Below, piece by piece: positions 1 through 51,445 of a DNA stretch of 51,445 nucleotides. The notes beneath the pieces are model-generated. The model saw nothing but the letters and a program-made list of their open reading frames with translations. It had not been told where the DNA came from and did no database searches. This stretch comes from Clostridia bacterium (GTDB lineage: Bacteria; Bacillota; Clostridia; Christensenellales; Borkfalkiaceae). The stretch lies in contig JAFZYZ010000027.1 in assembly GCA_017615975.1 (NCBI GenBank), positions 1 through 51,445 on the forward strand, in the 5' to 3' direction. How positions within the stretch are numbered: the first letter of the stretch is position 1; each line of letters starts with the position of its first letter. Position numbers and translations under genes: made by a program.

Positions 1-504
1 GTTGAATATTTCTATCCCGCGGGCGGCACGCATACTTCTGAAAATAATAACCTTTCGGTAACCGCCATAATCGGCACTTTCGATATGGTAAACGGTGCGT
101 CGGTAAGAATAACCACTGCGGAAAGTAGCGGTATCAGATGGACGGCGAACGTTGATTCGGATTCCAAAGGGCACGTTCTTTACTGGGGTAAGGACGGCAC
201 TACTTACGGTACTGAAATTTCCGCCGACGGATTTAGTAGCAATTTTGATATTAAAACTAATTACTGGGCAAGCGATACGTCTTACAACGCGGTGCTTACC
301 GATATCAATTCCGATTACTATACTACGGAATTTACCGCAAAAGCGTACGTTGACGTAGTATATGACGACGGAACGACTTCGAGAATTTACGCAAACGGCA
401 CGGGTATTACCCGTTCTATAAGCGCGGTTGCCGCGGCGGCTTTAAGTGCCGGCGGATATACTGCGAGAGAGACGGAAATTCTTACCGTTATTGCGGGTGC
501 GTAA
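1..504 (+). CDS. 3' fragment of a secreted glycan-locus protein (start lies upstream of the window)
   Basis: Frame 1 is open from base 1 to TAA 502-504. It contains a GASVRI..GIRW module that recurs near the C-terminus of the downstream 808-aa protein (FGASVRIDTDKEHAIRW). Confidence 0.55.
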   Translation, partial: VEYFYPAGGTHTSENNNLSVTAIIGTFDMVNGASVRITTAESSGIRWTANVDSDSKGHVLYWGKDGTTYGTEISADGFSSNFDIKTNYWASDTSYNAVLTDINSDYYTTEFTAKAYVDVVYDDGTTSRIYANGTGITRSISAVAAAALSAGGYTARETEILTVIAGA

Positions 505-521
505 TCGTTGGAGATGGGTTT

Positions 522-653
522 ATGAAGAAAAAATACTATTTAACACCCGATTACTGGGTTTATACGTTCGGCGATAACGACGTGGTCGTTATGAGTCTGG
601 GCGACGTCGATAAGGATATCATCGGTTGGGATCCCGAAGGCGAAGGGTTTTAA
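522..653 (+). CDS. candidate 43-aa small protein (MKKKYYLTPDYWVYTFGDNDVVVMSLGDVDKDIIGWDPEGEGF)
   Basis: Below the ORF-track length cut-off. ATG 522 is preceded by GGAG (510-513). The stop TAA 651-653 lies inside the AAGGAG Shine-Dalgarno of the next gene. Codon usage resembles the neighbours, and the ORF fills an otherwise empty gap. Confidence 0.35.
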   Translation: MKKKYYLTPDYWVYTFGDNDVVVMSLGDVDKDIIGWDPEGEGF

Positions 654-666
654 GGAGTGAACGGGT

Positions 667-3093
667 ATGAAAATCAGATTTAAAAACAGACTGTTAAAAA
701 CCTGCATAGCGTTCGCGTTATGTTTAGCACTCTTTTTGCCTGCGGCGGGCTTCAATAATACGGGCACGGCAAAAGCCAGCGTGGAACATATTATACGTGA
801 TTATTCCGCGCTTGATACCGACAGGTTTATGATAGGCGGATTTTACGGCGCGGACGTAACTACCGACGAGGGCGTTACCTTGCTTAAAAATTCGGGCTTG
901 GATTTTACGACTATGTACGGCAACCATTTTGAAGATATAACCAGCCTTTATTTTAGCACGGGCAACACTTCCGTTATCGAAGCGATTTACGACAGGTTAC
1001 ACGCGGCAGGTCTTAAAATAATGATAGAAGGCGGCAGGGGAACTCAACCTGCGGCAACGGGTATGACGGGCGTTAAAAACGTCAGCGGTATTCCTTACGA
1101 TTATTCAAACATATCGCCTACTGCTACTACTTACGGCGCGTGGTCTGAAATCGGTATGGGACTTAGTTACGACGACGTGGTAATCGGTTCGCAGTTATGG
1201 GACGAACCGTTCGATTCTGAGATCGACGTTATGGATGATTATCTTGAAAGATATGAAAGCGCGTTCCCCGACAAACTGTTCTTCGTCAACCTTTTTGCAA
1301 GGGAGTCGATTGACATCGGCAATTTTGATTTGAACGGCGACGGTTATGCGGATTCTCGCGATTACGTCTATTACGTCAAGCATTATGCGAATAACGTCGT
1401 CGATAATATGACGAACGACAAAATAAAGATGATATCAACCGACCCGTATCCTTTTAATAGGGTTAATACTGATTCGCCTGCGTATTATTATATCAATCCG
1501 TATTATTTTACTACGCTTGCTACTTCGGCAATCGAGGCGAAAGCGCACGGTGCAAGTCTTTCTTACTACGTGCAAACTATGGACTGTTCGCAGGAAAGTC
1601 AACCGTATAAAAACAGCCGCGACGTAAAGGGCTTAGCGGATATTACTATGCAGTACAACGTCGCTATGGCGTTCGGTGCTAAACAGATTATAAATTTCTG
1701 CTACGAAACGCCGAATATCGCCGATCCGTTTTTGTCCGAAGCATTAGTTACGGCGGAGGGCGTTCCGACGACGAGATATACTTGCGTTCAAAACGCTGCT
1801 TACAAAGCGCACTCAATAGGTCAGGCGTTTATGCGCTTTAACTGGAACGGCACGGTTATCGCCAAAGGCACGCTAAAAGACCGTTTCAGTACGACGTATA
1901 ACAGGGTGGGCGGTTCGACGTTTAACTGCTACGCCGATCTCGACGGCACGATTTACGGCGGTAATTACTATTACAAATCACTTATTCCTTACGCAAGCGA
2001 TTATAACTCTAATGCGACTACCAGAACGACTCTTTCGGGCAACAACCTGTTAAACGTTGCGTCTTCGCAGACGGCGATGGTGGGTTGCTTTACCGACGAC
2101 GCAGGCTATAACGGCTATATGCTTGCAAGCGGCGACGACGCGATTTCAAATACCGCTACCGCTATGGCGCTTACGTTCGACAGTTCTACCGAAAAGGTAA
2201 GAATTTTTAACGGCGTGCAAAACGCTACTAACGACAATAAAGAATATTACGACGTGGATTTAACCAATCACACCCTTAATATTTCACTTGGCGCTGGCGA
2301 AGGCGTGTTCGTCGTCCCCTTTAAGGCTACGGAAGTTAATAGCGTCAATCTCGTTGTAGAAGGCAATTCTAACGAAGTGATTAAAGTTGAAGCGGGCGGT
2401 GATTACGTTTTAGAAGACAGACTTTCGGGGTTAGACGCAGAAAAGCCGTTAGTCGGATATCTTTACGGCGGCAATCTTTATCCCATCGGCTATACTATTG
2501 AAAATATTACTTCCGATATAACCCTTACCGCCGTGTATATCGACTTGAAGATGGAATTCGGGGCGTCGGTAAGAATCGATACCGATAAAGAACACGCTAT
2601 AAGGTGGCGGGCGTATCTCAACAAAGACGATTACGTCGCAATAGGTAATACGTACACCGTCGTGGGCTACGGGTTTACCGTGATGAGTCCCGACAGAAAG
2701 GGTGCGCTGACTATCGACGTGGCTGTCGGTAATTTCGTAGACGTAGGTGATGAATACAGGCTTTCGGGCGTTTTAACGCATTTAAGCGATGAAGAACTTT
2801 CGGAAGAGTTTGAGGCGCGTGCGTTCGTTAAGATTCGATTTGCCAACGGGCAGACCAAAAAGGTGCACGCCCGCGGGAACGACAACTTGCGTTCTATCGC
2901 GAACGTTGCCAAAGCCGCGTATAACGACCAGACCGCAAACTGGAACACCGTTCAACTTGAAAGGTTAAGGCTGTTATCCGCATCGTACGGATACGTTGAT
3001 AATCTTGGTTCTATGTACGACTGGCTTGCCGAGGCAAACGGCGACAACGTGGGTTCGCTTGATTACTGGTTAAGGCTTATCGGACTAGGCTAA
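667..3093 (+). CDS. secreted glycoside-hydrolase-like protein, 808 aa (family not assignable by eye)
   Basis: AAGGAG lies 9 nt upstream. N-terminal signal peptide (KTCIAFALCLALFLPAAG..AKA). The core is paralogous to the products of 3119-4321 and 9433-10854 (shared FMIGG, W/Y-DEP and F-VNL motifs), suggesting a (beta/alpha)8-type fold. C-terminal GASVRI..IRW module. Confidence 0.6.
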   Translation: MKIRFKNRLLKTCIAFALCLALFLPAAGFNNTGTAKASVEHIIRDYSALDTDRFMIGGFYGADVTTDEGVTLLKNSGLDFTTMYGNHFEDITSLYFSTGNTSVIEAIYDRLHAAGLKIMIEGGRGTQPAATGMTGVKNVSGIPYDYSNISPTATTYGAWSEIGMGLSYDDVVIGSQLWDEPFDSEIDVMDDYLERYESAFPDKLFFVNLFARESIDIGNFDLNGDGYADSRDYVYYVKHYANNVVDNMTNDKIKMISTDPYPFNRVNTDSPAYYYINPYYFTTLATSAIEAKAHGASLSYYVQTMDCSQESQPYKNSRDVKGLADITMQYNVAMAFGAKQIINFCYETPNIADPFLSEALVTAEGVPTTRYTCVQNAAYKAHSIGQAFMRFNWNGTVIAKGTLKDRFSTTYNRVGGSTFNCYADLDGTIYGGNYYYKSLIPYASDYNSNATTRTTLSGNNLLNVASSQTAMVGCFTDDAGYNGYMLASGDDAISNTATAMALTFDSSTEKVRIFNGVQNATNDNKEYYDVDLTNHTLNISLGAGEGVFVVPFKATEVNSVNLVVEGNSNEVIKVEAGGDYVLEDRLSGLDAEKPLVGYLYGGNLYPIGYTIENITSDITLTAVYIDLKMEFGASVRIDTDKEHAIRWRAYLNKDDYVAIGNTYTVVGYGFTVMSPDRKGALTIDVAVGNFVDVGDEYRLSGVLTHLSDEELSEEFEARAFVKIRFANGQTKKVHARGNDNLRSIANVAKAAYNDQTANWNTVQLERLRLLSASYGYVDNLGSMYDWLAEANGDNVGSLDYWLRLIGLG

Positions 3094-3118
3094 ACATTTT
3101 CACCAAGGCACTTTACTA

Positions 3119-4321
3119 ATGGACTTACATAATAAATTTATGATCGGGGGCTGGCAAGCGCCGCCCCCGACGGTTGCAAATTACAGAACGCTTATTAAAT
3201 GCGGCATCAATACCATATTTCTTAACGGAGACTACACGGCGACGGAAAGTTTAGTTAGGAAAGGGGTTATCGCTGCCGAAAAAACAGGCGTTTCTATCAT
3301 TTTAGAGGGGAAAAACGATTTAACTTCTCCCGTTCTTTTCAAAAATCGGTATAAAAAATTTGATTGTATAGCCGGCGTCAACGTTTACGATGAGCCGACT
3401 TTTGCGCAACTTAAAGACATTGAGAATATAAGCCCCAAATTCAAAAAAGCCTACGGGGACAAGGCGTTCTACGTCAATCTTCTGCCGAGTTATGCGCCGG
3501 CGGAGGTAATTAACTCAAATTTTGCCCTTTATATCGAAGAATATGCTAAAATAATAAGTAGAATAGAGAATAACGGCTGGCTGTCTTTCGATTTCTATCC
3601 GTTGGAAATAACGGAAGAGGGAGAATACCGTTTAATTCCGACCTGGGTGTCCGACGTGGAGACTATGGCGCGGATTGCCAAGAAGTACCGTTTAAGACCG
3701 CACTTTTTTATTCAGAGTATGGCGTACGGCGGAACTATCACCAAGTCGCATAACCGCCAGCCGATTATAGAAGATTTTAGGTTGCAAATTTATACTTATC
3801 TTGCTTACGGGGCGAAGGGGTTTACGCATTTTTGCTATCAGAGTCCCGTTTCGCCCGAATTCAGCGAAACGCAGACGGGATTGCTTTTAAACGGCAAGAA
3901 AACCGACAGATGGCGCGTAGCGCAGAAAGTTCATAAGGAAATTTTTGCGTTTTTAGACGAATACGACGCTATGGCTTGGCAGGGCTGCGTTAAAATCCGC
4001 GGCAAAAACGGCGATGCGCTTGCGTTCAACGGGCTTAACGGGTTCGGCTTTTCAGATTGCGAATTTATAAAATCGGTAAAGTCCGATGAAAATATACTTG
4101 TAGGCGTGTTTAAGGGCGAAAACGGCAAAGAAGGCTATATTTTCGTAAACTTTGCCGACACGAGCAAAAATATCACCGCACGGGTTTCTTTGCGCGTGAA
4201 GAAACGACTTTCGCTTAACGTTTATAAAAAAGGTGTAAAAACGGTTAAGACCGTTATAAACAAAGCCTCTTTCTCTCTCGGAAAAGGCGAAGGCGTGTTT
4301 ATAACGGCGGAAAACCTGTAA
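3119..4321 (+). CDS. cytoplasmic paralogue of the glycoside-hydrolase-like family, 400 aa
   Basis: No signal peptide. The motifs FMIGGWQ, GVNVYDEP and FYVNLLPSY align with the 808-aa and 473-aa paralogues. The start is weakly supported (poor SD). Confidence 0.6.
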   Translation: MDLHNKFMIGGWQAPPPTVANYRTLIKCGINTIFLNGDYTATESLVRKGVIAAEKTGVSIILEGKNDLTSPVLFKNRYKKFDCIAGVNVYDEPTFAQLKDIENISPKFKKAYGDKAFYVNLLPSYAPAEVINSNFALYIEEYAKIISRIENNGWLSFDFYPLEITEEGEYRLIPTWVSDVETMARIAKKYRLRPHFFIQSMAYGGTITKSHNRQPIIEDFRLQIYTYLAYGAKGFTHFCYQSPVSPEFSETQTGLLLNGKKTDRWRVAQKVHKEIFAFLDEYDAMAWQGCVKIRGKNGDALAFNGLNGFGFSDCEFIKSVKSDENILVGVFKGENGKEGYIFVNFADTSKNITARVSLRVKKRLSLNVYKKGVKTVKTVINKASFSLGKGEGVFITAENL

Positions 4322-4333
4322 TACGGAGACACT

Positions 4334-5254
4334 ATGGAAAATATCGTGTTCAACAAACAACCAAGAATGCCGCTTAAAAGGGTGATATTCATTCTGAGTT
4401 TTATTATCATCCCGACGGTTAACTTTCTCGTGTTTTACGTTTACGTTAATTTCGACGGTATTCTTATGGCGTTCTACACGCCGCTTATCGACGGAAGTAA
4501 AGAGTGGGGCTTTCAGCATTTTTCGCTGTTTTTTCAGGATATAACCAGCGGCGAACTTAAAATTGCCTTTCTCAACACTTTTAAGACTTTCGGCATAAAT
4601 TTAATTATTTTCCCCTGGGGTATCGTCGTAGCCTATTTCCTTTATAAAAAGATATTCGGCTACAAGGTTTTCAGAATATTGTTCTTCTTGCCCAGCGTTA
4701 TTAACTCAATTATAGTCGTTATAGTCTATAAGAGCCTTATCGGTATAGACGGGCCTATCGCTAAACTCGTTCAGGATTTATTTAATCTTGAAACTACCCC
4801 CGCGCTATTGCAAGAACCGAGATTCGCTAACGCTTTCGTGTGGGTTCATATGCTTTGGCTTTCCTTCCCCGGCGATATGATTATCTGGGGCGGGGCGTTC
4901 GCGCGTATTCCCGAAAGCGTTATAGAGTCCGCAAGACTTGACGGCGCAAGTTGGACTACCGAACTCAATAAAATTATTCTGCCTATGATTTGGCCGACTT
5001 TCGCGCTGAAATTCATTATGCTGTTCTCGGCGATTTTCAGTTCTACCGGCGCGGTGTTCCTGCTTACAAGAGGTCAGGCGGATACTATCACTTTCGCCGT
5101 ATGGCAATACCTGATAATTCTCGACAACCCGCCTAGCAGTTCGCTGTTTAACTATATGTCGGCAGTCGGTATTATGGTAACTTTGGTCGCTATGGTTATC
5201 GTAGTCGTTTGCAAATACTTTGAAAACAAATTTTTCAAAGACGTGGATTATTAA
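4334..5254 (+). CDS. carbohydrate ABC transporter permease (MalF/LplB-type)
   Basis: 306 aa with multiple hydrophobic spans. EAA loop ESARLDGASWTTELNKIILPMIWP. GGAGA SD 5 nt upstream. Confidence 0.85.
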   Translation: MENIVFNKQPRMPLKRVIFILSFIIIPTVNFLVFYVYVNFDGILMAFYTPLIDGSKEWGFQHFSLFFQDITSGELKIAFLNTFKTFGINLIIFPWGIVVAYFLYKKIFGYKVFRILFFLPSVINSIIVVIVYKSLIGIDGPIAKLVQDLFNLETTPALLQEPRFANAFVWVHMLWLSFPGDMIIWGGAFARIPESVIESARLDGASWTTELNKIILPMIWPTFALKFIMLFSAIFSSTGAVFLLTRGQADTITFAVWQYLIILDNPPSSSLFNYMSAVGIMVTLVAMVIVVVCKYFENKFFKDVDY

Positions 5255-5268
5255 GGAGGAAATAAAGT

Positions 5269-6120
5269 ATGTTCGGCAGAAAAACTCTTGCGGAAAAAAT
5301 ATTATATACTTTTATGTTCGTTCTTTTTTCTGCGTTTGCACTTTCTTATCTGTATATTTTCTTTTTCGGTATTACGTCTTCGCTGAAAGATATGATGGGG
5401 ATAGTCAACGAACCGTTTTCCGTACCTTCCTTTTCAGAGGCAAACTGGCGGGTATTTATCGACGTTTTCAGCGAGTTCAGCGTAAACGACGTCGGATTTT
5501 TCGAAATGACTTTCAACAGCATATGGTTTTCGGTCGTTCCGTCGGCAGGCGGAATACTGTGCTGCTCTATGCTGGCTTACGTTACGACAAAATATAAATT
5601 TTTCGGCGCTAAAGCCTATTATTACGTTTCCTTCGTCGTAATGCTTTTGCCCATTTACAGTTCGGGCGCTGCGGCGTACAAACTTATTCACGATTTAGGG
5701 TTTATAAACAACTACGCTTACGTCGTGTTAGGGTTCGGCGGGATAGGCGCAACGTATATGTTTTTTGCGGCGTTCTATAAAAATCTGTCCTGGAGTTATG
5801 CCGAAGCCGCGTTTATCGACGGCGCTAACGACTGGCAGGTGTTCTTTAAAGTAATGCTGCCGCAGAGTATTTCCATGCTGGGCGCGCTGTTCCTTTTAGC
5901 CTGGATGGGCGCTTGGAACAGTTATGACGCGCAACTATTATATTTGCAGGAACTTCCGACTCTTGCCGTCGGTATCTATTATTTCCAGTCGTTAAGCGCA
6001 ATGAACAGGCCGTATCTGTTTGCGGCGTGTATGATTTCGTGCATCCCGACTCTCGTTATGTTTATAGCGTTCAACAACGTTCTTATGAGTAATATTTCGC
6101 TTGGCGGAATAAAAGAATAA
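5269..6120 (+). CDS. carbohydrate ABC transporter permease (MalG/LplC-type)
   Basis: 283 aa. EAA loop EAAFIDGANDWQVFFKVMLPQS. AAGGAGG SD. Confidence 0.85.
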   Translation: MFGRKTLAEKILYTFMFVLFSAFALSYLYIFFFGITSSLKDMMGIVNEPFSVPSFSEANWRVFIDVFSEFSVNDVGFFEMTFNSIWFSVVPSAGGILCCSMLAYVTTKYKFFGAKAYYYVSFVVMLLPIYSSGAAAYKLIHDLGFINNYAYVVLGFGGIGATYMFFAAFYKNLSWSYAEAAFIDGANDWQVFFKVMLPQSISMLGALFLLAWMGAWNSYDAQLLYLQELPTLAVGIYYFQSLSAMNRPYLFAACMISCIPTLVMFIAFNNVLMSNISLGGIKE

Positions 6121-6152
6121 ATCATTAAAAACAATATTATAAGGAGTGAATT

Positions 6153-7694
6153 ATGAAAAAGATTATTTGTCTGTTGCTTTCGATTATCACCGCGTTTTCG
6201 GTGTCTTCGATGTTTGCCTGCGGCGGGAAGTCGGACGGCGGCGCGAACGTAATCGAAATCAATTACTGGAAAGCGGGACTCGGCGATGCGTACTTTAAGC
6301 AAATCGTGTCGGAGTTTAAGAAGGCTTATCCCGAATACGACGTGGACGTGAATTATCTCGCGGGCAACAACTTCGGTTCGGACTTTGCGAAGAACATAAC
6401 CACGGGCGCAAAATACAATACGATAGATTTGTATTTCGGACCGGATATGGATATTTCCTACAACAAATATTTAGAACCGCTTGATTCCGTTCTCGAAGAA
6501 GTCAACGACGGCGAAACCAAAAAAGTAGGCGAAAAGATAAGCGCAGACCTTTTAGACAGCGCCCAGAGTGCGGACGGAACTTATTACACCTTGCCTTACG
6601 GCGGCGGCGTGTGCGGTATAGTGTACAATAATACGCTTATGCAGGAAGTTCTTGAAAGCAGCGGACTTTCGTTGCCGAAAACGACGGACGAGTTATCTAT
6701 GTTGGCTTCCGCTATTACCGCAAAGTATAAGGGCAGCCGCAAAGCGTTTATTCACTTTAACGCGGGATACTGGGAATATATTCAGGACGTCTGGCAGGCG
6801 CAGTACGACGGACTTTCGCAGTACGAAGAATTTTACAGATTAGGCGCAACGCTTAACACTATCGGCACGAAGAACGAAACGCCGGATAAAAACATACTTT
6901 TGCGTGAAGACGGCAGGATTAAAGTGCTGGAAGTTTTCGAAAGCATATTAGCGTCCAGATTCGTAGTGCCCAGTTCCAACGATAACGAAATGCCCATTTC
7001 CCAGACGAAATTCGTAAGCGGCGATGCGGTTATGATGGTAAACGGTGCGTGGTTCGTAAACGAAACCAAGGGGCTTAATTCGCCTTACACCGATTTCAGA
7101 CTTATGAAAACGCCCGTTATAAGTTCCATAATAGAGAAATGCGACACCATAGACGACGACGAAACGCTGTCCGCGGTAATTTCCGCCGTGGACGCGGGTG
7201 AAGACGGTTATGCCGGCGTAAGCGAAGAAGACTTTGTAAGAGTAAAGGACGCAAGAAATCTTATCTGGCAGGTGTTCAGCCAGCACAGCGCTTGTATTCC
7301 TAATTACGCCACGGCAAAAGAAGGCGCTAAAAAGTTCGTTAAATTCTATTATTCCGATAAGGCGCAGAAGATTTTCAGCGACACCGTGCATATAGCGTTG
7401 CCGTTCACTTACGATAAAGCAGAGAATATTCCCGACGTTTCGGGTTGGAGTAATTACGAAAAAGACGCTTACGGATATTCCACGACGATGAAGATGCTCG
7501 GCGTTGCCAACGGCAAACGCAGTTCGCTGTTTACGCGCGGCAGTCTTTATAATTATCCGAGAATCGGTTCTAACAGCATAGTGTATCTTATGTCCAGATC
7601 GACCGATCCTAAATCGGCAAATACCGTGTGGAACGAGATGAAAACACTTTACAACAGCAATTGGAGCACTTACCTTTCGAGAGCAGGGTTATAA
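6153..7694 (+). CDS. extracellular solute-binding lipoprotein of the ABC importer
   Basis: 513 aa. Lipoprotein signal with the Cys in SSMFACGG. Its position directly after two permeases and its size are typical of LplA-type family-1 SBPs. No ATPase gene is present in the locus. Confidence 0.8.
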   Translation: MKKIICLLLSIITAFSVSSMFACGGKSDGGANVIEINYWKAGLGDAYFKQIVSEFKKAYPEYDVDVNYLAGNNFGSDFAKNITTGAKYNTIDLYFGPDMDISYNKYLEPLDSVLEEVNDGETKKVGEKISADLLDSAQSADGTYYTLPYGGGVCGIVYNNTLMQEVLESSGLSLPKTTDELSMLASAITAKYKGSRKAFIHFNAGYWEYIQDVWQAQYDGLSQYEEFYRLGATLNTIGTKNETPDKNILLREDGRIKVLEVFESILASRFVVPSSNDNEMPISQTKFVSGDAVMMVNGAWFVNETKGLNSPYTDFRLMKTPVISSIIEKCDTIDDDETLSAVISAVDAGEDGYAGVSEEDFVRVKDARNLIWQVFSQHSACIPNYATAKEGAKKFVKFYYSDKAQKIFSDTVHIALPFTYDKAENIPDVSGWSNYEKDAYGYSTTMKMLGVANGKRSSLFTRGSLYNYPRIGSNSIVYLMSRSTDPKSANTVWNEMKTLYNSNWSTYLSRAGL

Positions 7695-7706
7695 GGTTAA
7701 AAACAA

Positions 7707-9443
7707 ATGGATTATACGAAGACCAAAAAACTTAATATTCTGTTGATAGCGCTTGCGCTGATTGCGTTTATATTCGGCGGGGTGTTTTTCGGAATAAACA
7801 ATAAAACGGCGTACGCGGGCAAATCCAGAGTGGAAATTGCCACCGACGCGTCGTTTGACGAAGAGATTTCCCGTAGCAAGTGGTACGTCAACGGAAAAGT
7901 GCAGCACGAAATAGATTCCGAGACCGATAAAGGCGTTATCGTGTTCAATTCCGCGAGTGCGGCGTCCGCAAGGATTATAAGTTTAGAGCCCGCGGAAGAA
8001 TTAGTCGGCGGGGAAGCCTTAAACGAGTGTGCACACGGCGGAGTTTCGCTTAAAATTTCCCAACTGAACGGAGAATTCTATATCGTGTTCGGTCTGGAAT
8101 ACTCCTTTTCCGCCTTGGGCACGGGGAACTGTTCCGCTATAAGTTTTTACGGACAAAACGATAAAATCGCCGTCAGGGTGATAAATATCGAAGGTAAAGA
8201 CAATAGCAATCAACTTAACAAAACCGTAATACAGGAGATAGCGGCGACGTTCGATTATAACGAGACTATTACCGTGTCTTTCGATATTAAAACGGTAGCG
8301 GGGGCGGATTCCGCAAAGAAAGGTAAAATAGGGCTTGCCTTAAACGGTGTGAATTACTTAAATTACGACAACGCTTTGCCGTGCTATGCGGAAGGATATT
8401 TCGGATTTGCGCAGTCGGCCGTGTCGGGGGTAAGAATAACGTCGGTAAACGTCTATTCGTCGTCTTACGATTCGCCCACTACTTTTAACGTGGACGAAAA
8501 TTTCGACGACGGCGAGTTTGACGCGTCCAGACTTTTCACCAACAATAACGATTCGTCCGCCGCAGGCTATTACACGCCGGAAGGCGTTGCGTGCGAAGGC
8601 GGCGTGCTTAAATTCAACAACATAACGCAGTTCGGTTTTATGTCAACCTGTTCGGAATTTTCTAATTTCGAAATGATTTTCGACGTGCCGCACTTGCAGA
8701 GAAAGTTCGAGTACGACGACTACGGCAACGTTAAACTTTCCGCGTCGAGTTTTTTAGGTATCGCGATAGGCGCGCCCTTAAAGAACAATTCGCATTACGC
8801 GATAACTCAATCGGTGTTCGTATATTTTGCGGCGAAAGGGTACGTTGACGGTAATCCCGTCGGTATGAGCGTAGTGCTTTTGGAAAACTTTAAAACGGTA
8901 TATTCCACGGTTGTTAACAACGACGCGGACAATAATTTCTGGTCTTTGCAGAAGGCTTACGATATTTACGGCAAAGAAAAGTCTATGACTATGAAAGTAT
9001 CGATGATAGACGGCGCGCTTAACGTGTCTTTCAAGTGGGCGGGGGAAACGGATAATAAATACCGTACTCTTATAACGTACGATTTAGGATATACGCCGCT
9101 TGGGTTTATTCAGATACACGGGCAGGGTTCAAATTCTCTTGACGTCGTCAGGAACGATTCTCTTCCCTGTTCTAATTTCTGGCTGGACAATATCACGATA
9201 GTAAATAAGGATATAAATCCTAAAACGGAAGAACCGGAATTCGTTTCAAGTCTTATAGCGACGGGTGAAGATTTCGACTATATAGACACTTGGGACTACA
9301 GGCGCAAAACGATAGAAGCGGTAGAAGACGAAGACGGCGGTTGCGGCTCGGAAGTCGGTGCGGACGGGGCTTTAATTATAGGCCTGACTTTATTAGCGGC
9401 TTGTTCCGCGGTTATCGTAAGGAGAAGGAAAAATGAAAAATAA
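7707..9443 (+). CDS. membrane-anchored surface protein with two lectin/LamG-like halves and a GGCGSE-TM-basic C-terminus
   Basis: 578 aa. N-terminal TM (LNILLIALALIAFIFGGVFFGI). C-terminal GGCGSE (nt 9336-9353), then a hydrophobic span and RRRKNEK. The domain guess is weak. Confidence 0.6.
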   Translation: MDYTKTKKLNILLIALALIAFIFGGVFFGINNKTAYAGKSRVEIATDASFDEEISRSKWYVNGKVQHEIDSETDKGVIVFNSASAASARIISLEPAEELVGGEALNECAHGGVSLKISQLNGEFYIVFGLEYSFSALGTGNCSAISFYGQNDKIAVRVINIEGKDNSNQLNKTVIQEIAATFDYNETITVSFDIKTVAGADSAKKGKIGLALNGVNYLNYDNALPCYAEGYFGFAQSAVSGVRITSVNVYSSSYDSPTTFNVDENFDDGEFDASRLFTNNNDSSAAGYYTPEGVACEGGVLKFNNITQFGFMSTCSEFSNFEMIFDVPHLQRKFEYDDYGNVKLSASSFLGIAIGAPLKNNSHYAITQSVFVYFAAKGYVDGNPVGMSVVLLENFKTVYSTVVNNDADNNFWSLQKAYDIYGKEKSMTMKVSMIDGALNVSFKWAGETDNKYRTLITYDLGYTPLGFIQIHGQGSNSLDVVRNDSLPCSNFWLDNITIVNKDINPKTEEPEFVSSLIATGEDFDYIDTWDYRRKTIEAVEDEDGGCGSEVGADGALIIGLTLLAACSAVIVRRRKNEK

Positions 9444-10854
9444 ATTTATCAAAGCAGTTTCGTTCGTTCTTCTTTCGGTAATAGTTTCGCTGTCCGTTTC
9501 GTGCGGGGGTTCCGGTAAGGACGAAACGCCCTATTCCGAAAAACAGCCCTATTCGCTTTCCTTTGACGCTATCGGCGGAAAGGACGTTATGCCCCTTTCG
9601 GTGTTTTACAGTCCGTTTACGCCCGTAAGTTTAAAGAACGGTAATCAAGTTCCCGATTTTACAGACGAAAAGTATATAAAACTTTTTGCCGACGCGGGTA
9701 TAAACATATTCTCATCCGCACCGGAAGCGTACCCCAACTCCAAAACGAGTATAGAAAAGGTTTTAACGCTTGCCGAAAAGTATAATATCGGCTATTTCGT
9801 AAGAGATATATATCTTTACCAGATGGTGTTCTATCAGGACGACCTCGGCGGGCCTGCCACGGTGGTAAACGATTACAGAATAAAGACTTCTATCGAAGAA
9901 TTGTCTAAATTCAAGTCCTTTATCGGGTTTAACCTTTACGACGAACCGCCGTTCGAGGCGATGGAAGTCATCGGCAAGGTAAATTCGGCGGTGGAAAGGT
10001 ACGGGGACGGCAAATATGCAACCTACGTCAATCTTTTGCCTAACTGGGACTTGAAGTATAACAAAGGGGACGAAGACGTATCCTACGAACAGTATATCGA
10101 AGAGTTTTTAATGAAAGGCTGCGGAAAATATTTCTGTTTTGACCATTACGTTTTCGACAAGAAAAATTACGAACTGTATTTTAAAAATCTCGATATAGTC
10201 AAGAAGTATTGCGACGCGTACGAAGTGCCTTTCTGGTCTTTTATACAGGCCGGCGGACAATGGAACGACGCAATGGTGGAATTCGAGTCGGGTGAATATT
10301 TCCCGAGTGAAAGTCAACTCATCTGGAACGTCAACACTTCGGTAGCCTGCGGAGCGAAAGGGATACAGTATTTCCTTGGCATACAGCCTATATTTTTCGC
10401 GTACGCGCCGAACGGGACTTACGACTTTAAGCGCAACGCGATGATAGGCGCGGACGGCAGCATAAACGAATGGTATTATTACGTTCAGAAGGCAAACGAG
10501 CAATTACTTGCCTGCGACGACGTGATTATGAATTCCGTAAACCGCGGGGTTATAGCGTCGGGCTATGCTTCTGGCGAACTTGCGGGCTGCAATATGCTAA
10601 TTCGTGACGGCAAATTCCACGAACTTACCGGGGTAAAGGGCGACGCGCTTATAGGGTGTTTGGAACATAACAAAAAGACCGCGCTGTACGTAGTAAACTA
10701 TTCGATGGACAAGGCGCAGGATATCGTTTTGCAGTTTGACGCAAATCACGCGTTTACGGTGGTTCAGCGCGCCGAAGAGACTGAAATAAGCGGCAAAAAC
10801 CTTAAAATCCATTTAGAAGCGGGCGAAGCGGTTCTCGTCAACGTGGCGTCTTAA
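9433..10854 (+). CDS. lipoprotein paralogue of the glycoside-hydrolase-like family, 473 aa
   Basis: Lipobox LSVSCGG. The motifs GFNLYDEPP and YATYVNLLPNW are shared with 667-3093 and 3119-4321. The start overlaps the upstream stop by 11 nt, with an AAGGAGAAGG SD. Confidence 0.65.
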   Translation: MKNKFIKAVSFVLLSVIVSLSVSCGGSGKDETPYSEKQPYSLSFDAIGGKDVMPLSVFYSPFTPVSLKNGNQVPDFTDEKYIKLFADAGINIFSSAPEAYPNSKTSIEKVLTLAEKYNIGYFVRDIYLYQMVFYQDDLGGPATVVNDYRIKTSIEELSKFKSFIGFNLYDEPPFEAMEVIGKVNSAVERYGDGKYATYVNLLPNWDLKYNKGDEDVSYEQYIEEFLMKGCGKYFCFDHYVFDKKNYELYFKNLDIVKKYCDAYEVPFWSFIQAGGQWNDAMVEFESGEYFPSESQLIWNVNTSVACGAKGIQYFLGIQPIFFAYAPNGTYDFKRNAMIGADGSINEWYYYVQKANEQLLACDDVIMNSVNRGVIASGYASGELAGCNMLIRDGKFHELTGVKGDALIGCLEHNKKTALYVVNYSMDKAQDIVLQFDANHAFTVVQRAEETEISGKNLKIHLEAGEAVLVNVAS

Positions 10855-10869
10855 GGCGGGGTGATAGAG

Positions 10870-12132
10870 ATGAAAAAGATAGTTTATATTATTTTGTCTT
10901 TGATTTTGCTATTGACCTTAACGCCTTTTTACGCTTGCGGCGGCGGCAGCGGCGACAATTACGGACAGACGACCATTACACCCAAGCAAAAGGCGGTATA
11001 TCCCGTGAATCAAAGAGAAGAAAGACCTGTGCAGGTTAAAACGGAAATATCTGAATTCGACGCGTTCAGCGAAGACTGCGTAAAGTGGCTTGGCAGAAAT
11101 AAAACGGGCGAATATTACGGAGAAACCGCCGTCGCGCTTACTAACGTCGCAAGCGGGTTTTCCGTTTCCTTCAAAGGCTCGCGCCTTACCGTAAGGATTT
11201 ATTCGACGGCGGGTGCCGTGGCGAATATAGGCAACGGCTATATAAGGGTTTACGTTGACGGCGAATCCAGGCGAGTGGAACTTACCACGAACAACGCGTA
11301 TTACGATTTGGTTGTGGCGAAAAATCTTGACGCGGCGGAAATTCACACGGTAAAAGTGCTTAAAGCCACCGAAGAAGATTTTTCGCGGCTTTACGTCAGC
11401 GGTATATCGACGGACGGCGCGTTTTACACGCCCGACCTTGCGAGTGATTTAAAGATAGATTTTTACGGGGATTCTATTACGGCTGGGTTCGGTATTTTGG
11501 GGCACGGCGACGAAACGGCTTTAACCCAGACGTCAAGTTCTTTATGGGACGGTACTTTAACTTACGCAGCGTTGGTTTCCGACTATCTTGACGCAGACTT
11601 CAATACGGTGTGTAAGCAGGGTATAGCGCTTTCTTCCGCTTGCGATACGAACCTTGTCGGCTTTTCTATGAAGGAAGTCTATCAGAACTATTCGGTTTAC
11701 GACGATACGCCGTGGGATTATTCTAAATATCAGCCTGATATTATAGTAATAAATCTCGGCACTAACGACTATTCGTCTTTAATCGGGACTTCGGCCGGGA
11801 CTACTATCTTTAATCCGAACGCCGAAACGGACGCAAAATTAAACGCTTTTTTAGAAGATTATACAGCAATGATTTCGGATTTGCATATAAAATGCCCGAA
11901 AGCGAAAATTCTTTGCTGTTTAGGTATGATGAACGCGGCGTCGCTATATAGCGAAATAGAGAATATGGTGAACGGCTTGCGTAAAAACGGCGCTGACTAC
12001 GTTTACAGCGTGGAATTATTCACGGGTAAATTAGGCGCGTTCGGACACCCGTCGGTAAGCAGCAACGAAGTCAACGCAGGTATAGTGTTAGAAGCGCTTT
12101 CCGCCTACTGCGGAATAAACGCCAGAAATTAA
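10870..12132 (+). CDS. SGNH/GDSL carbohydrate esterase lipoprotein (CE2-like layout: N-terminal beta-sandwich plus SGNH domain)
   Basis: ATG 10870 (MKKIVY) is preferred over GTG 10861. Lipobox FYACGG. SGNH blocks FYGDSITAGFG, INLGTNDY and GHPS. Confidence 0.75.
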   Translation: MKKIVYIILSLILLLTLTPFYACGGGSGDNYGQTTITPKQKAVYPVNQREERPVQVKTEISEFDAFSEDCVKWLGRNKTGEYYGETAVALTNVASGFSVSFKGSRLTVRIYSTAGAVANIGNGYIRVYVDGESRRVELTTNNAYYDLVVAKNLDAAEIHTVKVLKATEEDFSRLYVSGISTDGAFYTPDLASDLKIDFYGDSITAGFGILGHGDETALTQTSSSLWDGTLTYAALVSDYLDADFNTVCKQGIALSSACDTNLVGFSMKEVYQNYSVYDDTPWDYSKYQPDIIVINLGTNDYSSLIGTSAGTTIFNPNAETDAKLNAFLEDYTAMISDLHIKCPKAKILCCLGMMNAASLYSEIENMVNGLRKNGADYVYSVELFTGKLGAFGHPSVSSNEVNAGIVLEALSAYCGINARN

Positions 12133-12163
12133 AACTTAATATTTTCATTTAAGGAGGAAAAAA

Positions 12164-15100
12164 ATGAAAATAGCGACTAAAAGAATTATATTATACGCAC
12201 TTTCCGCGCTTTTTGCGCTGTGCGTAGGTTTTGCCGTCGCGTTCAGCGTGCAAAATGCGGCGTACGCGGACGAACCGACGGTGGTCAACTTGAAAATACA
12301 CACGGCTAATCCTACGCAGTATCAGAACAACGCCTTAAACAACACTACGTACTGGACGAGTTTGTGCTTCTTAAATGCCGACGACGCTAATAATCAAGGC
12401 GTCAGCACGGGTGAAACTTCCGGCTATAATTTTTCGGATCTTTTATCCAAGACCACTTATACCGGTGCGGCTAACACGATTAATTATTATCCCGCGTCCA
12501 TTTGGGGCTGGGCGACTAACACGAAGAGTGCAACTTTCCGCTTTATATATTTAAGGACGGCGAATAGCCCGACCGAAGGCGACACAGTTGCGATAAGTGC
12601 CGGCGCTTGGTTTACGACGGGTGGCACGATAAATGAAAAGTACGTTTTAGCGGAAGATATAAACCTGCGTTTTAACGGTACGGGTTGGGAAATATACGTT
12701 CCCTACGTTGAACCGACGGTAAAGAACGTAAGTTTTTTAAAGATAGACGACACCTGGAATAATTACGCTTACAGTCAGGGCGGTTATACCAGATATTCGC
12801 TTGTCAAGTTTACTGGCGGTATAAGCACGGGTTCACACGTTGCCGGCAATATGGATATGAGTAATCTTAAGGCAAACACCACCTATACCGGTAGCGATTT
12901 AAGTTGGGACTTTATTTCGTCGAGTTTAATATACGGCGAAAACAGCGCGAATAATAATCTTATAATATTCCGCACGAGTGCTAATCCTGCGGAAGGCGAT
13001 ACGTTAGAAATAAAAGCGGGCGCTTGGTTCATAACGGGCGGCACGATAAACGAAAAGTACGTTTTGACGAGCGATATAAATCTGGAATTTAACGGCACGA
13101 CTTGGGAAGTTCGCGTACTTGAACCTACGACGGTAGAAATAACTTACGATAAAATCGCAGACCAGAACAGTGCGCCCATAGGCAACCCCGTATCGTTTTA
13201 TCTTACAAGATTGTATTTTGATAAAAAGATTAGTGCGGGCGTAAAAGCGGAAAAAGATTTCAGCAATCTCAACGCAAATACCACTTATACGGGTTCTGAT
13301 ACCGAGTATTTTTGGCAAAGCGGGAACGACGTCGGTTTCCCGGAGAATACGACCGATTATAAGTTTATATATTTAAAAACGACGACGCTGCCTAACACGG
13401 GCGACGAAATATCGGTAAAAGCGGGTGCTTGGTTCATAACGGGCGGCACGGTAAACGAGAAATACGTTTTAGCGGAAGATATGAACTTGCGCTTTGACGG
13501 CACGGCCTGGGGGACTGTCGGTCAGTTCGCAATTGAAAGAGTATTGTGGAACGGTTCTGATCAAAGCGGCAAAAACGGTGCGCAACTTACCGCTTGGGGC
13601 ATAGAGAACGACGGTGCTGCCGCGGCAAAACCGCTTGTCGGAACTTGCGCGCTTTTAAGCGTGGGCACTTTATCTGTCGCCGCTACGGCTAATCTTGCAA
13701 GCAGTATAACGGGAATAAAATATAACGGCACGCCTATAAGCGAAGTGGACGGCGCGCTTGTTGCGGAGTGGCTTACACACTTATTTATATACGTTCCCTA
13801 TAGAACGGGGCTTATCACTATTGAAGAAGGCGCGTTTGTCGGCAACAAATATGCGGATAAGGAATACCACTATATTTTAAACGAACACTCTTCTTCCGTC
13901 GTTTGGGTACAGGCGGTCAATCCGCAACTTATCGACGGCGAGTGGGTGGACTTATACGGCAAGCAGGAAGTTAAATTCTCCTGTGTGAACGTTAGTTGGA
14001 ATAACGTAAGGAACTATGCTTCGGGAGATAAGCGTTTAGTACAGACTATCCTTGATTTCGATTATACCGACAAAAACAGGCCCGAAGTTCAGGAAGGCGA
14101 AACCGCGCCCATCCTTTGGCTGGGGAAAGCGTCGAGTTCCGTTCCTTCCGCAGTTGCGAAACGGATAACGGTAAACGGCGTTAAACTTTCCGAAATAGCG
14201 GGGGCGTACGTCGATTATTCGCAAGGTTATAACCATATGTTTGTGGTAATTCCCGAAAGCGCGTTGATTCCTACCGCGGAATATCCCGCGACTAAACTTG
14301 AAATACTTGAAAACGCGGTGTTTGAAGATTCCGTATTGCCCCAACTGACTTTAACTCTTATCGGCGGCGCTTGGGTGGTAGGCGAATTCGAACAGTACGA
14401 TTTGCCTGCGGACGGATATAAAACCGTTGCCGACGTATCGGGTAGCGATACTATCAAGATTTATGCAAACACTCAGGCTGCGTCCGTTATAGACGGCGAA
14501 AACGTGGATTTCAGGTTCTTGCTTTCTGCGGACTCCATAATGAAAAACGGTGCGCCCGCGGGGTATATGACTTTATACCTTAAAGCGACGCAAGACAGAA
14601 ACTGGGACGGATTCAGGTTTGATTTCCGTTTCGACTGGACGACTTTACGGTACGTAGTAAACGTGTACGACGCGTCGACGGTTAATCAGGAAGAAGTAGA
14701 TGAAGGCGGCAGCGGCCATAAACTTTTAGGCACTTTCCCCGTAGGATTCGCGGCTAAAGACTGTGCAAGTTTTGCGTTTATAATAACCGAAGAGAACGGC
14801 TTATATAATATCGTTATCGTAGAAGACGGGCTTAAACTCGGCGAAATAACGGGTGTAAACCTGCGCGGCGACAGAATAGGAAACGCTATGCTCGTATATT
14901 CGCCGCTGGTCGAATGGACGTTGCGTAATTATAAAGCGGGCGACGTTTCCGCTCCCGTTGTTTACGTCAACACGAGGGAAGAATATTTCCTTGAAGAAGG
15001 CGACGTAGTCCCCGAATTCGAGTACAGAATTTACGACAGAACGGACGCGACAGAAGACGTTGCCACGGAAGTCAGATACGACGAATCCGCTTTGGATAAC

Positions 15101-15724
15101 GAAGAAAAACTTATCGCGGGCGAATACGAATTCGAAATAATTGCTACCGACCAAAACGGCAATATCGCTGTAAAAAAGATTATTCTGCACGTTGCAGGCG
15201 AACAAAGGTTTACGATAACTTTCGACGGTAAGAACGGAGTTGAATACGTATTCGGCAGCCTTATTGAAGAACCCGAAACGCCCGCGAAGGCTGCGACCAC
15301 AAGAGTCTATTACGTGTTCGACGGCTGGTATAACGGCGAAGTTAAGTGGGATTTTGCAAACGATACGGTATCTTCCGACTTAAATCTCGTTTCCCGCTTT
15401 ACAGAAAAGGACGTTCTCTATAAAATCACCTTTACGGGCTTAGGCGACGAAGACGTGGAAGTTTATGCAAAGTACGGCGCTCAGCCAGACCTTTCTTTCC
15501 TTGAAAAATCGGGATATAACGTCGTGCTTAAAGTGGACGGCGAATCCGTAGATAGGATTATAGTAATGGGCGATACCACGGTAGCGGTTTCCTACGCCAA
15601 AAACGGCGGTGGCGACAGCGGCAAGAAAGGCGGCTGCGGTTCGGAAATCAATTCCGGCTATATAATTATCCCCGTGCTTTTAACCCTTGCAGGCGTTATG
15701 ATTTTAAGGAAAAAGGAGAATTAA
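12164..15724 (+). CDS. large cell-surface protein, 1186 aa, with three tandem modules, a Listeria-Bacteroides-type repeat and a GGCGSE-TM-basic C-terminus
   Basis: AAGGAGG SD and an N-terminal signal/anchor. Three ~135-aa repeats end in AGAWF-TGGT-NEKYVL..NL-F-GT-W. YYVFDGWYNGEVKWDFANDTV fits the Flg_new/InlB-B repeat. C-terminal GGCGSE (nt 15629-15646), then a TM span and RKKEN. Confidence 0.75.
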   Translation: MKIATKRIILYALSALFALCVGFAVAFSVQNAAYADEPTVVNLKIHTANPTQYQNNALNNTTYWTSLCFLNADDANNQGVSTGETSGYNFSDLLSKTTYTGAANTINYYPASIWGWATNTKSATFRFIYLRTANSPTEGDTVAISAGAWFTTGGTINEKYVLAEDINLRFNGTGWEIYVPYVEPTVKNVSFLKIDDTWNNYAYSQGGYTRYSLVKFTGGISTGSHVAGNMDMSNLKANTTYTGSDLSWDFISSSLIYGENSANNNLIIFRTSANPAEGDTLEIKAGAWFITGGTINEKYVLTSDINLEFNGTTWEVRVLEPTTVEITYDKIADQNSAPIGNPVSFYLTRLYFDKKISAGVKAEKDFSNLNANTTYTGSDTEYFWQSGNDVGFPENTTDYKFIYLKTTTLPNTGDEISVKAGAWFITGGTVNEKYVLAEDMNLRFDGTAWGTVGQFAIERVLWNGSDQSGKNGAQLTAWGIENDGAAAAKPLVGTCALLSVGTLSVAATANLASSITGIKYNGTPISEVDGALVAEWLTHLFIYVPYRTGLITIEEGAFVGNKYADKEYHYILNEHSSSVVWVQAVNPQLIDGEWVDLYGKQEVKFSCVNVSWNNVRNYASGDKRLVQTILDFDYTDKNRPEVQEGETAPILWLGKASSSVPSAVAKRITVNGVKLSEIAGAYVDYSQGYNHMFVVIPESALIPTAEYPATKLEILENAVFEDSVLPQLTLTLIGGAWVVGEFEQYDLPADGYKTVADVSGSDTIKIYANTQAASVIDGENVDFRFLLSADSIMKNGAPAGYMTLYLKATQDRNWDGFRFDFRFDWTTLRYVVNVYDASTVNQEEVDEGGSGHKLLGTFPVGFAAKDCASFAFIITEENGLYNIVIVEDGLKLGEITGVNLRGDRIGNAMLVYSPLVEWTLRNYKAGDVSAPVVYVNTREEYFLEEGDVVPEFEYRIYDRTDATEDVATEVRYDESALDNEEKLIAGEYEFEIIATDQNGNIAVKKIILHVAGEQRFTITFDGKNGVEYVFGSLIEEPETPAKAATTRVYYVFDGWYNGEVKWDFANDTVSSDLNLVSRFTEKDVLYKITFTGLGDEDVEVYAKYGAQPDLSFLEKSGYNVVLKVDGESVDRIIVMGDTTVAVSYAKNGGGDSGKKGGCGSEINSGYIIIPVLLTLAGVMILRKKEN
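12281..13513 (+). repeat. three in-frame tandem ~400-nt coding repeats inside the 1186-aa gene
   Basis: Protein segments aa ~40-176, ~185-316 and ~322-450 align. The DNA cores (gcgggcgcttggttcataacgggcggcacgataaacgaaaagtacgtttt and variants) are recognisably similar. Confidence 0.75.
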
Positions 15725-15725
15725 A

Positions 15726-17375
15726 ATGAAAAAGAGATTTAGCCTTTTTATCGCATTAATTTCTTTACTGTTATTAAGTTGTTTTGCGTTTGCCGCGTTC
15801 GGCGCGTTTGCGGAAACCGACGGTGAACAAGAGACGGAAACGCAAGTAGAGTTTTCCAAGGAAATCACCGCTATTACCCCTAAAAACGGTGAAACGGTAA
15901 GCCTTGTAAACAAGTATATAGAAACTCTTTTCGACCGTTTTAACGGCGAATATTCGTCCGTAAGTAAACTTTTGAATATTACCGACGAAATGGCGACTTT
16001 TACGGATGCTTTGCGTGATGAGGACGCTGTCCGCGCACAGGACGCTGTCCGCGCACTTTATAATAAATTCGACGACTTTAAGCCTGTCAACAACGTTTTG
16101 AAGTGGGACTACGCGGGCGATGCGGAAAGTTATACCGTAGTCGTTTCAACGAAAGCCGACTTATCGACTTATATTTATAAGGGTGATACGGCGGACGCGG
16201 AACTTTTACTCGACAATATTCTGTATCCGGAAGAAAACTATTTCTGGCAGGTAAGCGCAAATCTTGCGGGCGGCGAAAGCGTTGTTTCCGACATATTTGC
16301 TTTTACGACGAAAGATACGATAAGGACTATCGATATAGACGGCGTTTCTAATACGAGAGATATCGGCGGTTTCGATACGCCTTACGGCAAAACCTTAAAC
16401 GGACTTGTTTACCGCTGCGCCCGTATCGACGATATAACCGAAAAGGGTATCGCGCAGATGGACGCGCTTAAAATAAAGTCGGACGTGGATTTAAGGAATT
16501 TAAACGAAGGTAAACGCAACCCGTCTGAGCGGGAAAACGATTACGCGTATCTTTGCGCGCCTATGTATTTAAGCGTTTTTGACGTAAGCGTAAAAGAAAA
16601 CGTTAAGAACGTCGTATCGCTGTTCGCAGATCCCGATAATTATCCGATAATTTTCCACTGTTCGGTGGGGCGCGACAGAACGGGTTCTCTGTCGTTTATC
16701 CTTAACAACCTGTTAGGCGTAAGCCAAGAAGAAATAATATGCGAATATTTAACTTCGTTCTTCTCCGTAACCGGTTCGCTTTCCGTGTCGAAGGAAGAGA
16801 GCGAACTGCTGGAAGCGATTAAAGCGATGTATATTATATTAGACGGCTATGCGGGCGAAAATTACGCGGAAAAGACGGCGAGTTTCCTGATAAGTTGCGG
16901 TATTACGGAAGTAGAAATAGACGCTATAAGAGATATCTTTACGGGCAAAATTGCCATAGAAAATCCGCGGCAAGAGACGGAAAACGCCGACTATCAGAAT
17001 AAATTTATCGTATCGTTCAGGTGTTTCGGCAAAGCCGAACGGTTTGTTGCGGTAGATAGCGGGGCGGTTGTCGCTGCGCCTTACGATCTGGAAAACAGCT
17101 ACGTATGGACGGTAAACGGCAGCGTAGCGGACTTTTCGCAGCCTATAACCGCGGATACTGATTTCGTAGCGGAAAAGGTAGAAGGATTTACCGTATCATT
17201 TATAGTGGGCGGCGAAAAGACCGAAGCGTTTTATATTACGGGTGCTACGGTAGACTTGTCGCAATTCGAAAAGGCGGATTATTACACTTTCTTCGTAAAT
17301 CAGGCGGGCGACTTGCTGGACGCGTTAGTCGTCAACGGCGATACTACAATTAGCGTAATATATATAAAGAAATAA
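15726..17375 (+). CDS. secreted tyrosine-phosphatase-family (CX5R, Y_phosphatase3-like) protein, 549 aa
   Basis: Signal peptide. The NTRDIGG motif and the P-loop HCSVGRDRTGS (C-x5-R). AAGGAGA SD. Confidence 0.65.
   Translation: MKKRFSLFIALISLLLLSCFAFAAFGAFAETDGEQETETQVEFSKEITAITPKNGETVSLVNKYIETLFDRFNGEYSSVSKLLNITDEMATFTDALRDEDAVRAQDAVRALYNKFDDFKPVNNVLKWDYAGDAESYTVVVSTKADLSTYIYKGDTADAELLLDNILYPEENYFWQVSANLAGGESVVSDIFAFTTKDTIRTIDIDGVSNTRDIGGFDTPYGKTLNGLVYRCARIDDITEKGIAQMDALKIKSDVDLRNLNEGKRNPSERENDYAYLCAPMYLSVFDVSVKENVKNVVSLFADPDNYPIIFHCSVGRDRTGSLSFILNNLLGVSQEEIICEYLTSFFSVTGSLSVSKEESELLEAIKAMYIILDGYAGENYAEKTASFLISCGITEVEIDAIRDIFTGKIAIENPRQETENADYQNKFIVSFRCFGKAERFVAVDSGAVVAAPYDLENSYVWTVNGSVADFSQPITADTDFVAEKVEGFTVSFIVGGEKTEAFYITGATVDLSQFEKADYYTFFVNQAGDLLDALVVNGDTTISVIYIKK
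16021..16056 (+). repeat. perfect 18-bp tandem duplication (aggacgctgtccgcgcac x2) inside the phosphatase-like gene
   Basis: Read directly from the sequence. It gives the in-frame peptide duplication DAVRAQ-DAVRAL. Confidence 0.95.
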
Positions 17376-17391
17376 ACAATTAAAAAGCCGC

Positions 17392-17428
17392 GCTACCCGC
17401 CTTTTTAAGAAAGGCGGGTAGCCGTTTG
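17392..17428 (+). terminator. rho-independent terminator ending the glycan locus
   Basis: Perfect 13-bp stem gctacccgccttt / aaaggcgggtagc with a 5-nt loop, followed by cgttt. Confidence 0.7.
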
Positions 17429-17446
17429 GTATCAAGGAGAAAAGTT

Positions 17447-17998
17447 ATGAAAAAAGTTGCGCTTTTGGGCGATTCCATAAGGCAGATAGGCTACGGGCTT
17501 AAAGTGCCCGAACTTTTGGGCAAAGAATACGAGGTGTTTCAGCCGGAAGATAATTGTCGGTTTGTAAAATATACGCTTAGAATGATGTTCGACCTGTTGC
17601 AGAACATTAAGGACTGCGATATAATCCACTGGAACAACGGACTTTGGGATATTTGCAGGCTGTTTGAAGACGGCGAACCGTTTACGAGCGAACAGGAATA
17701 CGTGGAGAATATGATACGGGTTGCTACGATACTTAAAGGCATTACGCCCAACGTCATATTTGCCACGACTACGCCTGTAAGAAAGGAAAATCCTTACAAC
17801 CGCAACGAAGATATAGACAGGTACAATGCGCTTGTCGTTCCCAAACTTAAAGAAATGGGCTTTGTAATCAACGACCTTAACGGGCTTATAAGGAACGATA
17901 TTGAAAAGTACATATGCGACGACCTTATTCATCTTACCGAAGTAGGCAAGGATATCTGTGCCGAACAGGTTGTAAGATGTATCAAGTCGTTCGGTTAA
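17447..17998 (+). CDS. SGNH/GDSL-family hydrolase (cytoplasmic, 183 aa)
   Basis: ATG 17447 has an AAGGAGA SD. Blocks VALLGDSIR, HWNNGLWD and DDLIHLT (DxxH). Confidence 0.75.
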   Translation: MKKVALLGDSIRQIGYGLKVPELLGKEYEVFQPEDNCRFVKYTLRMMFDLLQNIKDCDIIHWNNGLWDICRLFEDGEPFTSEQEYVENMIRVATILKGITPNVIFATTTPVRKENPYNRNEDIDRYNALVVPKLKEMGFVINDLNGLIRNDIEKYICDDLIHLTEVGKDICAEQVVRCIKSFG

Positions 17999-18026
17999 AG
18001 GCTATAAAGACAGTTTTTAAGAATAT

Positions 18027-18062
18027 GAAAAAGGCTTGGCAATACCGCCAAGCCTTTTTTTC
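18027..18062. terminator. bidirectional terminator between the SGNH gene (+) and hpt (-)
   Basis: Stem ggcttggc / gccaagcc, flanked by an A-run upstream and a T-run downstream. Confidence 0.7.
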
Positions 18063-18073
18063 TTTAATAGGGT

Positions 18074-18601
18074 TTATAATTTCGAAGCATCGATAATTTC
18101 CGCAAGGAAGGGGAATTCTCTGTACTGTTCCGCATAGTCCAGCCCGTAGCCTATAACGAACCCGCAGGGGATATCGAAGCCTACGTAATCCACGTCTATA
18201 TCCACTTCACGCCGTTCTTTCTTGTCCAAAAAGGCGCATATCTTTACCGAAGCGGGGTGGCGCGTTTTCAAAAGTTCTATAAAGTAAGAAAGGGTTTTGC
18301 CGCTGTCCACTATATCTTCGACGAGTATTACGTCCCGCCCTTCGATTTCGGCGGTTATGTCGTAGATAAGTTCCATCTGCCCGCTGGTAGTACCGTTTCT
18401 ATAACTCGAAAGCCTTGCAAAGTCCAGCATAAGCGGTAGTTTTATGTTTTTGGTCAAGTCCGCAAAGAAATATACCGCACCTTTAAGCATACATATAATA
18501 ACGGGCTTTTTGTCTTTATAGTCGCGCGTTATCTCTTCGCCTAATTCTTTGACGCGCTTTGCAATGGTTTCTTGAGTTAACAGTATTCTGTAATTATCCA
18601 T
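18074..18601 (-). CDS. hpt: hypoxanthine-guanine phosphoribosyltransferase
   Basis: 175 aa. PRPP-binding motif VILVEDIVDSGKTL. It sits immediately downstream of tilS, as in many Firmicutes. Confidence 0.9.
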   Translation of the reverse strand: MDNYRILLTQETIAKRVKELGEEITRDYKDKKPVIICMLKGAVYFFADLTKNIKLPLMLDFARLSSYRNGTTSGQMELIYDITAEIEGRDVILVEDIVDSGKTLSYFIELLKTRHPASVKICAFLDKKERREVDIDVDYVGFDIPCGFVIGYGLDYAEQYREFPFLAEIIDASKL

Positions 18602-18615
18602 ATCTTTCCTTTGTG

Positions 18616-19908
18616 TTATAAAAATTTTACTATATTTTTAGTGTCTTTGTCAACTTTTACGCTGTCAGAAACAGCAATTCCCGCAATTATCAGCACGTCG
18701 TTTCCGTCCGCGATAAGTAAAATGCCGTTCCTGTCTTTTAGGGGTATTTTTCTGTCGGTAAAATAGTCTGCAAGACTTTTCGTTCCGCCGCCGAACTTTT
18801 TGAATCGGTCGCCCTTTCTGCGGAAACGTATCACCGCGCTTTCGGGGATCTTGTCAAAGTCCGCGTAAAATCCTTTTTTAAGTTCTTCGTCAGATATTTT
18901 TTCGCAGGGGGAAACGGAGACGGTGCGCCCGTTTAGCGCGTGTAAGCCCGTAGTAAAGGGAATAGACACGTCGTTTTCGCAAGGGAGTTCCTTAAACAGC
19001 GTTATTTTGTCGTATTCTCTCGCCGCTTTTATGCCGAGCGGAAGGTATATCGTCTTGCCGTTTTCTTTTTGGGATAAAGCGCACACGTCGTCAACGTGTA
19101 TCTTCTCGTAATCGCGTTTGAGTCCTAGATTTTTAAGCGCTATAATAACCGCGCGCGCCATAACCGCTTTTGGCGTGTCAGTCGCTATTTTATAGCCGTC
19201 GCCGTGTCGGAACACCGCGTTTTCCGCAAGTGCGGATAAAAACTCGTCTTCGGTTTTAAGCGTTTCGGTAAGCCGAAGTACGCTTTTTTCCGCTTCGGGA
19301 AAAATTTCTTTGATTTTGGGTATCACGTTAAGCCGCAGAAAGTTGCGGGTGTAATCAATGCAGAAGTTGGTTTCGTCGTTTACGAACGGAATATCGTGTT
19401 TTTTGACGTAATCGGTTATTTCTGCTTTGCTTAATTTTATAAACGGGCGGTATATTACGCCGTTGTAGTCTCTTATGCCCGTAAGTCCTTTTACGCCGGT
19501 GCCGCGGAATAGGTTAAACAGTACCGATTCTAAATTGTCCGAACTGTGGTGCGCGGTAAGTACCGCGTCGCACTTGCCGTTTTTAACCGCGTCAAAAAAG
19601 CACTCGTATCTTAAAATGCGTGCCGCCTGTTCTAACGGAATTTTGTCAGTTTTGGCTTTTTTCGGGGCGTCAACTTTGTATTCTAAAATGGGAATACCGT
19701 TTTTTTCGCAGTAATCTTTTACGAACGCCGTATCGCGCAAAGAAGATTCGCCGCGTATGCCGTGTTCGACGTTTAATGCAACGGTTTTAATCTGAAAACG
19801 CGCGCAAAAGTTTACGGAAAAGTGCAGAAGCGCCATAGAATCCGCGCCGCCGCTTACGGCAACGGCAACGGTCTTTCCGTATAAGTTTTTACTGATTTCG
19901 GCGTTCAT
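18616..19908 (-). CDS. tilS: tRNA(Ile)-lysidine synthetase
   Basis: 430 aa. PP-loop VAVSGGADSMAL. Conserved tilS-hpt order. Confidence 0.9.
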   Translation of the reverse strand: MNAEISKNLYGKTVAVAVSGGADSMALLHFSVNFCARFQIKTVALNVEHGIRGESSLRDTAFVKDYCEKNGIPILEYKVDAPKKAKTDKIPLEQAARILRYECFFDAVKNGKCDAVLTAHHSSDNLESVLFNLFRGTGVKGLTGIRDYNGVIYRPFIKLSKAEITDYVKKHDIPFVNDETNFCIDYTRNFLRLNVIPKIKEIFPEAEKSVLRLTETLKTEDEFLSALAENAVFRHGDGYKIATDTPKAVMARAVIIALKNLGLKRDYEKIHVDDVCALSQKENGKTIYLPLGIKAAREYDKITLFKELPCENDVSIPFTTGLHALNGRTVSVSPCEKISDEELKKGFYADFDKIPESAVIRFRRKGDRFKKFGGGTKSLADYFTDRKIPLKDRNGILLIADGNDVLIIAGIAVSDSVKVDKDTKNIVKFL

Positions 19909-20036
19909 AAATATATTGTATCATAAGGGTAATAAAAATTTCAAGCGAAGAATATGCTATTTTACGGATAAAAACCGATTTTTTACTATAAACGGGTTTT
20001 CGCGGTAAAAACATATTAAAAAGTATCGAATAATTA

Positions 20037-20065
20037 TTGACAAAAGCGAAATAATGGTATATTAT
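20037..20065 (+). promoter_or_regulatory. sigma-A-type promoter for the tRNA gene
   Basis: TTGACA (20037-20042), 17-nt spacer, TATTAT (20060-20065), about 45 nt upstream of the tRNA 5' end. Confidence 0.5.
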
Positions 20066-20108
20066 ATAAAAGCATCTTTTGAAAGAGTGCTTTCGGGGGG
20101 TGCTGTAT

Positions 20109-20186
<78 letters not shown>

Positions 20187-20194
20187 AGGTAGTT

Positions 20195-20229
20195 GGACTA
20201 AAAGTCTTCTGACTTTTAGTCCATTTTCT
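20195..20229 (+). terminator. rho-independent terminator after the tRNA
   Basis: Perfect 12-bp stem ggactaaaagtc / gacttttagtcc with loop ttct, followed by attttct. Confidence 0.8.
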
Positions 20230-20340
20230 ATTATTTTAAGCCAAAATTAGGCACTTTTTAATAATTTTGGTTTCCAAGAGTATTCTTTTATTATCGAAAA
20301 ATACTTTCTAACACACTTCTATCGTATTAGACAAAAACTA

Positions 20341-20368
20341 GGCTGTGGTGGGATTTGAACCTATTAGG
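20341..20368 (-). pseudogene. orphan tRNA 3' fragment (T-loop plus acceptor 3' strand only)
   Basis: The minus strand reads aggttcaaatcccaccacagcc. No matching 5' acceptor (ggctgtg), D arm or anticodon arm follows, and the fragment differs from the 3' end of the tRNA-fMet. Confidence 0.45.
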
Positions 20369-20388
20369 AAAAAACTTTTACTAATTAC

Positions 20389-20417
20389 TTGACTTGCGGT
20401 CAACAAAATGATAAAAT
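20389..20417 (+). promoter_or_regulatory. promoter of the TetR gene with an overlapping palindromic operator; the transcript is probably leaderless
   Basis: TTGACT (20389-20394), 17-nt spacer, TAAAAT (20412-20417). Palindrome TTGAC-ttgcg-GTCAA at 20389-20403. ATG 20424 lies 7 nt after the -10 element and has no SD. Confidence 0.5.
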
Positions 20418-20423
20418 AAAAAT

Positions 20424-20957
20424 ATGAAATACAACAACGAGACACGGACGAAAGTTTCCGCAGAGAAAAAAGAGAAGATTATAGAGTGCGCGTTAAGGCT
20501 GATAGAAGAAAGGGGATACGATAATGTTTCCGTTTCGGAAATTACGAAAGCGGCGGGCGTATCCAAGGGTGCGTTTTATATTCACTTTAATTCCAAAGAA
20601 GATTTAATTATAAAGCAAATAAACCTGTTTTTTGACGACGGCAAACTTGACGGGGATTTTACGGTTTACGAAAAGTTAAAACACTTTTTAATAAAGTCCG
20701 TTGAGAGAATAAAGAAAAACGGACTTAAAATGTGCCAGAGTTGGTTTGCGCACGCGGTGCAGGGGAACTTTTACGGTAAAAGTAAACTATCTTATGACTT
20801 AAAACACGTAAACGAACTCGTGAAAGACGAAAATGTTGCAAGCGAGATAATAAGCGTTTACTACGGCGCGCTAAACCTTTGGTGCTTTACCGACGGCGAG
20901 TTAGAACCCGAAAAAACGATACTAAATTATATAGAAAAATTTAAGGAGGAAATGTAA
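20424..20957 (+). CDS. TetR/AcrR-family transcriptional regulator
   Basis: 177 aa. N-terminal HTH IIECALRLIEERGYDNVSVSEITKAAGVSKGAFYIHFNSKEDL. Confidence 0.85.
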   Translation: MKYNNETRTKVSAEKKEKIIECALRLIEERGYDNVSVSEITKAAGVSKGAFYIHFNSKEDLIIKQINLFFDDGKLDGDFTVYEKLKHFLIKSVERIKKNGLKMCQSWFAHAVQGNFYGKSKLSYDLKHVNELVKDENVASEIISVYYGALNLWCFTDGELEPEKTILNYIEKFKEEM

Positions 20958-20958
20958 G

Positions 20959-21807
20959 ATGAAAGAATTTGTACTAAACAACGGTGTGAAAATGCCAAAC
21001 GTAGGAATAGGTACTTTCCTGTTAGAGCCGAAAGATGCCGAAAACAGCGTTAGAGAGGCGCTCAAAATGGGCTACCGTATGATAGATACTGCAAACGTTT
21101 ACGTAAACGAACGTGCGGTAGGGCGCGGAATAAAGAAAAGCGGGGTTAAAAGAGAAGATATATTCGTATCCACGAAATTATGGTCGACAGAATACGAAAA
21201 CCCCAACGCGGTTGACGAAACGCTGGAAAGATTAGGGTTAGATTATATTGACCTACTCTTTTTACACCAACCGACAAGAAACTGGCGTGAAGGCTATAAG
21301 CAACTTATTAAAGCATATAAAGAAGGTAAAATCAGAGCGATAGGTATTTCAAATTTTGAAGGCGAGTATATAGAAGACGTCTTAAAAGAATTTAACGTTA
21401 AGCCGCAGGTTATTCAGGTAGAGTGCCACCCGTTTTTTCCGCAGGACGAATTAAGAAAGATAACCGAAAAAGAAGATATACGTATTATGTCCTGGTATCC
21501 TTTGGGCGGCAAAGGCAGGACGGGGGAACTTTTGAGCAATCCGATAGTTCTTGCCCTTGCCGAAAAGTATAATAAGAGTGCGGCGCAAATCGTCCTTAAA
21601 TGGCATATAGAGATGGGATTTATCGTTATCCCCGGCAGTAAGAACGCCGACCACATAAAAGCGAATATAGACATTTACGATTTTGCACTTACCGATGACG
21701 ATATGAAAGAAATGGCAAAACTCAATAAGGGCGAGAGAAGATATACGAGAACTGAAGCTGCACTTGACAGTTTTGCCAAATGGCAACCGACTTACGAAAA
21801 GGAGTGA
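20959..21807 (+). CDS. aldo/keto reductase
   Basis: 282 aa. GYRMIDTANVY, LWSTE and IGISNF motifs. Translationally coupled to the TetR gene. Confidence 0.85.
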   Translation: MKEFVLNNGVKMPNVGIGTFLLEPKDAENSVREALKMGYRMIDTANVYVNERAVGRGIKKSGVKREDIFVSTKLWSTEYENPNAVDETLERLGLDYIDLLFLHQPTRNWREGYKQLIKAYKEGKIRAIGISNFEGEYIEDVLKEFNVKPQVIQVECHPFFPQDELRKITEKEDIRIMSWYPLGGKGRTGELLSNPIVLALAEKYNKSAAQIVLKWHIEMGFIVIPGSKNADHIKANIDIYDFALTDDDMKEMAKLNKGERRYTRTEAALDSFAKWQPTYEKE

Positions 21808-21843
21808 AATATAAAAACTGTTAAAAAAAGAGAGTTATCAATA

Positions 21844-22455
21844 ATGACTGAATATGAAAGAATGGTAAAAGGGCTTATTTACGATCCCGCGGATAAAGAA
21901 ATAGTTGCCGAGCAAATTAAATTTCAGGATAAATTGTGGGAGTTTAACAAGTTAAAACCGTCCGACTACGACAAAAAACAACGCTATATGAAAGAAGTTT
22001 TTGCCGAGTGTGGTGATAACTGCTACATCGAACTGCCATTTCACGCAAACTGGGGCGGGCGTCACGTTCACTTCGGTTCGGATATTTATGCTAATTCAAA
22101 TCTCACGCTTGTGGACGACGAACATATCTACGTCGGGAACAAGGTTATGTTCGGCCCGAACGTTACCGTTGCCACCGCAAATCACCCGATAAACGCAGAG
22201 TTGAGAAGTCGCGCTTTGCAATATAATAAGGACGTTTATATAGGCGAAAACGTCTGGATAGGTGCGGGGGTTATAATAGTCCCCGGCGTTTCTATCGGTG
22301 AAAATACGGTAATCGGTGCGGGTAGCGTCGTAACGAAAGATATTCCGAAAAACGTGGTCGCCGTAGGTAATCCTTGCCGTGTCCTTAGAGAAATATCGGA
22401 AAAAGACCGTGAGGTTTTTTATAAAAACGAACCCATAGACTGGGAAAACCTATAA
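21844..22455 (+). CDS. maa: maltose/galactoside O-acetyltransferase (hexapeptide-repeat, Mac N-terminal domain)
   Basis: 203 aa. N-terminal MTEYERMVKGLIYDP..FNKL, followed by left-handed beta-helix repeats (IGENVWIGAGVIIVPGVSIGENTVIGAGSVV). Confidence 0.8.
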   Translation: MTEYERMVKGLIYDPADKEIVAEQIKFQDKLWEFNKLKPSDYDKKQRYMKEVFAECGDNCYIELPFHANWGGRHVHFGSDIYANSNLTLVDDEHIYVGNKVMFGPNVTVATANHPINAELRSRALQYNKDVYIGENVWIGAGVIIVPGVSIGENTVIGAGSVVTKDIPKNVVAVGNPCRVLREISEKDREVFYKNEPIDWENL

Positions 22456-22482
22456 TTTACGCTAAAAGTAAAAGGAGGAGTT

Positions 22483-23022
22483 ATGAAAAAAGTATTGATA
22501 ATATCGGGTAGTCCCCGTAAAAACGGCAATTCGGATATTTTATGCGACGAGTTTATGAAAGGGGCAATAGCAAGCGGCAACCAAGTGGAAAAAATCCGTG
22601 TTTCCGAAAAGAAGATTGATTTTTGCAGCGGTTGTTATTACTGCCAAAAATCGGGCGGCGTTTGCGCCAAAAAAGACGATATGGCGGACATATTGCAAAA
22701 GATGATAGACGCAGACGTTTTGGTTTTAGCAAGCCCCGTGTATTTTTACTCAATCGATGCACAGTTAAAAGCGCTTATCGACAGGACCGTCGCAAGGTGG
22801 ACGGAAGTTAAAAATAAAGAGTTTTACTACATAGTTACTTGCGCCGATGAAGAAAGGGAGTCGCAGGAAAGGACGATTGAGTGTTTCCGTGGCTACGCAG
22901 ACTGTGTGGAAGGGGCAGTCGAAAAGGGCATAATTTACGGCACGGGCGTTTACCAAAAAGGCGAAATAAAGGATACACCAGCATTTAAGGAAGCCTACGA
23001 AATGGGGCTGTCGGTTAAATAA
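22483..23022 (+). CDS. flavodoxin-fold NAD(P)H-dependent FMN reductase / iron-sulfur flavoprotein-like
   Basis: 179 aa. MKKVLIISGSPRKNGNS and a CSGCYYCQKSGGVC cysteine cluster. Confidence 0.65.
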   Translation: MKKVLIISGSPRKNGNSDILCDEFMKGAIASGNQVEKIRVSEKKIDFCSGCYYCQKSGGVCAKKDDMADILQKMIDADVLVLASPVYFYSIDAQLKALIDRTVARWTEVKNKEFYYIVTCADEERESQERTIECFRGYADCVEGAVEKGIIYGTGVYQKGEIKDTPAFKEAYEMGLSVK

Positions 23023-23037
23023 AAGGGAGATATAAAT

Positions 23038-23496
23038 ATGAAAACCTTAGTAGCATATTTTTCGGCAAGCGGAGTAACCAAGAGAACGGCGCAAAAACTT
23101 GCGAATCAACTAAACTGCGATACTTACGAGATTAAACCCGCCGTGCCTTATACGGATGCGGATCTAAACTGGATGGATAGAAATTCGAGAAGTTCGGTCG
23201 AGATGAAAGACAAGTCGTCAAGACCTGAAATCATAAAGGACGGCTTGGACGTTTCGGGTTACGATAGAATTTTACTCGGCTATCCCGTATGGTGGTACAC
23301 CGCCCCGACCATTATAAACACCTTTTTGGAAGCTTACGATTTCAGAGGTAAAAAAATAGTTCTATGGGCAACGAGTGGCGGTAGCGGACTCGGAAAAGCC
23401 AAAAACGATTTAGCAAAAAGCACCACGGCGACGATCGTTGACGGCAGGATACTCAACAACGATAAACAGATAGAGCAATTTATTAAGGAGTTATAA
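23038..23496 (+). CDS. flavodoxin-family protein
   Basis: 152 aa. N-terminal MKTLVAYFSASGVTKRTA FMN-phosphate loop, and PVWWYTAP. Confidence 0.6.
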   Translation: MKTLVAYFSASGVTKRTAQKLANQLNCDTYEIKPAVPYTDADLNWMDRNSRSSVEMKDKSSRPEIIKDGLDVSGYDRILLGYPVWWYTAPTIINTFLEAYDFRGKKIVLWATSGGSGLGKAKNDLAKSTTATIVDGRILNNDKQIEQFIKEL

Positions 23497-23498
23497 AA

Positions 23499-24671
23499 AT
23501 GATTGATAATTTTACTTACAACACACCTACAAAACTTATTTTCGGTAAGGGCGTGATAAAGGAACTGCCTAAAGTTTTGGCGGGTTTCGGCAAGAATGTG
23601 CTTTTGACTTACGGCGGCGGTTCGATAAAGAAAATGGGGCTTTATGACGAAGTTTATAAACTTCTTAAAGGTTTTAACATCATAGAACTTTCGGGCATTG
23701 AGCCGAACCCCAAATACGATCCGTCGGTAATTACGGGTGCAAAACTTTGTAAGGAACATAATATTGACGTAATTTTAGCCGTCGGCGGCGGTTCGGTTTT
23801 AGATTGTTCTAAAGCGATTTCCGTTTGCGCTAAATACGACGGCGAAGGCTGGGATTTGATTTCGGGCAAAGTAAAGGCAAAGACGAGTATTCCTATCGTT
23901 GACATTATTACGCTTGCGGCAACTGGTAGCGAATACGATATGGGTTGTGTTATATCCAATACCGCTATAAACGACAAGCGCGGGTATTTGGACGAACTTT
24001 TATATCCCGCCGTATCATTTTTAGATCCGGAATATACTTACAGCGTAAATAAGTGGCAGACGGCTTGCGGGACGGCGGACGCTATAAATCACGTTTTAGA
24101 ACAGTTTTTTGCGACGCCTAATTCGCAGTTTAACGACGGCGTTATGATTTCCGCATTAAAATCCTTAATGACTAACGTTAAAATCGCCTTGGAAAAACCT
24201 GATGACTTTTCGGCACGCAGCGAACTTATGTACGTTTGCAGTTGGGGATGTAACGGAATTCTCGCAAACGGTTCGGGGTATTCGGGCTGGCCGATGCACT
24301 CGATAGAACACGCGCTTTCCGCATATTTCGATATAACACACGGTGCGGGGCTTGCGATAATCACACCACGCTGGATGAAAGAGATTTTGTCTGAAAGAAC
24401 AGTCGAACGCTTTATAACTCTCGGCATGGGATTATTCGGCTTTGATAAAAGTTTGCCCGATATGGAAATGGCGGGAAAGACAATAGATGCATTCTATAAT
24501 TTCTTTGAGTCGATAGGTATTCCTATGCATTTAGGAGAACTCGGCGTAAAAGCAGACAAAATCGACGAAATGGCGGACCATATTTTAGTAAACGACAGCA
24601 CAAACGAGCCTTGGATGTTCGCCCCACTCGATAAATCGGCACTTATCAGAATATTAAAAGCAAGTATGTAA
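23499..24671 (+). CDS. iron-containing (group III) alcohol dehydrogenase, butanol-dehydrogenase-like
   Basis: 390 aa. AVGGGSVLDCSKA NAD-binding motif, and His-rich metal motifs HSIEHALSAYFDITHGAG. Confidence 0.85.
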   Translation: MIDNFTYNTPTKLIFGKGVIKELPKVLAGFGKNVLLTYGGGSIKKMGLYDEVYKLLKGFNIIELSGIEPNPKYDPSVITGAKLCKEHNIDVILAVGGGSVLDCSKAISVCAKYDGEGWDLISGKVKAKTSIPIVDIITLAATGSEYDMGCVISNTAINDKRGYLDELLYPAVSFLDPEYTYSVNKWQTACGTADAINHVLEQFFATPNSQFNDGVMISALKSLMTNVKIALEKPDDFSARSELMYVCSWGCNGILANGSGYSGWPMHSIEHALSAYFDITHGAGLAIITPRWMKEILSERTVERFITLGMGLFGFDKSLPDMEMAGKTIDAFYNFFESIGIPMHLGELGVKADKIDEMADHILVNDSTNEPWMFAPLDKSALIRILKASM

Positions 24672-24684
24672 TAATGAATTAACA

Positions 24685-24717
24685 AAAAGGCGGTTGAGAC
24701 AATTTCAACCGCTTTTC
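24685..24717. terminator. bidirectional terminator at the left edge of the AT-rich island
   Basis: Stem gcggttga / tcaaccgc with loop gacaatt, an A-run before and ttttc after. It lies between convergent genes. Confidence 0.7.
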
Positions 24718-25194
24718 TTATTCAGCAAAGTTTATATAAGGTTTCTTTTTTCGAATTGCGTAGTCTAGGGTTTTTCTAGCACCACCCCAAGAATATTTTA
24801 CATAAGCAATTAGCAGGTCGCAATTTTCAACCATCCACTCATTGCGCTTTAATATTGCAAATTTCTTTGGCACGTTTTCAAGTGGGGGATATAGAGTGCT
24901 ATCATATATTTCATTTGCAATTTGTAATTTACTATAAGATGAATCCAGGTATGGAGAAATAAAAACGAGTTCTATATTTGGGAAATCTTTTTTAAGCTTT
25001 CTTAATATGGAAAAAGCAAGACTATCAAAATCACCATATCCACCAAGGTAAAATTTTGCATTAGGATATTGCCTAATTTTTTCAATAAGAGACTCTTTAA
25101 TTTTGTCGGCGACGCTTTGGTCGATATTTATATTTCCATGTCCGCAGAATGTTATAATCAAATTATTACCACACATATATGTGTATAATAACAC
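24718..25194 (-). CDS. DUF1273 / SLOG-family protein
   Basis: 158 aa. The pattern FCGHG..LGGYGDFD..KRNEWMVENCDLLIAYV..GGARKTLDYA is typical of this family. The start is uncertain (GTG 25194 or ATG 25176), and neither has a clear SD. Confidence 0.5.
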   Translation of the reverse strand: MLLYTYMCGNNLIITFCGHGNINIDQSVADKIKESLIEKIRQYPNAKFYLGGYGDFDSLAFSILRKLKKDFPNIELVFISPYLDSSYSKLQIANEIYDSTLYPPLENVPKKFAILKRNEWMVENCDLLIAYVKYSWGGARKTLDYAIRKKKPYINFAE

Positions 25195-25284
25195 AAAAGA
25201 GAGGTAAAACGCAAACTATAAACACATAGGTGTGTCTATTATTTTTTAAATGCGCATTATAATACAACAAACACATATGGGTGT
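25171..25284. promoter_or_regulatory. three ACAC-N6-GTGT palindromes (putative operators) in the divergent SLOG / XRE control region
   Basis: acacatatatgtgt (25171-25184, a perfect palindrome), acacataggtgtgt (25222-25235) and acacatatgggtgt (25271-25284). They are spaced 51 and 49 bp apart. A TATAAT lies at 25258-25263 between sites 2 and 3. Confidence 0.45.
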
Positions 25285-25298
25285 TTAGGGGTGTTATA

Positions 25299-25532
25299 AT
25301 GAAGTTATATCAAGCAATTGCTAAAAGAACAGAAAATCTTTCATCTGAAAAGGGGTTGTCCCAGTATAAAGTTGCGCAGCTAGCGGGAACATATCAGCAA
25401 AATATAAATAGGTTAATAAACGGGGAGATCCACAATGTTAGTTCAGTTCTCGTGTGGAATATTTGCTGCGCTTTTGGAATTACATTAAAAGAATTTTATG
25501 ACGACCCATTATTTGATGAAATAGACGATTAG
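25299..25532 (+). CDS. XRE-family HTH transcriptional regulator (77 aa)
   Basis: ATG 25299 has an AGGGGTG SD. HTH LSQYKVAQLAGTYQQNINRLINGE. Confidence 0.75.
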   Translation: MKLYQAIAKRTENLSSEKGLSQYKVAQLAGTYQQNINRLINGEIHNVSSVLVWNICCAFGITLKEFYDDPLFDEIDD

Positions 25533-25583
25533 TGATAATTTTGAGACAAGAGATAGAAATTAAGCGTATTTTTATAAAAAAGC

Positions 25584-25620
25584 TGGTAGTTTTGAAATAT
25601 AAGCTACCTTTTTTATTTTT
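25584..25620 (+). terminator. probable terminator after the XRE gene
   Basis: Imperfect stem ggtagttt / aagctacc, followed by ttttttattttt. Confidence 0.45.
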
Positions 25621-25733
25621 ACGGAAAGCACCTTTATTTCCTTAAAGTTGTTCTTTACAAAATCATACAATATACTTGTATTTTAAGATAAAACATGATA
25701 AACTTAATATAATAACCTGAAAGAGGTGTAAAT

Positions 25734-25940
25734 ATGGCTATAAGTTATAACAAATTATGGAAACTTTTAATTGATAAAGGCATGACGAGAACTCAGTTGC
25801 AAAAGGCGGCGGAGATGTCTTCTACTACCTTGGCGAAGCTTGGCAAAAACGAAACCGTCTCTATGGACGTGATGCTAAGGATATGTAAAGTGTTGGACTG
25901 TGGCTTTGAAGATATAATTGATGTCACTAAGGAGAACTAG
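25734..25940 (+). CDS. small XRE/Cro-type HTH regulator (68 aa)
   Basis: MTRTQLQKAAEMSSTTLAKLGKNETVSMDVMLRICKVLDC is the typical short HTH_26-like layout. GAGGTG SD. Confidence 0.75.
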   Translation: MAISYNKLWKLLIDKGMTRTQLQKAAEMSSTTLAKLGKNETVSMDVMLRICKVLDCGFEDIIDVTKEN

Positions 25941-25941
25941 C

Positions 25942-26334
25942 ATGCAAGAAGTATATGATTTTTTGAAAAAGTGTGGGACTTATTATTTGGCGACGGTTGA
26001 CGGCGACAAACCGAAAGTCAGACCGTTCGGCACGGTAGATATCTTTGAAGATAGACTTTATATCCAGACGGGTAAAGTCAAGCCGACTAGCAAGCAGATT
26101 CATGCTAACCCGAACGTAGAGATTTGTGCGTTTGATGGAAATAAATGGTTAAGGCTTTCGGGCAAACTTGTTTCAGATGATAGACGAGAAGCAAAAAAGC
26201 ATATGCTTGACAATTATCCGATGCTTCGCAATATGTATAACGAAGACGACGGCAATACGGAAGTTTTTTATTTCAAAAACGCCACGGCAACTTTCTCGTC
26301 TTTCACCGAACCGCCGAAAAAAATTAAATTTTAA
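25942..26334 (+). CDS. pyridoxamine-5'-phosphate-oxidase-like FMN-binding split-barrel protein
   Basis: ATG 25942 has an AAGGAGA SD. YLATVDGDKPKVRPFG..LYIQTGKVK..NPNVEICAF pattern. Confidence 0.55.
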   Translation: MQEVYDFLKKCGTYYLATVDGDKPKVRPFGTVDIFEDRLYIQTGKVKPTSKQIHANPNVEICAFDGNKWLRLSGKLVSDDRREAKKHMLDNYPMLRNMYNEDDGNTEVFYFKNATATFSSFTEPPKKIKF

Positions 26335-26415
26335 GAAAAATGTTTTTAATATGAACGGAATTGTCATATTTGTTATGCTAAACTTGGTTTAGCATAAAGC
26401 AGAAGGGTGTATTAA

Positions 26416-29286
26416 ATGTTTTATAAGATGATAACAAAAAAGCGAGATGAATGGTTTAGCGGTGAATGTTCTGTTAAAGAATTCATTTCTTATATAGAAT
26501 CAAAAGGGCAAATGCGAGATGCACAAATTGATGCGATTAAAACGTATTTGTATTTAAAAATTGCCTGTGAAAATAAACCGTTATATCAGTTATTTTCGGG
26601 AGGATATTTTAACACGCTTGATTTAGATGTGCTTGAAATATCAAGTGCAACACGGGAAACTTTGCAAAAGGATAAATCACTGGCCGCGTTATACGAATAC
26701 GCCTTAACGTCTGACGAAGAAGGAAATATTGTTTCGGATAAAATTATAGCGGAAATCAAGAGTAATGCCGATAAAATAGATGCCAAACGAATATTTAAGG
26801 ATATTTTTTACGGCGAAACATATACCGATTTTTTGTTTAGTTTGCCTATGGGTGCAGGCAAAACATATTTAATGGCGGCTTTTATTTATATAGATTTGTA
26901 TTTTGCCAAAAACGAGCCGACAAATAAAAATTTTGCACACAATTTTATAGTTTTTGCGCCATCTGGGTTAAAATCTTCTGTCGTTCCAAGTTTAAGGACG
27001 ATACAAAATTTTGATCCGACTTGGATTTTACCAGAACCTACTGCATCAGCGATAAAACGTGAAATAAAATTTGAAATATTAGACGAAAACAAAACGGCTA
27101 ATAAATCAAATAAAGTTAAAAATCCCAATGTGCAAAAAATTGCTTTACGTCAACCTTTAAAAGATTTGTTTGGGTTTGTGGCGGTAACAAATGCAGAAAA
27201 AGTTATTTTAGATCGTGTGGAAGAAAAGAACGGTCAGATAACTATGTTTGAAGATAGCGATGACGAAAAAGATAAAAAAGCGAACGAACTTCGTAACATA
27301 ATAGGGAAAATACCATATTTATCGGTATTTATAGATGAAGTGCATCACGCAACTGACAGCGAAAGAAAACTTCGTGCAGTAGTCAATAAATGGGCAAAAA
27401 GTGATTCGTTAAATTCAATTATAGGCTTTTCGGGTACGCCCTATTTACAAGGAAGAGAAAAAGTAAAAATAACGGACAATCTGTTTGTAGCATCGCAAGA
27501 AATTTCAAATATTGTTTATTATTACCCACTTATCGACGGCATAGGTAATTTCCTTAAAAAGCCTACTGTTTACATATCCGACAGAAACGAAAGATTATAT
27601 ATTGTTGAAAAAGGAATCAGACAGTTTTTAGACGATTATAAAGATACAACTTATTCCGACGGCACTTGCGCAAAACTTGCCATTTATTGTGGCAGTATAG
27701 AAACATTAGAACAATCGGTTTATCCGCTTGTTGAAAGGCTTGTCGGTGAATATGGTCTTGAGCCAAATGAATCCATATTAAAATATCACGGCGGCAATAA
27801 ATCTTATTCTATGCCCGTAGATAGCGAATTGGAGTTTGCAAGTTTAGACAAGCCTTTTTCAAAAAAGCGTATTATATTGCTTGTTCAAATAGGTAAAGAA
27901 GGTTGGGATTGTCGATCGCTTACGGGTATTATATTGCCGCAGGAAGGTGACTGCTCTACAAATATGGTTTTGCAGACATCGTGTAGGTGTTTAAGGCAAA
28001 CAACAAAAGGAAATTTGGAAACGGCTATGATTTATTTAAATAAATCCAATGCCGATACGCTAAATAAGCAACTTGAACAGCAACATAGGATAAATTTGGA
28101 TCAATTCCAAAAGGGTGGAAACAATACACCTATTACAATAAAACGTTATGATAGAACAAAACATTTGAAACTGCCGAAAGTTGATTTTTATCAATTAAAA
28201 ATCAATTATACTACTGTTATTGTAAATGAGAAAAAGGATGCTGCTAAATTAATCGTAGAATCGACGAAAGACGCAAAAAGATCATCGGCGTTAATAACGC
28301 AAGCGGAATTTGGTCAAAAACTAGTCAATACGAATTTTGATACCGACGATAAAGAAAGCGGAACGGAAATCGCCAACTATTCCGTTTGGTTAAATTCTAT
28401 AATTAAAGAAAGTTTTAATTTCATTTCTTATAATGACTTGCTTCCTTACGCAAATGAATTAAAACAGGTTTTTGATAAAATAACCTACTTAAATGATGAT
28501 GTGCGTTATTTCAGTTCAAAATTTGATCAGGCAAAAATTAGAGCGACGATAAGAAAAGCGTTTTACGATGAGCGTTCTTTTGACACAAAAGAAGAACTAG
28601 TACCTGAAGAAGCGAGCCTTTTACACGTTGAGAATTTTACTACTGAAATTCAAACCTATAATAAAGCAGACTTTACGCCCGTTCAAGAGACGGTAGATAA
28701 AATAATTGCAGACGATAAAGGAAAATTAAAGATAGATTCTAAAATAGCGAATTATATAAAAATGCTTGAATCTATGGGCGATTATGAAACGGCTGAAAAA
28801 TGGAAGATGAATACATATTCTCACCCGATGAAAGATAAATCTTTCCATTATTTGCCATACAAAACAGATAGTAGTTTTGAAATAAAGTTTTTAGATGAAA
28901 TTTTAAAAGAAACAATCATTAAAGAAAATGATTTGGAAGTTTATTATAACGGCGACAGGGCTTTAACGGAATTTAAAATTAAATGTTATAAAAATACCGA
29001 CGGCAGATTGAGATATATCGGTATGTACACGCCCGACTTTTTGGTGATAAATAGAAAAGACGGCAAGATTTATAAAGCATTAATAATCGAGACGAAAGGT
29101 AAAATTTATGCAAACGACCCTGCATTCTTGGATAAGAAAGCCTTTATGCCAGAATTTGTGTTAAAAAACAACGAAAAATTTGAATATAACCGTTTTGATT
29201 ATTTATATTTGGAAGATTCGTTACCCGAAAGTGAGCGGATATTAAAAACCGTTGAGACAGTTAAAGACTTTTTTACGGAGAGATAA
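26416..29286 (+). CDS. SF2 helicase (Res/SNF2-like) fused to a C-terminal PD-(D/E)xK endonuclease; type-III-restriction-Res-like, 956 aa
   Basis: Q-like motif RDAQIDAI. Motif I LPMGAGKT (26842-26865). Motif II DEVH (27334-27345). Motif III GFSGTPY. Motif VI-like QTSCRCLRQ. C-terminal YTPDFLV..ALIIETKG (D874, E892-x-K894; nt 29032-29097). Confidence 0.75.
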   Translation: MFYKMITKKRDEWFSGECSVKEFISYIESKGQMRDAQIDAIKTYLYLKIACENKPLYQLFSGGYFNTLDLDVLEISSATRETLQKDKSLAALYEYALTSDEEGNIVSDKIIAEIKSNADKIDAKRIFKDIFYGETYTDFLFSLPMGAGKTYLMAAFIYIDLYFAKNEPTNKNFAHNFIVFAPSGLKSSVVPSLRTIQNFDPTWILPEPTASAIKREIKFEILDENKTANKSNKVKNPNVQKIALRQPLKDLFGFVAVTNAEKVILDRVEEKNGQITMFEDSDDEKDKKANELRNIIGKIPYLSVFIDEVHHATDSERKLRAVVNKWAKSDSLNSIIGFSGTPYLQGREKVKITDNLFVASQEISNIVYYYPLIDGIGNFLKKPTVYISDRNERLYIVEKGIRQFLDDYKDTTYSDGTCAKLAIYCGSIETLEQSVYPLVERLVGEYGLEPNESILKYHGGNKSYSMPVDSELEFASLDKPFSKKRIILLVQIGKEGWDCRSLTGIILPQEGDCSTNMVLQTSCRCLRQTTKGNLETAMIYLNKSNADTLNKQLEQQHRINLDQFQKGGNNTPITIKRYDRTKHLKLPKVDFYQLKINYTTVIVNEKKDAAKLIVESTKDAKRSSALITQAEFGQKLVNTNFDTDDKESGTEIANYSVWLNSIIKESFNFISYNDLLPYANELKQVFDKITYLNDDVRYFSSKFDQAKIRATIRKAFYDERSFDTKEELVPEEASLLHVENFTTEIQTYNKADFTPVQETVDKIIADDKGKLKIDSKIANYIKMLESMGDYETAEKWKMNTYSHPMKDKSFHYLPYKTDSSFEIKFLDEILKETIIKENDLEVYYNGDRALTEFKIKCYKNTDGRLRYIGMYTPDFLVINRKDGKIYKALIIETKGKIYANDPAFLDKKAFMPEFVLKNNEKFEYNRFDYLYLEDSLPESERILKTVETVKDFFTER

Positions 29287-29287
29287 A

Positions 29288-30112
29288 ATGGATAATTCTG
29301 ATTACAGGGTAAAATTAAAACTTGATTTTGCAGAAGAGGAAAAAGTAAAAGATTTTCTTGCAAAGGCTTATTGTGCTTTTTCTGAATCTATACAAATTGA
29401 TAATGAGATATCAAGTGAAACATTTAATAATTTTTGTTTCAGTGCAGGAGTTAAGGCAGACTTAGTTTACTATAATGAATATGTGAATTCACCATTGATT
29501 TTTAAATTTTTACAAAAGCATACAGATTCACTTGTGGATTTTATATACTACTTTTCAATACTTGTTAATTCATGTAAGTATAAAAGTGCTGAACAAAATA
29601 GTTGGATAAAGGCATTTAATTATTGGGCAAGTTTGGCTTGTTTACAGTTTGACTTTATTGAAGATGAAAAAAAGTTTTTTATATTTCCTAAAGGTGCGAA
29701 GGAGTTAGATGATAAATTGATTTCCGAGCCGTTGGAGTGGTTAAAAGATTATAAATTATCACATAAAGCATTTATTAAAGCACTAAAAGATTACTCTGAA
29801 GTAGATGAAAACACGGCAAGTCAGGTTGCCGACAATTTAAGAAAAGCGTTAGAAACTTTCTTTCAAGAATTTTTTGAGACAAGTCAGTCTTTGGAAAACT
29901 GTAAGAGCCTTTATGGTAAATTTATGAAAGATAAAGGGATTTCGACCGATATTTCTAATAACTTTGAAACTCTTTTGCAATTATATACGAACTACAATAA
30001 CAATAACGCAAAGCATCATGACAAGGCAGAAATAAAGGCGTTAGAATATATTTTATATCAAACAGGCGCAATTATAAGACTATTGATTACTTTAAAACAG
30101 GAGAACAAATAA
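29288..30112 (+). CDS. 274-aa predicted all-helical protein of unknown function, translationally coupled between the helicase-nuclease and the methyltransferase
   Basis: ATG 29288 lies 1 nt after the upstream stop and has a GGAGAG SD. Its stop lies 1 nt before the next ATG. I recognise no catalytic motif. Confidence 0.7.
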   Translation: MDNSDYRVKLKLDFAEEEKVKDFLAKAYCAFSESIQIDNEISSETFNNFCFSAGVKADLVYYNEYVNSPLIFKFLQKHTDSLVDFIYYFSILVNSCKYKSAEQNSWIKAFNYWASLACLQFDFIEDEKKFFIFPKGAKELDDKLISEPLEWLKDYKLSHKAFIKALKDYSEVDENTASQVADNLRKALETFFQEFFETSQSLENCKSLYGKFMKDKGISTDISNNFETLLQLYTNYNNNNAKHHDKAEIKALEYILYQTGAIIRLLITLKQENK

Positions 30113-30113
30113 A

Positions 30114-31964
30114 ATGGCTATTAAGTATATACCATTCTTTCCAGAACCTATCGAAGGACAAGCATTGCTTGATAATTTTAAAAGAACTTTAAGATATAAA
30201 GGCGCGGGCGAAGTGCAAGATAAACTTCGTCGTGGTATGCCGCTTTACGAAATGGAAAAAGTAGAATCGGTACTCGGCGGTAGCGATGAAAATCTTGTTA
30301 TTCACGGCGAATGTGTTTCCGCTTGTGCTTATTTTAAAGATAAAGGCATAAAAGTTGACCTTGTTTACATAGATCCGCCGTTTGCAAGCGGAGCAGATTA
30401 TGCTAAAAAGATTTATATTCGTAAAAATCCGAAAGTTGCCGAATTGATTGACAAAGCCGAACAGGAACTCGATAACGACGACTTAAAAGAGTTTGAAGAT
30501 AAAATGTACGGCGATGTTTGGGATAAAGAAAAATATCTTAATTGGATGTACGAAAATTTAATGGCAATAAAATCCGTTATGAGCGAAACGGCGTCCATTT
30601 ATGTCCATTTGGATTGGCATATCGGACATTATGTGAAAATTTTAATGGATGAAATTTTTGGTGAAGATAATTTTAGAAATGAGTTAATATGGAAATATTT
30701 TGGACCAACGAGTGGCAAGAATAATTATCCACGAAAACATGATGTTATTTATTTCTATGTAAAGAATATTGAAAAATATTATTTTGATTTTAATGCGTGT
30801 TTAGTAGATTATGACGAAAAAGCAATAAAAAGATATGATAAAATCGATGAGGATGGTAGAAGATATAAATTATATAACGAAAAAGATGGGACAGTACGAA
30901 AAGCCTATATGAATGAAGGAACGCCTACTGAAGTTTTTGAGATTCCTGGGATTCAAAATCCAGACTATGCAACACAAAAACCCGATGAACTTGTGTCTCG
31001 TTTAATAAGGGCGTCGTCAAACGAAAATATGATTGTTGCGGACTTTTTCAGCGGTAGCGGCGTTACATCGGCAGTTGCAAGTAAATTGAACAGAAAATTT
31101 ATAGCAGGCGACGTAAACTTAAATTCTATACAAACGACAAGGGATAGGCTTGTTTCTATAGGTGCAAAGTTTGATTTGTTGGAAATAAAAGACGGCGTTT
31201 CTTTATATCGCAACCCCGTGCAAACTATGGATAAAATAAAGTCGCTTATTACGGGGCTTAAAAACGAAGATTCGCTTGACGAGTTTTGGGAAGGCGCAAT
31301 TTCTGACAGCAAGTTGGGGCTAATTCCCGTTTACGTTCCTAATTTAATGGATAGTACTACTAAGCTTTTAGACGAAGTATTGATGAATCGTATTTTGCAC
31401 GAAGCAATACCTGAACTTGATAGTTCCGTTAAAAAAGTTATCGTTTATTACGTTGATATTACGGATAAAGCGGAAATAGAAAAGTTTATTAAAGACGACG
31501 ACAGTACTATGGTAGAAATCGAACTACGGGATTTAAAAGAAATTTTAGACGACGTTGTTGTTGATGATCATATTGAATTTACTGTCGAAGAAAATAAAGA
31601 CGATTTATTGGGCGGATATATTATTTCCGTAGATAAATTTATTAGCGACAGGGTAAGCGGAAAGATATTAGAATTTAACCAAAAATCGCTTGCAAATTCA
31701 AGCGAGAAAAAGCCGTATAAACCTATTACTATAAGTGAAGACGGTTTAGAGATGATAGAATTTATTTCGCTTGATTGCACGGCAGACAGCGGTGAATGGC
31801 ATTCCGATAGCGAGATAAAAGTAGAAGGCAAAACGAGTTATGTAACTATAAACGGCAAAAAGACAAAAGAGTTTTGGGACGGCACTATCAAGTGCGAGAA
31901 AAAGCCTTTACGCTTAAAAGTCCGTAACATCTGCGGCGACGAAAGCGTAGTTATTGTAGAATAG
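30114..31964 (+). CDS. beta-class N6-adenine/N4-cytosine DNA methyltransferase (PF01555-like), 616 aa, with a ~270-aa C-terminal extension
   Basis: Motif IV DPPF (30372-30383) comes first, then HLDWHIGHYVKILMDEIFGEDNFRNELIW. ATQKPDELVSRLI and motif I ADFFSGSGVT (31041-31061) come later, which is the beta permutation. Residues ~345-616 have no recognisable motif. Confidence 0.85.
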   Translation: MAIKYIPFFPEPIEGQALLDNFKRTLRYKGAGEVQDKLRRGMPLYEMEKVESVLGGSDENLVIHGECVSACAYFKDKGIKVDLVYIDPPFASGADYAKKIYIRKNPKVAELIDKAEQELDNDDLKEFEDKMYGDVWDKEKYLNWMYENLMAIKSVMSETASIYVHLDWHIGHYVKILMDEIFGEDNFRNELIWKYFGPTSGKNNYPRKHDVIYFYVKNIEKYYFDFNACLVDYDEKAIKRYDKIDEDGRRYKLYNEKDGTVRKAYMNEGTPTEVFEIPGIQNPDYATQKPDELVSRLIRASSNENMIVADFFSGSGVTSAVASKLNRKFIAGDVNLNSIQTTRDRLVSIGAKFDLLEIKDGVSLYRNPVQTMDKIKSLITGLKNEDSLDEFWEGAISDSKLGLIPVYVPNLMDSTTKLLDEVLMNRILHEAIPELDSSVKKVIVYYVDITDKAEIEKFIKDDDSTMVEIELRDLKEILDDVVVDDHIEFTVEENKDDLLGGYIISVDKFISDRVSGKILEFNQKSLANSSEKKPYKPITISEDGLEMIEFISLDCTADSGEWHSDSEIKVEGKTSYVTINGKKTKEFWDGTIKCEKKPLRLKVRNICGDESVVIVE

Positions 31965-32036
31965 TTTCAGTTGTTCTAATTAGAAAAGGATGTAATAAAA
32001 AGATAATTACTACGAAATATTTGGAGATATTAACGA

Positions 32037-35000
32037 ATGTATCAAGCGATAAAGCGGTATTGCGAGAATGATAAACAAAATGGTCTTTTCCTTTTGGATA
32101 TGCCAACGGGATTTGGAAAGACTTATAATGTTATTAAGTACATTTATGATGCTTCTATAAATGAGGCTAATAAGGATAAAAAATATTTTTTTATTACTAC
32201 TTTAAAAAAGAACCTTCCGACAGTTGAATTAGAACAGTGGTTTAAAGAAAACGGTAAAGCTGATCAATTTAAAGAAAAGTTTTTGTTTATTGACTCCAAT
32301 GTAGATTGTGCGATCGAACATTTAACGGAAAAAGTTAAAGATTTAATTCCTAATGACATTAAAAAAACAGATGAATACAAAGAATTTGAAAAAGGTATTA
32401 GATTTCTCCAATCACAAGATACAGACACGAAACTGAAGGCTTTTGTTAGTAGTATTCAGGACACATTAAGAACAAAGACAGAACCCGCTTTTAGAAGACT
32501 GCTACAGACTATGTTAGCAAAAGAGTATCCATCAGTAGATAAAAGGTTGTACGCAATTAAAACCGAAAAACGATGGCAATGGCTTGGCGAATTATACCCT
32601 GCAGTTTTTACGAAGGATCGTCAAATAATTTTTATGAGCGTGGAAAAATTTTTGTCTCGTAATTCAACTATTGTTGAAACTTCTTATGTGTTTTATAATT
32701 CGAGTATTATTGAAAATGCAGTTATTTTTATAGATGAATTTGACGCAACAAAGGAGACGATTCTTAATAATATTATACAAAATGGTTTGCGTGACAGAAT
32801 AGATTATGTTGATTTATTCCTTTCTATATACGGTCCATTGCAAACCGCTTCTTTTCCAGCAGCATTAACAATACCATCGAAGAAAAGAAAAGCAAGCGAT
32901 TATGCAAATCAATCGCTTCAAGCTGTAATTGATGGGATAAAAGAGAAAGCGGAAATAATTTATGATACATACTCTCTTCAATTTAATCACCGCACAAATG
33001 TAGATGAAAATAATTCACGTAATTTTTTGTTTCAAGATCATCAGTTTCATTCTGTGCTAAACGGCAACAATAAATATGTCACAACAACGAGTATCAAAAC
33101 TGATCGTATAAATGCCATAAAGTTTACTGAAGAAAGACCAGAACTGGAATCAAACAATATTCAAATATTGCTGGGTAAACTAAGAGGTTTTATTTCGTGG
33201 TTTCTTGGCGGGGTAAATATTCTTGCAATTAACTATATGCAACGAAAGTTGGAGGAAAAGAGAGATGGAGATGAAGATTTTACCTTTGAATATGCAATTC
33301 GCTCGGTCTTATCACTTTTCCGTTTAAATCAGATATATATAGACTTTTTAACATCACAAATTCTTATTTCAAGCCATAAGGCAAAAGGTGATATTCAAAG
33401 TTCAGAATTTGATAAAACATTTTATGAGAACGGGTTCAGGTATTATGCTTTTGAAGATGATGCTGGACACGATATGCAATCTCGTATGATGATGTGTTCT
33501 TTTCAAAATACACCAGAAAAGATTTTATTAAGATTTTGTGAGAAAGCGAAAGTAATCGGTATTTCTGCAACAGCAACTATAGATACCGTTGTTGGCAATT
33601 TTGATCTCGATTATCTCAAAGCAAAAATGCAATCTTCTTACGTTGAAATGTCAGATGAAGATTATAATCGTTTGAGTCGCAATTTTGAGGAGACTCAGTG
33701 CGGATATAATCAAGTCAATATTCATACGGAACTTCTTGGTGATACTGACTACAATTCATATGGGATCAAGTCGTGGCAGCGTGTTTTTGATGACAGAGAA
33801 ATTGCTGAAGAAGCATATAATATTGTCCAACGAAAACGTAGTGATAACGAAAATAATTATAATTCAGAGCGTTATCTTAGAATAACAGAAGCATATAAGC
33901 AGTTCTTGTGCCATGCGGATATTAAATCGTTTCTTTGTGTTCTAACTAAACATCCACAATTTAAAGATAGTACTCTTGATTTGAATACAATTTATGATCT
34001 TTTTGAATTAACAGCAAAAGTGTTTCAACCTGGCTTTGATGCACGCAAATCGGTAGTGAAACTTGATGGGGATGAATTTGATCAAAAGAAGAATGATGTA
34101 ACACGAAGGTTAGAAAGAGGTGAAAAACTCTTTGTAATTTCAGTATACCAGACGATTGGTGCCGGGCAAAATCTCCAATATAAAGCACCTGCGACAATAA
34201 TAAAATCGCTTATAAAGGTCAATGACCGTGATAGTGGCGAAAAGGATTACGATGCTATTTATCTTGACAAACCAACAAATCTTTTAGTGAATTTTATTCA
34301 AGGACAGTCAGTCGAAGAAGATCAGTTTGCAAAAGCGTTATTTCAATACGAATTTTTACAAGAAAATGCGGAAATATCGATTGATGAAAGTGTTAAATCT
34401 ATTAAAAACGCATTTCGTGCATTCATGAGTAATGGGTCAGCAAAAGGAGAATATGTTTCCAATCAGCGTGATTGTAAAAGCATTAGAATGTTGGCAACTC
34501 GGTATATTATTCAGGCAATAGGAAGGATTTGTAGGACAAATTTAAAGCAAAAGGATATATATGTTTTTGCAGACAGTCGAATAGCAGAAAGTTTAGATGT
34601 CAGTGTTGTTGAAAAAAGAATTGTTAATCGTGAGTTTTCCGCGTTATTGGGTCGAATTTCACAGGTTCATTACAAATCACCAGAGGAGCGTTCGCTTGAA
34701 GCAAAAGCGGCTTTAACTTCAATTCGGGTAAACAAAGATATACGCAACATGATAGAAGAAGATTGGAACGATAAGAGTATAGAGAAATGGCAAGTACTTC
34801 GTGATCTCGTTTTAAGATATCCAACGCTATCGCACGAAGAAGTGTCTCGTAATTTTGTGGCATATAATTATTATGTAGAGATGCCTAAAAAGGCAAATCG
34901 TATTTATTACAATCAAGAAGAAGATTTTAATAAGATATCGGTTGGTTTTGTAAAGGCTTCGGAATATAAGTATACTTTATCGGCGGAAGGGGCTAAGCTT

Positions 35001-35519
35001 ATTCAATTAATGTCGTTTCCTGATATTAAACAGTATTTTAAATCTGCTGGATATGCTACCGAATTTGCCGAAAATGACTTTATTATGTCCCCACCACTTT
35101 GGAATAACATATACAAGGGAGCTTTGGGGGAAGTTGTGGGAAGGTATTTGTTTAACAAGATTCTGTCTGTCAAATTGGATGACATTACCGATCCTGAAAT
35201 ATTTGAGCTTTTTGACTTTAAGGTGAGATCATCTTCTGTATTTTTAGACTTTAAGGACTGGCAAGAATCAACTGATTCTAACTGGGACAAGCAGATAAGA
35301 AAGATTACAGAAAAAGCAAACAAATGCGGCTGTAAATGTGCCATTATTGCTAACATATTGACGGCGAATAGCAGATACAGTGTTAGGGAAAGCACTGAAA
35401 ACGGTGTCCATATATTAATTGTGCCTGCACTGCTTTTAGAGTCTACTCATGATGTTTACACGGATGCATGGAAAAAAATTAAGGAGTGCATTGAGAAATA
35501 TGGCGATTCAGACCAATAA
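32037..35519 (+). CDS. Rad3/DinG-like SF2 helicase with a C-terminal PD-(D/E)xK-like nuclease segment, 1160 aa (DdmD-like architecture)
   Basis: Motif I PTGFGKT (32103-32123). Motif II FIDEFDAT (32727-32750). GISATAT and YQTIGAGQNL. Motif VI QAIGRICR (34512-34535). C-terminal ELFDF..VFLDFKDW (D1060, D1071-x-K1073; nt ~35202-35255). The helicase call is solid; the nuclease and DdmD-like calls are inference. Confidence 0.6.
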   Translation: MYQAIKRYCENDKQNGLFLLDMPTGFGKTYNVIKYIYDASINEANKDKKYFFITTLKKNLPTVELEQWFKENGKADQFKEKFLFIDSNVDCAIEHLTEKVKDLIPNDIKKTDEYKEFEKGIRFLQSQDTDTKLKAFVSSIQDTLRTKTEPAFRRLLQTMLAKEYPSVDKRLYAIKTEKRWQWLGELYPAVFTKDRQIIFMSVEKFLSRNSTIVETSYVFYNSSIIENAVIFIDEFDATKETILNNIIQNGLRDRIDYVDLFLSIYGPLQTASFPAALTIPSKKRKASDYANQSLQAVIDGIKEKAEIIYDTYSLQFNHRTNVDENNSRNFLFQDHQFHSVLNGNNKYVTTTSIKTDRINAIKFTEERPELESNNIQILLGKLRGFISWFLGGVNILAINYMQRKLEEKRDGDEDFTFEYAIRSVLSLFRLNQIYIDFLTSQILISSHKAKGDIQSSEFDKTFYENGFRYYAFEDDAGHDMQSRMMMCSFQNTPEKILLRFCEKAKVIGISATATIDTVVGNFDLDYLKAKMQSSYVEMSDEDYNRLSRNFEETQCGYNQVNIHTELLGDTDYNSYGIKSWQRVFDDREIAEEAYNIVQRKRSDNENNYNSERYLRITEAYKQFLCHADIKSFLCVLTKHPQFKDSTLDLNTIYDLFELTAKVFQPGFDARKSVVKLDGDEFDQKKNDVTRRLERGEKLFVISVYQTIGAGQNLQYKAPATIIKSLIKVNDRDSGEKDYDAIYLDKPTNLLVNFIQGQSVEEDQFAKALFQYEFLQENAEISIDESVKSIKNAFRAFMSNGSAKGEYVSNQRDCKSIRMLATRYIIQAIGRICRTNLKQKDIYVFADSRIAESLDVSVVEKRIVNREFSALLGRISQVHYKSPEERSLEAKAALTSIRVNKDIRNMIEEDWNDKSIEKWQVLRDLVLRYPTLSHEEVSRNFVAYNYYVEMPKKANRIYYNQEEDFNKISVGFVKASEYKYTLSAEGAKLIQLMSFPDIKQYFKSAGYATEFAENDFIMSPPLWNNIYKGALGEVVGRYLFNKILSVKLDDITDPEIFELFDFKVRSSSVFLDFKDWQESTDSNWDKQIRKITEKANKCGCKCAIIANILTANSRYSVRESTENGVHILIVPALLLESTHDVYTDAWKKIKECIEKYGDSDQ

Positions 35520-37317
35520 AATCGAAGCTGAAATAAATTACGTAGCACTTGATAATAAATATGATTTTTTTGTTTTAACAACTACAGAGAAATACATTAA
35601 AGGCGGAGCAATGATATTAGATGCGCCGTCATCAATACTTCGTGTACAAGCAATACATTTTACCAACGGAAAATGTTTTTTCGTTATGGTGTTTAAATCT
35701 GCAGATAATAAAAACAAATTAAAGGAATTAATACAATCATATAGCGAAGGTAGATATTTAACTATCAATCAATTAAACAGTAGCGATCTTGAAGAAAAAG
35801 ATTTGCTCCAGTTACTTATCAATGGATTGTCTAATTCACGCAATCCATTACTTGGGTTTAGCAATTTAACAGGACATTTATATTGTTTCCATCCATCATG
35901 GCTTAAACATAAAAGGACAGGGTCTCAAGAAGAAATAGTTAAAGTGCCCTGCATTGAATTTCATGTAGTAGACGAAAATAAATTATTGATAGATGTAAGG
36001 ACTTTCAGTTCAGTAAAACTTAGGAATAAGATCACCTTTCGCAAAAAGAAATTTGAAGAATATCCTAAGTATAGTTTCGCAACAAATAATACATTAAAGC
36101 GAATAACTGAATCGTGCGACGATGCGAGTTATATTTTAAGGCAAACAGATGGTGCAAAGACAGAAATACCGTTTTTGGACATTCTAAATACCGAAAAATT
36201 TATGCAAAGCAAAATGGGTGTTTTATCTGCCGTAATTGAGCAATTCAATAAGGTATATGTGGGGGAGGCGTCTATTAAATTTAGTAGCATAGACGAGTAT
36301 AAACGAATAGACCATAAGAAAAAAGCAGAGGAAGAAAATAAATCGAGAGTTGTTTCCATTTTAAAACAGAACAAAATACGAATTGTTGATCAAATAGGGA
36401 ATGGGTATTCAGAAGAGTTCTGTAAAACAATGTCGAGATTATTGGAAAGAAAATATGGAATTAAACCCTCTTTAGGGACCCGCTTATCAAAAAATGGACT
36501 TAATATAGTTTTAATACACAATGCAGCCTATTATATTGATGTGGAAGATCCGCATGATGTTGTTAAGTCAAATTATGCTATTCAACATGTTACATTAGAA
36601 GATTTTTCTAATAGTGCTGAATTTGCGATTGCTACTGTTGTTAATGAGTTAATTATTAAAGATGATTTGAGATCTGGAAAAATATCATTATTTGATTGGA
36701 AACGACTTTCATTTCAAGGTGATTTTATATTCGGGACTGAGGTTGTTGAAAACGAAATAAAAAAATATTTGTTTATGCGTATTCATCCAGATGGCTCTTT
36801 TGTAATACATAAATGTGAATTTGATTTATTTTCTGCAAATGAATATATGAAATATGCAAAAATATATGAAGATGCTAAAGTTGCTTCTGAAACGGTTCGA
36901 GGCATAATAAGCGATGATAAAGGAAATATAAATATTATTAAAGATACGGATTGGTTTACAATTCCAAATATTAACTGTATTAAATCTGAGTTAGAGAAAG
37001 GTAATACAAAGATTCGGGGCAAAGAGGCAAGAATGCGTTTTCTCGATGCAATATTAGATATAAAATGGTTTCAAAACGGGGAAGATGTTTTCTATTTTGC
37101 AAATGACATTGGGGACGGAATGCGCACATTAGTGCAACGTGCTGCGAATATAAGAAAAATAGTTGCACATGAGAACTCGGAATTGTTTTTTGATAAAATC
37201 TCCCCATTGTTTGATGTGACTTTTGTCCGCAATGGTCAGTTAACAGTTGTTCCGTTCCCGTTCAAGTATTTACGAGAAGATTTTGATTATATGAAAAAAG
37301 TTAATGAAGATGACTAA
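35500..37317 (+). CDS. 605-aa protein with a MID-PIWI-like C-terminal half, predicted catalytically inactive (pAgo-like / DdmE- or PIWI-RE-like candidate)
   Basis: ATG 35500 overlaps the upstream gene by 20 nt, with AAGGAG 13 nt upstream. NIVLIHNAAYYIDVEDPHDVVKSNYAIQHVTLEDF fits the MID-type K..Q pattern. FIFGTEVV sits at the GxDV position, IISDDKG at the RDG position, and VVPFPFKYLRE matches PxPxxYA[HD]. The CDS is well supported; the fold assignment is by eye only. Confidence 0.45.
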   Translation: MAIQTNKIEAEINYVALDNKYDFFVLTTTEKYIKGGAMILDAPSSILRVQAIHFTNGKCFFVMVFKSADNKNKLKELIQSYSEGRYLTINQLNSSDLEEKDLLQLLINGLSNSRNPLLGFSNLTGHLYCFHPSWLKHKRTGSQEEIVKVPCIEFHVVDENKLLIDVRTFSSVKLRNKITFRKKKFEEYPKYSFATNNTLKRITESCDDASYILRQTDGAKTEIPFLDILNTEKFMQSKMGVLSAVIEQFNKVYVGEASIKFSSIDEYKRIDHKKKAEEENKSRVVSILKQNKIRIVDQIGNGYSEEFCKTMSRLLERKYGIKPSLGTRLSKNGLNIVLIHNAAYYIDVEDPHDVVKSNYAIQHVTLEDFSNSAEFAIATVVNELIIKDDLRSGKISLFDWKRLSFQGDFIFGTEVVENEIKKYLFMRIHPDGSFVIHKCEFDLFSANEYMKYAKIYEDAKVASETVRGIISDDKGNINIIKDTDWFTIPNINCIKSELEKGNTKIRGKEARMRFLDAILDIKWFQNGEDVFYFANDIGDGMRTLVQRAANIRKIVAHENSELFFDKISPLFDVTFVRNGQLTVVPFPFKYLREDFDYMKKVNEDD

Positions 37318-37436
37318 TGATTTTGTAATCACTAATGGTAAATGAACTTTCCATACTAAACAAGTATTTAGGCGAGAGTAGTTTAAGGGATACTACTAGA
37401 ATTATGTTTTTATAGAGAAATGTTTGGAAATACACT

Positions 37437-38954
37437 ATGGATATTTTAGAAAAAATAAGTGAATTATATGGGAAAATTTATAAATACAATTCTTTACTTT
37501 TAAAAAAATCAGAAGATTTATTGTTAGAAAATAAGTACGATTTTGATGATATATTTGATTTTTATATAACTTCACATGCTTTAGGATATTTGAAAAATCT
37601 TTATTTCGGGAATATACAAAGTGCAGGGTTTTATCTTAATATCAGATGTATTATAGAAGGACTTGCTATAAAACAGTTAAACGCTCAAGGTAAGATAAGC
37701 ATTGAGATGAAACAACTACTGCAAAAGCAAGTTTTTTTAATAGAATATAAGAACTATTTTCAATTCAGTGATATATCTGATAAAATTTTATTACCAGAAA
37801 AATTACAATATGATTATGATAAAGCTGTCGAATATTATAAGGAAATACTACACAATCGATTTGATAATAAGACGATATTAGAAATATGCAAATCGAAAAT
37901 CCCATTTTTATGCAATCCAAAGATTAGTTTTCATAAAATAATTGAAAACACTTTAGGCGAAAAAGCAACTTCCATATATGGGATATATAGTTCAATGATA
38001 CATTCGTCGAATAATATTCCTTATACAATGGAAGAGCTTAATAATTTTGCTATCGCCATATTCCCATATATCGTTGAAAACTTTGATGTATTACCGAGTG
38101 GCACTTCGCTAAAGGATGAACTATATTTGTTAGCGTCTCAAATAGGGAATTCATTAACCCAGTGTTTTACGGATATAGGCGATATACTAATAAATGTTGC
38201 AAATGTTTTTGAAAAAAAATTTAATAATAATTATGTCACAAATACTTTTAGAAAATTATCATATGTTCTGTCAGATTTTGCAATAGAAAAAAACATTGGT
38301 TTAACAGAACAAATAAAAAGTAAGTGGAAAATCCTTTTAGAACATTTTGCCGTCTTTAATTTTCAATATTTTAATGCTAAACATGACGAAAATATATATA
38401 AATTAATGGACAAGCATAGAATACTTCAAGAAAAAAGGAATCTATCAATAAAATTTGTTTTAGATGACGAATATGAACTTTACTGTAAAATTTATTCAAC
38501 TAATCACTGTGAAAAGGCCACATTTGATAAAGCATTTTTACAGCCTCTAGGTTATCTAATTAACGAGAAAGGGATTGTGCCTAAAATCGTAGATTTAATA
38601 AAAGATTTTTCAAAACTTTTTGGGGCTGATAAGTTAGGGGAAATAACTGCCGGAAAATCTATGATTTTAGATTACGTTGAAAGTCAAATGATATCTCATG
38701 CTAACGGATATATGTGGTTTGCAAATAATGGCGCTTGGGGAGATGTAAACAGCGTTCTAATCAATACTTTGTTAAGCATAAAGTTGATTCTAGAAAAAAT
38801 GCAAGCTGTTTTTAAGGTTCATAGAGAAATAGAAGGGACAAAAGAATATAAAACAATAATAAATCTCTTAAGGAATAGTCTAAAAAAGCTGGATGTTAAT
38901 TTGAAAAATTTGCTTGAAATATTAAGTTTGCCAATGATTAAAAAGCCTTATTAG
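37437..38954 (+). CDS. 505-aa predicted all-helical protein of unknown function
   Basis: Long ORF in the same orientation as its neighbours, very AT-rich. Two internally similar halves each carry an R/K-x-hydrophobic..E segment and a later S-x-I/M-x-H motif (IYSSMIHSSNN; ESQMISHANGYMW). I can assign no family. Confidence 0.6.
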   Translation: MDILEKISELYGKIYKYNSLLLKKSEDLLLENKYDFDDIFDFYITSHALGYLKNLYFGNIQSAGFYLNIRCIIEGLAIKQLNAQGKISIEMKQLLQKQVFLIEYKNYFQFSDISDKILLPEKLQYDYDKAVEYYKEILHNRFDNKTILEICKSKIPFLCNPKISFHKIIENTLGEKATSIYGIYSSMIHSSNNIPYTMEELNNFAIAIFPYIVENFDVLPSGTSLKDELYLLASQIGNSLTQCFTDIGDILINVANVFEKKFNNNYVTNTFRKLSYVLSDFAIEKNIGLTEQIKSKWKILLEHFAVFNFQYFNAKHDENIYKLMDKHRILQEKRNLSIKFVLDDEYELYCKIYSTNHCEKATFDKAFLQPLGYLINEKGIVPKIVDLIKDFSKLFGADKLGEITAGKSMILDYVESQMISHANGYMWFANNGAWGDVNSVLINTLLSIKLILEKMQAVFKVHREIEGTKEYKTIINLLRNSLKKLDVNLKNLLEILSLPMIKKPY

Positions 38955-38992
38955 ATTTTTGATAATGTTTATAATAAATAAAGGATATCCAA

Positions 38993-41900
38993 ATGAAAAT
39001 AATTAAAAGTACGCAATTGAAGAAATGGTTTTATTATAATAGCAGAAAAACTCAGTCTATTTTTCCAGAATTAATACGAAAATTAATTCGTATGTCAATC
39101 AATAGAACTTCAAATATTCATTTACCATCAGGGGATTCTATATATACTACAGGATGGGATGCTATTGTCAAACATAATGAAGTAAAGCATGAGTTTGTGC
39201 CACTAGGATCATCCTTTTGGGAATTGGGGACAAATAACAATAGTGTAGCAAAAATAGAGGCTGATTATAAGAAAAGAAAAGCTCAATCTACTATTTACGA
39301 CAAATCTCAATATACATATGTTGCAGTAACATCAAGAATTTTAGACTCTGGGAAAAAGGAGGAAATATGCGAACAAATAAAGAAAGATAAAAATTTTAAA
39401 GATGCAATAATTATTGATGCAAATGATCTAGAATGTTGGCTGGAAGGCCATATTGATATTACAATTTGGCTGTTAAACAAATACGAAGAAAGTATTAAAG
39501 ATTATGAAATTAATACTGTCGAAAATATTTGGCAAGAGATATCGCAATCAACAAATCCAAAACTAACTGAAACAATTTTTACGACAGGAAATCAAGCGCA
39601 GGCTACTCGGTTTATTGATGACATTACAAATAATCTTGTAACAGGGAACAATTATTATGCGGTTTGTTCTCCTTTTTATGGGCAAGAGCATGCTTTATTT
39701 TTTGCTGTGGCAAGTATTATAAGTTCAAATAATGAAGCACTTATTGAAAGGAGTATTGTCGTAGAAAGTCAAGCTGGATTAGATATAATAAATGCATTTT
39801 GCGAAGATAAAATAATAATATTAAATTTTAATTGTTTCGATAAAAGATTAAGCAAAAACACAACAAACAAGTATATTTTTCTAGAAAATATAACGGCGGG
39901 AATTCAATTAGAATTAGTTTCACAGCAAGATTTTACAAAAGCTATAGAAACATTGGGATATTCAGCAGGCGAGGCATATAGGATTTCATATACAGTAGAA
40001 AATAATGCGGTTGCATTAAGAAGGTTGTTGGCACAAGTGCCAACATTAAAAAAACCACGGTGGGCAAGAGAGAAGAATAAAAATGACTTAATACCGTTAA
40101 TGATTTTGGGTGAAATAAATATGAATAAATTATCCGATATTGAGATGTTAAAAGCAATAGTTGGCGATAATTATGATCAGTATTTAGAAACCTTAAATTT
40201 TTGGACGGAAATCGGGTATGCACCTTTATATAAATATGAAGATGTTTATAGAATTTGTAGCAAAAAAGAATGTTTTGAAAATATTCAAGTTGATCACTTT
40301 TCAGTAAAAATCAAAAAAATAGAAGACAAGATAAAAGAATTGTTTTGCAATAAAGACATAGATAATAATCTATTTAATGAGAGAACTATAAGAAATATAA
40401 TAGAAGCGTTCATTATCATGGCGCAACAATCAGAAAGGAATCAACTTCATTTTGATTTTTACGTTGAAGAAATATTTAAAAATGTTAGTGGCAACGAAGT
40501 GCTTTATGAAAGAATAAAAACATTTTTGTCTCTTTTAGCAGAATTATCACCTCAAAAATTTATTAAATATATTGAAGGTGAAATTGCAAACGATAATCCT
40601 GTTTTTAATGCTTTGGTAAATAAAGAAAGTAGTGTTAATAGCTGCGATTTTGTAAACTATATATCTTATGGATTAGATAGATCTTTAAGGTTAAAGGAAA
40701 CCGTTGTAAAATCATTAAAAGTGTTGTTGCAACTATATTATCATGTCAATGAAAATCTGCTTCTATTAGAAAGAATTCAGGAAAGTTTTTCTCCAATTAC
40801 GGTTGGACTATTTCCCATTTCTTTACATAGAAAAACCGAACTTTTATTTAATTATATTAAAGATCAAGATTCGAATAAAACAAAAAAGATAATGGAAGGC
40901 TTATCATCTGGCGGTAAGCTGAATATGATGATTGCAAGCGCACGGTCTTATCGGCAATTTGATGAACAAGAAAAAATTCATTATACCTATCAAGACTATT
41001 TTGACCTGCAAAGCCAGGCGATAAAATGGTTAATTAATAATTCATCTCAGTCAGATTTAGCAAGTTTATTAGAGAAAGCTTTAAATAATATATATTATCG
41101 TCCAAAAAATTTGTTGTGTGAAGATTTAGAACAAATAAAACAAAAATGTTTAACTGACAACGTAAGCGATGAAGTAAAGGCTGAATTAAATGTTAAAGTT
41201 TTGTCAAAAATTGAGGATTTAAAAAAGTTTGATAGAAAGTATAAAAACGATTATTTGCCAATATTGCAAGAGTTTTTAGATGCTATTGCCCCAACAGATA
41301 CCTATATTAGTTATAGATATATGTTCACGCAAGATAATTTCCCATTAGCTAATCCCATAAAATTTGAAAGTAATGCAAATTGGTATGAACGGGACAATGA
41401 AAGTAGAGAAATATTACGCAAAAATGCCATTGAAGTTTTATTGAAAGAATATGGTGAAAATATTTTAGAAAGAATTATTAATGATGCCACAAAAAAATCA
41501 TATAGTATTTGGAAACTTCTCTTTTGTTATTCTAAAGACAAGGAAAAAGATATTATACAAATGATAAAACTTAAAGAACAGGTTGGGCTTTCTTTTTATT
41601 TATCTAGAATAGAAAATGCTGTTTTAGTTAAATATATAGACATCGCCGAAAATGAAGAGGATGCATTCATTTTTTCTTGTTTGCCATTTAATATCCAAAC
41701 TATTAATTTTGTAAGTGGTAAAACTAATGAAAAATTATATTGGGAAGGAAGGAGATTATATTTTAATGATGAATTATCTTTTGAGCAAGTATTCGATAAA
41801 ATGTTGAAGTTTTATCCAACAGGATTATTGGATTATTTTGCTTATAGGAGAGATTATTCATACGAGGAAGGAATTTTATTATTAAACGCATTGGCAACAT

Positions 41901-42655
41901 ATTTACAAGAAGAGAATAACGAAATAAGAAGACTGGATTTCTATTCACTAAAAGAAATAATAAAGAAAATGGACAATAAGTATTATACTAAAGAATTGTC
42001 CAAATGTGAATTTGACTTATTAGAGTATATATTAACGGATTTGGAAGATTATCCTTTAGGAATTAAAAAATATTTTTGGGATAATCCAAAGGAATTAGGA
42101 GGATTGCTGTCTGAATTGTATAATAAAAGAGATAAATTACAACAAGGAAGTTTAGGTGCTAAAATTTTTTTTGAAGCACACATATCACTAGGGGAAAAAT
42201 CATTTATTCCTAAAGAGTATATGTTGCAATATAAGGAAAAGCTTTATAGTTGGGCAATGGAGATAATTAATGTAAACTCTATAGATAATAAAAATTTAAA
42301 AATATTTTTGAAATTAGCTGTAATAAATACTTTAGCCAAATGCCCTAAAGAAATTAATGCTAAAATTTGGCCGATAAAAGAAGTAGCGGATATTTTAGAG
42401 GAATTGTCAAAAGAAGATTTTGATTCACCCGAAAGAGTCTCAAGCAATTTCTACTGTTCTTTTTTTAATACGAGAGGTATGAGAACAATAGGAAATGGAG
42501 AAGAGGAGTTTGTGTTAAATGAAGAGTATTTAGCATATAAAGACTACTATGATGTTTCCCATCCTGTGGTTGCCACAGCACTGGGATATATAGCAAATGG
42601 ATATAAGGAAGAAGGGGAAATGGACAAACGGTGGTATTTATTTGGGGAATATTAA
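38993..42655 (+). CDS. 1220-aa protein of unknown function; the N-terminal ~150 aa may be a restriction-endonuclease-like domain, the remainder looks helical-repeat-like
   Basis: AAAGGA SD 7 nt upstream. N-terminal FPELIRKLI..TTGWDAIV..GSSFWELGTNNNSVAKIEADYKKRK..YVAVTSR..IIDANDLECWLE (nt ~39125-39277), with D56/E77/K86 as candidate D..E..K residues. No P-loop is seen anywhere. Confidence 0.6.
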   Translation: MKIIKSTQLKKWFYYNSRKTQSIFPELIRKLIRMSINRTSNIHLPSGDSIYTTGWDAIVKHNEVKHEFVPLGSSFWELGTNNNSVAKIEADYKKRKAQSTIYDKSQYTYVAVTSRILDSGKKEEICEQIKKDKNFKDAIIIDANDLECWLEGHIDITIWLLNKYEESIKDYEINTVENIWQEISQSTNPKLTETIFTTGNQAQATRFIDDITNNLVTGNNYYAVCSPFYGQEHALFFAVASIISSNNEALIERSIVVESQAGLDIINAFCEDKIIILNFNCFDKRLSKNTTNKYIFLENITAGIQLELVSQQDFTKAIETLGYSAGEAYRISYTVENNAVALRRLLAQVPTLKKPRWAREKNKNDLIPLMILGEINMNKLSDIEMLKAIVGDNYDQYLETLNFWTEIGYAPLYKYEDVYRICSKKECFENIQVDHFSVKIKKIEDKIKELFCNKDIDNNLFNERTIRNIIEAFIIMAQQSERNQLHFDFYVEEIFKNVSGNEVLYERIKTFLSLLAELSPQKFIKYIEGEIANDNPVFNALVNKESSVNSCDFVNYISYGLDRSLRLKETVVKSLKVLLQLYYHVNENLLLLERIQESFSPITVGLFPISLHRKTELLFNYIKDQDSNKTKKIMEGLSSGGKLNMMIASARSYRQFDEQEKIHYTYQDYFDLQSQAIKWLINNSSQSDLASLLEKALNNIYYRPKNLLCEDLEQIKQKCLTDNVSDEVKAELNVKVLSKIEDLKKFDRKYKNDYLPILQEFLDAIAPTDTYISYRYMFTQDNFPLANPIKFESNANWYERDNESREILRKNAIEVLLKEYGENILERIINDATKKSYSIWKLLFCYSKDKEKDIIQMIKLKEQVGLSFYLSRIENAVLVKYIDIAENEEDAFIFSCLPFNIQTINFVSGKTNEKLYWEGRRLYFNDELSFEQVFDKMLKFYPTGLLDYFAYRRDYSYEEGILLLNALATYLQEENNEIRRLDFYSLKEIIKKMDNKYYTKELSKCEFDLLEYILTDLEDYPLGIKKYFWDNPKELGGLLSELYNKRDKLQQGSLGAKIFFEAHISLGEKSFIPKEYMLQYKEKLYSWAMEIINVNSIDNKNLKIFLKLAVINTLAKCPKEINAKIWPIKEVADILEELSKEDFDSPERVSSNFYCSFFNTRGMRTIGNGEEEFVLNEEYLAYKDYYDVSHPVVATALGYIANGYKEEGEMDKRWYLFGEY

Positions 42656-42684
42656 TGTAATAAAACATTAATTGGAAAATCATT

Positions 42685-42714
42685 AAAGTCGGTAGATAAC
42701 TATCGACTTTTTTA
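42685..42714 (+). terminator. rho-independent terminator ending the seven-gene block
   Basis: Stem aaagtcggtag / ctatcgacttt (one G-T pair) with loop ataa, followed by a T-run. Confidence 0.75.
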
Positions 42715-43076
42715 ATTTATTCCAGGCTAGATATAAGCGATTATCATACAGTAAACTGTAAAACTAATTTGATACAATAAAGAAAACAAATAAATATTAT
42801 AAACATTTTATTAAAAGCACTTGATTTTTTTGAAAAATTGTTTTAGAATATAATTGCATTTGGAAGAATGCGAGATTAGGTCGGCAGCGAAATGCTGGTT
42901 GTAAAATGACGGGATCTACTTTGCAGGGATGCAAGTTCCGCAGAGAAGATCAACTCAATTTATAATTAATATTTGACTGATTTGACCTTAGCGTACGAGC
43001 CCGTAGTGGGCTTATTATGTAGAGGTCTATTTTTATTTCTTCCTGTGCAAAAAATATTTTACAGGAGGATTTTTTT

Positions 43077-44132
43077 ATGGCAATCGATATTGAAAATATC
43101 GAACACACAATAGGTTATACTTTTGAAAATAAGGATCTATTGAAACAGGCGTTCGTCAGAAGGAGTTATTCAGAAGAATATGGCGGGCAGAACAATGAGG
43201 TATTGGAGTTTATCGGAGATAAAGCACTGGACCTTGCAGTTGTCAGATTGATGATGTTGCGGTTTGGTGAAATTACCGAAGATAAGGAATTGAGCGAGTT
43301 TAAGTTAACTAGTCCTAAGTATTTTAAGACAAAGCTCGGCGAGGGAAAATTTACCGACATAAAGAAACTGCTCGTTCAGAAAAAAACGTTATCAAAATGC
43401 ATTGATAGATTAGGATTTCATAAGCAATTGATAATGGGAAAAGGTGATATAGAACAAGGCGTAGAAAACCAAGATTCAGTAAAAGAAGACTTGTTTGAGG
43501 CAATAATAGGAGCGATTGCTCTGGATTGCGATTTTAATATGAGACAAATTAGTTATGTGGTTGACGCCATGCTTGATGTCTTGGCTTTTTTTAAAAATGA
43601 GGATTTTAATGCTAATTATGATGGCAACTATGTGTCGTGGCTACAAGAGTGGACACAATCGCAAGGGTATGGTTTACCAAATTATACGTATACCTTAAAT
43701 ACTGATGATAATTCATTTACTTGTCGTTTAACAATAACGGGGAAAGATGGTTTTAGACATTTTGAATTGGGTGATGGGTTTAGTCATGCAAAAGCAAGAG
43801 CTGTAGTTGCATATAAAACATTTATATACTTACGCGAACAAGGTATAATAAAAAATAGATTTGAAGATGCAGTTGGTAAACCGTATTTTGAAGAATCTAT
43901 CCGACAATTGAATGAATTATATCAAAAGAGATTAATAGCGAAGCCTGAATATTCTTTTAATGAAGAACATGATGAAAACGGTGATTCAATTTGGTTTTGT
44001 ACTTTAACAGTCGAAGGGTTTGAAAAGAAAGTAGAAGAAGGCTCTAATTCAAAAAAAGACGCTCAAAGGTTTGCTGCATATAATTTTCTTTGCTACATCA
44101 TGGGAATAGAGGAAGAATTAAAGGGAAATTAA
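43077..44132 (+). CDS. RNase III-family nuclease with two C-terminal dsRBD-like domains, 351 aa (accessory paralogue)
   Basis: Signature EVLEFIGD (43197-43220) and second catalytic motif EDLFEAIIGAIALD (from 43485), so all four acidic catalytic positions are present. Two alpha-beta3-alpha-like segments follow, ending in HAKARAVVAYKTFIYL and KKDAQRFAAYNFLCYI. AGGAGG SD. Confidence 0.75.
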   Translation: MAIDIENIEHTIGYTFENKDLLKQAFVRRSYSEEYGGQNNEVLEFIGDKALDLAVVRLMMLRFGEITEDKELSEFKLTSPKYFKTKLGEGKFTDIKKLLVQKKTLSKCIDRLGFHKQLIMGKGDIEQGVENQDSVKEDLFEAIIGAIALDCDFNMRQISYVVDAMLDVLAFFKNEDFNANYDGNYVSWLQEWTQSQGYGLPNYTYTLNTDDNSFTCRLTITGKDGFRHFELGDGFSHAKARAVVAYKTFIYLREQGIIKNRFEDAVGKPYFEESIRQLNELYQKRLIAKPEYSFNEEHDENGDSIWFCTLTVEGFEKKVEEGSNSKKDAQRFAAYNFLCYIMGIEEELKGN

Positions 44133-44187
44133 TAAATTATAATAAAAACAATGCTATCATAATGGAAAGTATTGACCTAGTCATAAA

Positions 44188-44217
44188 ATAGCGGTAGAGA
44201 ACCTATCGCTATTTTTT
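44188..44217 (+). terminator. rho-independent terminator after the RNase III-like gene
   Basis: Stem atagcggtag / ctatcgctat (one G-T pair) with loop agaac, followed by ttttt. Confidence 0.75.
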
Positions 44218-44341
44218 ATAGTTTATGGTAAAATATAAAGGTCAAAAGGAGGTGGGGCTATGATTGCGTAGGCGTCCACTATCGGCAAAGATAAGTGGAC
44301 GGGAAAATCAAAACAATTTAATAAAAACAGGAGGTATTTAT

Positions 44342-45835
44342 GTGAAAATAACGTATAAGGATTTTGTAGAAATCCAAAAGTTAAAGAAGCAAGGAATAAC
44401 GAGAAACGAGGCTGTCCTAAAAACCAAATACACGCAGTACGTAATATATAAATACTGGGATATGCCCGAAGACGTGTTCCTTAAAGAAAAAGACCAGACC
44501 AAGTCGGAATACAGCAAGTACCGAGACGTTATCGTCGAGATAATAAACGAGAACAGCACTCTTCCCGCAAACGTAATTCACGATAGGCTGAAAGAACGGG
44601 TCGGCGCGGAAAACCTTGCGTCTATGAATTCCTTTTATCGGTACTTAAAAAGCCTAAAGCAAAGGATGGGGCTATCCGACAAAAAGGTTTCAGTTCGCCA
44701 GATGGTAGAAGAAACTCCGATGGGTGAAGAAGCGCAGGTAGACTTCGGTCAATACCAAATGCCGAATATGTACGGTGGCGTAAACAGAGTATATTTCTTC
44801 TGTATGGTGCTGTCGTACAGTCGGATGAAATACGTGTACTTTCTATCAGAACCGTTCGACTCGCTGACGTTTGCCTATGCACACGAACTAGCTTTTAAGT
44901 ATTTCGACGGCAGGCCTAAAAGGATACTGTACGACCAAGACAGGACGATGGTAGTAAGCGAAAACTGCGGGAATATAATTTTCACTAAAGAGTTCGACGC
45001 TTACCGAAGAACGGCGGGGTTTGAAGCGATGGTTTGTAAACCTTACGACCCGGACAGCAAAGGTAAGGTAGAGAACGTCGTAAAGTTCGTAAAGCAAAAC
45101 TTCCTTGAAGGCAGAGAGTATTGCGGGATTGACGCGCTTAATAATCAATGCCTGGCGTGGCTGGACAGAACGGGGAACGGCAAGATACACCAAGCGACTA
45201 AAAAGACGCCGCGGGAGTTATTTGTTAAAGAACAGCCGAAACTTACAAAGCATCACCCCGTAGAAATCGACCTGAATAAAACGAGAGTGGCAAGGGTATC
45301 CGACCTATACTACGTGACCTACAAAAACAACAGATATTCCGTTCCGCCGAGTAAGTGCAAAATCGGGGACAGAGTAAAGTTGGAAGTCGAAGGCAATGCA
45401 CTCAATATTATCGACGTAGCGACCGACAAAAAGATAATTACTCACCGATTGCTGCAAGGGAAAGGCAAGGCAAACGTCGAAAGGGAGATGCCTATTGACA
45501 AGAACTACTTTAACAAAGCCAAAGAAAAGTACGAGTCAAGCAGCGTGGTAGTCAAGTTTATCGAAAGGATAGAGATGACAAAGCCACGGTACTTAAAAGA
45601 ACAGGCACGGCTGTTGCATAAAATAGAAAAGCAGTATTCAAAGGACGATATAATTTCCGCAATAGTGACTTGTTCGAGTGAAAATAGGTTTTGCTTTACC
45701 GAAGTGCTTTCGGAACTCTTGATTCAGGTAGGCGAAAGAAATCTTAAAGAGATAGCGCCGAAACGGACTGCGTCTAGGTATAAAAAACTCGCTAACTACA
45801 ATCTTTTGACGGAGGCTGACGATGGACTTATCTAG
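44342..45835 (+). CDS. istA: IS21-family transposase IstA
   Basis: GTG 44342 has an AGGAGG SD 8 nt upstream. N-terminal HTH. DDE core EEAQVDFG, LYDQDRTMV and PYDPDSKGKVEN. Confidence 0.85.
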   Translation: MKITYKDFVEIQKLKKQGITRNEAVLKTKYTQYVIYKYWDMPEDVFLKEKDQTKSEYSKYRDVIVEIINENSTLPANVIHDRLKERVGAENLASMNSFYRYLKSLKQRMGLSDKKVSVRQMVEETPMGEEAQVDFGQYQMPNMYGGVNRVYFFCMVLSYSRMKYVYFLSEPFDSLTFAYAHELAFKYFDGRPKRILYDQDRTMVVSENCGNIIFTKEFDAYRRTAGFEAMVCKPYDPDSKGKVENVVKFVKQNFLEGREYCGIDALNNQCLAWLDRTGNGKIHQATKKTPRELFVKEQPKLTKHHPVEIDLNKTRVARVSDLYYVTYKNNRYSVPPSKCKIGDRVKLEVEGNALNIIDVATDKKIITHRLLQGKGKANVEREMPIDKNYFNKAKEKYESSSVVVKFIERIEMTKPRYLKEQARLLHKIEKQYSKDDIISAIVTCSSENRFCFTEVLSELLIQVGERNLKEIAPKRTASRYKKLANYNLLTEADDGLI

Positions 45836-46556
45836 AATAAAAGATTTGGCGAACAGGTTAAGTCTGACTAACCTTGCGAGAAGCCTTACGGAAATACAAG
45901 GCACGGAAAAAGAGTGGCGGTTTTTGGAAAAGGTGCTACGGACCGAACAGGAAATACGCGACGGCAACAAAGAACAGACGCTAATAAAAAGAGCCAAGTT
46001 CCCAGTTATAAAAACGATGGAAGAGTTTGAACTGGACGCACAGGAAAAACTGACCAAGTGGCACTTAACTAAACTATCGGAAACGAAATGGATAGAAGAC
46101 AGATACAACGTTCTTCTAATCGGTAGTGCGGGAACGGGTAAAACCCATCTAGCCGTTGCAATCGGGTTAAAGGCGATAGGCAATAACAAAAAGGTAGTGT
46201 ATACGACGGTAAACGAGTTGCTGTTTCTAATAAAGACACAGCAGGAAGTTAAGAAAAGCAAAATCAAGTTGGACTACATAGAAGACTGCGACGTGGTAAT
46301 AATAGACGAACTCGGTTATACGCCGTTAAGCCGAGAAGAGACGCTTACCCTTTACAAAAAGATAGACGGACTTAATAAAAGGAAATCCCTTATAATAGCC
46401 ACGAACAGAACTTTCGAAGGCTGGGGAGACATCTTTTACGATGAACAAACAGCCGAGACCTTACTTGACAGAGTCGTAGAGAACTGTCAGGTAATAACAC
46501 TTACAGGCGGTAGTTACCGACTGAGAACCCACAAAGGTATATTTGACGTTAACTAA
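45822..46556 (+). CDS. istB: IS21-family ATP-binding helper IstB
   Basis: 244 aa. Walker A GSAGTGKTHL and Walker B VVIIDELGY. Overlaps istA by 14 nt, with a GGAGG SD. Confidence 0.9.
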   Translation: MDLSRIKDLANRLSLTNLARSLTEIQGTEKEWRFLEKVLRTEQEIRDGNKEQTLIKRAKFPVIKTMEEFELDAQEKLTKWHLTKLSETKWIEDRYNVLLIGSAGTGKTHLAVAIGLKAIGNNKKVVYTTVNELLFLIKTQQEVKKSKIKLDYIEDCDVVIIDELGYTPLSREETLTLYKKIDGLNKRKSLIIATNRTFEGWGDIFYDEQTAETLLDRVVENCQVITLTGGSYRLRTHKGIFDVN

Positions 46557-46739
46557 CCCTTGAAGATTTAATTTGATTATAAATAAAATTTAATTTTGAT
46601 TATTCAGTTTTTTCGCTAGAAAGAACTTTTTATATATAAAAGATTTTTGATTTGGTGAGAAAGTGAGAACGCCTAAGGGGGTAGGGGGGGTAAAAACCCC
46701 GGTAAAACACCCCCCTAGCGGGGCCGCAAAACCGTGCGA

Positions 46740-46806
46740 GTTTTCGCAAAATCAAAAATCAAACGCGCAAAATCACGCAAGTTTTCGCAAAATCAAAAAT
46801 CAAACG
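46740..46806. repeat. two copies of a 26-bp direct repeat (gttttcgcaaaatcaaaaatcaaacg) with a related partial copy between them
   Basis: Copies at 46740-46765 and 46781-46806, with the spacer cgcaaaatcacgcaa repeating the cgcaaaatca core. G/C-rich hairpins lie at 46681-46730 just upstream. Confidence 0.9.
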
Positions 46807-46826
46807 AGATCGTTAATTATTTGTTT

Positions 46827-47870
46827 TTACAAATTTCTTACGCATTTGCCGGTAAAAGCGTCCTGAAACATCATAAAGTAGCCGTCGCCTTTTAAGTTGA
46901 ATATAGATAGCGGCACGAAACAGCAGTATCCTGCGAGTTCTTTGGGCGGGGTATCGCGATAGGGCGACGGCACGCCGTAGCATACGTATTTTGCTTTATC
47001 GTTTTCTTTAATTACGCCTACGACGTAATACTTATCGTCGGCGTAATTAATTTTGACGAAACGGCTGCCGCCGATTGCCTTTTCAAGTTCCGTCTCTCTC
47101 GGATATCTGTCCAAAAGCCCTTCGAGTTCGTTTTTTACCGTGAGATAGTAGGGCGTGATTTCGCCGCTTCTATCGTGCGTTTCATTTTGAGATAAGTCAA
47201 GGTCTTTTTGGCTTTGTTTTTTTTCTTGCGGGCGGAAAATAGCGTCGTCGCCGCCTTCACTTCGTATATACTCACTTGACAGTTCCTTTATTGCGGAAAG
47301 TTTTTGCCGCATATCGTTATCGTCGTAATAATTTTCGGTCGCGACCGCTTCGTCGTCGTAGAGTTTAAACATCTCTGGCGAAAGGGGTTGGCTTTCGGTA
47401 GGGGTTGGGGTTTCCGTTTTTCGTTCCGCGAGTAAGGCGAACTCTTTTTCGCGTTCTTTAAGTTTTCTTTCGGCTATTATTTCGTTTACCACGCTTGAAC
47501 CGTATTCCTTGGCGGAAAGTAAAGCGCCGTCGCTTTTACCGTATGCGGCGAGTAGCGGAATATCGTTTTCCACCGTCCAAAGCCCCGCGGTAATACCTTG
47601 TTCCAAAGAAAAGTCGCTGTTAAAGGGCAGCGTGGAAGATCTGGGGGTTCTGCCCAGATCTTTTTTTACTACCGTTTTGTCGTCGCCGACGATAAACAGG
47701 CGGTATTCGCCTTTTTGCAGCGCGTTAAATCCCACGAGAGATAAAAACACCGTTAAAAGCCCGTTTTCCTTTTCCAGCCGACAGATGCCGCAAGCGGGTT
47801 TGTCGCCGAAAGAATAGCCTTCGGCCGTTTGTTTTATAACAAGAATTTTTTTTGAAAACACTTTTTTCAC
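46827..47870 (-). CDS. 347-aa hypothetical protein (acidic/low-complexity middle, conserved-looking N- and C-terminal domains)
   Basis: Long ORF with the flank-type (higher GC) composition. I recognise no motif. Confidence 0.65.
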   Translation of the reverse strand: MKKVFSKKILVIKQTAEGYSFGDKPACGICRLEKENGLLTVFLSLVGFNALQKGEYRLFIVGDDKTVVKKDLGRTPRSSTLPFNSDFSLEQGITAGLWTVENDIPLLAAYGKSDGALLSAKEYGSSVVNEIIAERKLKEREKEFALLAERKTETPTPTESQPLSPEMFKLYDDEAVATENYYDDNDMRQKLSAIKELSSEYIRSEGGDDAIFRPQEKKQSQKDLDLSQNETHDRSGEITPYYLTVKNELEGLLDRYPRETELEKAIGGSRFVKINYADDKYYVVGVIKENDKAKYVCYGVPSPYRDTPPKELAGYCCFVPLSIFNLKGDGYFMMFQDAFTGKCVRNL

Positions 47871-48016
47871 CGCCTTAAACCGAAGTTGTTATCGGGTATT
47901 ATAAATATATACGCTTTTTTTATATTTAAAATTTGTTTTTTTGCCGAAATATTGCATTTTTTATCGAAAAAATCGTGTCGTAAAAGAGAAAAATTATGCT
48001 ATCGCGGTACGATCAG

Positions 48017-48045
48017 TTTACAGATTGTCATAAAAATGTTATAAT
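48017..48045 (+). promoter_or_regulatory. sigma-A promoter of the PEP carboxykinase gene
   Basis: TTTACA (48017-48022), 17-nt spacer ending in TGt (extended -10), TATAAT (48040-48045). Confidence 0.6.
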
Positions 48046-48103
48046 ACATATGATTATAATGGGGTAAGATGAGAAAATTTTTAAGGAGAAGTGTAAAAAA
48101 ATT

Positions 48104-49879
48104 ATGACGACGAACAAAAAACTTTTGGATTTCGTTAAAGAAGCGCAGGAACTTTGCGCACCTGATAAGGTCGTCTGGATTGACGGTAGCAAAGCGCAAC
48201 TAGACGCCTTAAAGCAACAGGCTGTCGAAGAAAAAATCCTTATAAAACTCAATCAGGAAAAATTGCCCGATTGTTATCTTCACCGCACTTCGGTAAACGA
48301 CGTCGCAAGGGTGGAAGGCAGGACTTTTATCTGTTCTAAAAATAAAGCCGATTCCGCACCTATAAACAACTGGATGGAAACGAACGAGGCGTATAAACTC
48401 TTAAAAGGTTTATTTAAGGACGTTATGAAAGGCAGAACGATGTACGTTATTCCGTACTCGATGGGTGCTGTCGGCAGTAAGTTCTCTAAAATCGGTATCG
48501 AAATCACCGATTCTATATACGTCGTTCTTAATATGGCCATTATGACGCGTGTGGGGCAAAAGGTTCTGGACGCGCTGGGCGACGGGGACTTTATAAAGGG
48601 CTGGCACTCTTACGCCGAACTTTCCGAAGAAAAGAGATATATCTGCCACTTTCCAGAAGACAATACCATTATGTCGATAAATTCCAACTACGGCGGCAAC
48701 GTGCTTTTGGGTAAAAAGTGCTTTGCACTCCGTATCGCGTCTTACCTTGGCAAAACCGAAGGCTGGATGGCGGAACATATGCTTATTTTGGGTATCGAAA
48801 ACCCGAAAGGCGAGATAAAGTACGTGGCGGCGGCTTTCCCGTCGGCTTGCGGCAAGACCAACCTTGCTATGATAATACCGCCTGAAATCTATAAGAAGAA
48901 AGGCTATAAATGCTGGTGCGTGGGCGACGATATCGCTTGGATAAGAGTGGGCGAAGACGGAAGACTGTGGGCGGTAAACCCCGAAAACGGTTTCTTCGGC
49001 GTAGCCCCTGGGACGAGTATGAAATCCAACCCCAACGCGCTGTTATCCACTAAAAAGGGTACGATATTCACTAACGTCGTGGAAAATCTGGACGACGAGA
49101 CCGTTTGGTGGGAAGGTTTGGATAAGAATCCGCCTAAAAACGCTATCGACTGGAAAGGAAATCCTTGGAACGGCGATATGAAAGACGCTGACGGCAAGCC
49201 GATTAAAGGCGCGCACCCGAACAGCAGATTTACCGCGCCTACCGTCAACTGTCCGTGTCTTTCCGACCAGTTCGAAAATCCGGACGGCGTGCCGCTTTCC
49301 GCAATTATCTTCGGAGGAAGACGTGCTAAAACCGCACCGCTCGTTTATCAGAGTAAAGACTGGAATAACGGCGTGTTCGTAGGTTCTATAATGGCAAGCG
49401 AAACGACGGCGGCGGCGACCGGCGCAGTCGGCGTCGTAAGGCGCGATCCTATGGCTATGCGCCCGTTCGTCGGCTATAATATGGGCGACTACTTTAAACA
49501 CTGGATTGGAATGGGCGATAAGATTAAGAATAAACCCAAGATTTTCAACGTCAACTGGTTCAGAACGGATGAAAACGGCAACTTTATCTGGCCGGGGTTC
49601 GGCGACAATATGCGCGTTCTCGATTGGATACTTGCTCGTTGCGAAGATAAGGTGGACGCTAAAGAAACGCCTATCGGCTACGTTCCTTACGCAAAGGATA
49701 TCAATATCGACGGGCTTGACGGCATCACCGAAAAGACTATCGAAGACCTTTTGACCGTAGATAAAGAAAACTGGACGAAGGAAACGGAAGGTATCGAAAC
49801 TTTCTACGGCGAATTAGGTAGCCGAGTTCCGAAAGAACTTTACGACGAACTCGCTAAATTAAAAGCGAATTTGAAATAA
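48104..49879 (+). CDS. pck: phosphoenolpyruvate carboxykinase (GTP-dependent type)
   Basis: 591 aa. The kinase-1a loop AAFPSACGKTNLAM and other GTP-PEPCK blocks (WMAEHMLILG, GDDIAWI, FGGRR). AAGGAGAAG SD. Confidence 0.92.
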   Translation: MTTNKKLLDFVKEAQELCAPDKVVWIDGSKAQLDALKQQAVEEKILIKLNQEKLPDCYLHRTSVNDVARVEGRTFICSKNKADSAPINNWMETNEAYKLLKGLFKDVMKGRTMYVIPYSMGAVGSKFSKIGIEITDSIYVVLNMAIMTRVGQKVLDALGDGDFIKGWHSYAELSEEKRYICHFPEDNTIMSINSNYGGNVLLGKKCFALRIASYLGKTEGWMAEHMLILGIENPKGEIKYVAAAFPSACGKTNLAMIIPPEIYKKKGYKCWCVGDDIAWIRVGEDGRLWAVNPENGFFGVAPGTSMKSNPNALLSTKKGTIFTNVVENLDDETVWWEGLDKNPPKNAIDWKGNPWNGDMKDADGKPIKGAHPNSRFTAPTVNCPCLSDQFENPDGVPLSAIIFGGRRAKTAPLVYQSKDWNNGVFVGSIMASETTAAATGAVGVVRRDPMAMRPFVGYNMGDYFKHWIGMGDKIKNKPKIFNVNWFRTDENGNFIWPGFGDNMRVLDWILARCEDKVDAKETPIGYVPYAKDINIDGLDGITEKTIEDLLTVDKENWTKETEGIETFYGELGSRVPKELYDELAKLKANLK

Positions 49880-49894
49880 GTTGATAGTAAAATT

Positions 49895-49938
49895 ACGCCC
49901 GCCGCGACAAAAAGTGTCGTGGCGGGCGTTTTGTTTTT
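49895..49938 (+). terminator. rho-independent terminator after pck
   Basis: 14-bp stem acgcccgccgcgac / gtcgtggcgggcgt (one G-T pair) with loop aaaaagt, followed by tttgttttt. Confidence 0.85.
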
Positions 49939-50004
49939 AAATAGGTATAAAAAATTTTCAAAAGGGGTAAAACAGGATTATCAAAACCGAAAAGGAGATT
50001 TTTT

Positions 50005-50193
50005 ATGGGCAAAAATATGCTTACCACGAAAGAGGCGACGCTACTTTCCGATCTTTTGATCTACGAAGAAAGCGCGTGTAAAAAAGCGAGACTTTACGCC
50101 AGAACGCTGACAGACAAAACGCTTGCAAGTAAATTCAATAAACTTGCCGATCATCACGAAAAGCGCTTTAACGCGCTGTTCGATTTATTGTAA
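50005..50193 (+). CDS. small spore-coat-associated protein (62 aa), partner of the coat-F-like gene
   Basis: AAGGAGA SD. Helical 62-aa product sitting directly upstream of a Coat-F-domain gene, a common clostridial pair. Confidence 0.5.
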   Translation: MGKNMLTTKEATLLSDLLIYEESACKKARLYARTLTDKTLASKFNKLADHHEKRFNALFDLL

Positions 50194-50203
50194 GGGGGAA
50201 ATT

Positions 50204-50488
50204 ATGGATTATATGAAAGAGATAACCTTAAACGAAAAGGACAGTTTACAAGATATGTTAAACCTTGAAAAGAATATCGCCAAAGTGTATTCTACGGTGA
50301 TGACCGAAGGGGTAAGTAACGGGTTCAGAACGACGGTTAAAAACCACTGGAACGAAACGGTAGAAGACCAAGCGGACGTGTATTTTATGATGACGGATAA
50401 GGGATACGCGAAGGTGGAATCCGCGCCCGAAACGACTTTATCGGAAGAGAGAAACAAGTTTTCAAAAGTTAAAAGCGGGCTTTCGTAA
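50204..50488 (+). CDS. spore coat protein F (Coat_F domain)-like, 94 aa
   Basis: ATG 50204 has a GGGGGA SD. NEKDSLQDMLNLEKNIAKVYSTVMTEGVSNGFR fits the Coat_F helical-bundle pattern. Confidence 0.6.
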   Translation: MDYMKEITLNEKDSLQDMLNLEKNIAKVYSTVMTEGVSNGFRTTVKNHWNETVEDQADVYFMMTDKGYAKVESAPETTLSEERNKFSKVKSGLS

Positions 50489-50495
50489 ATTACTG

Positions 50496-50580
50496 TGTCA
50501 TTGCGAGCCTACGCAGTAGGCGCGGCAATCTGCGAGATTGCTTCGTTTGCCCGTCGTTGCTTGTCAAACTCGCAATGACA
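50496..50580. repeat. 85-bp palindromic intergenic element (tgtcattgcgag ... ctcgcaatgaca)
   Basis: 12-bp outer inverted repeat at 50496-50507 / 50569-50580, plus an inner hairpin gcaatct-gcg-agattgc at 50525-50541. It resembles the cattgcgag..gcaatc class of dispersed palindromic repeats seen in many bacterial genomes. Confidence 0.6.
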
Positions 50581-50600
50581 AAAAGGATTTAAAACAATTA

Positions 50601-50640
50601 TATCGGCGCAAGCAAAATTGCTTGCGCCGATAGTGTTTTT
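50601..50640. terminator. bidirectional terminator between the coat gene (+) and the antiporter gene (-)
   Basis: Perfect 14-bp stem tatcggcgcaagca / tgcttgcgccgata with loop aaat, followed by gtgttttt. Confidence 0.85.
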
Positions 50641-50648
50641 AAGTCTAA

Positions 50649-51445
50649 TTATTTATTTTCCGCGGGAGTTTCTGGCGTGTTGTTCGCAGCCTTTTTCTTT
50701 TCCAGATATTTAATAAGGAATACAGCGCCAACGAATAAGCCGAGTGCCACTACCCACATAATTACGCCGCCGAGAACGGCACTTAAATCTGCGTATATCA
50801 GCGCGCCGCCGATAATATAAGATATAAACGCGATAACCGCGACGAGAGAAGCGTAGGGGAGTTGCGTTTTAACGTGGTCAACGTGGTTGCAGTTTCCGCC
50901 TGCGGAAGCAAGTATCGTAGTGTCGGAAATGGGCGAAACGTGGTCGCCGAACACAGCGCCGCCAAGCGTTGCCGAGACGGTAAGCACGGCAAGAGTGCTG
51001 GTGTTTTCACCAAGCAAAGTCGTGGCAATGCCAATCAAGATAGCGAACGTGCCCCAAGAAGTTCCCGTTGCAAATGATATTACGCAAGCAAGCAGGAAGA
51101 ATATTGCGGGGAACAGCCATTGTACGGAAAGTCCCGCGACGTTTTCGTTAACGAACGCCTTCGCGTCAAGATAACCGCCTTTCGCGCCCATAATGCCGGA
51201 AATGGTCCAAGCAAAAACTAAAATCAGTATTGCGGGCGTCATGGACTTAAAGCCTTGAACGATGCTTTCCATTATATCCTTAAAATTAACGACTTTCGCT
51301 ATCATATAGTAAGCACCGATGACAAATAATGCAAAGGTAGATCCTATTGCAAGCGAAGGTCCTGCGTCGCAACTTGAAAACGCGTCTATAAAATTGTTTC
51401 TGCCGTGGAAGAAACCGCCGTTATAAATCATACCGAGAACGCAGA
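50649..51445 (-). CDS. nhaC: Na+/H+ antiporter NhaC-family membrane protein, C-terminal part (5' end outside the window)
   Basis: The reading frame is open to the window edge, with multiple TM spans. GDHVSPISDTTILASAGGNCNHVDHVKTQLPY is characteristic of the NhaC C-terminal domain. Confidence 0.7.
   Translation of the reverse strand, partial: CVLGMIYNGGFFHGRNNFIDAFSSCDAGPSLAIGSTFALFVIGAYYMIAKVVNFKDIMESIVQGFKSMTPAILILVFAWTISGIMGAKGGYLDAKAFVNENVAGLSVQWLFPAIFFLLACVISFATGTSWGTFAILIGIATTLLGENTSTLAVLTVSATLGGAVFGDHVSPISDTTILASAGGNCNHVDHVKTQLPYASLVAVIAFISYIIGGALIYADLSAVLGGVIMWVVALGLFVGAVFLIKYLEKKKAANNTPETPAENK

Follow-up and report, generated by a model that had tools for sequence, protein, structure and literature searches.

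DdmDE is a two-gene, translationally coupled system described from Vibrio cholerae (VSP-II) and Lactobacillus casei (LcDdmDE; Protein Data Bank (PDB) entries 9ix4, 9iw3 and 9ixm). In Vibrio and Lactobacillus, DdmE is a catalytically inactive Argonaute with short DNA guides which, on complementary plasmid DNA, passes the displaced strand on to its partner DdmD, whose auto-inhibited dimer turns into an active 5'-3' helicase-nuclease, and the invader is degraded (10.1101/2024.05.10.593530, 10.1101/2024.10.09.617351). Here, a 51,445-nt stretch of DNA from a rumen Clostridia bacterium (GenBank assembly GCA_017615975.1, contig JAFZYZ010000027.1; the window) was analysed. The region from 24.7 to 44.2 kb is very probably a horizontally acquired defence island, a mosaic of at least five independent modules in one orientation, one of which is a DdmDE pair by homology.

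Composition, borders and gene content

A preliminary description of the window had placed an abrupt change in composition at 24,718 and 44,230 and had proposed a sliding GC and tetranucleotide profile as a check. The computed profile showed a step at both edges, and the best change-points found by script were 24,630 and 44,240. GC was 31.9% (0.319) across 24718-44221 versus 0.447 in the left flank, 0.424 in the IS21 element, which is at host-like GC, and 0.452 in the right flank. GC was lower in each of the 19 1-kb windows inside the island than in any of the 28 outside it (Mann-Whitney U=0, p=8.6e-9), and the tetranucleotide correlation to the 1-19 kb reference was 0.96-0.98 in the flank and went down to 0.53-0.70 in the island. 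The single-line GC values given earlier, 20% inside and 57% in the glycan locus, are local extremes and not segment means. The convergent terminator at the left border was recovered as a real hairpin by a terminator scan, which found no strong + strand terminator between about 26.4 and 42.7 kb.

The earlier gene list and gaps (1, 1, 72, -20, 119 and 38 nt) are right, with starts at 29288 and 35500 (Table 1). The assignments of two SF2 helicases (956 and 1160 aa), of PD-(D/E)xK segments (at the C-terminus of each of these two and, nuclease-like, at the N-terminus of the 1220-aa protein), of an N6/N4 DNA methyltransferase, an Argonaute-like 605-aa protein and an RNase III paralogue also held, and istA and istB were the sole recombinase genes within the window. 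Three proteins (274, 505 and 1220 aa) had been listed as motif-free, which has to be revised for the 274-aa protein, a match to the PADLOC candidate PDC-S32. The layout of a defence island that had been proposed agrees with the foreign composition, with the absence of the block after the Fe-ADH gene in the closest relatives and with a gene content that is nearly all nucleic-acid-targeting.

Table 1. Features of the island and its right-hand IS21 element (window positions).
Feature	Coordinates	Strand	Evidence
Bidirectional intrinsic terminator, Fe-ADH gene (+) / 158-aa gene (-)	24690..24712	.	terminator scan, sequence; marks left compositional boundary
158-aa protein, weak SLOG/YpsA-family similarity	24718..25194	-	Pfam YpsA 1.8e-3, below cut-off; phrog_289 2.6e-7
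Small XRE-type HTH protein, 77-83 aa	25299..25532	+	Pfam HTH_26/HTH_3 about 1e-6
68-aa Cro/C1-type HTH protein	25734..25940	+	Pfam HTH_26 5.5e-19
130-aa pyridoxamine-5'-phosphate-oxidase-family protein (PNPOx)	25942..26334	+	Pfam PNPOx_N 2.5e-10
Type III-like restriction subunit Res, 956 aa	26416..29286	+	Pfam ResIII 9.5e-7
274-aa PDC-S32 homologue, between res and mod, 1-nt gaps	29288..30112	+	PADLOC PDC-S32 9.1e-24
Beta-class N6/N4 DNA methyltransferase Mod, 616 aa	30114..31964	+	Pfam N6_N4_Mtase 5.2e-40; PADLOC MTase_III 2.6e-48
DdmD, SF2 helicase + C-terminal PD-(D/E)xK nuclease, 1160 aa	32037..35519	+	PADLOC DdmD 1.3e-43
DdmE, long-C-type prokaryotic Argonaute, 605 aa, 20-nt overlap with ddmD	35500..37317	+	PADLOC DdmE 6.1e-9
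505-aa all-alpha protein, weak DUF5677 link	37437..38954	+	AF2 model; family search
1220-aa protein, rare family	38993..42655	+	33 clusters; AF2; Foldseek; phrog_18693 6.4e-30
Intrinsic terminator ending the long co-directional gene string	42685..42710	+	terminator scan; first strong + strand terminator after 25.6 kb
Conserved RNase III cassette leader	42821..43076	+	12-locus alignment
RNase III paralogue, 351 aa	43077..44132	+	Pfam Ribonuclease_3 + dsrm
Terminator 3' of RNase III gene	44185..44215	+	terminator scan; sequence resembles 42685-42710 terminator
IS21-family element, approximate ends	44222..46810	+	Pfam rve + Mu-transposase C; IstB_IS21 1.8e-53
istA	44342-45835	+	within IS21-family element
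istB	45822-46556	+	within IS21-family element

Comparison with related genomes, also suggested earlier, showed that the block is absent 3' of Fe-ADH in the closest relatives, which have an 85-90% identical Fe-ADH and conserved upstream genes. An identical island was present in two other metagenome assemblies. An exact empty site was not found among the relatives because the flanking glycan locus is variable, and the absence therefore applies to species-level relatives.

The DdmDE pair

Searching the PDB with the 1160-aa protein revealed LcDdmD (9ix4, 2.7e-64, full length) and VcDdmD (4e-41). Its key residues are K28, DEFD233-236, E1032, E1057, D1060, D1071 and K1073; the nuclease residues align with E1059, E1082, D1085, D1100 and K1102 of the V. 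cholerae protein, and the Walker A K28 as well as all five nuclease residues are kept. In V. cholerae, the nuclease residues and Walker A are mutationally validated. The 605-aa protein matched LcDdmE at 4.2e-15 with the single sequence, and its family profile matched LcDdmE over the full length at 1.7e-56 and VcDdmE at 2e-40. The residues of the guide 5'-end pocket (Q362, E383, K387, K589 and E593) are present, and all catalytic and guide-pocket residues examined in the pair are kept but one, Y363 of V. cholerae, which is His here. Judged by these alignments, the two genes are a clear DdmDE system of the known Argonaute-guided plasmid-killing kind.

The type III-like restriction-modification module

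The 956-aa Res contains the SF2 helicase motifs GAGKT146-150, DEVH307-310, SGT339-341 and QTSCR520 and a C-terminal PD-(D/E)xK motif (PD873-874 ... E892-x-K894). The 616-aa Mod contains DPPF87-90 and FSGSG312-316 and a C-terminal extension of about 270 aa. Residues 106-285 of the 274-aa protein align to profile positions 61-236 of 237 in PDC-S32, and searches of Pfam, NCBIfam and the PDB with this protein gave no match. On a plasmid of Enterococcus (pDY28-poxtA), a Res homologue is paired with a Mod homologue. From their motifs and profile matches, the three genes are a type III-like Res-Mod pair enclosing the candidate PDC-S32.

The 505-aa and 1220-aa proteins and their relation to DdmDE

The 505-aa protein was predicted with an all-alpha fold (AF2, pLDDT 92.8, pTM 0.93) that had no match in PDB or BFVD, and its family comprises 116 clusters, none of them named. 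At about 50 other loci, members of the family lie in defence islands but share no fixed partner; their neighbours are of defence-type families (ResIII, NERD, AbiH, HamA, RloB/AAA_21 and SLFN). The protein probably acts alone.

The 1220-aa protein is predicted to consist of a nuclease-like N-terminus, with the family-invariant residues D56, E77, K87, D91 and R95, followed by an Avs4/STAND-like alpha/beta module and a long, presumably helical C-terminal region. Foldseek with the AF2 model of residues 1-500 (pLDDT 89) gave Avs4 (8dgf, 1.4e-5) as the top match and SAMD9, CED-4 and Apaf-1 as the next. In the family alignment neither Walker A nor Walker B was found, and the P-loop position reads S-x-x-E-A. 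The protein is most likely a single-chain sensor-effector.

DdmD, DdmE and these two proteins could form one four-gene system in which the 505-aa and 1220-aa proteins would serve an INS-less DdmE clade as accessory or second-line effectors. All four lie on one strand, spaced by -20, 119 and 38 nt, and no strong terminator precedes 42685; they recur in the same order in one other island, the variant L067, as one 10.7-kb block of 84% DNA identity within an otherwise different island (upstream a type I S subunit and an AAA_15 ATPase, and other genes downstream too). The conservation of this block is compatible with functional linkage. However, L067 also has the IS21 end found in the window; homology stops at 42713, just past the terminator of the gene string, and begins again at 44222 with the left end of the IS21 element. 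Because the adjoining IS21 end is common to both, they are probably recent descendants of one island and not independent assemblies. Moreover, 505-aa-family genes had no DdmD, DdmE or 1220-aa gene within 10 kb, either at 50 metagenome loci or at three further ones, 1220-aa homologues stand alone elsewhere (0/4 family loci with DdmDE or the 505-aa gene), and DdmDE occurs on the Nostoc plasmid pn2 and on the IMG/VR locus L143 with other neighbours in place of the 505-aa and 1220-aa genes. A four-gene system is thus improbable.

The RNase III cassette and the left-edge genes

The RNase III paralogue retains the catalytic signature (E41-x-x-E44-F-x-G-D48 and E141) and carries a dsRBD at its C-terminus and, in the middle, a second domain resembling a dsRBD. 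Its family is large, with a length of about 345 aa and Dicer_dimer matches in some members. The leader comprises a promoter-like TTGATT-17-TAGAAT, two hairpins, one long and interrupted (42900-42964) and one terminator-like with a U run, and an RBS. Across the 12 loci, 21 pairs were found, 15 of them with compensatory changes; pairing was 87.7% versus 33-43% in slid controls, and the MFE z-score was -5.9. At three insertion sites, a Mob_Pre element ends with a relative of this gene, another relative lies in a different defence island, and the segment is missing from L067. The paralogue and its leader are a separate, independent cassette.

At the left edge, the start of the XRE-type HTH gene was set from the gene call in L057. 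The 158-aa protein had no match in a PDB search; a homologue with 70% identity adjoins a 505-aa-family gene elsewhere, and homologues of the 68-aa HTH protein (49-65% identity) lie beside 505-aa-family genes at six loci. A PNPOx copy 85% identical to the 130-aa protein adjoins Fe-ADH in one relative, with no large island after it, and this gene may be an older resident of the locus rather than imported defence cargo.

A probable mosaic defence island

The other large genes, outside DdmDE and the R-M module, are found elsewhere apart from one another and from DdmDE, and the island is therefore best read as a mosaic of independent modules. What we observe is its composition, its absence from relatives, and the homology and motif conservation of its genes; from these we infer every biochemical activity in the following scheme. 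The first module would comprise the SLOG-like, two HTH and PNPOx genes. In the second, res-X-mod, the methyltransferase would mark host DNA and the helicase-nuclease would cut unmarked DNA, X being the PDC-S32 homologue. In the third, if it works like the homologous solved systems of Vibrio and Lactobacillus, guide-loaded DdmE would find plasmid DNA and DdmD would degrade it. The fourth would be the 505-aa protein, a lone traveller among defence islands, and the fifth the 1220-aa protein, in which a PD-(D/E)xK-like nuclease may be joined to an Avs4/STAND-like switch module with a lost P-loop and to the long C-terminal region. The RNase III cassette, with its putative own promoter, hairpin leader and terminator, lies between the gene string and the IS21 element, whose right end carries repeated 20-41-nt motifs. 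The three uncharacterised genes beside DdmDE and the R-M module are leads worth testing.

A reading of the block as ordinary core or accessory DNA of low GC, for instance a remnant of an integrative element or prophage with genes for the element's replication or transfer and not for host defence, is very unlikely. In its favour are the IS21 element at the edge, matches of the 1220-aa protein to a PHROG family and to one 'Bacteriophage sp.' contig, RNase III relatives on IMG/VR contigs as well as on the Mob_Pre element, and, in L143, a DdmDE-bearing element that also encodes a relaxase and a serine recombinase. However, no integrase, relaxase, replication, structural or att-like features were found in the window, the recognisable genes belong to R-M and DdmDE, both experimentally established defence systems, and defence genes on mobile elements are also consistent with the mosaic island.

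The earlier view that no single named system matches is contradicted by the DdmDE and type III-like assignments, and its implied single novel system of 19.5 kb is extremely unlikely. Co-directional, tightly spaced genes with one terminator at the string end speak for such a system. Against it, every part is found apart from the rest: Res-Mod on Enterococcus plasmids, DdmDE in Nostoc and in L143, the 505-aa gene across many islands, the 1220-aa gene by itself and RNase III on the Mob_Pre element. L067 has other genes in place of the R-M module.

Comparison with known systems

In E. coli, a hairpin in the rnc leader is cleaved by RNase III, which leads to autoregulation. The cassette described here resembles bacterial rnc in its catalytic signature motifs and dsRBD and, by analogy, may resemble the E. 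coli leader in its long mRNA-leader hairpin. It differs in the length of the protein (351 aa, with the extra middle domain), in a score of 126 bits against TIGR02191, below the equivalog cut-off of 166, in its location on mobile elements and in defence islands and not in an rnc-era operon, and in a leader that belongs to no Rfam family.

A weak match to DUF5677, a name without known function, was found in 13 of 58 members of the 505-aa family (best E-value 8e-5), whereas the protein of the window falls below the threshold. For a DUF5677 ORF tested in E. faecalis, a phage phenotype was not reported (PMC12632615). PDC-S32 is likewise a name without known function; it is a stand-alone candidate in PADLOC but lies inside an R-M operon here.

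As in type III R-M systems such as EcoP15I (Mod/Res), a beta-class N6/N4 methyltransferase accompanies a large Res with DEAH-type SF2 helicase motifs and a C-terminal PD...ExK nuclease. In contrast to these systems, the order is res-X-mod with the extra gene between, and Res falls below every curated type III Res model (PADLOC, NCBIfam) and matches no PDB chain. Its homologues are named 'TnsA endonuclease N-terminal domain-containing protein' by NCBI and travel with a second helicase in Enterococcus.

In Avs4, an antiviral STAND NTPase, a STAND module comes after an N-terminal nuclease, an order similar to that predicted for the 1220-aa protein, which is also one large polypeptide with a long C-terminal region encoded by a lone gene. 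Unlike Avs4, the family has no Walker motifs and a nuclease motif D...E-x-G...K instead of the canonical (D/E)xK, and in its members from proteobacterial plasmids an XRE HTH is added at the N-terminus. The TM-scores to Avs4 are low (0.25-0.27), and no Avs HMM matched in the PADLOC search.

The closest correspondence is with DdmDE. DdmD of the window agrees in length and in the order of its domains, with the SF2 helicase before the PD-(D/E)xK nuclease, and DdmE can be aligned from end to end with LcDdmE and keeps the Mg2+/5'-phosphate pocket residues. It differs from both solved DdmE proteins in the absence of a 70-100-residue insertion in the PIWI region, and its host is a Clostridia bacterium, whereas the family was first reported from Vibrionaceae and Lactobacillaceae. 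Given about 772 clusters at 50% identity in metagenomes, the pair described here represents one of many unexplored lineages.

Composition, edges and distribution of the island

The island was found to be a mosaic of modules, two of which are of known kinds, a DdmDE pair and a type III-like restriction-modification (R-M) module. The preliminary description had taken the region for a defence island that matches no single named system; the defence-island reading was borne out, and the two modules of known kind contradict the second part of that statement.

A sliding composition profile of the whole window, evaluated by script, gave 24,630 and 44,240 as the best change-points. The GC content of the island was compared with that of the left flank (0.447), the IS21 element (0.424) and the right flank (0.452), and was lowest in the 505-aa gene (0.272) and the 1220-aa gene (0.289). 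GC of all 19 inside 1-kb windows was below that of all 28 outside windows (Mann-Whitney p=8.6e-9), and the tetranucleotide correlation with the 1-19 kb reference fell from 0.96-0.98 outside to 0.53-0.70 in the island. The abrupt composition step claimed from the sequence alone was thus confirmed by the computed GC and tetranucleotide profile; the GC values of 20% and 57% that had been counted there on single lines are local extremes. The terminator scan identified the convergent terminator described at the left edge as a good bidirectional hairpin, and the ORF map given there, with gaps of 1, 1, 72, -20, 119 and 38 nt proved correct with starts set at 29288 and 35500. After 25.6 kb, the only strong terminators on the + strand were the two that bracket the RNase III cassette, so that the six large genes between 26.4 and 42.7 kb could be one read-through string. 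The search of the window also agreed with the earlier statement that no integrase is present apart from IS21, and revealed neither att-like direct repeats nor a boundary tRNA, the sole tRNA (Met) lying at 20.1 kb. The Rfam scan of the whole window returned tRNA only.

Coordinates of the features in and around the island
Feature	Position in window	Content
Milder GC dip over the first glycan-locus genes	19500-22000	GC 0.37-0.40
tRNA-Met	20109-20186	
Left-edge terminator hairpin	24690-24712	
AT-rich island	24718-44221	GC 0.319
R-M module	26416-31964	Res (956 aa), PDC-S32 homologue (274 aa), Mod (616 aa)
Block shared with locus L067	32015-42713	
DdmDE	32037-37317	DdmD (1160 aa), DdmE (605 aa)
505-aa gene	37437-38954	
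1220-aa gene	38993-42655	
First terminator of the cassette	42685-42710	Stem CGGTAGA...CTATCG
RNase III cassette	42714-44221	RNase III paralogue (351 aa)
RNase III leader	42821-43076	Promoter, interrupted hairpin, terminator-like hairpin, RBS
Interrupted leader hairpin	42900-42964	21 pairs
Second terminator of the cassette	44185-44215	Stem similar to the first
IS21 left end, shared with L067	44222-44735	
IS21 imperfect inverted repeat	44305-44323 with 46635-46653	19 nt
Repeat region between istB and the 347-aa gene	46621-46810	
Tandem unit of the repeat region	46725-46806	41-nt unit
Inverted copy of the unit's core	46642-46661	

The left-edge Fe-ADH gene was 85-90% identical to genes of rumen 'Clostridia/Oscillospiraceae' MAGs, and the upstream glycan genes together with Fe-ADH were kept in the three closest relatives (L001, L026 and L040). 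Comparison of relatives beyond Fe-ADH, a check proposed with the preliminary description, found the block absent from L001 and L040, which carry unrelated genes of host-like GC there; the contig of L026 stops inside Fe-ADH, and no island gene was found in any of the three. Another relative, L003, possesses Fe-ADH, an HTH gene and an 85%-identical PNPOx gene without the large island, which may mean that the first 1.7 kb at the island's left end predate the remainder. An identical island was present in two further assemblies (ENA ERZ27256937 and Logan SRR12529210). The exact empty site was not recovered, as the 347-aa right-flank protein had no exact record and the relatives found via Fe-ADH diverge downstream; the comparison thus establishes absence in relatives rather than the precise junction. 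The milder GC dip directly follows tRNA-Met, and the glycan genes adjoining Fe-ADH are shuffled among relatives, which marks the whole 20-47 kb as a variable region.

A DdmDE pair with a shorter DdmE

Searching the PDB with the DdmD protein revealed full-length homology to Lactobacillus casei (Lc) DdmD (9ix4_A, 2.7e-64, residues 5-1113 on 10-1139), along with a match to Vibrio cholerae (Vc) DdmD (4e-41), and the PADLOC DdmD model was matched at 1.3e-43. The ATP-binding lysine of the helicase is kept as K28 within GFGKT 25-29 (corresponding to K55 in Vc and K33 in Lc), with DEFD at 233-236. Moreover, the C-terminal nuclease residues E1032, E1057, D1060, D1071 and K1073 pair one to one with E1059, E1082, D1085, D1100 and K1102 of VcDdmD. 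The K55A exchange abolishes the activity of VcDdmD, and alanine substitutions at these five nuclease positions abolish plasmid elimination (10.1101/2024.05.10.593530).

As a single sequence, DdmE matched the PADLOC DdmE model (6.1e-9) as well as LcDdmE (4.2e-15) and VcDdmE (1.7e-8) in the PDB. A family profile built with 42 relatives aligned with LcDdmE over positions 3-591 (1.7e-56), matched VcDdmE at 2e-40, and reached no other Argonaute, catalytically active ones included. In VcDdmE, the residues Q376, E401, K405, K674 and E678 coordinate the guide 5' phosphate and Mg2+. These correspond to Q362, E383, K387, K589 and E593 in the island's DdmE, of which K387, K589 and E593 are invariant among the 42 relatives. 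The sixth pocket position, Y363 in Vc, aligns with His352, so that one of the six pocket residues differs. Between profile positions 500 and 501, about 70-100 residues of both the Lc and the Vc protein have no counterpart; the PIWI insertion domain (INS) is located there. INS has been reported as conserved in long-C pAgos, of which it is a described, not a defining, feature. An exhaustive search gave 772 clusters of the DdmE family at 50% identity, with lengths of either about 600 aa or 660-700 aa.

The ddmE gene lies directly 3' of ddmD with a 20-nt overlap, and the same layout was found in L067 (a second, otherwise different island), Nostoc pn2 and L143 (IMG/VR 3300029587_000489). This rumen Clostridia locus carries a complete and apparently active DdmDE pair. 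Since DdmDE has been reported in the literature from Vibrionaceae and Lactobacillaceae, this copy is a new member, with a DdmE of the shorter sub-clade. By homology, DNA-guided DdmE would bind complementary invader DNA and recruit DdmD, whose auto-inhibited dimer would dissociate, leaving a monomer that would translocate 5'-3' and degrade the DNA. DdmDE has so far been studied in two organisms only. In the solved DdmE structures the insertion domain contacts the guide-proximal duplex, and a sub-clade without this domain constitutes a natural test of its purpose.

In L143 (3382-13841), DdmDE is located on an element with a relaxase, ParB and a large serine recombinase, and two GmrSD genes follow. 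The DdmD ORF of this element abuts the recombinase gene and begins at the equivalent of residue 217, without the Walker A region; it may be truncated.

A type III-like R-M module with an embedded PDC-S32 homologue

The 616-aa protein was identified as a beta-class N6/N4 methyltransferase (PF01555, 5.2e-40; PADLOC MTase_III, 2.6e-48) with the motifs DPPF87-90 and FSGSG312-316. The 956-aa Res protein matched PF04851 (9.5e-7) and possesses the SF2 motifs GAGKT, DEVH, SGT and QTSCR; a C-terminal PD-(D/E)xK motif, PD873-874 ... E892-T-K894, was read from the sequence. Res had no match to a PADLOC REase model or to a PDB chain at E<=1, and NCBIfam gave only a 26-bit P-loop hit; as neither a curated type III Res model nor a PDB chain was matched, the module is named type III-like. 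Homologues of Res and Mod (25% and 36% identity, respectively) are adjacent on the Enterococcus faecium plasmid pDY28-poxtA, where the Res homologue is annotated as 'TnsA endonuclease N-terminal domain-containing protein', and this adjacency shows that the two genes are passed on as a pair. A 274-aa PDC-S32 homologue (PADLOC, 9.1e-24) is encoded between res and mod, separated from each by 1 nt. The name PDC-S32 did not occur in the searchable literature, and plasmid and phage BLAST with the 274-aa protein gave nothing useful. On pDY28-poxtA (L126, 1271-8511), the Mod and Res homologues form a three-gene operon with a 965-aa 'ATP-dependent DNA helicase'. The third component of this R-M-like family may thus be variable, a helicase on the plasmid and PDC-S32 in the island.

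The 1220-aa and 505-aa proteins

The family of the 1220-aa protein comprised only 33 clusters, all of 1200-1290 aa and without Pfam domains, and the protein matched phrog_18693 (6.4e-30). Six invariant residues (D56, P70, E77, K87, D91 and R95) fall within an alpha-beta-beta-beta-alpha-beta unit that, in the model, looks like a PD-(D/E)xK variant. Foldseek with the AlphaFold model, which covers residues 1-500 (pLDDT 89), returned Avs4 (8dgf) as the best match (E=1.4e-5, probability 1.0, TM 0.25-0.27), followed by SAMD9, CED-4, Apaf-1 and clamp-loader AAA+ proteins, all at an overall TM of only 0.25-0.34. The family alignment contained neither a Walker A nor an acidic Walker B motif, the P-loop position being occupied by S-x-x-E-A. 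No match was obtained in PADLOC (Avs models included), Pfam or NCBIfam, and the family profile gave only noise against the PDB. Membership of the Avs group was therefore rejected, as both the Walker motifs and any Avs HMM match are missing.

Homologues of the 1220-aa protein stand alone, one of them among Hydrogenovibrio housekeeping genes, and are preceded by an HTH_3 gene in two loci (L059 and L062). In proteobacterial plasmid homologues of 1345-1370 aa the HTH is fused at the N-terminus (L118, Shewanella baltica pS19502, WP_012197948.1; L119, Acetobacter vaccinii plasmid, WP_149280479.1). Their NCBI names, 'HigA family addiction module antitoxin' or 'HTH transcriptional regulator', reflect only the first ~100 residues.

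The 505-aa protein belongs to a family of 116 clusters, none with a functional name, and 13 of 58 members weakly touched DUF5677; when a DUF5677 ORF was tested in E. faecalis, it did not figure among those reported as active (PMC12632615). Its AlphaFold model is all-helical and confident (pLDDT 92.8, pTM 0.93). Foldseek against PDB and BFVD found nothing at E<0.1 (best 0.13 and 0.18, TM below 0.2), the family profile gave noise only against the PDB, hhalign revealed no internal duplication, and plasmid and phage BLAST gave nothing useful. In 34 loci the neighbours of the family included ResIII, NERD, AbiH, UvrD_C, DUF2971, RhuM, AAA_21/RloB, HamA and SLFN helicase genes, and in L066 the homologue lies directly 3' of a Hachiman HamA-helicase pair. 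DdmD, DdmE or the 1220-aa protein was a neighbour in none of 50 metagenome loci and none of three contig look-ups. The 505-aa protein is a defence-island resident with no constant partner. As a guess of low confidence, it might be a stand-alone sensor-effector acting via the family's invariant residues R70, E74, H189, E415 and H421.

Beside their 505-aa-family genes, L063, L071, L081, L084, L086 and L095 carry homologues (49-65% identity) of the small HTH_26 gene of the island, and a homologue of the 158-aa SLOG-like protein (70% identity) adjoins such a gene in L068. This recurrence in other gut and rumen islands is a loose association. The 158-aa protein itself gave only noise against the PDB.

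The most likely working model for the 1220-aa protein would be a sensor-nuclease in one chain, whose STAND-like switch works independently of nucleotides. It is conceivable, though rather doubtful, that it represents an undescribed single-gene class of immune sensors, with the 505-aa protein as a possible second new stand-alone defence gene. Such a class may have an Avs4-like nuclease-STAND-sensor architecture, sometimes with an XRE HTH fused or preceding, and would work without nucleotide hydrolysis because no P-loop occurs anywhere in the family. In a weaker variant, the 505-aa and 1220-aa proteins would cooperate with the INS-less DdmDE as a four-gene cassette.

That DdmD, DdmE, 505 and 1220 form one four-gene system appears improbable. 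L067 carries the four genes in the same order, with protein identities of 94%, 74%, 89% and 70% and DNA identity of 84% over the shared block, but upstream of them it encodes a type I S subunit and an AAA_15 ATPase, and downstream the block runs straight into the left end of IS21. The IS21 junction common to both loci points to a single ancestral island and against independent assembly. Moreover, Nostoc pn2 has only DdmD-DdmE, and in L143 the neighbours of DdmD-DdmE are a serine recombinase and two GmrSD genes. With no co-occurrence outside L067, the four-gene system was rejected as the main reading, in favour of a mosaic of separate modules.

A mobile RNase III cassette with a conserved leader

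The 351-aa RNase III paralogue retains intact catalytic motifs and dsRBD, scores 126.1 bits against the TIGR02191 equivalog (cut-off 166.25), and belongs to a large family of ~345-aa proteins. In L120-L122 the homologue closes a Mob_Pre/HpaII-R-M element that is inserted at a different host site in each locus, and the L124 homologue has Thg1-like, GmrSD, HipA and Lamassu genes as neighbours. An alignment query found relatives on 15 IMG/VR contigs; a single-sequence query returned no close relatives in viral contigs.

A leader of ~270 nt was common to all aligned loci; besides the island, L120, L124 and L128-L139 have it upstream of their RNase III genes. Compensatory changes were present in 15 pairs of its interrupted hairpin. 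The hairpin cells were paired in 87.7%, compared with 33-43% when the partners were slid, and the covariation score was 0.51 versus <=0.16 in controls. Rfam contains no such family. That a dsRNA hairpin precedes an RNase III gene suggests autoregulation by self-cleavage, and the leader may serve as an autoregulatory substrate of the enzyme.

The RNase III segment is absent from L067, which runs from the first terminator straight to the IS21 end. The similar terminators on both sides and this junction indicate that the cassette may have been gained or lost through recombination between them.

The IS21 element at the right edge

The element has host-like GC and encodes IstA (rve, 8.5e-9; Mu-transposase C, 9.7e-9) followed by IstB (IstB_IS21, 1.8e-53). 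Its ends are approximate, as they are marked only by the imperfect inverted repeat and repeated right-end motifs; plasmid and phage BLAST gave nothing useful, and a second copy to fix the ends was not found. The right-end repeats, a tandem unit and the inverted copy of its core, may be multiple IstA-binding repeats.

Comparison with known systems

New here are the INS-less DdmE sub-clade in Clostridia, PDC-S32 embedded in an R-M operon, and three mobile modules, so far uncharacterised, for which the structural or covariation support is good. Current concepts are not overturned by these leads, and their main value lies in correct annotation and candidate selection. Three are testable and have a defence-island context: the P-loop-less Avs4-like 1220-aa giant, the 505-aa protein and the mobile RNase III family.

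The island's DdmDE shares with the known system the full-length homology of DdmD, its ATP-binding lysine and five nuclease residues and the ddmD-ddmE operon, whereas its DdmE differs from the solved Vc and Lc proteins by the lack of INS and by the histidine in place of Y363. The R-M module has the Mod methyltransferase and the Res SF2 helicase with a C-terminal nuclease motif in common with type III R-M, but its Res does not match curated Res models or solved Res structures. Any likeness of the 1220-aa protein to Avs4 would be one of predicted fold in the N-terminal 500 residues, at a low TM, and the family differs from Avs and other STAND NTPases in having no Walker A and B. Compared with the housekeeping rnc, the island's paralogue falls below the equivalog cut-off and keeps the catalytic motifs. 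Finally, the right-edge element has the same istA-then-istB pair as IS21.

Follow-up and report, generated by a model that had tools for sequence, protein, structure and literature searches.

Few systems are dedicated to defence against plasmids, and DdmDE is among them. The Vibrio cholerae system, encoded on VPI-2, has reportedly been studied by Jaskolska (2022) and by Loeff, Bravo and Yang (2024). In the PIWI-RE systems of Burroughs, Iyer and Aravind (2013), the gene of a PIWI-family protein is said to be accompanied by two others, one for a DinG-type helicase and one for a restriction-fold nuclease. The DdmDE of V. cholerae (VcDdmDE) sits in a defence region of ~25 kb together with Zorya, a type I R-M system, and TgvAB (PMC12409362). 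The Lactobacillus casei system (LcDdmDE) has been solved (PDB 9IX4, 9IW3, 9IXM; Huang et al. 2024), and DdmDE had until then been found in Vibrionaceae and Lactobacillaceae (10.1101/2024.10.09.617351). In ApsAB, an anti-plasmid system of E. coli ST38, an Argonaute-like protein is likewise paired with a helicase that is fused to a PD-(D/E)xK nuclease; ApsA and the DdmD helicase-nucleases form one broad family, and the ApsB-type partner carries a Y-K-QG-K MID motif (PMC11096173).

The window, by which we mean the whole 51,445-nt stretch of DNA analysed, comes from an uncultured Clostridia bacterium, and its positions 32037-37317 very probably hold an intact two-gene defence operon of the DdmDE family, located in a chromosomal defence island (Table 1). 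The family itself is already known and the pair adds to it: both genes are distant but clear relatives of DdmDE, and the adjoining defence genes are unrelated. The DdmDE-type architecture proposed in the first-pass annotation is supported by sequence, structure, and linkage; its two ORFs of 1160 and 605 aa with a 20-nt overlap are confirmed by the coordinates, and the methyltransferase upstream and the two large ORFs downstream are both present. The novelty it implied for a Firmicute context does not hold, as the L. casei DdmDE had already been solved by cryo-EM (10.1101/2024.10.09.617351).

Table 1. Features of the ddmD-ddmE locus and its immediate neighbours, in window coordinates.
Feature	Nucleotides	Strand	Residues	Remarks
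N6/N4 methyltransferase gene, upstream of ddmD	30114-31964			stop at 31964
Short conserved leader 5' of ddmD	31984..32036	+		holds the ddmD ribosome-binding site; blastn homology
ddmD-like gene	32037..35519	+	1160 aa	SF2 (DinG-like) helicase fused to C-terminal PD-(D/E)xK nuclease (predicted)
Walker A / helicase motif I, PTGFGKT	32103..32123	+	23-29 (K28)	G25, G27, K28 invariant in 68/68
Helicase motif FIDEFDAT			231-238	DdmD-like protein
Helicase motif GISATAT			508-514	DdmD-like protein
Motif YQTIGAGQNL			704-713	DdmD-like protein
Helicase motif QAIGRICR			826-833	DdmD-like protein
Nuclease catalytic core	35130..35255	+	E1032, E1057, D1060, D1071, K1073	invariant in 68/68 homologues
Nuclease motif ELFDF			1057-1061	DdmD-like protein
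Nuclease motif FLDFKDW			1069-1075 (D1071, K1073)	DdmD-like protein
ddmD/ddmE junction	35481..35519	+		AAGGAG RBS 35481-35486, ddmE ATG 35500, ddmD stop ends 35519
ddmE-like gene	35500..37317	+	605 aa	predicted catalytically inactive long (DdmE-type, 'long-C') Argonaute
Predicted MID pocket for guide 5' end	36553..36660	+	H352, Q362, E383, K387	aligned to VcDdmE
Much reduced PIWI insertion (INS) site	36967..37092	+	~490-531	43 residues separate P489 from Y532, the flanking anchors
Predicted Mg2+/5'-phosphate coordination, PFPFKYLRE motif	37264..37278	+	K589...E593	invariant 77/77
Two unannotatable ORFs	downstream of ddmE		505 aa, 1220 aa	

The reading frame of ddmE is open from 35449 to 37317 (+ strand, 622 aa), and the internal start that gives the 605-aa product is backed by the lengths of homologues (597-607 aa) and by the gene calls in related contigs. 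The overlap with ddmD, called at 17-20 nt also in the metagenome loci L001 and L005-L010, suggests translational coupling. In 10/10 metagenome loci, ddmE is immediately preceded by ddmD in the same orientation, and ddmD also directly precedes it in each genome locus that has a full-length ddmE and enough room upstream. The gene order, as well as the Bacillota host, is shared with L. casei, and among solved structures both window proteins are nearest to the DdmDE of this species.

The 1160-aa protein aligns over residues 5-1113 with LcDdmD (9ix4_A, E 2.7e-64), more distantly with VcDdmD (8u0u_A, E 4e-41), and is matched by the PADLOC DdmD model (E 1.3e-43). Each of the Rad3/DinG-style SF2 motifs quoted in the earlier reading is found in the ORF, and of 20 residues examined in the helicase and nuclease motifs, 18 are invariant in 68 homologues, with T29 and T512 occurring as T or S. 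The C-terminus had been assigned to the PD-(D/E)xK group, a point fixed beforehand as a test; the last 260 aa alone align to the solved nuclease domains of LcDdmD (E 1.8e-17) and VcDdmD (E 3.2e-11), and homology to the solved domain thus predicts a PD-(D/E)xK fold. The five catalytic residues are kept and align one-to-one with E1059, E1082, D1085, D1100, and K1102 of VcDdmD, where alanine mutants abolish plasmid elimination (10.1101/2024.05.10.593530). The nuclease motif is shared with L. casei (ELFDF...IDFKNW). The dimerisation and autoinhibition elements of DdmD are poorly conserved even between L. casei and V. cholerae (10.1101/2024.10.09.617351).

The AlphaFold (AF2) model of the 605-aa protein (pLDDT 85.2, pTM 0.82) shows the Argonaute fold, which agrees with the proposed MID-PIWI half, the second point set as a test in advance. 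The top six Foldseek matches are all DdmE chains (TM 0.55-0.71), the best being LcDdmE (9ixm_B and 9iw3_A, E 2.5e-31, TM 0.69-0.71), with VcDdmE at E 2.6e-27 and TM 0.66, and they are followed by human Ago2, TtAgo, AfPiwi, and SPARDA. The family profile finds LcDdmE in the PDB (E 4.9e-39), the sequence similarity to VcDdmE is more distant (E 1.7e-8), and the PADLOC DdmE model matches the protein with E 6.1e-9, although the identity to LcDdmE and VcDdmE is only 16-17% (about 17% and 16%, respectively). As modeled, the protein is a long Argonaute (N, L1, reduced PAZ, L2, MID, and PIWI), nearest to DdmE.

All six residues predicted to bind the guide and Mg2+ map one-to-one to VcDdmE: H352, Q362, E383, and K387 to Y363, Q376, E401, and K405, and K589 and E593 to K674 and E678. 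Among 77 homologues, position 352 carries only H or Y, Q362 and K387 are present in 77/77 and E383 in 69/77. The stacking position of the MID pocket is occupied by His in the window protein, whereas it is Tyr (Y339) in L. casei. The C-terminal motif of L. casei, GQxTVVPxPxKYLRE, has its counterpart in the window protein. In the PIWI region, the only acidic columns conserved at ≥90% are D520 and E593, hence there is no DEDX slicer tetrad; the candidate tetrad positions E414, D472, and R592, mapped by motif analogy and not by structural superposition, are variable or non-acidic. The protein had been proposed to be a catalytically inactive pAgo-like protein, and no acidic constellation is indeed conserved in the PIWI core, as in the catalytically dead DdmE of V. 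cholerae.

Homology, fold, conserved catalytic and ligand-binding residues, and strict gene linkage are demonstrated here, and homology to the known systems suggests how the pair would work (10.1101/2024.05.10.593530, 10.1101/2024.10.09.617351, PMC12409362). The DdmE-like Argonaute would load short single-stranded DNA guides, the 5' end being held by the conserved MID pocket (H352, Q362, E383, K387, K589, and E593, with Mg2+), and the guide would pair with the matching strand of an invading replicon. DdmE would make no cut itself, because of the missing slicer site, and would pass the displaced non-target strand to the DdmD-like protein. The SF2 helicase would then translocate 5'->3' on ATP (K28, DEFD 233-236), while the PD-(D/E)xK domain (E1032, E1057, D1060, D1071, and K1073) would nick or degrade the DNA, eliminating the plasmid. 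The DNA guides, the plasmid targets, the autoinhibition of DdmD (as a dimer that would be released when DdmE loads it), and the handover step are carried over by homology from V. cholerae and L. casei; for this clade, the guide type and the kind of invader addressed, be it plasmid, phage or ICE, are presumed purely on the same ground. An analogy to type I CRISPR Cascade-Cas3 was drawn in the L. casei paper (10.1101/2024.10.09.617351): a guide-bearing sensor opens the target DNA and brings a helicase-nuclease onto the displaced strand. The DdmDE proteins are not related to those of Cascade-Cas3, however, and instead of coming from a CRISPR array, which is lacking, the guides presumably derive from DNA degradation products.

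The recruitment of DdmD may not proceed just as in the known systems, since the INS site is about 67-85 aa shorter than in V. cholerae and L. casei when counted between equivalent anchors (VcDdmE 110 residues, LcDdmE about 128). LcDdmE (715 aa) has an INS of 107 aa (510-616) that binds the HD2 domain of DdmD, and the INS-HD2 contacts are the main DdmD-binding interface in both solved complexes (10.1101/2024.10.09.617351); the window protein has about 85 fewer residues there, and about 67 fewer than VcDdmE (687 aa), whose host is a Gammaproteobacterium. The INS inside PIWI is described as conserved among long-C pAgos. What is new here is a clade of DdmE without most of this docking domain: its INS site is 42-44 residues long in 65/77 family members. 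The long insert is kept in 9/77 clear homologues (Enterococcus, Kordia, and others), thus the INS length varies inside one homologous family. The clade is large and unannotated (a DdmE-type profile finds 1147 clusters at 50% identity); no Pfam or NCBIfam model covers it, and the public label is 'hypothetical protein'. The lineage is present in at least 5 phyla, mostly in anaerobic gut and rumen bacteria.

With most of the INS missing, the contacts that dock DdmD are probably not those of the solved complexes. The pair may belong to the same two families and yet work in a modified mode, with DdmD docked through a different surface and the system perhaps tuned to conjugative elements or phages of the anaerobic gut and rumen instead of small plasmids. 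This is possible, though on balance doubtful. In its favour, besides the short INS, DdmE diverges faster than DdmD in 51/64 loci, one sub-lineage is carried by Tn4451-like mobilisable elements, and the family is nearly missing from sequenced plasmids (1/72,556 records) and absent from the phage sequences searched. On the other hand, all catalytic and guide-binding residues and the operon layout are conserved, so that the core DdmDE logic probably stands, and the DdmD-DdmE interfaces of L. casei and V. cholerae already differ with the mechanism unchanged (10.1101/2024.10.09.617351).

The block from 26.4 to 42.7 kb comprises a helicase, PDC-S32, the methyltransferase, DdmDE, and the two large ORFans. 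It is very unlikely that the pair is a part of one co-transcribed unit of this extent and depends on its neighbours, for example for methylation-based self/non-self discrimination. Such a unit would agree with the co-orientation of all seven genes, the short gaps between them, and the lack of intrinsic-terminator-like sites on the + strand before 42685-42710, no terminator separating the pair from its neighbours; moreover, two metagenome loci, L001 and L002, which are the closest relatives, keep the 505- and 1220-aa genes beside DdmDE, and they alone share them. However, similarity to relatives in blastn sets in at 31984 (L001), 32015 (L002), and 32046 (L003), that is 53 and 22 nt before ddmD in the first two, and the short leader forms the left boundary of the mobile module. 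In L001, whose DdmE is 97% identical, the upstream genes are instead a type I R-M system, a kinase, and an AAA_15 ATPase, whereas L003 shares only 32046-37288, exactly the ddmD-ddmE pair. The Res-like, 286-aa, Mod, 505-aa, and 1220-aa genes occur in 0/80 species-representative genome loci, the 1220-aa family is found without DdmDE in Clostridia and Hydrogenovibrio, and many relatives have the pair on a small mobilisable element that carries no other cargo. Since the neighbours are absent from these genome loci and the homology starts just before ddmD, the larger system is not supported, and the two genes form an operon of their own, complete in itself, in a defence island, as in VPI-2 of V. 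cholerae. The first-pass annotation had considered this embedding unlike the described arrangement; VcDdmDE is also found among defence genes, adjoining R-M systems, and comparative genomics shows the window neighbours to be unlinked to the pair.

[quoted passage not shown] Each of these joins an Argonaute-like sensor to a helicase, a nuclease, or both, and the conserved R-E pair near the C-terminus of PIWI-RE has a likeness in R592-E593, but the best sequence and structure matches of the window proteins are specifically DdmD and DdmE. PIWI-RE, which had been offered as an alternative, is rejected on two grounds: 0/51 family members match the Pfam Piwi or pPIWI_RE models, even at E<=10, and the helicase and nuclease form one polypeptide of a two-gene unit and not separate genes. 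As to ApsAB, the nuclease residue K1435 implies that ApsA exceeds 1,435 aa, against 1160 aa here, and ApsB, compared by description only, is reported to have no PIWI RNase H fold and no similarity to DdmE (PMC11096173), whereas the window model matches PIWI-containing Argonautes and DdmE; this identity is also rejected. Decay of the pair to a non-functional remnant is equally improbable: truncated ddmE fragments without ddmD do occur in some genomes (L079, L084, L091, and L094), but both window ORFs are intact and full length in respect to homologues, with the functional residues, RBS, and overlap preserved.

The concept of how DdmDE-type systems work is unchanged by the window pair. As a member of the DdmDE family, it represents a third, very divergent lineage beside those of Vibrionaceae and Lactobacillaceae. 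That this third lineage spans at least 5 phyla is relevant to the ecology of plasmids and to how tractable these mostly anaerobic bacteria are genetically. With the naturally short INS, one can test which contacts between DdmD and DdmE are really required. More tentatively, we suggest that this mini-INS branch of DdmDE could be a large, undescribed one, dominant among the Clostridia, Bacteroidales, and Fibrobacter of the anaerobic gut and rumen, which recruits DdmD via an interface unlike both solved complexes and is in some lineages the sole cargo of Tn4451-like mobilisable transposons. If this is true, the sole-cargo mini-INS DdmDE would be a weapon of the mobile element against rival replicons.

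The 1160-aa protein is a homologue of the helicase-nuclease DdmD. It matches the PADLOC DdmD model (1.3e-43), the solved Lactobacillus casei protein (LcDdmD, 9IX4; 2.7e-64 over residues 5-1113) and Vibrio cholerae DdmD (VcDdmD, 4e-41). The last 260 residues alone retrieve the nuclease domains of LcDdmD (1.8e-17) and VcDdmD (3.2e-11), as expected from the C-terminal PD-(D/E)xK core proposed in the first-pass annotation, whose ORFs and quoted motifs were all found where it had placed them. Residues E1032, E1057, D1060, D1071 and K1073 align onto VcDdmD E1059, E1082, D1085, D1100 and K1102, whose substitution with alanine abolishes plasmid elimination (10.1101/2024.05.10.593530). An aligned set of 68 full-length DdmD-like and 77 DdmE-like proteins was taken from related loci. 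Of 20 residues checked in the helicase and nuclease motifs, 18 are identical in all 68 DdmD-like proteins, and the other two (T29 and T512) vary only between T and S.

The partner gene is read from the ATG at 35500, 13 nt past an AAGGAG motif, and overlaps the final 20 nt of the 1160-aa ORF; the 622-aa alternative was dropped on the grounds of the ribosome-binding site, homologue lengths and independent gene calls. The 605-aa product has no match in Pfam or NCBIfam. It is recognized by the PADLOC DdmE model (6.1e-9), LcDdmE (4.2e-15) and VcDdmE (1.7e-8), and a profile of 51 homologues lifts the LcDdmE match to 4.9e-39. The AlphaFold2 model built on this alignment is confident (pLDDT 85.2, pTM 0.82). 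In a Foldseek search of the PDB its best matches are LcDdmE (E 2.5e-31, TM 0.69-0.71) and VcDdmE (2.6e-27, TM 0.66), followed by human Ago2 and Ago1, T. thermophilus Ago, A. fulgidus Piwi and SPARDA. The MID-PIWI reading of this protein is thus upheld by both profile and structure, and given the Argonaute-fold and DdmD-nuclease matches neither of the two fold objections foreseen in the first-pass annotation (one for each protein) holds. Membership of the pair in the PIWI-RE group was rejected.

The VcDdmE residues that hold the guide 5' nucleotide and Mg2+ (Y363, K405, Q376, E401, K674 and E678) correspond in the alignment to H352, K387, Q362, E383, K589 and E593. Four of these (Q362, K387, K589, E593) are invariant in 77/77 proteins, and 69 retain E383. 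At the MID stacking position the window has histidine, whereas both solved DdmE proteins have tyrosine; across the family position 352 is H in 55 of the 77 proteins and Y in 22. Candidates for a slicer tetrad, E414 ('FGxEV'), D472 ('IIxD') and R592, were picked by motif analogy. In the window itself the first two are acidic; they align, with low confidence, to K and S of LcDdmE. Residual slicer activity was rejected as a conserved active site, since the candidate positions are variable or non-acidic across the family; the only acidic columns of the PIWI region conserved at ≥90% are D520 and E593. With the guide pocket kept and no conserved slicer tetrad, the 605-aa protein is predicted to be an Argonaute that binds guides without cleaving, which is what the literature describes for DdmE, and the earlier description of a catalytically inactive pAgo-like protein agrees with this.

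The DdmE of the window has diverged far from both solved proteins (16-17% identity), and it is shorter (605 aa versus 687 in V. cholerae and 715 in L. casei). The deficit falls at the PIWI insertion (INS) domain: between the anchors P489 and Y532 there are 43 residues, versus 110 in V. cholerae and about 128 in L. casei (our count, from profile alignments). In both solved complexes DdmD binds mainly to INS, so its docking is likely re-wired here, where most of that domain is missing. The short form (42-44 residues) is the majority state of the sampled family (65/77), and a long insert is retained in nine relatives (Enterococcus, Kordia, Lactimicrobium and others). In 51 of 64 loci it is DdmE that diverges faster than DdmD, e.g. 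74% versus 95% identity in L002 and 63-64% versus 80% in L003, which hints at diversifying pressure or module shuffling acting on the sensor.

Features of the window around the ddmD-ddmE pair
Feature	Position	Strand	Assignment
tilS	18616-19908	-	
tRNA	20109-20186		CAT anticodon; divergent, ~200 nt from 5' end of tilS
ORF 956 aa	26416-29286	+	Res-like SF2 helicase; ResIII 9.5e-7
ORF 286 aa	29252-30112	+	match to PADLOC candidate PDC-S32, 9e-24
ORF 616 aa	30114-31964	+	methyltransferase, nearest EcoP15I Mod, 8e-15
ORF 1160 aa	32037-35519	+	ddmD-like
ORF 622/605 aa	35449 or 35500 to 37317	+	ddmE-like
ORF 505 aa	37437-38954	+	all-helical
ORF 1220 aa	38993-42655	+	own small family
RNase III cassette	42685-44221		
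Terminator hairpin	42685-42710		left flank of cassette
ORF 351 aa	43077-44132	+	RNase III + dsRBD
Terminator hairpin	44185-44215		right flank of cassette, similar to the left one
IS21-family element	44264-46806		right edge of island; istA (523 aa, rve + Mu-transposase C) + istB (244 aa)
Two tandem 41-nt repeats	46725-46806		

The pair lies in a low-GC island of ~18 kb (about 26.4-44.1 kb; GC 0.28-0.35 versus 0.44-0.47 in the flanks). The first-pass annotation had placed it in a larger co-transcribed block, a claim which does not survive comparison with relatives, whose neighbouring genes differ. L001, the closest metagenome relative (97% DdmE identity), retains the block ddmD-ddmE-505-1220-RNase III-IS21, and upstream of ddmD a type I R-M system, a protein kinase, a 271-aa protein and an AAA_15 ATPase take the place of the genes of the window; the homologous DNA begins at 31984, which lies 20 nt beyond the stop codon of the methyltransferase gene and 53 nt short of ddmD. 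Homology to L002 (74% DdmE identity) spans 32015-42713. In the locus L003 (about 64%) it covers 32046-37288 only, which is exactly the pair, with other genes downstream, and in L004 (53%) the neighbours are different again. A scan of one genome per species gave 80 loci, from Clostridia, Erysipelotrichaceae, Enterococcus, Bacteroidales, Flavobacteriia, Fibrobacter, Treponema and Proteobacteria. At every full-length ddmE with upstream sequence a DdmD homologue is found directly upstream on the same strand, and the Res-like, 286-aa, Mod, 505-aa and 1220-aa genes are absent from all of these loci. A seven-gene system was rejected on this comparison and on the occurrence of the 1220-aa family without DdmDE, e.g. 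in Hydrogenovibrio; the pair is very probably not part of a bigger system. In V. cholerae, too, DdmDE shares a 25-kb defence region with other systems (Zorya, type I R-M and TgvAB; PMC12409362).

The helicase, 286-aa protein and methyltransferase (26416-31964, + strand) form an atypical type III-like R-M trio, the part that is swapped in the otherwise near-identical L001 island; the 956-aa helicase has no match in the PDB. The extra RNase III gene falls short of the NCBIfam threshold for RNase III. Exactly 42714-44221 is missing from L002, which points to an indel between the two hairpins of the cassette; the IS21 element is shared with L001. No + strand terminator was found in the scan before 42685, so read-through transcription is possible, as is typical of tightly packed defence islands. 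The promoter scan was uninformative (90 sites versus 96.8 expected), and no convincing att-like direct repeats were found at the edges of the island. Outside the island, the CAT-anticodon tRNA may be tRNA-Ile2, the TilS substrate, rather than tRNA-Met.

The 1220-aa protein belongs to a small family of its own, with 33 matches in hosts from Clostridia to Hydrogenovibrio and lengths of 992-1292 aa (almost all within 1206-1292); it also matches phrog_18693 (6e-30). Behind an N-terminal domain with invariant D56, E77, K87, D91 and R95 comes a long stretch of helical repeats. The AF2 model is confident (pLDDT 87), and its resemblance to Avs4-type STAND defence proteins is only loose: the best Foldseek matches are Avs4 (E 7e-6), Avs5 and SAMD9, with a TM of only ~0.2. 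Where the family occurs without DdmDE, it follows an HTH_3 protein in two of the three contexts examined, and the gene is a candidate stand-alone defence gene. The 505-aa protein has no significant match in Pfam, NCBIfam, PADLOC or PDB and one marginal PHROG match (phrog_10437, E 0.0029). Among the loci fetched it is found only beside the 1220-aa gene, in L001 (96%) and L002 (89%), and no similarity was found to the HTH protein preceding a 1220-aa homologue.

Searched by HMMER against 1.84 billion cluster representatives, the DdmE-like profile retrieves 1147 clusters at a cut-off of E≤1e-3, of which 457 remain at E≤1e-30. All named members are annotated as 'hypothetical protein'; the window itself comes from an uncultured member of the Clostridia. 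Among sequenced plasmids the family turned up on just one, a Nostoc megaplasmid, and it is absent from the phage genomes searched. In L005-L010 (also L003, L024, L028, L029, L031, L042 and L062) a small element carries the pair as its only cargo, in the order TnpV - DdmD - DdmE - NikA-like - relaxase - 89 aa - large serine recombinase; this element resembles Tn4451-type mobilisable transposons. Relatives of the L005-L010 type are the commonest (~49% identity; the index of the contig collection lists them in 224 blocks) and sit at different chromosomal insertion sites.

A Firmicute DdmDE (L. casei) is already structurally characterised, and a broad ApsA/DdmD-type family with Argonaute-like partners was described previously (PMC11096173); the pair of the window departs from known DdmDE in one structurally interesting respect. 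Homology, fold, residue conservation and gene linkage are established here, and from homology with the V. cholerae and L. casei systems we infer the whole mechanism, including guide chemistry, targets and handover. DdmE would take up short 5'-phosphorylated ssDNA guides, pair with complementary DNA of an invading plasmid and pass the displaced strand to DdmD, whose autoinhibited dimer would then open; DdmD would translocate 5'->3', its nuclease nicking or degrading the DNA as it moves.

What the first reader, a model, noticed from the sequence alone, without database searches (positions are those of the whole stretch)
36502..37278. PIWI-like motifs with substituted catalytic positions in the 605-aa protein
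These positions were read directly from the translation. (1) aa 335-369, IVLIHNAAYYIDVEDPHDVVKSNYAIQHVTLEDF (nt 36502-36606), resembles the MID strand-helix-strand carrying the conserved Lys and Gln that bind a guide 5' end. (2) aa 409-416, FIFGTEVV (nt 36724-36747), sits where PIWI has hhGxDV, with Glu replacing the first catalytic Asp. (3) aa 469-475, IISDDKG, sits where the RDG strand is expected. (4) aa 583-593, VVPFPFKYLRE (nt 37246-37278), aligns with the C-terminal PxPxxYA[H/D] motif, with Arg at the fourth catalytic position. Together these suggest a binding-only Argonaute that would rely on the adjacent helicase-nuclease. The N-terminal ~280 aa show nothing PAZ-like that I can see.
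Basis: inference. Interest (0 to 1): 0.7.

Follow-up and report, generated by a model that had tools for sequence, protein, structure and literature searches.

The report
DdmE-type inactive Argonaute lacking insertion domain
The 605-aa protein is a catalytically dead, guide-binding Argonaute of the known DdmE type, encoded right after its DdmD helicase-nuclease partner (the anti-plasmid DdmDE system), but it naturally lacks the insertion domain that published DdmE structures use to recruit DdmD.

Summary
The four motifs are in the sequence as described; motif 1 starts at aa 336, not 335. The 605-aa ORF (35500-37317) is a homologue of DdmE, and the overlapping upstream 1160-aa ORF (32037-35519) is a DdmD helicase-nuclease.

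Evidence:
- A family profile matches L. casei DdmE at E 7.7e-65 and V. cholerae DdmE at 3e-45.
- The AlphaFold model (pLDDT 96) has DdmE structures as best PDB matches (TM 0.74-0.77), then canonical Argonautes.
- The six residues that hold the guide 5'-phosphate/Mg2+ in VcDdmE have conserved counterparts here: H352, Q362, E383, K387, K589, E593.
- The proposed catalytic positions (E414, D472/D473, R592) vary across 128 relatives, so there is no DEDX tetrad.

One correction: K356 is not conserved. The invariant lysine is K387.

New point: this protein, and 97 of the 128 closest representatives, lack the ~75-105-aa INS/DID domain inserted in PIWI. That domain contacts DdmD in both solved complexes, and deleting it inactivates VcDdmDE.

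Verdict: a known system in a divergent, unannotated, INS-less variant from gut Clostridia. Interest is moderate.

The parts
32037..35519 (+). ddmD-like gene, 1160 aa: SF2 (XPD/DinG-like) helicase fused to a C-terminal PD-(D/E)xK nuclease
   Evidence: PADLOC DdmD E 1.3e-43. LcDdmD 9ix4 E 2.7e-64 over residues 5-1113, and VcDdmD 4e-41. Motifs found: PTGFGKT at 23-29, DEFD 233, SATA 510, QAIGR 826. Nuclease residues E1032, E1057, D1060, D1071 and K1073 align with VcDdmD E1059, E1082, D1085, D1100 and K1102.
35500..37317 (+). ddmE-like gene, 605 aa: catalytically inactive Argonaute. It overlaps the end of ddmD by 20 nt.
   Evidence: The 605-aa product is called on independent contigs. The ddmD-ddmE overlap is conserved in L002, L004 and L005.
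35500..36309 (+). N, L1, mini-PAZ (C-APAZ-like hairpin around aa 191-201) and L2 regions, approximately aa 1-270. Includes K220 (nt 36157-36159), which aligns with the VcDdmE minor-groove sensor K230.
   Evidence: Boundaries come from the profile alignment to the LcDdmE domain limits and the model's secondary structure. K220 is K/R in 96% of relatives; Y191 and R201 are 92% conserved.
36310..36699 (+). MID domain, approximately aa 271-400, with the guide 5'-phosphate pocket: H352 (36553-36555), Q362 (36583-36585), E383 (36646-36648), K387 (36658-36660)
   Evidence: These align with VcDdmE Y363, Q376, E401 and K405, and with LcDdmE Y339 and K395. Conservation: 352 is Y or H only, Q362 95%, E383 80%, K387 100%.
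36700..37314 (+). PIWI (RNase-H-like) domain, approximately aa 401-605, without a catalytic tetrad. Putative tetrad positions: E414 (36739-36741), D472/D473 (36913-36918), R592 (37273-37275).
   Evidence: Predicted order b1 409-417, b2 420-428, b3 433-439, a1 450-461, b4 466-471. These columns are variable. The only conserved acids in aa 395-605 are D520 and E593.
37009..37014 (+). Site (K504|I505) where LcDdmE and VcDdmE and 31 of 128 relatives carry the INS/DID domain. Here it is an 8-residue loop between helices 491-499 and 508-514.
   Evidence: The profile alignments open a gap of about 85 aa (Lc) and about 70 aa (Vc) exactly here. The length of segment 490-530 is bimodal: about 40 aa versus 100-124 aa. 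The model is confident through the loop, pLDDT 96-98.
37246..37278 (+). C-terminal motif VVPFPFKYLRE. K589 (37264-37266) and E593 (37276-37278) complete the Mg2+/5'-phosphate pocket.
   Evidence: They align with VcDdmE K674 and E678. P585 and K589 are invariant and E593 is 98%.

Best explanation
Window 32037-37317 encodes a two-gene DdmDE-type anti-plasmid/anti-MGE system.

The 605-aa protein is a DdmE-class ('long-C') prokaryotic Argonaute with no slicer activity. Its MID pocket (H352, Q362, E383, K387), together with K589 and E593 of the C-terminal helix, binds the Mg2+-coordinated 5'-phosphate of a short guide, most likely DNA. The guide pairs with a target DNA strand in the N-PIWI channel, and K220 of the mini-PAZ region reads the duplex minor groove. 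The target-bound protein then recruits the upstream DdmD helicase-nuclease onto the displaced strand, where DdmD translocates 5'-3' and degrades the DNA.

Shown here: homology, fold, conservation of the pocket, absence of a tetrad, the intact DdmD active sites, and the conserved overlapping operon.

Inferred by analogy with V. cholerae and L. casei DdmDE: guide chemistry, target type, recruitment and degradation.

Unlike the studied DdmEs, this protein has no INS/DID domain. The DdmD contact must therefore be made by other surfaces (mini-PAZ/L1/L2) or through the DNA.
For: - PADLOC DdmD 1.3e-43 and DdmE 7.9e-9.
- PDB sequence search: DdmE 4.2e-15 with the single sequence and 7.7e-65 with the profile, full length. 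DdmD 2.7e-64.
- AF2 model pLDDT 96.2. Foldseek top six hits are all DdmE, TMq 0.60-0.77, followed by canonical Agos.
- All six residues whose alanine substitution abolishes VcDdmDE activity (Y363, Q376, E401, K405, K674, E678) have conserved counterparts.
- No conserved acidic tetrad.
- DdmD helicase and nuclease motifs are intact.
- The overlapping ddmD-ddmE cassette recurs in unrelated flanks.
- Purifying selection on both genes: dN/dS 0.08 and 0.16.
- The pair sits in a low-GC defence island next to a restriction-modification-like module and an IS21 element.
Against: - There is no experimental data for this lineage.
- Identity to the characterised DdmEs is only 16-18%.
- The INS/DID domain is missing. 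It forms the main DdmD contact in both solved complexes, and deleting it abolishes VcDdmDE activity. The recruitment step therefore cannot be copied from the models.
- This particular protein has acidic residues at some putative tetrad positions (E414, D472/D473), so residual catalysis is not formally excluded.
- The Pfam Piwi model does not match.
Confidence: 0.88

Rival explanations
1. The protein is an active slicer Argonaute with a non-canonical tetrad (E414, an acid from loop 440-448, D472/D473, and a further residue) that cuts targets itself.
For: This sequence has E414 in the middle of b1, D472/D473 just after b4, and E440, D442 and E448 in the loop before a1.
Against: None of these columns is conserved. 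Column 414 is mostly K/R, D472 is 38% D, and the loop acids are at most 46%. The fourth position is Arg in 76% of relatives. Both characterised DdmEs are inactive. The only conserved acids in PIWI are D520 and E593.
Confidence: 0.03
2. It belongs to a different Argonaute-like family that also pairs with helicases and nucleases (PIWI-RE, or ApsB of ApsAB) rather than to DdmE.
For: The gene context is similar. PIWI-RE genes cluster with DinG helicases. ApsAB pairs a helicase-nuclease with an Argonaute-like protein, and ApsA grades into DdmD-like proteins.
Against: The direct, significant, full-length matches are to DdmE and DdmD. Ten diverse family members match no Pfam family significantly at E<=10, so none matches Piwi or any pPIWI_RE model. 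ApsB is reported to lack the RNase H fold and to have no sequence similarity to DdmE, whereas this model has an Argonaute PIWI fold. PsPIWI-RE has its conserved R and E 79 residues apart, not the adjacent R592-E593 seen here.
Confidence: 0.03
3. The INS-less form cannot recruit DdmD on its own. It either depends on extra partners (for example the 505-aa and 1220-aa genes just downstream) or is a decayed, non-functional DdmE.
For: INS deletion kills VcDdmDE. The 505-aa and 1220-aa genes follow ddmDE both here and in L010, which lies in a different island.
Against: 97 of the 128 closest representatives lack INS, and the pocket residues remain conserved. dN/dS is 0.16. In L011, L002, L004 and L005 the INS-less cassette has other neighbours, so the 505/1220 pair is not a conserved partner.
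Confidence: 0.06

Closest known systems
DdmDE of Lactobacillus casei (LcDdmE PDB 9IW3/9IXM; LcDdmD 9IX4)
   Same: Best sequence and structure match: profile E 7.7e-65 over the full length, and Foldseek E 6.5e-36 with TMq 0.74-0.76. Same domain order. Same 5'-phosphate pocket (Lc Y339 and K395 align with H352 and K387). No DEDX tetrad. DdmD partner matched at 2.7e-64, in the same gene order.
   Different: 17-18% identity. LcDdmE is 715 aa, with an INS domain (aa 510-616) that binds DdmD HD2. Here that domain is replaced by an 8-residue loop. LcDdmE also has roughly 20 extra residues in MID.
DdmDE of Vibrio cholerae (VcDdmE PDB 8U3K/9EZY/8U0J)
   Same: Foldseek TMq 0.75-0.77. All six residues essential for 5'-phosphate/Mg2+ binding have counterparts, and so does the minor-groove sensor K230 (K220 here). 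The DdmD nuclease residues are conserved.
   Different: 16% identity. VcDdmE is 687 aa, with the INS/DID domain required for activity. Tyr at the first pocket position is replaced by His here; the family is split about evenly between Y and H.
Canonical long prokaryotic and eukaryotic Argonautes (MpAgo, KmAgo, TtAgo, hAgo2)
   Same: Overall bilobed Argonaute fold (Foldseek E 1e-10 to 1e-6). Rossmann-like MID with a Y/H...Q...K pocket. RNase-H-like PIWI that ends in a PxP motif followed by a helix.
   Different: No full PAZ, no DEDX tetrad, and no C-terminal tail reaching into the MID pocket (K589 and E593 take that role). There is no detectable sequence-profile similarity.
ApsAB and PIWI-RE/DinG modules
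   Same: The same logic: an Argonaute-like sensor paired with a helicase and a nuclease.
   Different: Different protein families by the published descriptions and by the Pfam results.

Membership tests
DdmE / 'long-C' pAgo | Significant sequence homology to experimentally characterised DdmE over the whole protein | tested here: met
   phmmer 4.2e-15 (Lc) and 1.7e-8 (Vc). Profile 7.7e-65 covering 3-597 against Lc 4-706, and 3.2e-45 against Vc. PADLOC DdmE 7.9e-9, C-terminal part only.
DdmE / 'long-C' pAgo | Argonaute fold with N-L1-miniPAZ-L2-MID-PIWI, with DdmE structures as nearest neighbours | tested here: met
   AF2 pLDDT 96.2 and pTM 0.93. The Foldseek top six hits are DdmE chains, followed by canonical Agos.
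DdmE / 'long-C' pAgo | No DEDX catalytic tetrad in PIWI | tested here: met
   Columns 414, 472, 473 and 592 are variable. The only conserved acids in aa 395-605 are D520 and E593. The exact register against canonical Agos was not confirmed by superposition.
DdmE / 'long-C' pAgo | MID and C-terminal pocket for the Mg2+-bound guide 5'-phosphate (Vc Y363, Q376, E401, K405, K674, E678) | tested here: met
   H352 (Y/H only), Q362 95%, E383 80%, K387 100%, K589 100%, E593 98%.
DdmE / 'long-C' pAgo | INS/DID domain inserted in PIWI that contacts DdmD HD2. Described as conserved in the clade and required in VcDdmE. | tested here: not met
   The alignment gap falls exactly at the Lc and Vc INS. The 490-530 segment is 40 aa here against 100-124 aa in the 31 INS+ relatives. 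The model shows a short loop at this point. Literature.
DdmE / 'long-C' pAgo | Encoded directly downstream of a DdmD helicase-nuclease gene | tested here: met
   20-nt overlap with the 1160-aa DdmD homologue. The arrangement recurs in L002, L004, L005, L010, L011, L012 and L014.
DdmE / 'long-C' pAgo | DNA-guided DNA binding and DdmD-dependent plasmid elimination | not testable with these tools
   Needs biochemistry and in vivo assays.
DdmD | SF2 helicase motifs plus PD-(D/E)xK nuclease residues, in a protein of about 1150-1200 aa homologous to DdmD | tested here: met
   PTGFGKT, DEFD, SATA, QAIGR; E1032, E1057, D1060, D1071, K1073.
Catalytically active long-A pAgo / Pfam Piwi (PF02171) | Match to the Piwi model, a DEDX tetrad and a canonical PAZ | tested here: not met
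   No Piwi hit in ten diverse members at E<=10, or in the precomputed domains of 120 homologues. hhalign to a TtAgo-family alignment was not significant. No tetrad.
PIWI-RE | Match to the pPIWI_RE Pfam models (names recalled from memory), with conserved R and E distant in sequence | tested here: not met
   No significant Pfam hit of any kind. The PsPIWI-RE R639 and E718 spacing differs from the adjacent R592-E593 here.
ApsB (ApsAB) | Y-x3-K...QG...K MID motif, no RNase H/PIWI fold, partner ApsA with annotated nuclease residues up to 1435 | not tested
   No ApsB sequence was available. The published description does not fit a protein with a PIWI fold and a 1160-aa partner.

The most novel reading that the evidence does not exclude
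This widespread INS-less clade is a minimal DdmDE in which the Argonaute recruits and activates DdmD without the INS/DID domain, through the mini-PAZ/L1/L2 surface or through the displaced DNA strand alone. If so, the INS-centred 'handover' model would not be general, and a smaller programmable DNA-targeting pair would be available.
Probability: 0.5. Interest if true: 0.5.

Novelty: new variant of a known kind. Interest (0 to 1): 0.4.

Why it matters
DdmDE is a recently solved plasmid-elimination system. Current reviews state that DdmD is recruited 'at the INS domain' of DdmE, and deleting INS inactivates the V. cholerae system.

The lineage in this window lacks that domain. So do 97 of the 128 full-length 50%-identity representatives closest to it, while the guide-binding pocket and the DdmD partner stay intact and under purifying selection. 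The named sources are mostly gut Clostridia MAGs, and every source that names the protein calls it 'hypothetical protein'. If the lineage is functional, it shows that the recruitment interface is evolutionarily plastic, and it offers a shorter (605-aa) DNA-guided sensor.

It also shows that the tools tested here under-detect DdmE. The PADLOC model matches only the last 90 residues or so, and Pfam and NCBIfam match nothing. The distribution of DdmDE in Firmicutes is therefore probably underestimated.

Tried and rejected
- Residue-level mapping onto a canonical slicer. I fetched TtAgo from pTT27, collected its relatives (only 15, all Thermus-like), aligned them and ran hhalign against the family profile: whole protein, then MID-PIWI only, in local, global and low-mact modes. 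Nothing was significant. The forced alignment put E414 on TtAgo D478 and D473 on D546, but it mis-registered the C-terminus, so I treat it as no more than a hint. Model coordinates are not exposed, so no superposition was possible.
- Pfam, NCBIfam and PHROGs on the protein and on ten relatives: no informative hit.
- The promoter/terminator scan of 31.8-39.1 kb was no better than shuffles, and it found no terminator between ddmE and the next gene.
- tblastn against plasmids found one Nostoc plasmid at 28% identity, annotated as hypothetical. tblastn against phages found nothing.
- For the 1220-aa neighbour, the viral-contig scan was empty and the metagenome scan gave one uninformative 4.7-kb contig.
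- One literature search ('long-C') was wasted on unrelated hits. The Bravo et al. Nature paper is not in the library.
- Rejected readings: active slicer, PIWI-RE or ApsB membership, and pseudogene (see rival explanations).
Full report
**Observation**

The ORF at 35449-37317 is best read from the ATG at 35500, which gives 605 aa. That start is preceded by AAGGAG. It is the product called on independent metagenome contigs that carry the identical gene, and it matches the conserved family N-terminus. The first starts at aa 336 (nt 36505), not 335.

**What it is**

PADLOC models identify the upstream 1160-aa ORF (32037-35519) as DdmD (E 1.3e-43) and the 605-aa ORF as DdmE (E 7.9e-9, C-terminal 90 residues only). 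Pfam and NCBIfam give nothing useful.

Against PDB sequences:
- The 605-aa protein matches L. casei DdmE (9IW3) at 4.2e-15 and V. cholerae DdmE at 1.7e-8.
- The 1160-aa protein matches LcDdmD (9IX4) at 2.7e-64 over residues 5-1113, and VcDdmD at 4e-41.

An exhaustive search found 772 cluster representatives (50% identity) with E<=0.001. Where sources name the close homologues at all, the name is 'hypothetical protein', and none has a Pfam domain. Named sources are MAGs of Acutalibacteraceae, Oscillospiraceae, Lachnospiraceae and other Clostridia.

A profile built from 128 full-length representatives (A1) matches LcDdmE end to end at 7.7e-65 and VcDdmE at 3.2e-45. It matches no other PDB family with E<0.3.

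AlphaFold2 with this alignment gives a very confident model (pLDDT 96.2, pTM 0.93). Foldseek against the PDB ranks six DdmE chains first (E 6.5e-36 to 3.8e-21, TMq 0.60-0.77). MpAgo, KmAgo, human AGO1/2, TtAgo, PIWI-clade proteins and AfPiwi follow, at E 1e-10 to 6e-5. The protein therefore has an Argonaute fold and is closest to DdmE.

**The four motifs**

(1) MID. Alignment to LcDdmE and VcDdmE pairs residues as follows:

| This protein | LcDdmE | VcDdmE |
|---|---|---|
| H352 | Y339 | Y363 |
| Q362 | – | Q376 |
| E383 | – | E401 |
| K387 | K395 | K405 |

In the solved structures these residues hold the flipped 5' nucleotide and the Mg2+ that bridges the guide 5'-phosphate, and alanine substitutions abolish plasmid elimination. 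Across the 128 relatives, position 352 is only Y (66) or H (62), Q362 is 95%, E383 is 80% and K387 is invariant.

The invariant Lys is K387.

(2) FIFGTEVV forms the first PIWI strand (b1, 409-417), with E414 in mid-strand, where RNase-H/PIWI enzymes carry the first Asp (established knowledge of the fold). F411 is 94% conserved, but column 414 is K39/R15/A11/E10.

(3) IISDDKG is the end of b4 (466-471) plus the following turn, which is the position of the canonical 'RDG' Asp. D472 is D in 38% of relatives and D473 in 21%.

(4) VVPFPFKYLRE is the most conserved element. P585 and K589 are invariant, and P587, Y590 and E593 are 97-98%. It starts the C-terminal helix (587-604), as PxPxxYA[H/D] does in canonical Argonautes. 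R592 sits at the fourth tetrad position by motif register and is R in 76%.

K589 and E593 align with VcDdmE K674 and E678, which contact the pocket Mg2+. The conserved residues of this motif thus align with guide-binding residues, whereas the residue at the putative catalytic position is more variable.

In aa 395-605 only D520 and E593 are conserved acids. Whatever the exact register, the family has no DEDX tetrad.

I could not confirm the register by superposition, because no coordinates are exposed. I also could not confirm it by profile-profile alignment to a TtAgo family alignment.

**Other conserved residues**

K220 (K/R in 96%) aligns with the VcDdmE minor-groove sensor K230. R577 (K/R in 95%) aligns with R662, which contacts the target DNA at the D-loop junction.

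**The partner**

The DdmD homologue keeps the helicase motifs PTGFGKT (23-29), DEFD (233), SATA (510) and QAIGR (826). It also keeps the nuclease residues E1032, E1057, D1060, D1071 and K1073, which align with VcDdmD E1059, E1082, D1085, D1100 and K1102.

ddmD and ddmE overlap by 20 nt. The same overlapping pair (1151-1167 aa plus 593-711 aa) recurs with unrelated flanking genes in L002, L004, L005, L010, L011, L012 and L014. The two-gene cassette is therefore the unit.

**What differs from known DdmE**

LcDdmE (715 aa) and VcDdmE (687 aa) carry an INS/DID domain inserted in PIWI (Lc 510-616). Three points from the literature make it important:
- It makes the main contact with DdmD HD2 in both complexes.
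- It is described as conserved in the 'long-C' clade, and deleting it abolishes VcDdmDE activity.
- A 2026 review places DdmD recruitment 'at the INS domain'.

In the profile alignments, the whole INS of Lc (about 85 aa) and of Vc (about 70 aa) falls into a gap between query K504 and I505. In the model this site is an 8-residue loop between two short helices, with pLDDT 96-98.

Among the 128 representatives, the 490-530 segment is bimodal. It is about 30-50 aa in 97 of them and 100-124 aa in 31. In a rough NJ tree the INS+ proteins form clades of 19, 8, 2, 1 and 1 among the INS- clades.

INS+ relatives also sit next to a DdmD gene. DdmD partners of the two forms show no large indels, so the HD2 helical region is retained. 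Nothing in the 605-aa protein replaces INS.

The window therefore encodes a natural INS-less DdmE. It is about as distant from Lc and Vc (16-18% identity) as those two are from each other (14%).

**Mechanism**

By homology, the protein should load a short 5'-phosphorylated guide in the H352/Q362/E383/K387/K589/E593 pocket and pair it with target DNA. The guide is probably DNA, given the conserved minor-groove Lys. The protein should not cut. It should then hand the displaced strand to DdmD for ATP-driven 5'-3' translocation and PD-(D/E)xK cleavage.

The pocket, the fold, the dead active site and the intact partner are shown here. Guide type, target type and recruitment are inferred. The recruitment interface must differ from the published one.

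**Context**

The genes lie in a low-GC (28-35%) island at about 24.7-44.2 kb, between housekeeping genes at 44-47% GC. The island ends at an IS21-family element. Upstream is a Type III-like module: a ResIII helicase, a PDC-S32 candidate and an N6/N4 methyltransferase.

**Rivals**

- An active slicer is unlikely, because the acidic residues are not conserved.
- PIWI-RE or ApsB membership is not supported.
- A decayed gene is unlikely. dN/dS is 0.16, the pocket is conserved and the clade is large.
- Dependence on the two downstream genes is possible but not favoured, because they accompany ddmDE only in the closest relatives.

**Verdict**

The system is a known kind (DdmDE). The specific lineage is unannotated, and it is a structural variant that lacks the domain currently regarded as the recruitment element. 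Interest is moderate (0.4).

Noticed in passing
window 37437-38954 (+) and 38993-42655 (+): Two large genes of unknown function (505 aa and 1220 aa) follow ddmE directly, with no terminator-like site between them. The same pair follows ddmDE in L010, which lies in a different island, but not in L011, L002, L004 or L005. Neither gene has a PADLOC, Pfam, NCBIfam or PDB match. The 1220-aa protein matches phrog_18693 (unknown function, E 6e-30), and one 40%-identity homologue was found (L016). Possibly a separate, undescribed defence pair.
   Followed up: partly
window 32037-42655 versus L010 4437-15036: Divergence is mosaic. ddmD is 94% aa identical (dS 0.31), while ddmE is 74% (dS 0.97), with a sharp break at the gene junction near 35480. 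The 505-aa gene is 89% identical and the 1220-aa gene 70%. This suggests allele replacement of ddmE by recombination rather than faster evolution. All four genes are under purifying selection (dN/dS 0.08-0.18).
   Followed up: partly
window 26416-31964 (+): A Type III-like restriction-modification module: a 956-aa ResIII helicase, a 274-286-aa protein matching the PADLOC candidate PDC-S32 (E 9e-24), and a 616-aa N6/N4 DNA methyltransferase. It lies immediately upstream of ddmD.
   Followed up: partly
window 43077-44132 (+): A 351-aa RNase III plus dsRBD protein inside the low-GC island. It is longer than typical RNase III and scores below the TIGR02191 cutoff (126 against 166 bits), so it may be an island-borne paralogue rather than the housekeeping rnc.
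   Followed up: no
window ~24700-46556: The low-GC (28-35%) island is flanked by sequence at 44-47% GC and ends at an IS21-family IstA/IstB pair (44264-46556). The identical island occurs on metagenome contigs L007 and L008.
   Followed up: partly
window 37102-37104 (aa N535): The query has Asn where 96% of the family has Gly (consensus YYxVGxxGxGM). The significance is unknown.
   Followed up: no
L013 2777-6946: An INS-containing DdmE relative (P0165) lies directly next to a type II CRISPR-Cas locus (Cas9-like 989 aa, Cas2, Cas1). Another (P0220, L014) lies between a Type I restriction R subunit and McrBC. These relatives therefore also lie next to other defence genes.
   Followed up: no

Follow-up and report, generated by a model that had tools for sequence, protein, structure and literature searches.

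Two large genes behind a DdmDE-like pair: a putative Avs-like sensor-nuclease without a P-loop and an all-alpha protein of an unnamed defence-island family

DdmDE is a plasmid defence system of Vibrio cholerae and Lactobacillus casei, and the abstracts of the papers that characterise it describe it as a system of two proteins. In the Clostridia contig analysed here (the window, 51,445 nt), a DdmD-like and a DdmE-like gene are directly followed, on the same strand, by two further genes that encode proteins of 505 and 1220 aa. The first-pass annotation of this DNA considered these large proteins as candidate sensors or effectors of the DdmDE-like system. The question raised by this locus is therefore whether the two genes are components of that system or defence genes in their own right. 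The answer we favour, at roughly even chances, is that they are two separate single-gene immunity modules and not DdmDE-system components.

The two open reading frames start with ATG and are located on the forward strand at positions 37437-38954 (505 aa) and 38993-42655 (1220 aa), as annotated before, and every peptide motif previously quoted for them is present in the translations. In 200 shuffles of the region 37001-43000, where the GC content is 28-30%, the longest stop-free stretch was 176 aa; since the lengths of these reading frames are not reached by chance in such DNA, both are real genes. Upstream of them, the DdmD-like gene matches the PADLOC model of DdmD at 1e-43, and the DdmE-like gene matches that of DdmE weakly (6e-9). 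The DdmE-like gene is separated from the 505-aa gene by 119 nt, and the 505-aa gene from the 1220-aa gene by 38 nt. The first predicted terminator in this row of four genes is an intrinsic-type stem-loop plus T-run that ends the row at 42685-42710 on the forward strand (previously drawn to 42714). The earlier label of "ORFans" proved wrong for both genes: we found 33 homologue clusters for the 1220-aa protein, which also matches the PHROGs family phrog_18693 at 6e-30, and, for the 505-aa protein, 116 homologue clusters (261 when clustered at 50% identity). The neighbourhoods of these homologues confirm that both genes are residents of defence islands.

The structural model of the 1220-aa protein (pLDDT 87.2) has three parts: an N-terminal restriction endonuclease-like domain, a central module and an alpha-solenoid. 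The N-terminal domain (aa 1-170; 38993-39502, forward strand) contains the predicted elements H17-36, E41-43, E57-62, E72-79, H84-97 and E107-113, an alpha-beta-beta-beta-alpha-beta topology of the PD-(D/E)xK type, and carries the invariant residues D56, P70, E77, K87, D91 and R95. D56 starts the second strand, E77 lies within the third, and K87, D91 and R95 are on the helix that follows; the position two residues after the glutamate is the invariant G79 and not the canonical lysine of the (D/E)xK motif. D56, E77, K87, D91 and R95 are invariant across 33 family members that share only 17-25% identity, and nowhere is the family more conserved than in this domain. No nuclease was recognised in it by sequence or profile searches of Pfam and the PDB. 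The model topology and the invariant D56, E77 and K87 thus support the idea, already put forward from the sequence, of a D..E..K domain at this end of the protein, and mark it as a PD-(D/E)xK-like candidate nuclease. The lysine proposed at that time for mutation, K86, was the wrong residue, as position 86 is an alanine and the invariant lysine is K87.

The rest of the protein had been described as more than 1000 aa of helical repeat, which turns out to be an overstatement. In the model, residues 173-430 (39509-40282, forward strand) form an alpha/beta domain, a helical bundle and a winged helix, and the solenoid, a putative ligand sensor, covers only the final ~780 aa (aa 438-1220; 40304-42652, forward strand); this last part consists of helices only and has Foldseek matches to TPR, HEAT and ARM repeats. 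The order of the central module appears to be that of the NBD-HD-WHD of STAND NTPases, but Walker A and Walker B are both lacking. GK[ST] is absent from the beta1-alpha1 loop in 33 of 33 members, where the loop instead reads 'S..EA.AF', and no conserved acidic Walker B was found. A regular-expression search of the 1220-aa protein found no Walker A, DEAD or HxK motif, so that for this protein the earlier statement that such motifs are lacking stands. No family member has an NTPase match in Pfam, nor does any HMM tie the central domain to an NTPase family. Residues 173-430 are the least conserved portion of the N-terminal half, and the C-terminal end is conserved family-wide, with the motif N1159-x-R1161-G1162...G1169..E1172.

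When the whole-chain model was compared with known structures using Foldseek, the first-ranked match was EcAvs4 in complex with a phage portal (8dgf_B; E 4.9e-6, probability 1.0), with an alignment that spans both proteins. Ranks 2-4 were taken by SAMD9, and EfAvs5 and the AVAST5 filament were within the top 50. The E-values of Avs4 and SAMD9 are just 10-100 times better than those of generic HEAT/ARM solenoids, at low TM-scores of 0.1-0.2. With EcAvs4 (8dgf), Avs5 (9jap, 9nc9) and human SAMD9 (9zjz and related entries), the model shares the tripartite order of the Avs/AVAST proteins, from effector through an NBD-HD-WHD-like module to a helical-repeat sensor, as judged from secondary structure and these Foldseek matches; the likeness is one of architecture only, with TM-scores of 0.11-0.20 and no close superposition. 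Those proteins have functional Walker A and B motifs and bind ATP, whereas neither the P-loop of Avs/AVAST proteins (GxxxxGK[ST]) nor their Walker B occurs in the 1220-aa protein or in the 33 members. We read the protein as a probable NTPase-dead, Avs-like single-gene sensor-nuclease. One predicted model underlies this comparison.

The closest known counterpart may be PD-lambda-4A, that is Avs8A, an Mrr-nuclease and STAND protein that senses the major capsid protein and whose KpAvs8 homologue has degenerate Walker motifs (10.1101/2025.07.02.662641; PMC13581612). Weak co-linear matches to the PADLOC model PD-Lambda-4_A (PDLC03991, 1283 positions) were found in 5 of the 33 family members, the best at 2e-4 (member P0026, residues 541-655 against model positions 562-667), and one of the 33 matches PDLC03990; the 1220-aa protein of the window has itself no PD-Lambda-4_A match in PADLOC. 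Like Avs8/PD-lambda-4A (Vassallo 2022; 10.1101/2025.07.02.662641; PMC13581612), it is one large protein (about 1250-1280 aa in Avs8A) with a restriction endonuclease-type nuclease predicted at its N-terminus, a STAND-type module in the centre and a helical sensor at its C-terminus. The degenerate motifs of KpAvs8 are a further likeness, although in the 1220 family the P-loop is missing throughout, with not one member retaining it. Avs8 differs in forming a two-gene operon with Avs8B, whereas no conserved Avs8B-like partner is seen in 30 loci of the 1220 family. The family also occurs mainly in Firmicutes and in diverse non-enterobacterial phyla, and some relatives carry an N-terminal helix-turn-helix (HTH).

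An unlikely alternative is that the 1220-aa protein is not derived from STAND proteins at all, and combines a nuclease with a DNA-clamping, HEAT-like solenoid that reads foreign DNA structures directly and cuts them. Recognition would then resemble that of FANCI/FANCD2 or other DNA-binding solenoids, and the central alpha/beta domain would be an unrelated linker or regulatory domain, which we consider just as unlikely. Many of the Foldseek matches at E about 1e-4 are indeed DNA- or RNA-binding solenoids (FANCI, FANCD2, SF3B1, cohesin SA2/Pds5), the family is devoid of Walker motifs and NTPase matches, a DNA-binding HTH is fused to the N-terminus of relatives, and the family-wide conservation of the C-terminal end would suit a constant ligand such as DNA. 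However, Avs4 and SAMD9, which take the first four ranks in whole-chain alignments, are STAND immune receptors; the succession of alpha/beta domain, helical bundle, winged helix and solenoid is the STAND order; and the matches to the Avs8A model, although weak, are co-linear.

We therefore prefer to view the 1220-aa protein as a PD-(D/E)xK effector joined to a STAND-order module and a ~780-aa solenoid sensor, built like a pattern-recognition receptor of the Avs/AVAST kind whose central module would have lost its P-loop across the whole family. The solenoid may bind a ligand that comes from the invader, most likely a conserved protein of a phage or plasmid; binding would free the protein from autoinhibition and drive the oligomerisation of its nuclease domains in a process independent of nucleotide hydrolysis, and the assembled nuclease would then cut DNA and stop the invader or the infected cell. 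The extra N-terminal HTH of the proteobacterial relatives, which is of the XRE/HigA type, probably serves autoregulation or DNA anchoring. If this proposal is true, nuclease assembly in the family, some members of which are XRE-type HTH fusions, is driven by ligand in the absence of the NTPase switch that defines STAND proteins. Such a P-loop-less family of receptors would test whether the switch is needed for STAND-type immune assembly, a matter in which NTPase-independence has so far been based on the degenerate motifs of a single Avs8 homologue.

Apart from phrog_18693, the 1220-aa protein has no match above threshold in HMM scans of Pfam, NCBIfam, PADLOC and PHROGs. Sequence searches of the PDB (phmmer and profiles) using the protein, its family profile, a profile of the N-terminal domain and two fusion variants found nothing meaningful, and a profile search with the family alignment against a collection of 5.8 billion proteins, applying a word pre-filter, returned known members only. 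Scans of viral contigs gave no confirmed relatives of either family, and literature look-ups on the RefSeq accessions and the PHROG identifier retrieved nothing. Homologues of the 1220-aa protein are carried on conjugative plasmids, on one conjugative element and on one phage-like contig, and are also found adjoining AbiE. An all-against-all BLAST of the neighbours within 4 kb, performed over 30 loci, revealed no recurrent neighbour at the 29 loci other than that of the window.

The 505-aa protein is of a very different kind. Its AlphaFold2 model (pLDDT 94.1, pTM 0.93) has 23 helices and no strands, and its family, which has no name, comprises defence-island proteins of ~500 aa. The two histidine motifs noticed in the first-pass annotation are real and nearly invariant. 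Motif 1, 'YGIYSSMIH' (Y181..S185..H189; 37977-38003, forward strand), was scored over 50 members with identity down to 17%; Y181 is invariant in these, and S185 and H189 are conserved in at least 90%. Motif 2, Y413-x-E415-SQ-xx-S-H421-ANG-Y425...N430 (38673-38726, forward strand), consists of invariant or near-invariant alignment columns, and is, together with K294/K296/K298, the chief group of conserved polar residues in the C-terminal half. The invariant polar residues of the family are thereby spread over two lobes, one with R70, E74, Y181, S185 and H189 and the other with E291, K294/296/298, Y413, E415, H421 and Y425. These lobes do not appear to be the internal duplication previously proposed, as hhalign of the profiles of the two halves gave a probability of 0.6% (E 0.093), over a stretch that leaves out the motifs. 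One Walker A match by regular expression (GEITAGKS, residues 401-408), which departs from the earlier statement that the protein has no such motif, is a chance match: only 2 of 104 members have it, and the region around it is all-helical.

The 505-aa protein has no match above threshold in Pfam, NCBIfam, PADLOC or PHROGs; PDB sequence searches with the protein (phmmer) and the family profile yielded nothing meaningful, and Foldseek found no match for the model in the PDB or BFVD (best E 0.06 and 0.18, TM about 0.1). The protein had been compared to helical nucleases of the HEPN/AbiV type, which it resembles in being all-alpha, encoded in defence islands and equipped with a conserved histidine at a helix end. 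Unlike them, it has no Rx4-6H motif, no HEPN or AbiV match in Pfam or PADLOC and no Foldseek match to any HEPN structure, so that the comparison is not supported. Another relation is with the domain of unknown function DUF5677 (PF18928), which is matched by 3 of 50 family members at E up to 0.1, the protein of the window not being one of them. The best match, residues 109-201 of member P0083, is at 8e-5 and 23.2 bits, as compared with a gathering score of 27.1. In some members the region around 109-201, including Y..S...H, aligns to the C-terminal 100 of the 166 DUF5677 positions; these matches are sub-threshold, and the 505-aa protein differs in its threefold length and in the presence of another conserved lobe. 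On these alignments, the N lobe of what seems to be an all-alpha, two-lobed family may be distantly DUF5677-like. The motif 1 region is the sole stretch with this sub-threshold similarity. In Enterococcus, where an ORF with a DUF5677 domain was tested against phage, five were reported as active against six phages, and this ORF was not one of them (PMC12632615).

Gut and rumen bacteria carry the 505 family widely, and metagenomes from the human gut and the rumen commonly contain it; PADLOC 2.0 does not cover it. Its defence-island neighbours include TIR, MmeI-like and type I restriction-modification, Hachiman, AbiH (downstream in 8 loci) and Schlafen/AlbA genes. In 56 loci, 18 different gene clusters lie immediately upstream, among them DUF2971-like, Hachiman HamA/HamB, SymE/AbrB-like, RhuM and NERD-UvrD helicase genes, a metallophosphatase and even an oxidoreductase. 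In 8-9 loci, translation of a 689-aa variant is coupled to that of a small ORF of SymE/AbrB fold, a layout that is toxin-antitoxin-like. In at least 13 of 67 loci, the family gene is found immediately downstream (3-200 nt, same strand) of a helicase-nuclease system, namely HamAB (7-9 loci), NERD-UvrD (2-3) or a DdmDE-like pair (2). This last arrangement would be expected if the protein were a regulator, chaperone or anti-anti-defence accessory working behind varied nucleic-acid-targeting systems (Hachiman, NERD-helicase, DdmDE), a role that we judge quite improbable: the Hachiman-linked copies fall into one 508-aa sub-clade and could go back to one ancestral island, other genes lie upstream in most loci, and the strictly conserved polar residues resemble an active site more than a scaffold.

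We rather suggest that the 505 family travels alone through the defence islands of gut and rumen bacteria. Because its invariant polar pattern might denote an enzyme or a nucleic-acid-binding pocket, a suggestion that we make with low confidence, our guess is that the 505-aa protein is a stand-alone effector of the abortive-infection type. Its domain is predicted with a confident fold and is missing from defence databases; a phenotype, if found, would add an effector class of a new kind, and in the negative case the family would be marked as a frequent passenger of defence islands. It is possible, if doubtful, that both proposals hold jointly, in which case the 1220 family would be a whole Avs-like clade devoid of nucleotide binding and the 505 family a single-gene effector whose fold is absent from the PDB and from viral predictions.

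How tightly the two genes are linked to the DdmDE-like pair, and to each other, was examined with tblastn, comparing every protein of the island with 108 fetched loci (29 other 1220-family and 79 other 505-family loci), so that co-occurrence was counted outward from the loci of these two families. DdmD, DdmE and the two families were found together in a single locus, L005, a close relative of the window and the only one of these loci in which the two families occur with each other, which accounts for the one of 29 and the one of 79 loci with DdmD/E homologues. The four genes form a contiguous block of 10.7 kb (32015-42713, forward strand) that the window has in common with L005 at 83.7% identity over 10,733 nt (blastn), with protein identities of 94% (DdmD-like), 74% (DdmE-like), 89% (505-aa) and 70% (1220-aa). 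The DNA similarity starts 22 nt upstream of the DdmD-like gene and ends at 42713, and the left flanks differ. A 611-aa gene upstream of the 505-family homologue in L007, checked as a possible second link to pAgo-like genes, is not DdmE-like.

An extended, lineage-specific DdmDE-like system, in which the 505-aa and 1220-aa proteins would be co-transcribed accessory sensor or effector subunits, would fit the single strand, the short gaps, the lack of a predicted terminator before 42685-42710, the DdmD-to-terminator block kept as a unit in L005 and the presence of the same island, unchanged, in two further samples, yet it is very unlikely given that L005 is the only other locus with DdmD/E, that each family is found alone beside many unrelated genes, and that DdmDE is a two-protein system according to the abstracts. 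Thus, defence-island context was confirmed for both families and conserved linkage to DdmDE was not, and the attractive idea of large DdmDE accessory subunits, being unsupported, gives way to two separately testable candidates. The four-gene arrangement most likely represents two unrelated immunity genes placed behind a DdmDE-like pair, not a conserved system. Some functional coupling restricted to this lineage may still exist, because the block persists in L005 despite 70-94% protein identities and differing left flanks. In this island lineage, both genes are probably read through from the DdmDE-like pair.

The two genes lie in a low-GC island at about 25,000-44,000 (27-37% GC, against 44-48% in the surroundings). 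A ResIII helicase of 956 aa (26416-29286, +), the 286-aa PADLOC candidate PDC-S32 (29252-30112, +; 9e-24) and a type III-like N6/N4 methyltransferase (30114-31964, +) form a tight three-gene row, which is followed by a DdmD-like gene (32037-35519, +; PADLOC, 1e-43) and a weakly DdmE-like gene (35449-37317, +; PADLOC, 6e-9). After gaps of 119 nt and 38 nt come the 505-aa ORF (37437-38954, +) and the 1220-aa ORF (38993-42655, +), and then a hairpin with a T-run (42685-42710). No stop-free run in 200 shuffles exceeded 176 aa, and chance therefore cannot account for the two ORFs. Both had been labelled ORFans in the first-pass annotation, a label that no longer applies: 33 homologue clusters, at 70% down to 17% identity, were found for the 1220-aa protein, which also matches phrog_18693 (6e-30). 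Among 1.84 billion representatives the 505 family forms 116 clusters at the 90% identity level and 261 at the 50% level.

We conclude, mainly from predicted structure, that the 1220-aa protein is probably a single-gene Avs-like sensor-nuclease. In its AlphaFold2 model (33-sequence alignment; pLDDT 87.2, pTM 0.65), residues 1-170 are arranged as alpha-beta-beta-beta-alpha-beta-alpha-beta, with D56 opening strand 2, E77 within strand 3, and K87, D91 and R95 on the following helix. This best conserved part of the family, in which D56, P70, E77, K87, D91 and R95 are invariant in all 33 members, has the predicted arrangement of a restriction endonuclease whose lysine is shifted onto the helix. The nuclease-like N-terminal domain suggested earlier is supported by this model, as are D56 and E77 of its proposed residues; the third, K86, has to be replaced by K87.

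Residues 173-430 are modelled as a small parallel alpha/beta domain, a helical bundle and a helix with a beta-hairpin (winged helix), which matches the NBD-HD-WHD order of STAND NTPases. This is the least conserved segment within the N-terminal half of the family. No Walker A was found in the family, the corresponding loop reading S..EA.AF in 33/33 members, and no conserved acid of a Walker B could be found in the 33-member alignment; judging from these sequences, we conclude that the NTPase module has probably lost its catalytic activity throughout the family. The remainder (residues 438-1220) is a predicted alpha-solenoid with a conserved C-terminal motif, N-x-R-G...G..E.

When the model was compared with the PDB by Foldseek, rank 1 was EcAvs4 bound to phage portal (8dgf_B; E 4.9e-6, whole-chain alignment), the next ranks were three SAMD9 entries, and EfAvs5 and the AVAST5 filament were within the top 50. 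The rest of the top 50 were HEAT/ARM/TPR solenoids at about 1e-4, which the Avs and SAMD9 matches surpass by a modest margin, and TM-scores were low. For this reason the protein might alternatively be a nuclease mounted on a DNA-clamping solenoid, a reading that we consider unlikely. The PADLOC PD-Lambda-4_A model (1283 positions) gave weak but co-linear matches in 5 of the 33 family members, the protein of the window itself giving none. PD-lambda-4A, now called Avs8A, combines an Mrr nuclease with a STAND module and acts as a sensor of major capsid proteins; KpAvs8 is described as having degenerate Walker motifs (10.1101/2025.07.02.662641; PMC13581612). Unlike Avs proteins, which are defined by their NTPase, the 1220-aa protein lacks this defining feature, and it is therefore not filed as a STAND NTPase. 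The most fitting description is that of an Avs-like sensor-nuclease variant without a P-loop, which may be a distant branch of Avs8. Its solenoid would capture a ligand; capture would lead to release and oligomerisation of the nuclease, which would then cleave DNA.

A genome scan placed close relatives of this protein (35-41% identity) in Clostridia, Bacillales, Erysipelotrichaceae and Christensenella, and distant ones in Proteobacteria, Planctomycetes, Chloroflexota and others; by tblastn the family was also found on 20 plasmids and one phage-like contig from human faeces. Among its settings are a conjugative element, where it lies between a CD1107-like gene and ArdC, a site adjoining AAA_21, DUF4268 and Fic genes, plasmids beside AbiEi/AbiEii, and plain chromosomal sites. 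Some plasmid relatives carry an extra N-terminal XRE/HigA helix-turn-helix, as in Shewanella baltica pS19502 (1370 aa; locus L108, 152-4264) and a Rhizobium gallicum plasmid (1354 aa; locus L109, 4725-8789), and in two further loci (L001 and L006) separate HTH_3 genes precede the homologue. PGAP/RefSeq names these fusions of about 1360 aa 'HigA family addiction module antitoxin' or 'helix-turn-helix transcriptional regulator', that is, after their first ~90 residues.

The proposal that both proteins serve a DdmDE-like system did not hold up when 108 fetched loci were searched with every island protein. The DdmD-like, DdmE-like, 505-family and 1220-family genes occurred together only in L005, a sister island from a close relative (94%, 74%, 89% and 70% protein identity to the window, respectively), and 1220-family genes had no recurrent neighbour in the 29 other loci. 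In these loci there is thus no conserved linkage to the DdmDE-like pair, an outcome that the first-pass annotation itself had named as speaking against its proposal, and neither gene is a demonstrated DdmDE component; the defence setting proposed earlier stands, with both genes in defence-island contexts. By blastn, the window and L005 have one contiguous block in common (32015-42713, from 22 nt 5' of the DdmD-like gene through the terminator), with different left flanks. The four genes have thus stayed together in this lineage, and they might cooperate in a lineage-specific way, an explanation we regard as quite improbable. Divergence is very uneven inside the co-linear block (window 32037-42655, L005 3064-13663), which may reflect either the fastest evolution in the two presumed recognition proteins or a mosaic origin of the block by recombination. 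In place of the helicase, PDC-S32 and methyltransferase row (26416-31964), L005 has an AAA_15/AAA_21 ATPase and a type I S subunit.

The 505 family was found in 73 metagenome loci, mostly from human gut and rumen, and nearly all its clusters are ~500 aa long and can be aligned over their full length. A same-strand upstream neighbour lies less than 300 nt away in 56 of 67 loci, and these neighbours fall into 18 unrelated clusters, including DUF2971-like (13), SymE/AbrB-like (8), Hachiman helicase HamB with HamA (7), RhuM (4) and NERD-UvrD helicase (3) genes; AbiH lies downstream in 8 loci. A 689-aa variant with an N-terminal extension of ~180 aa (L064-L069, L089, L090, L095) is preceded by an 85-97-aa ORF of SymE/AbrB fold (Pfam SymE_toxin, 1.8e-9) that overlaps its start by 4 nt (in L064, 1915-2202 and 2199-4268), a toxin-antitoxin-like arrangement. 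One sub-clade lies 3-200 nt downstream of a Hachiman pair, HamA of 315 aa and a DEAD helicase of ~790 aa (L009/L011, 4676-9527; also L049, L051, L055, L061 and L084), sometimes with a RhuM gene intervening.

The AlphaFold2 model of the 505-aa protein (104 sequences; pLDDT 94.1, pTM 0.93) is all-helical, with 23 helices and not a single strand. Foldseek found no match for this fold in the PDB (best E 0.06, TM 0.1) or BFVD (best E 0.18). Nothing above threshold came from searching PDB, Pfam, NCBIfam and PADLOC with sequence and profile, and the protein belongs to no described family. The sole lead was a sub-threshold DUF5677 match, seen over residues ~109-201 in 3 of 50 members. When an ORF with this domain was assayed in Enterococcus, it was absent from the five reported active against six phages (PMC12632615). 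E74 and Y181 are invariant, and R70, S185, H189, P190, E291, K296, K298, E302, F363, Y413, E415, H421 and Y425 are at least 90% conserved in sequences down to 17% identity. Of the features ascribed to this protein before, the HEPN likeness finds no Rx4-6H motif to rest on, and the two halves of the supposed internal duplication are not detectably related. The only string resembling Walker A matches by chance. We suggest, with low confidence, that the protein is a stand-alone toxic or abortive-infection-type effector, because the family spreads independently through defence islands, one subfamily is paired toxin-antitoxin-like with the SymE/AbrB-fold ORF, and the conserved His, Glu, Tyr and Lys pattern is active-site-like.

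Beyond the terminator, a locally GC-richer stretch of ~190 nt (42850-43045, +) precedes a 351-aa RNase III paralogue with RNase III and dsRBD domains (43077-44132, +; TIGR02191 126 bits, below the 166-bit cut-off; phrog_28637). It folds with an MFE of -66.7 kcal/mol (z = -5.3; 0 of 200 shuffles as good), matched no family in an Rfam search (best L10_leader, E 0.75), and may represent a structured leader or an ncRNA linked to the RNase III gene. Region and gene form a 1.5-kb cassette (42714-44221) with its own terminator (44185-44215). The right island boundary is an IS21-family element (44264-46556, +; rve/Mu-type transposase of 523 aa, IstB ATPase of 244 aa); the cassette is missing from L005, where the left end of IS21 directly follows the block's terminator. 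At the island's left edge, a PNPOx-like gene (25918-26334) has 93% protein identity to a copy on a metagenome contig (L007, 5622-6035), where a different defence island follows, made up of a 611-aa unknown gene, a 505-family gene, an MmeI-like R-M system and a T5orf172 gene. The site looks like a shared integration hotspot with exchanged cargo.

Follow-up and report, generated by a model that had tools for sequence, protein, structure and literature searches.

The locus raises the question of what an RNase III with two dsRBDs is doing at the edge of a bacterial defence island, and whether it serves the host cell, works with the genes around it, or works on its own. Few RNA enzymes have been studied as thoroughly as RNase III, whose bacterial forms are taught as housekeeping proteins with one nuclease domain and one dsRBD. 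In the window (the whole 51,445-nucleotide stretch of the Clostridia bacterium contig analysed here), the gene lies on the border of an island that also contains RM-like, DdmD-like, and DdmE-like genes. A preliminary description made from the DNA letters had read it as an accessory enzyme, unlikely to be the host rnc, and had proposed a Dicer/Argonaute-style division of labour with a pAgo-like gene 5.8 kb away. That reading did not include the leader RNA of the gene, the feature that most sets the locus apart. The coding features are as follows.

35449 to 37317, forward strand: pAgo-like gene (weak DdmE match, 6e-9), adjoining a strong DdmD match (1e-43)
43077 to 44132, forward strand: RNase III coding sequence, 351 aa, with tandem dsRBDs (ATG-started ORF, Pfam, AlphaFold2, Foldseek)
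43077 to 43592, forward strand: RNase III domain, residues 1 to 172 (AlphaFold2)
43266 to 43346, forward strand: family-specific, conserved insert of 27 residues, residues 64 to 90
43626 to 43838, forward strand: dsRBD1, residues 184 to 254, an alpha-beta-beta-beta-alpha unit (AlphaFold2)
43887 to 44099, forward strand: dsRBD2, residues 271 to 341, an alpha-beta-beta-beta-alpha unit (AlphaFold2)

Sequence profiles and structure prediction confirmed that the protein is a genuine RNase III with conserved catalytic residues and two dsRBD folds. Pfam Ribonucleas_3_3 matched residues 18 to 153 (E 6.7e-18) and Ribonuclease_3 matched with E 3.3e-15, and the superfamily cutoffs of PF14622 and PF00636 were passed (65.5 bits against a cutoff of 35 and 57.2 bits against a cutoff of 27). 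Both motifs quoted in the preliminary description are present (NNEVLEFIGD at residues 39 to 48 and KEDLFEAIIGA at residues 136 to 146); across 115 aligned homologues E44, D48, and E141 are invariant and E41 and D138 are kept in at least 90%, so the catalytic signature is intact, as it had held. The AlphaFold2 model (mean pLDDT 85.1, pTM 0.71) predicted the two dsRBD folds that had been proposed, Pfam dsrm matched two stretches of the protein (E 3.1e-11), and Foldseek aligned the C-terminal half with the tandem dsRBDs of TRBP and Loqs-PB (5n8l, 7zpk_C, 8dg5_K). The lengthened insert between the catalytic motifs was likewise borne out, with about 20 extra residues relative to Campylobacter jejuni RNase III (query residues 65 to 86 at chain position 85) and a predicted beta-hairpin (strands 64 to 67 and 74 to 77). 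A Pfam Dicer_dimer match over dsRBD1 was weak and under cutoff (E 0.017). PADLOC-DB v2 gave no match to the protein at E<=0.01, and we rejected a known defence protein as its identity; the sole match in PHROGs was a family of unknown function.

The best sequence and fold matches of the protein are bacterial class 1 Rnc enzymes (E. coli 7R97, Aquifex aeolicus 2EZ6, C. jejuni 3N3W); the top Foldseek hits were bacterial RNase III structures 7r97, 2ez6, and 1o0w, at E ~1e-10. Like class 1 Rnc, it combines one RNase III domain, complete in its catalytic signature, with a dsRBD that follows it, and it is presumably a class-1-type homodimer; a homodimeric two-site mechanism is expected of that class. 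It differs in having two dsRBDs rather than one, 351 aa rather than ~220-250, and an insert of ~20-27 residues between the catalytic motifs, and its family is mobile and patchy whereas class 1 Rnc is universal and syntenic. Arabidopsis RTL2 also has one nuclease domain and two dsRBDs, and the order RIIID, dsRBD, dsRBD is common to RTL2, the window protein, and Mucor R3B2. R3B2, for which that order was described, has degenerate catalytic residues and cuts single-stranded RNA (PMC8136814), unlike the window family with its invariant signature. The nearest sequence relatives of the window protein are bacterial, and we found no specific relation to the eukaryotic RIIID-dsRBD-dsRBD proteins. The catalytic fold of RNase III and a dsRBD are also found in Dicer and Drosha, but each chain of the window protein has just one RNase III domain and lacks helicase, PAZ, and platform domains, and its family, unlike Dicer, shows no Argonaute linkage.

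The gene forms a monocistronic unit in the window, bounded by two further elements.

42821 to 42849, forward strand: promoter-like site, TTGATT (-35), 17-nt spacer, TAGAAT (-10) (consensus scan; a consensus match only)
44185 to 44215, forward strand: intrinsic terminator-like hairpin and T-run (13-bp stem with 4 GC pairs, T-rich tail)

Transcription is predicted to start at ~42856, and a TATAAT-like box is aligned at the conserved 5' edge of the leader in 56 loci. The SD sequence AGGAGG lies at 43063-43068, 8 nt before the ATG, and with the terminator-like hairpin it matches the earlier statement that the gene has its own SD and terminator. The AT-rich composition noted before also held, with 34.5% GC in the coding sequence and 31.6% in the island against ~45% in the flanks. 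The next gene downstream is IS21 istA, which starts at 44264. A second locus, L010, carries a copy that is 96% identical and has a different upstream neighbour than in the window; homology between the two is confined to 42811-46806, with its left limit just upstream of the promoter-like site, and an IS21 copy accompanies the RNase III gene in both. We considered whether the gene is a passenger of IS21, but the inverted right-end repeat GCAAAATCAAAAATCAAACG had no match at <=3 mismatches left of the gene, where there was just a non-significant 9-mer, and IS21 was present at no other homologous locus. We therefore treat IS21 as a neighbour and not as the carrier. Neither u505 nor u1220 had sequence relatives in the PDB or a family in Pfam or PADLOC.

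Relatives of the protein at E<=1e-30 fell into 232 clusters, nearly all with full-length alignments, among 1.84 billion representatives clustered at 50% identity, and 399 relatives were found in ~186k species genomes, mainly of gut Bacillota. These numbers, together with multiple copies and varied contexts, contradict the near-universal, single-copy, syntenic pattern of a housekeeping Rnc. No neighbour cluster recurs in more than 9 of 90 loci, and two copies occur on one contig (L018 and L042) and in each of two MAGs (L045/L048 and L035/L046). An identical protein is the terminal cargo of a Mob_Pre/RM integrative element that ends in different tRNA genes; one relative sits on an integrase/AbiEii element, and one at a prophage moron site after tail genes. 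The gene also occurs beside GmrSD, HipA, and Lamassu genes and beside a HEPN-SNF2 helicase, and some neighbours are ordinary housekeeping genes (tRNA U5-methyltransferase, MatE). We rejected a phage origin, given just 29 relatives in the 2.9 million viral contigs of IMG/VR, mostly at contig ends, and a PHROG match of unknown function. The whole protein scored 126.1 bits with TIGR02191, the NCBIfam equivalog for housekeeping Rnc, below its cutoff of 166.25. This score, the variable contexts, the two-copy genomes, and the terminal cargo at different tRNA genes point to a distinct accessory mobile family rather than housekeeping Rnc, in line with the preliminary description; they are also compatible with its fallback reading of an independent nuclease or mobile-element cargo. 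Our search of the literature on RNase III with Thg1, defence islands, and bacterial two-dsRBD forms did not find a description of the family.

A variable downstream gene is tightly coupled to the RNase III gene in 27 of the 90 loci (~30%), while ~70% of loci, the window included, have no coupled partner. The coupled genes include those for Thg1-like, DEDDh exonuclease, DUF5677, DUF6548, and esterase proteins and a DUF4238 protein (PADLOC DUF4238-Pers, 3e-5), and there is a weak HEC-07 match among them. The variable neighbourhoods showed no linkage to DdmE: tblastn and phmmer with all island proteins found no DdmE homologue within 10 kb at the 91 other loci. A DdmD-like gene was found at one of them, L050, 1.4 kb downstream of the homologue.

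What does travel with the gene is a conserved structured 5' leader RNA.

42856 to 43076, forward strand: conserved structured 5' leader RNA of the RNase III mRNA, ~215-220 nt (MFE, nhmmer, covariation)
42862 to 42868, forward strand: 5' SD-like segment GGAAGAA (anti-anti-SD), which can pair with the anti-SD to form helix P0 (RNAduplex)
42879 to 42987, forward strand: P2, a long irregular hairpin of ~34-40 bp with a GNRA-type apical loop (UGCAAG) (covariance model, RNAalifold, covariation)
42984 to 43038, forward strand: P3, a stem GACCU...AGGUC around a variable inner hairpin, then a U-rich tail at 43028-43038 (alignment A3, MFE)
43039 to 43068, forward strand: P4, in which the anti-SD CUUCCUGU at 43039-43046 is paired with the SD region ACAGGAGG at 43061-43068 (window MFE fold)

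The leader of the window folded with an MFE of -77.6 kcal/mol (z = -6.2 against 200 shuffles). The RNase III gene is immediately preceded by it in ~87 of 92 loci (82 of 92 by nhmmer profile), and an out-of-sample check found it at 25 of 37 new independent loci. Elsewhere in 1.34 Mb, searched on both strands, the profile matched only 5 antisense echoes, and the leader is associated exclusively with RNase III genes, where its sequence is kept across proteins that are only ~37% identical. Rfam 15 gave no match to the leader of the window at E<=1 and none to the leaders of 7 other loci at gathering thresholds; the leader RNA is previously undescribed and absent from Rfam. We found no direct repeats in it (42842-43076). 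Its pairing covaries, with 81% of cells paired against 67% when shuffled and 41-47% when slid, and 48 of the 52 leader pairs have changes on both sides. The pairs that emerge depend on the scoring: default RNAalifold on the MAFFT alignment recovered just 14 pairs, and RIBOSUM scoring was required to reveal the lower stem of P2, P3, and P4.

P2 is a long, nearly continuous A-U-rich helix. All of its 14-17 RNAalifold pairs show compensatory changes, helices 1-5, which make it up, are 74-95% paired, and 40 of 56 leaders have a GNRA apical loop. A covariance model of P2 alone (CM R1) had one sense match in the window, at 42879-42991 (69.3 bits, E 5e-10). P2 is presumably the binding or cleavage site of the encoded RNase III. 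Because the base of P2 and P3 have the 5' foot GACC in common, their pairings are alternatives. The P3 stem is present in the window MFE fold and occurs in alignment A3 as GACCU/AGGUC, GCCCG/CGGGC, and GCCUG/CAGGC variants; helices 6-8 are 62-83% paired, all with changes on both sides. The U-tail of P3 is interrupted in many members, and a simple terminator scan made no call there.

At the 3' end of the leader, the P4 hairpin would sequester the ribosome-binding site. This helix (helix 9) is 76% paired, with changes on both sides in 7 of 8 pairs, and comparison with shuffles showed its duplex to be significant in at least 45 of 54 leaders. We assessed P0 by per-sequence duplex energies rather than column covariation; its duplex had a mean dG of -14.3 kcal/mol and z < -1.64 in 52 of 56 leaders (RNAduplex), and P0 appeared as the closing helix in the single-sequence MFE folds of L001, L007, L015, L043, and L068. 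P0 and P4 have at least 4 nt of the anti-SD in common in 54 of 56 leaders, so that the two are alternative pairings. Covariation in P0 and P4 is confined to flanking positions, owing to the constraint on the SD sequence itself. Covariation supports a predicted three-way switch in which an anti-anti-SD, an anti-SD, and an SD compete.

Our best explanation, to which we give a probability of roughly 0.6, is that 42821-44215 is a self-contained, horizontally mobile single-gene cassette of promoter, leader, coding sequence, and terminator, and that the leader is its autoregulatory operator. The leader would be the cis-regulatory operator of this RNase III family. In the nascent RNA, the 5' SD-like segment and the anti-SD would pair as P0 and leave the ribosome-binding site open. 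The GNRA-capped P2 hairpin would be bound or cut by the encoded enzyme; a cut in P2 would sever the 5' segment from the mRNA, the anti-SD would refold onto the SD as P4, and the cut mRNA would gain a 5'-monophosphate end open to decay. The outcome would be negative autoregulation that holds a potentially harmful dsRNase low, and other dsRNA would titrate the enzyme, so that RNase III synthesis rises. Binding or cleavage of P2 by the encoded enzyme and the direction of regulation are our proposal; P2 could instead be the target of a different RNase, such as the canonical RNase III of the host, or of a trans factor, and the leader could work by protein binding or as an attenuator, with no cleavage involved. 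From the genomic context and the tightly coupled variable downstream genes of relatives, we propose, by association, a role in dsRNA-directed conflict with mobile elements such as phages and plasmids.

A close known parallel is rncO of E. coli. Rfam includes an rncO model, and the absence of any Rfam match at E<=1 sets the window leader apart from it. Like rncO, the window leader puts a stable long irregular helix upstream of the coding sequence in the mRNA of the RNase III itself, at a position where a cut would reduce expression. It is far more elaborate than rncO, with a GNRA-capped hairpin of ~40 bp, a second stem, and the predicted three-way SD switch. RNase III autoregulation through cleavage of its own mRNA is described in E. 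coli, at the 5' stem-loop rncO, and in S. aureus and Streptomyces, where the sites lie within the coding sequence; rncO-type feedback matches the enzyme level to the dsRNA load (PMC3386247). The capped hairpin of the leader invites a second comparison. Yeast Rnt1p is a tetraloop-anchored RNase III that recognises AGNN loops and has one dsRBD and an N-terminal domain. A conserved tetraloop likewise caps P2, although it is GNRA (in the 40 of 56 leaders) and not AGNN, and by analogy with Rnt1p it would suggest a loop-anchored, ruler-type recognition by a dsRBD.

A tentative further reading, which we think less probable than not by a wide measure, makes the cassette the core of an undescribed dsRNA-surveillance immune module. 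P2 would serve as decoy and operator that keeps free enzyme low, foreign dsRNA would titrate the enzyme and derepress its synthesis, RNase III would dice that dsRNA, and in about a third of loci an exchangeable downstream effector would act on the products. Such dsRNA might arise when phages or plasmids are transcribed convergently or when RNA phages replicate. RNase III products have 5'-phosphate ends and 2-nt 3' overhangs, and two of the recurrent partners, the Thg1-like 3'-5' polymerase and the DEDDh 3'-5' exonuclease, would each act on just such ends.

It is unlikely, though worth weighing, that the locus is a type III toxin-antitoxin (TA)-like or abortive-infection module. The leader would then be mainly a separate, abundant small RNA with its 3' end at the P3 U-tail, and it would neutralise the RNase by binding the four dsRBDs of the dimer; transcription shut-off at infection would let the RNA decay, and the freed RNase would destroy cellular or phage RNA. 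As in ToxIN, CptIN, and TenpIN, a structured RNA gene immediately precedes an endoribonuclease gene, the cassette is found in defence islands and on mobile elements, and a terminator-like element, the P3 stem with its U-rich tail, may separate the RNA from the coding sequence. The conservation of P2 in both sequence and structure also fits, since it suggests specific recognition. Against this, the leader lacks the tandem repeats of ToxI-type antitoxins, the nuclease is from a different superfamily, and the U-tail is interrupted in many members and gave no terminator call. The conserved SD switch also points to translation control of one contiguous mRNA.

We consider it improbable that the leader senses something else, such as a small molecule, a trans-acting RNA or protein, or temperature, with RNase III as the regulated output. 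In its favour, the leader joins a structured domain of aptamer size to an expression platform that sequesters the SD and has alternative pairings, and the lack of an Rfam match leaves room for a new class. However, the dominant A-U-rich helix has neither the multi-helix junction nor the conserved internal-loop pocket typical of ligand aptamers, the leader is tied exclusively to RNase III genes, and a long helix is what RNase III recognises as a target.

Equally doubtful is a reading in which the enzyme serves its carrier elements, for example by processing antisense-RNA/target duplexes in copy-number control, toxin-antitoxin function, or lysogeny, with no part in host defence. The gene is often terminal cargo of integrative or mobilisable elements or prophages and has an IS21 copy alongside it in the window and L010, yet the neighbouring element types are wholly different among loci, the cassette also sits beside ordinary chromosomal genes, and viral contigs yielded only the few relatives given above.

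Very little speaks for the gene being an unusual form of the organism's housekeeping rnc. Its catalytic site is intact and the window covers 51 kb of the source genome, but the sub-cutoff TIGR02191 score, the low-GC island, the adjoining IS element, and a family that is patchy, multi-copy in some genomes, and non-syntenic all argue against it. Least credible is the proposed Dicer-like partner that makes guides or senses dsRNA for the pAgo-like DdmE/DdmD genes, for although the DdmE-like gene does end 5.76 kb upstream of the RNase III gene, on the same strand of one AT-rich island, and a DdmD-like gene accompanies the homologue in L050, the absence of DdmE at all 91 other loci, L050 included, speaks against an Argonaute/Dicer linkage, two genes and a terminator intervene in the window, the RNase III gene has its own promoter-like site and terminator, the same cassette lies beside a different upstream neighbour in L010, and DNA-guided action on plasmid DNA has been reported for DdmE (bioRxiv 10.1101/2024.05.10.593530).

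What is new here is a coherent, mobile, accessory family of tandem-dsRBD RNase III that travels with its own conserved leader RNA, a probable operator. If the enzyme cleaves the leader, the cassette would be a compact, portable, and tractable case of RNase feedback coupled to an SD switch, and a ready-made dsRNA-responsive expression device. If its role is anti-phage or anti-plasmid, the family would add a dsRNA-recognising branch to bacterial immunity and would bear on the bacterial roots of Dicer-type enzymes, and the variable coupled partners (Thg1-like, DEDDh, DUF4238, DUF5677) give a direct way into that immune role. Were the surveillance module to prove true, it would amount to a prokaryotic version of Dicer-based antiviral sensing that works independently of Argonaute, and its leader would represent a new class of protein-responsive regulatory RNA.

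The main new finding is a structured leader RNA upstream of the RNase III gene. The gene sits in a monocistronic cassette, and its mRNA opens with a long conserved helix and a predicted SD switch. The elements of the leader region are as follows.

42685-42710, terminator of the gene upstream of the RNase III unit (terminator scan)
42821-42849 (+), promoter-like site (TTGATT, 17 nt, TAGAAT), where homology to the 96%-identical metagenomic copy L010 starts
42862-68, 5' SD-like segment (GGAAGAA in the window; GGAGA or AGAAGG elsewhere)
42879-42987, P2, an irregular hairpin of 34-40 bp
42984-43027, P3, a GACCU...AGGUC stem followed by a U-rich tail
43039-43046 with 43061-68, P4, the anti-SD paired with the SD

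About 220 nt separate the promoter-like site from the ATG, and the leader folds at -77.6 kcal/mol (z = -6.2 versus shuffled controls). Rfam gave no match for the window's leader and no family at the leader position in seven further loci. A profile built by iterated nhmmer from the window's leader matched upstream regions in 83 loci. When whole loci were searched (1.34 Mb, both strands), 82 of 87 matches were in the sense direction within 120 nt upstream of an RNase III start, the remaining 5 being weak antisense echoes of the leader itself. Among 37 loci fetched later and not used in profile building, 25 carried the leader, each time at this site alone. With a covariance model for the central hairpin, there was one sense match in the window (42879-42991, 69 bits), and 5 of the 10 loci missed by nhmmer were recovered. 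The leader was kept even where the proteins were only ~37% identical. Since the nhmmer, out-of-sample, and covariance-model searches all place it upstream of RNase III, the leader is a near-universal and specific companion of this RNase III family.

For the structural analysis, we aligned 56 non-redundant leaders by sequence only (MAFFT). With default settings, RNAalifold returned 14 pairs, all with compensatory changes (for example, CG:28/UA:27 and GC:20/AU:15/UA:9), and RIBOSUM scoring returned 52 pairs in three elements, 48 of them with changes on both sides. Standard pairs filled 81.0% of cells in the proposed structure, versus 67.3% after column shuffling and 41-47% in slid registers, and none of 500 column shuffles reached the proposed value; the covariation score was 0.444, versus 0.218 and ~0.12, respectively. 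The apical loop of P2 is a GNRA loop in 40 of the 56 leaders. P3, whose 5' foot is common to the base of P2, covaries through GCCCG/CGGGC and GCCUG/CAGGC variants. Single-sequence folds paired the 5' SD-like segment with the same anti-SD that P4 uses. This duplex, P0, has a mean energy of -14.3 kcal/mol; judged by per-sequence energies, not by column covariation, it outdid shuffled controls at z < -1.64 in 52 of the 56 leaders. P0 and P4 draw on a common anti-SD stretch of 4 nt or more in 54 of the 56. Because P0 and P4 thus use overlapping parts of the anti-SD, the leader is predicted to encode a conserved switch with three arms (anti-anti-SD, anti-SD, SD) around a long double-stranded RNA (dsRNA) hairpin.

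We infer what follows on the function of the enzyme and its leader, as well as their biological role. The P2 helix may be the operator of the encoded enzyme. During transcription P0 would fold first, so that the SD stays accessible. Cleavage of P2 would then detach the 5' segment from the mRNA body, after which the anti-SD would pair with the SD and the mRNA would carry a 5'-monophosphate end. Competing dsRNA would derepress the RNase III gene. Such leader-cleavage feedback would extend a known principle. The leader is alike in logic to rncO, the autoregulatory 5' stem-loop of E. coli rnc mRNA (PMC3386247), but has no homology to any Rfam family. It is doubtful that the leader is instead an RNA antitoxin resembling those of type III toxin-antitoxin systems, and slightly more doubtful that it is a sensor of a ligand or trans factor.

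The preliminary description had placed the ORF correctly (43077..44132, + strand, ATG start, 351 aa), and both catalytic motifs quoted there are present in the translation. Pfam detected the RNase III domain (PF14622, residues 18-153, E 6.7e-18; PF00636, E 3.3e-15) and dsrm in two stretches (3.1e-11). In alignments of 16 and 115 homologues, E44, D48, and E141 were invariant, and E41 and D138 were at least 90% conserved. From a shared-motif alignment with the known E. coli enzyme, we take E41, E44, D48, D138, and E141 to be the counterparts of E. coli E38, E41, D45, D114, and E117. A confident AlphaFold2 model from the 115-sequence alignment (mean pLDDT, 85.1) contained the following parts.

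Residues 1-172, RNase III domain
Strands 64-67 and 74-77, beta-hairpin insert within the RNase III domain
Residues 184-254 and 271-341, dsRBD units, each alpha-beta-beta-beta-alpha

The tandem dsRBDs proposed earlier thus appear in both Pfam and the model, and AlphaFold2 with Foldseek predicted two dsRBD folds. The lengthened insert between the catalytic motifs also held up, at ~20 residues more than in C. jejuni RNase III, and is kept across the family. The top PDB matches of the model were bacterial RNase III structures, and its C-terminal half resembled the tandem dsRBDs of TRBP and Loqs-PB (Foldseek). The active site is intact, and the presumed dimer would carry four dsRBDs. The predicted mode of action is like that of class 1 RNase III. 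The domain order matches that of eukaryotic R3B2 and RTL2, but this protein has an intact catalytic site and bacterial relatives. The gene has its own SD (AGGAGG, 8 nt before the ATG) and terminator (44185-44215) and an island-like AT-rich composition (GC 34.5% in the CDS, 31.6% in the island, and ~45% in the flanks), as first described. Score (126 bits versus a cutoff of 166 for TIGR02191), architecture, distribution, and synteny all place the protein outside the housekeeping equivalog, and it is very improbable that this is the housekeeping rnc.

A word-indexed search gave 2066 matches; among the best 120, nearly all shared the architecture of the window's protein and measured 335-365 aa. 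A few of these were fused to PF07929, one more hint that effectors or partners attach in modular fashion; the fusions to this C-terminal plasmid pRiA4b ORF-3-like domain are P0071, P0077, P0083, and P0089 (537-545 aa). Searching 1.84 billion representatives exhaustively gave 232 clusters at E<=1e-30, with full-length alignments for nearly all of them. When one genome per species was scanned, 399 relatives emerged; the best 80 of these were almost all from gut Bacillota (Clostridia, Christensenellaceae, Oscillospiraceae, Lachnospiraceae, Anaeroplasmataceae, and other Mollicutes), with a few Bacteroidota bins on short contigs. Several single contigs or MAGs hold two copies. On Anaeroplasmataceae contig CAYYMS010000003.1, two paralogous cassettes (L018 and L042) lie ~42 kb apart, each preceded by a paralogue of a TRAM/tRNA-(uracil-5)-methyltransferase-like gene; the same family is directly upstream in locus L058 and ~5.4 kb upstream in L090. 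Only 29 relatives were found among 2.9 million viral contigs. In a shorter branch on IMG/VR contigs (L106-L118), query residues 5-344 were matched in only ~775-795 nt, which makes one dsRBD per protein probable. L110, L111, L113, and L114 still have the leader in weak form, which suggests that the leader is older than the second dsRBD.

We called and clustered ORFs in 92 loci, most of them MAG contigs. No neighbour family occurred in more than 9 of 90 loci. An identical RNase III protein is the last gene of a Mob_Pre/HpaII-RM/Vsr element, and homology among the loci with this element stops inside different tRNA genes, ~115-185 nt past the stop codon. Other homologues are carried on an integrase/AbiEii/methylase element, follow prophage tail genes in a typical moron position, or adjoin GmrSD, HipA, and Lamassu genes or a HEPN-SNF2 helicase; some adjoin plain housekeeping genes. 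That the RNase III serves the mobile element carrying it is an improbable reading of these settings.

Upstream of the gene, the gap exceeds 200 bp in nearly every locus, and 27 of 90 loci have a same-strand gene within 60 bp downstream, often overlapping it; the window's gene has no such tightly coupled partner. Coupled partners include DUF5677 (5 loci), a Thg1-like protein (5 loci, plus L121/L122), a 440-470-aa protein with a weak HEC-07 match, a DEDDh/RNase T exonuclease, DUF6548, an esterase, DUF4238 (PADLOC DUF4238-Pers), a DUF4379 zinc-finger protein, and ASCH-PIN. Two of the recurrent ones lie at the positions below.

L007/L008 11027-11746, L016 2908-3594, L053, L054, L121 9025-9696: Thg1-like 3'-5' nucleotidyltransferase
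L030 1384-2094, L123 9058-9621: DEDDh (RNase T-like) 3'-5' exonuclease

RNase III products have 5'-phosphate, 2-nt 3'-overhang ends, and it is suggestive that these partners would act on such ends, the Thg1-like protein by filling in and the DEDDh protein by trimming.

In the window, ordinary chromosomal genes flank the region on the left (TilS, tRNA-Met, TetR regulator, aldo-keto reductase, Fe-ADH) and on the right (GTP-dependent PEPCK). The low-GC island spans ~25-44 kb, with the RNase III unit at its right-hand edge, followed by an IS21 element (istA/istB) with 41-nt terminal direct repeats.

20109-20186 (+), tRNA-Met adjoining tilS, ~5 kb left of the GC drop
25918-26334 (+), PNPOx-like protein, 138 aa, at the island's left edge
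26416-31964 (+), ResIII-type helicase (956 aa), PDC-S32 candidate (9e-24), and type III-like N6/N4 DNA methyltransferase
32037-37317 (+), overlapping genes for a DdmD-like helicase-nuclease and a DdmE-like protein (PADLOC)
37437-38954 (+), u505, uncharacterised, 505 aa
38993-42655 (+), u1220, uncharacterised, 1220 aa

The tRNA-Met is a possible integration landmark of the island; no integrase was found within the window. The ResIII, PDC-S32, and methyltransferase genes form a restriction-modification-like cluster at the island's left. PNPOx-like homologues (~62% identical) lie 1-2 kb from RNase III homologues in L043 (171-566, -) and L053 (12438-12833, -). Neither Pfam, PADLOC, nor PDB gave a match for u505. 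u1220 has no Pfam or PADLOC family, and its residues 1-844 match phrog_18693 (6.4e-30), a family of unknown function. Its gene begins 38 bp past u505, so an operon of the two is possible. Homologues of u505 (34-43% identical, E 1e-60 to 1e-96) lie 157-226 bp downstream of RNase III homologues in three unrelated loci (L017 1559-3160, L069 3442-4953, and L072 3617-5035). This is one recurrent link between the homologous loci and the window's island, and u505 might be a partner that recurs with the RNase III or might just share its islands.

The DdmD-like protein (1160 aa; PADLOC DdmD, 1.3e-43) and the DdmE-like protein (622 aa; a weak 6.1e-9 match over the C-terminal ~90 residues only), the latter called pAgo-like in the preliminary description, probably make up a divergent plasmid-defence pair of DdmDE type. 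When every island protein was used as a query (tblastn and phmmer), no DdmE homologue turned up in the other 91 loci, and a DdmD-like gene turned up in a single one, L050, without DdmE after it. The 96%-identical copy L010 shares only 42811-46806 with the window (promoter, leader, gene, and IS21; L010 1526-5499, 93.7% identical), and the flanks differ on both sides, with a TPR protein upstream and an ABC-transporter gene beyond the IS in L010. The IS21 right end (window 46725-46806) has two 41-nt direct repeats in the window and three in L010; a search for an inverted copy of this end left of the RNase III gene found no significant match. Because of the 91-locus search and the different flanks of L010, we regard the cassette as independent of the DdmDE genes. 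DdmE reportedly uses a DNA guide against plasmid DNA (bioRxiv 10.1101/2024.05.10.593530). With this guide and that independence, the Dicer/Argonaute-style partnership raised earlier is not supported, and an Argonaute partnership is the least probable reading considered.

Defence islands, integrative elements, prophage moron sites, and variable coupled partners form the context from which we propose a role in conflict with phages, plasmids, or other elements. A bolder and improbable reading, at roughly 0.2, makes the cassette a dsRNA-surveillance immune module. Our literature search found no paper describing the tandem-dsRBD RNase III family or its leader RNA. The enzyme class and the regulatory principle are known; the mobile tandem-dsRBD family and its strongly supported RNA motif are new, and its partners are modular.
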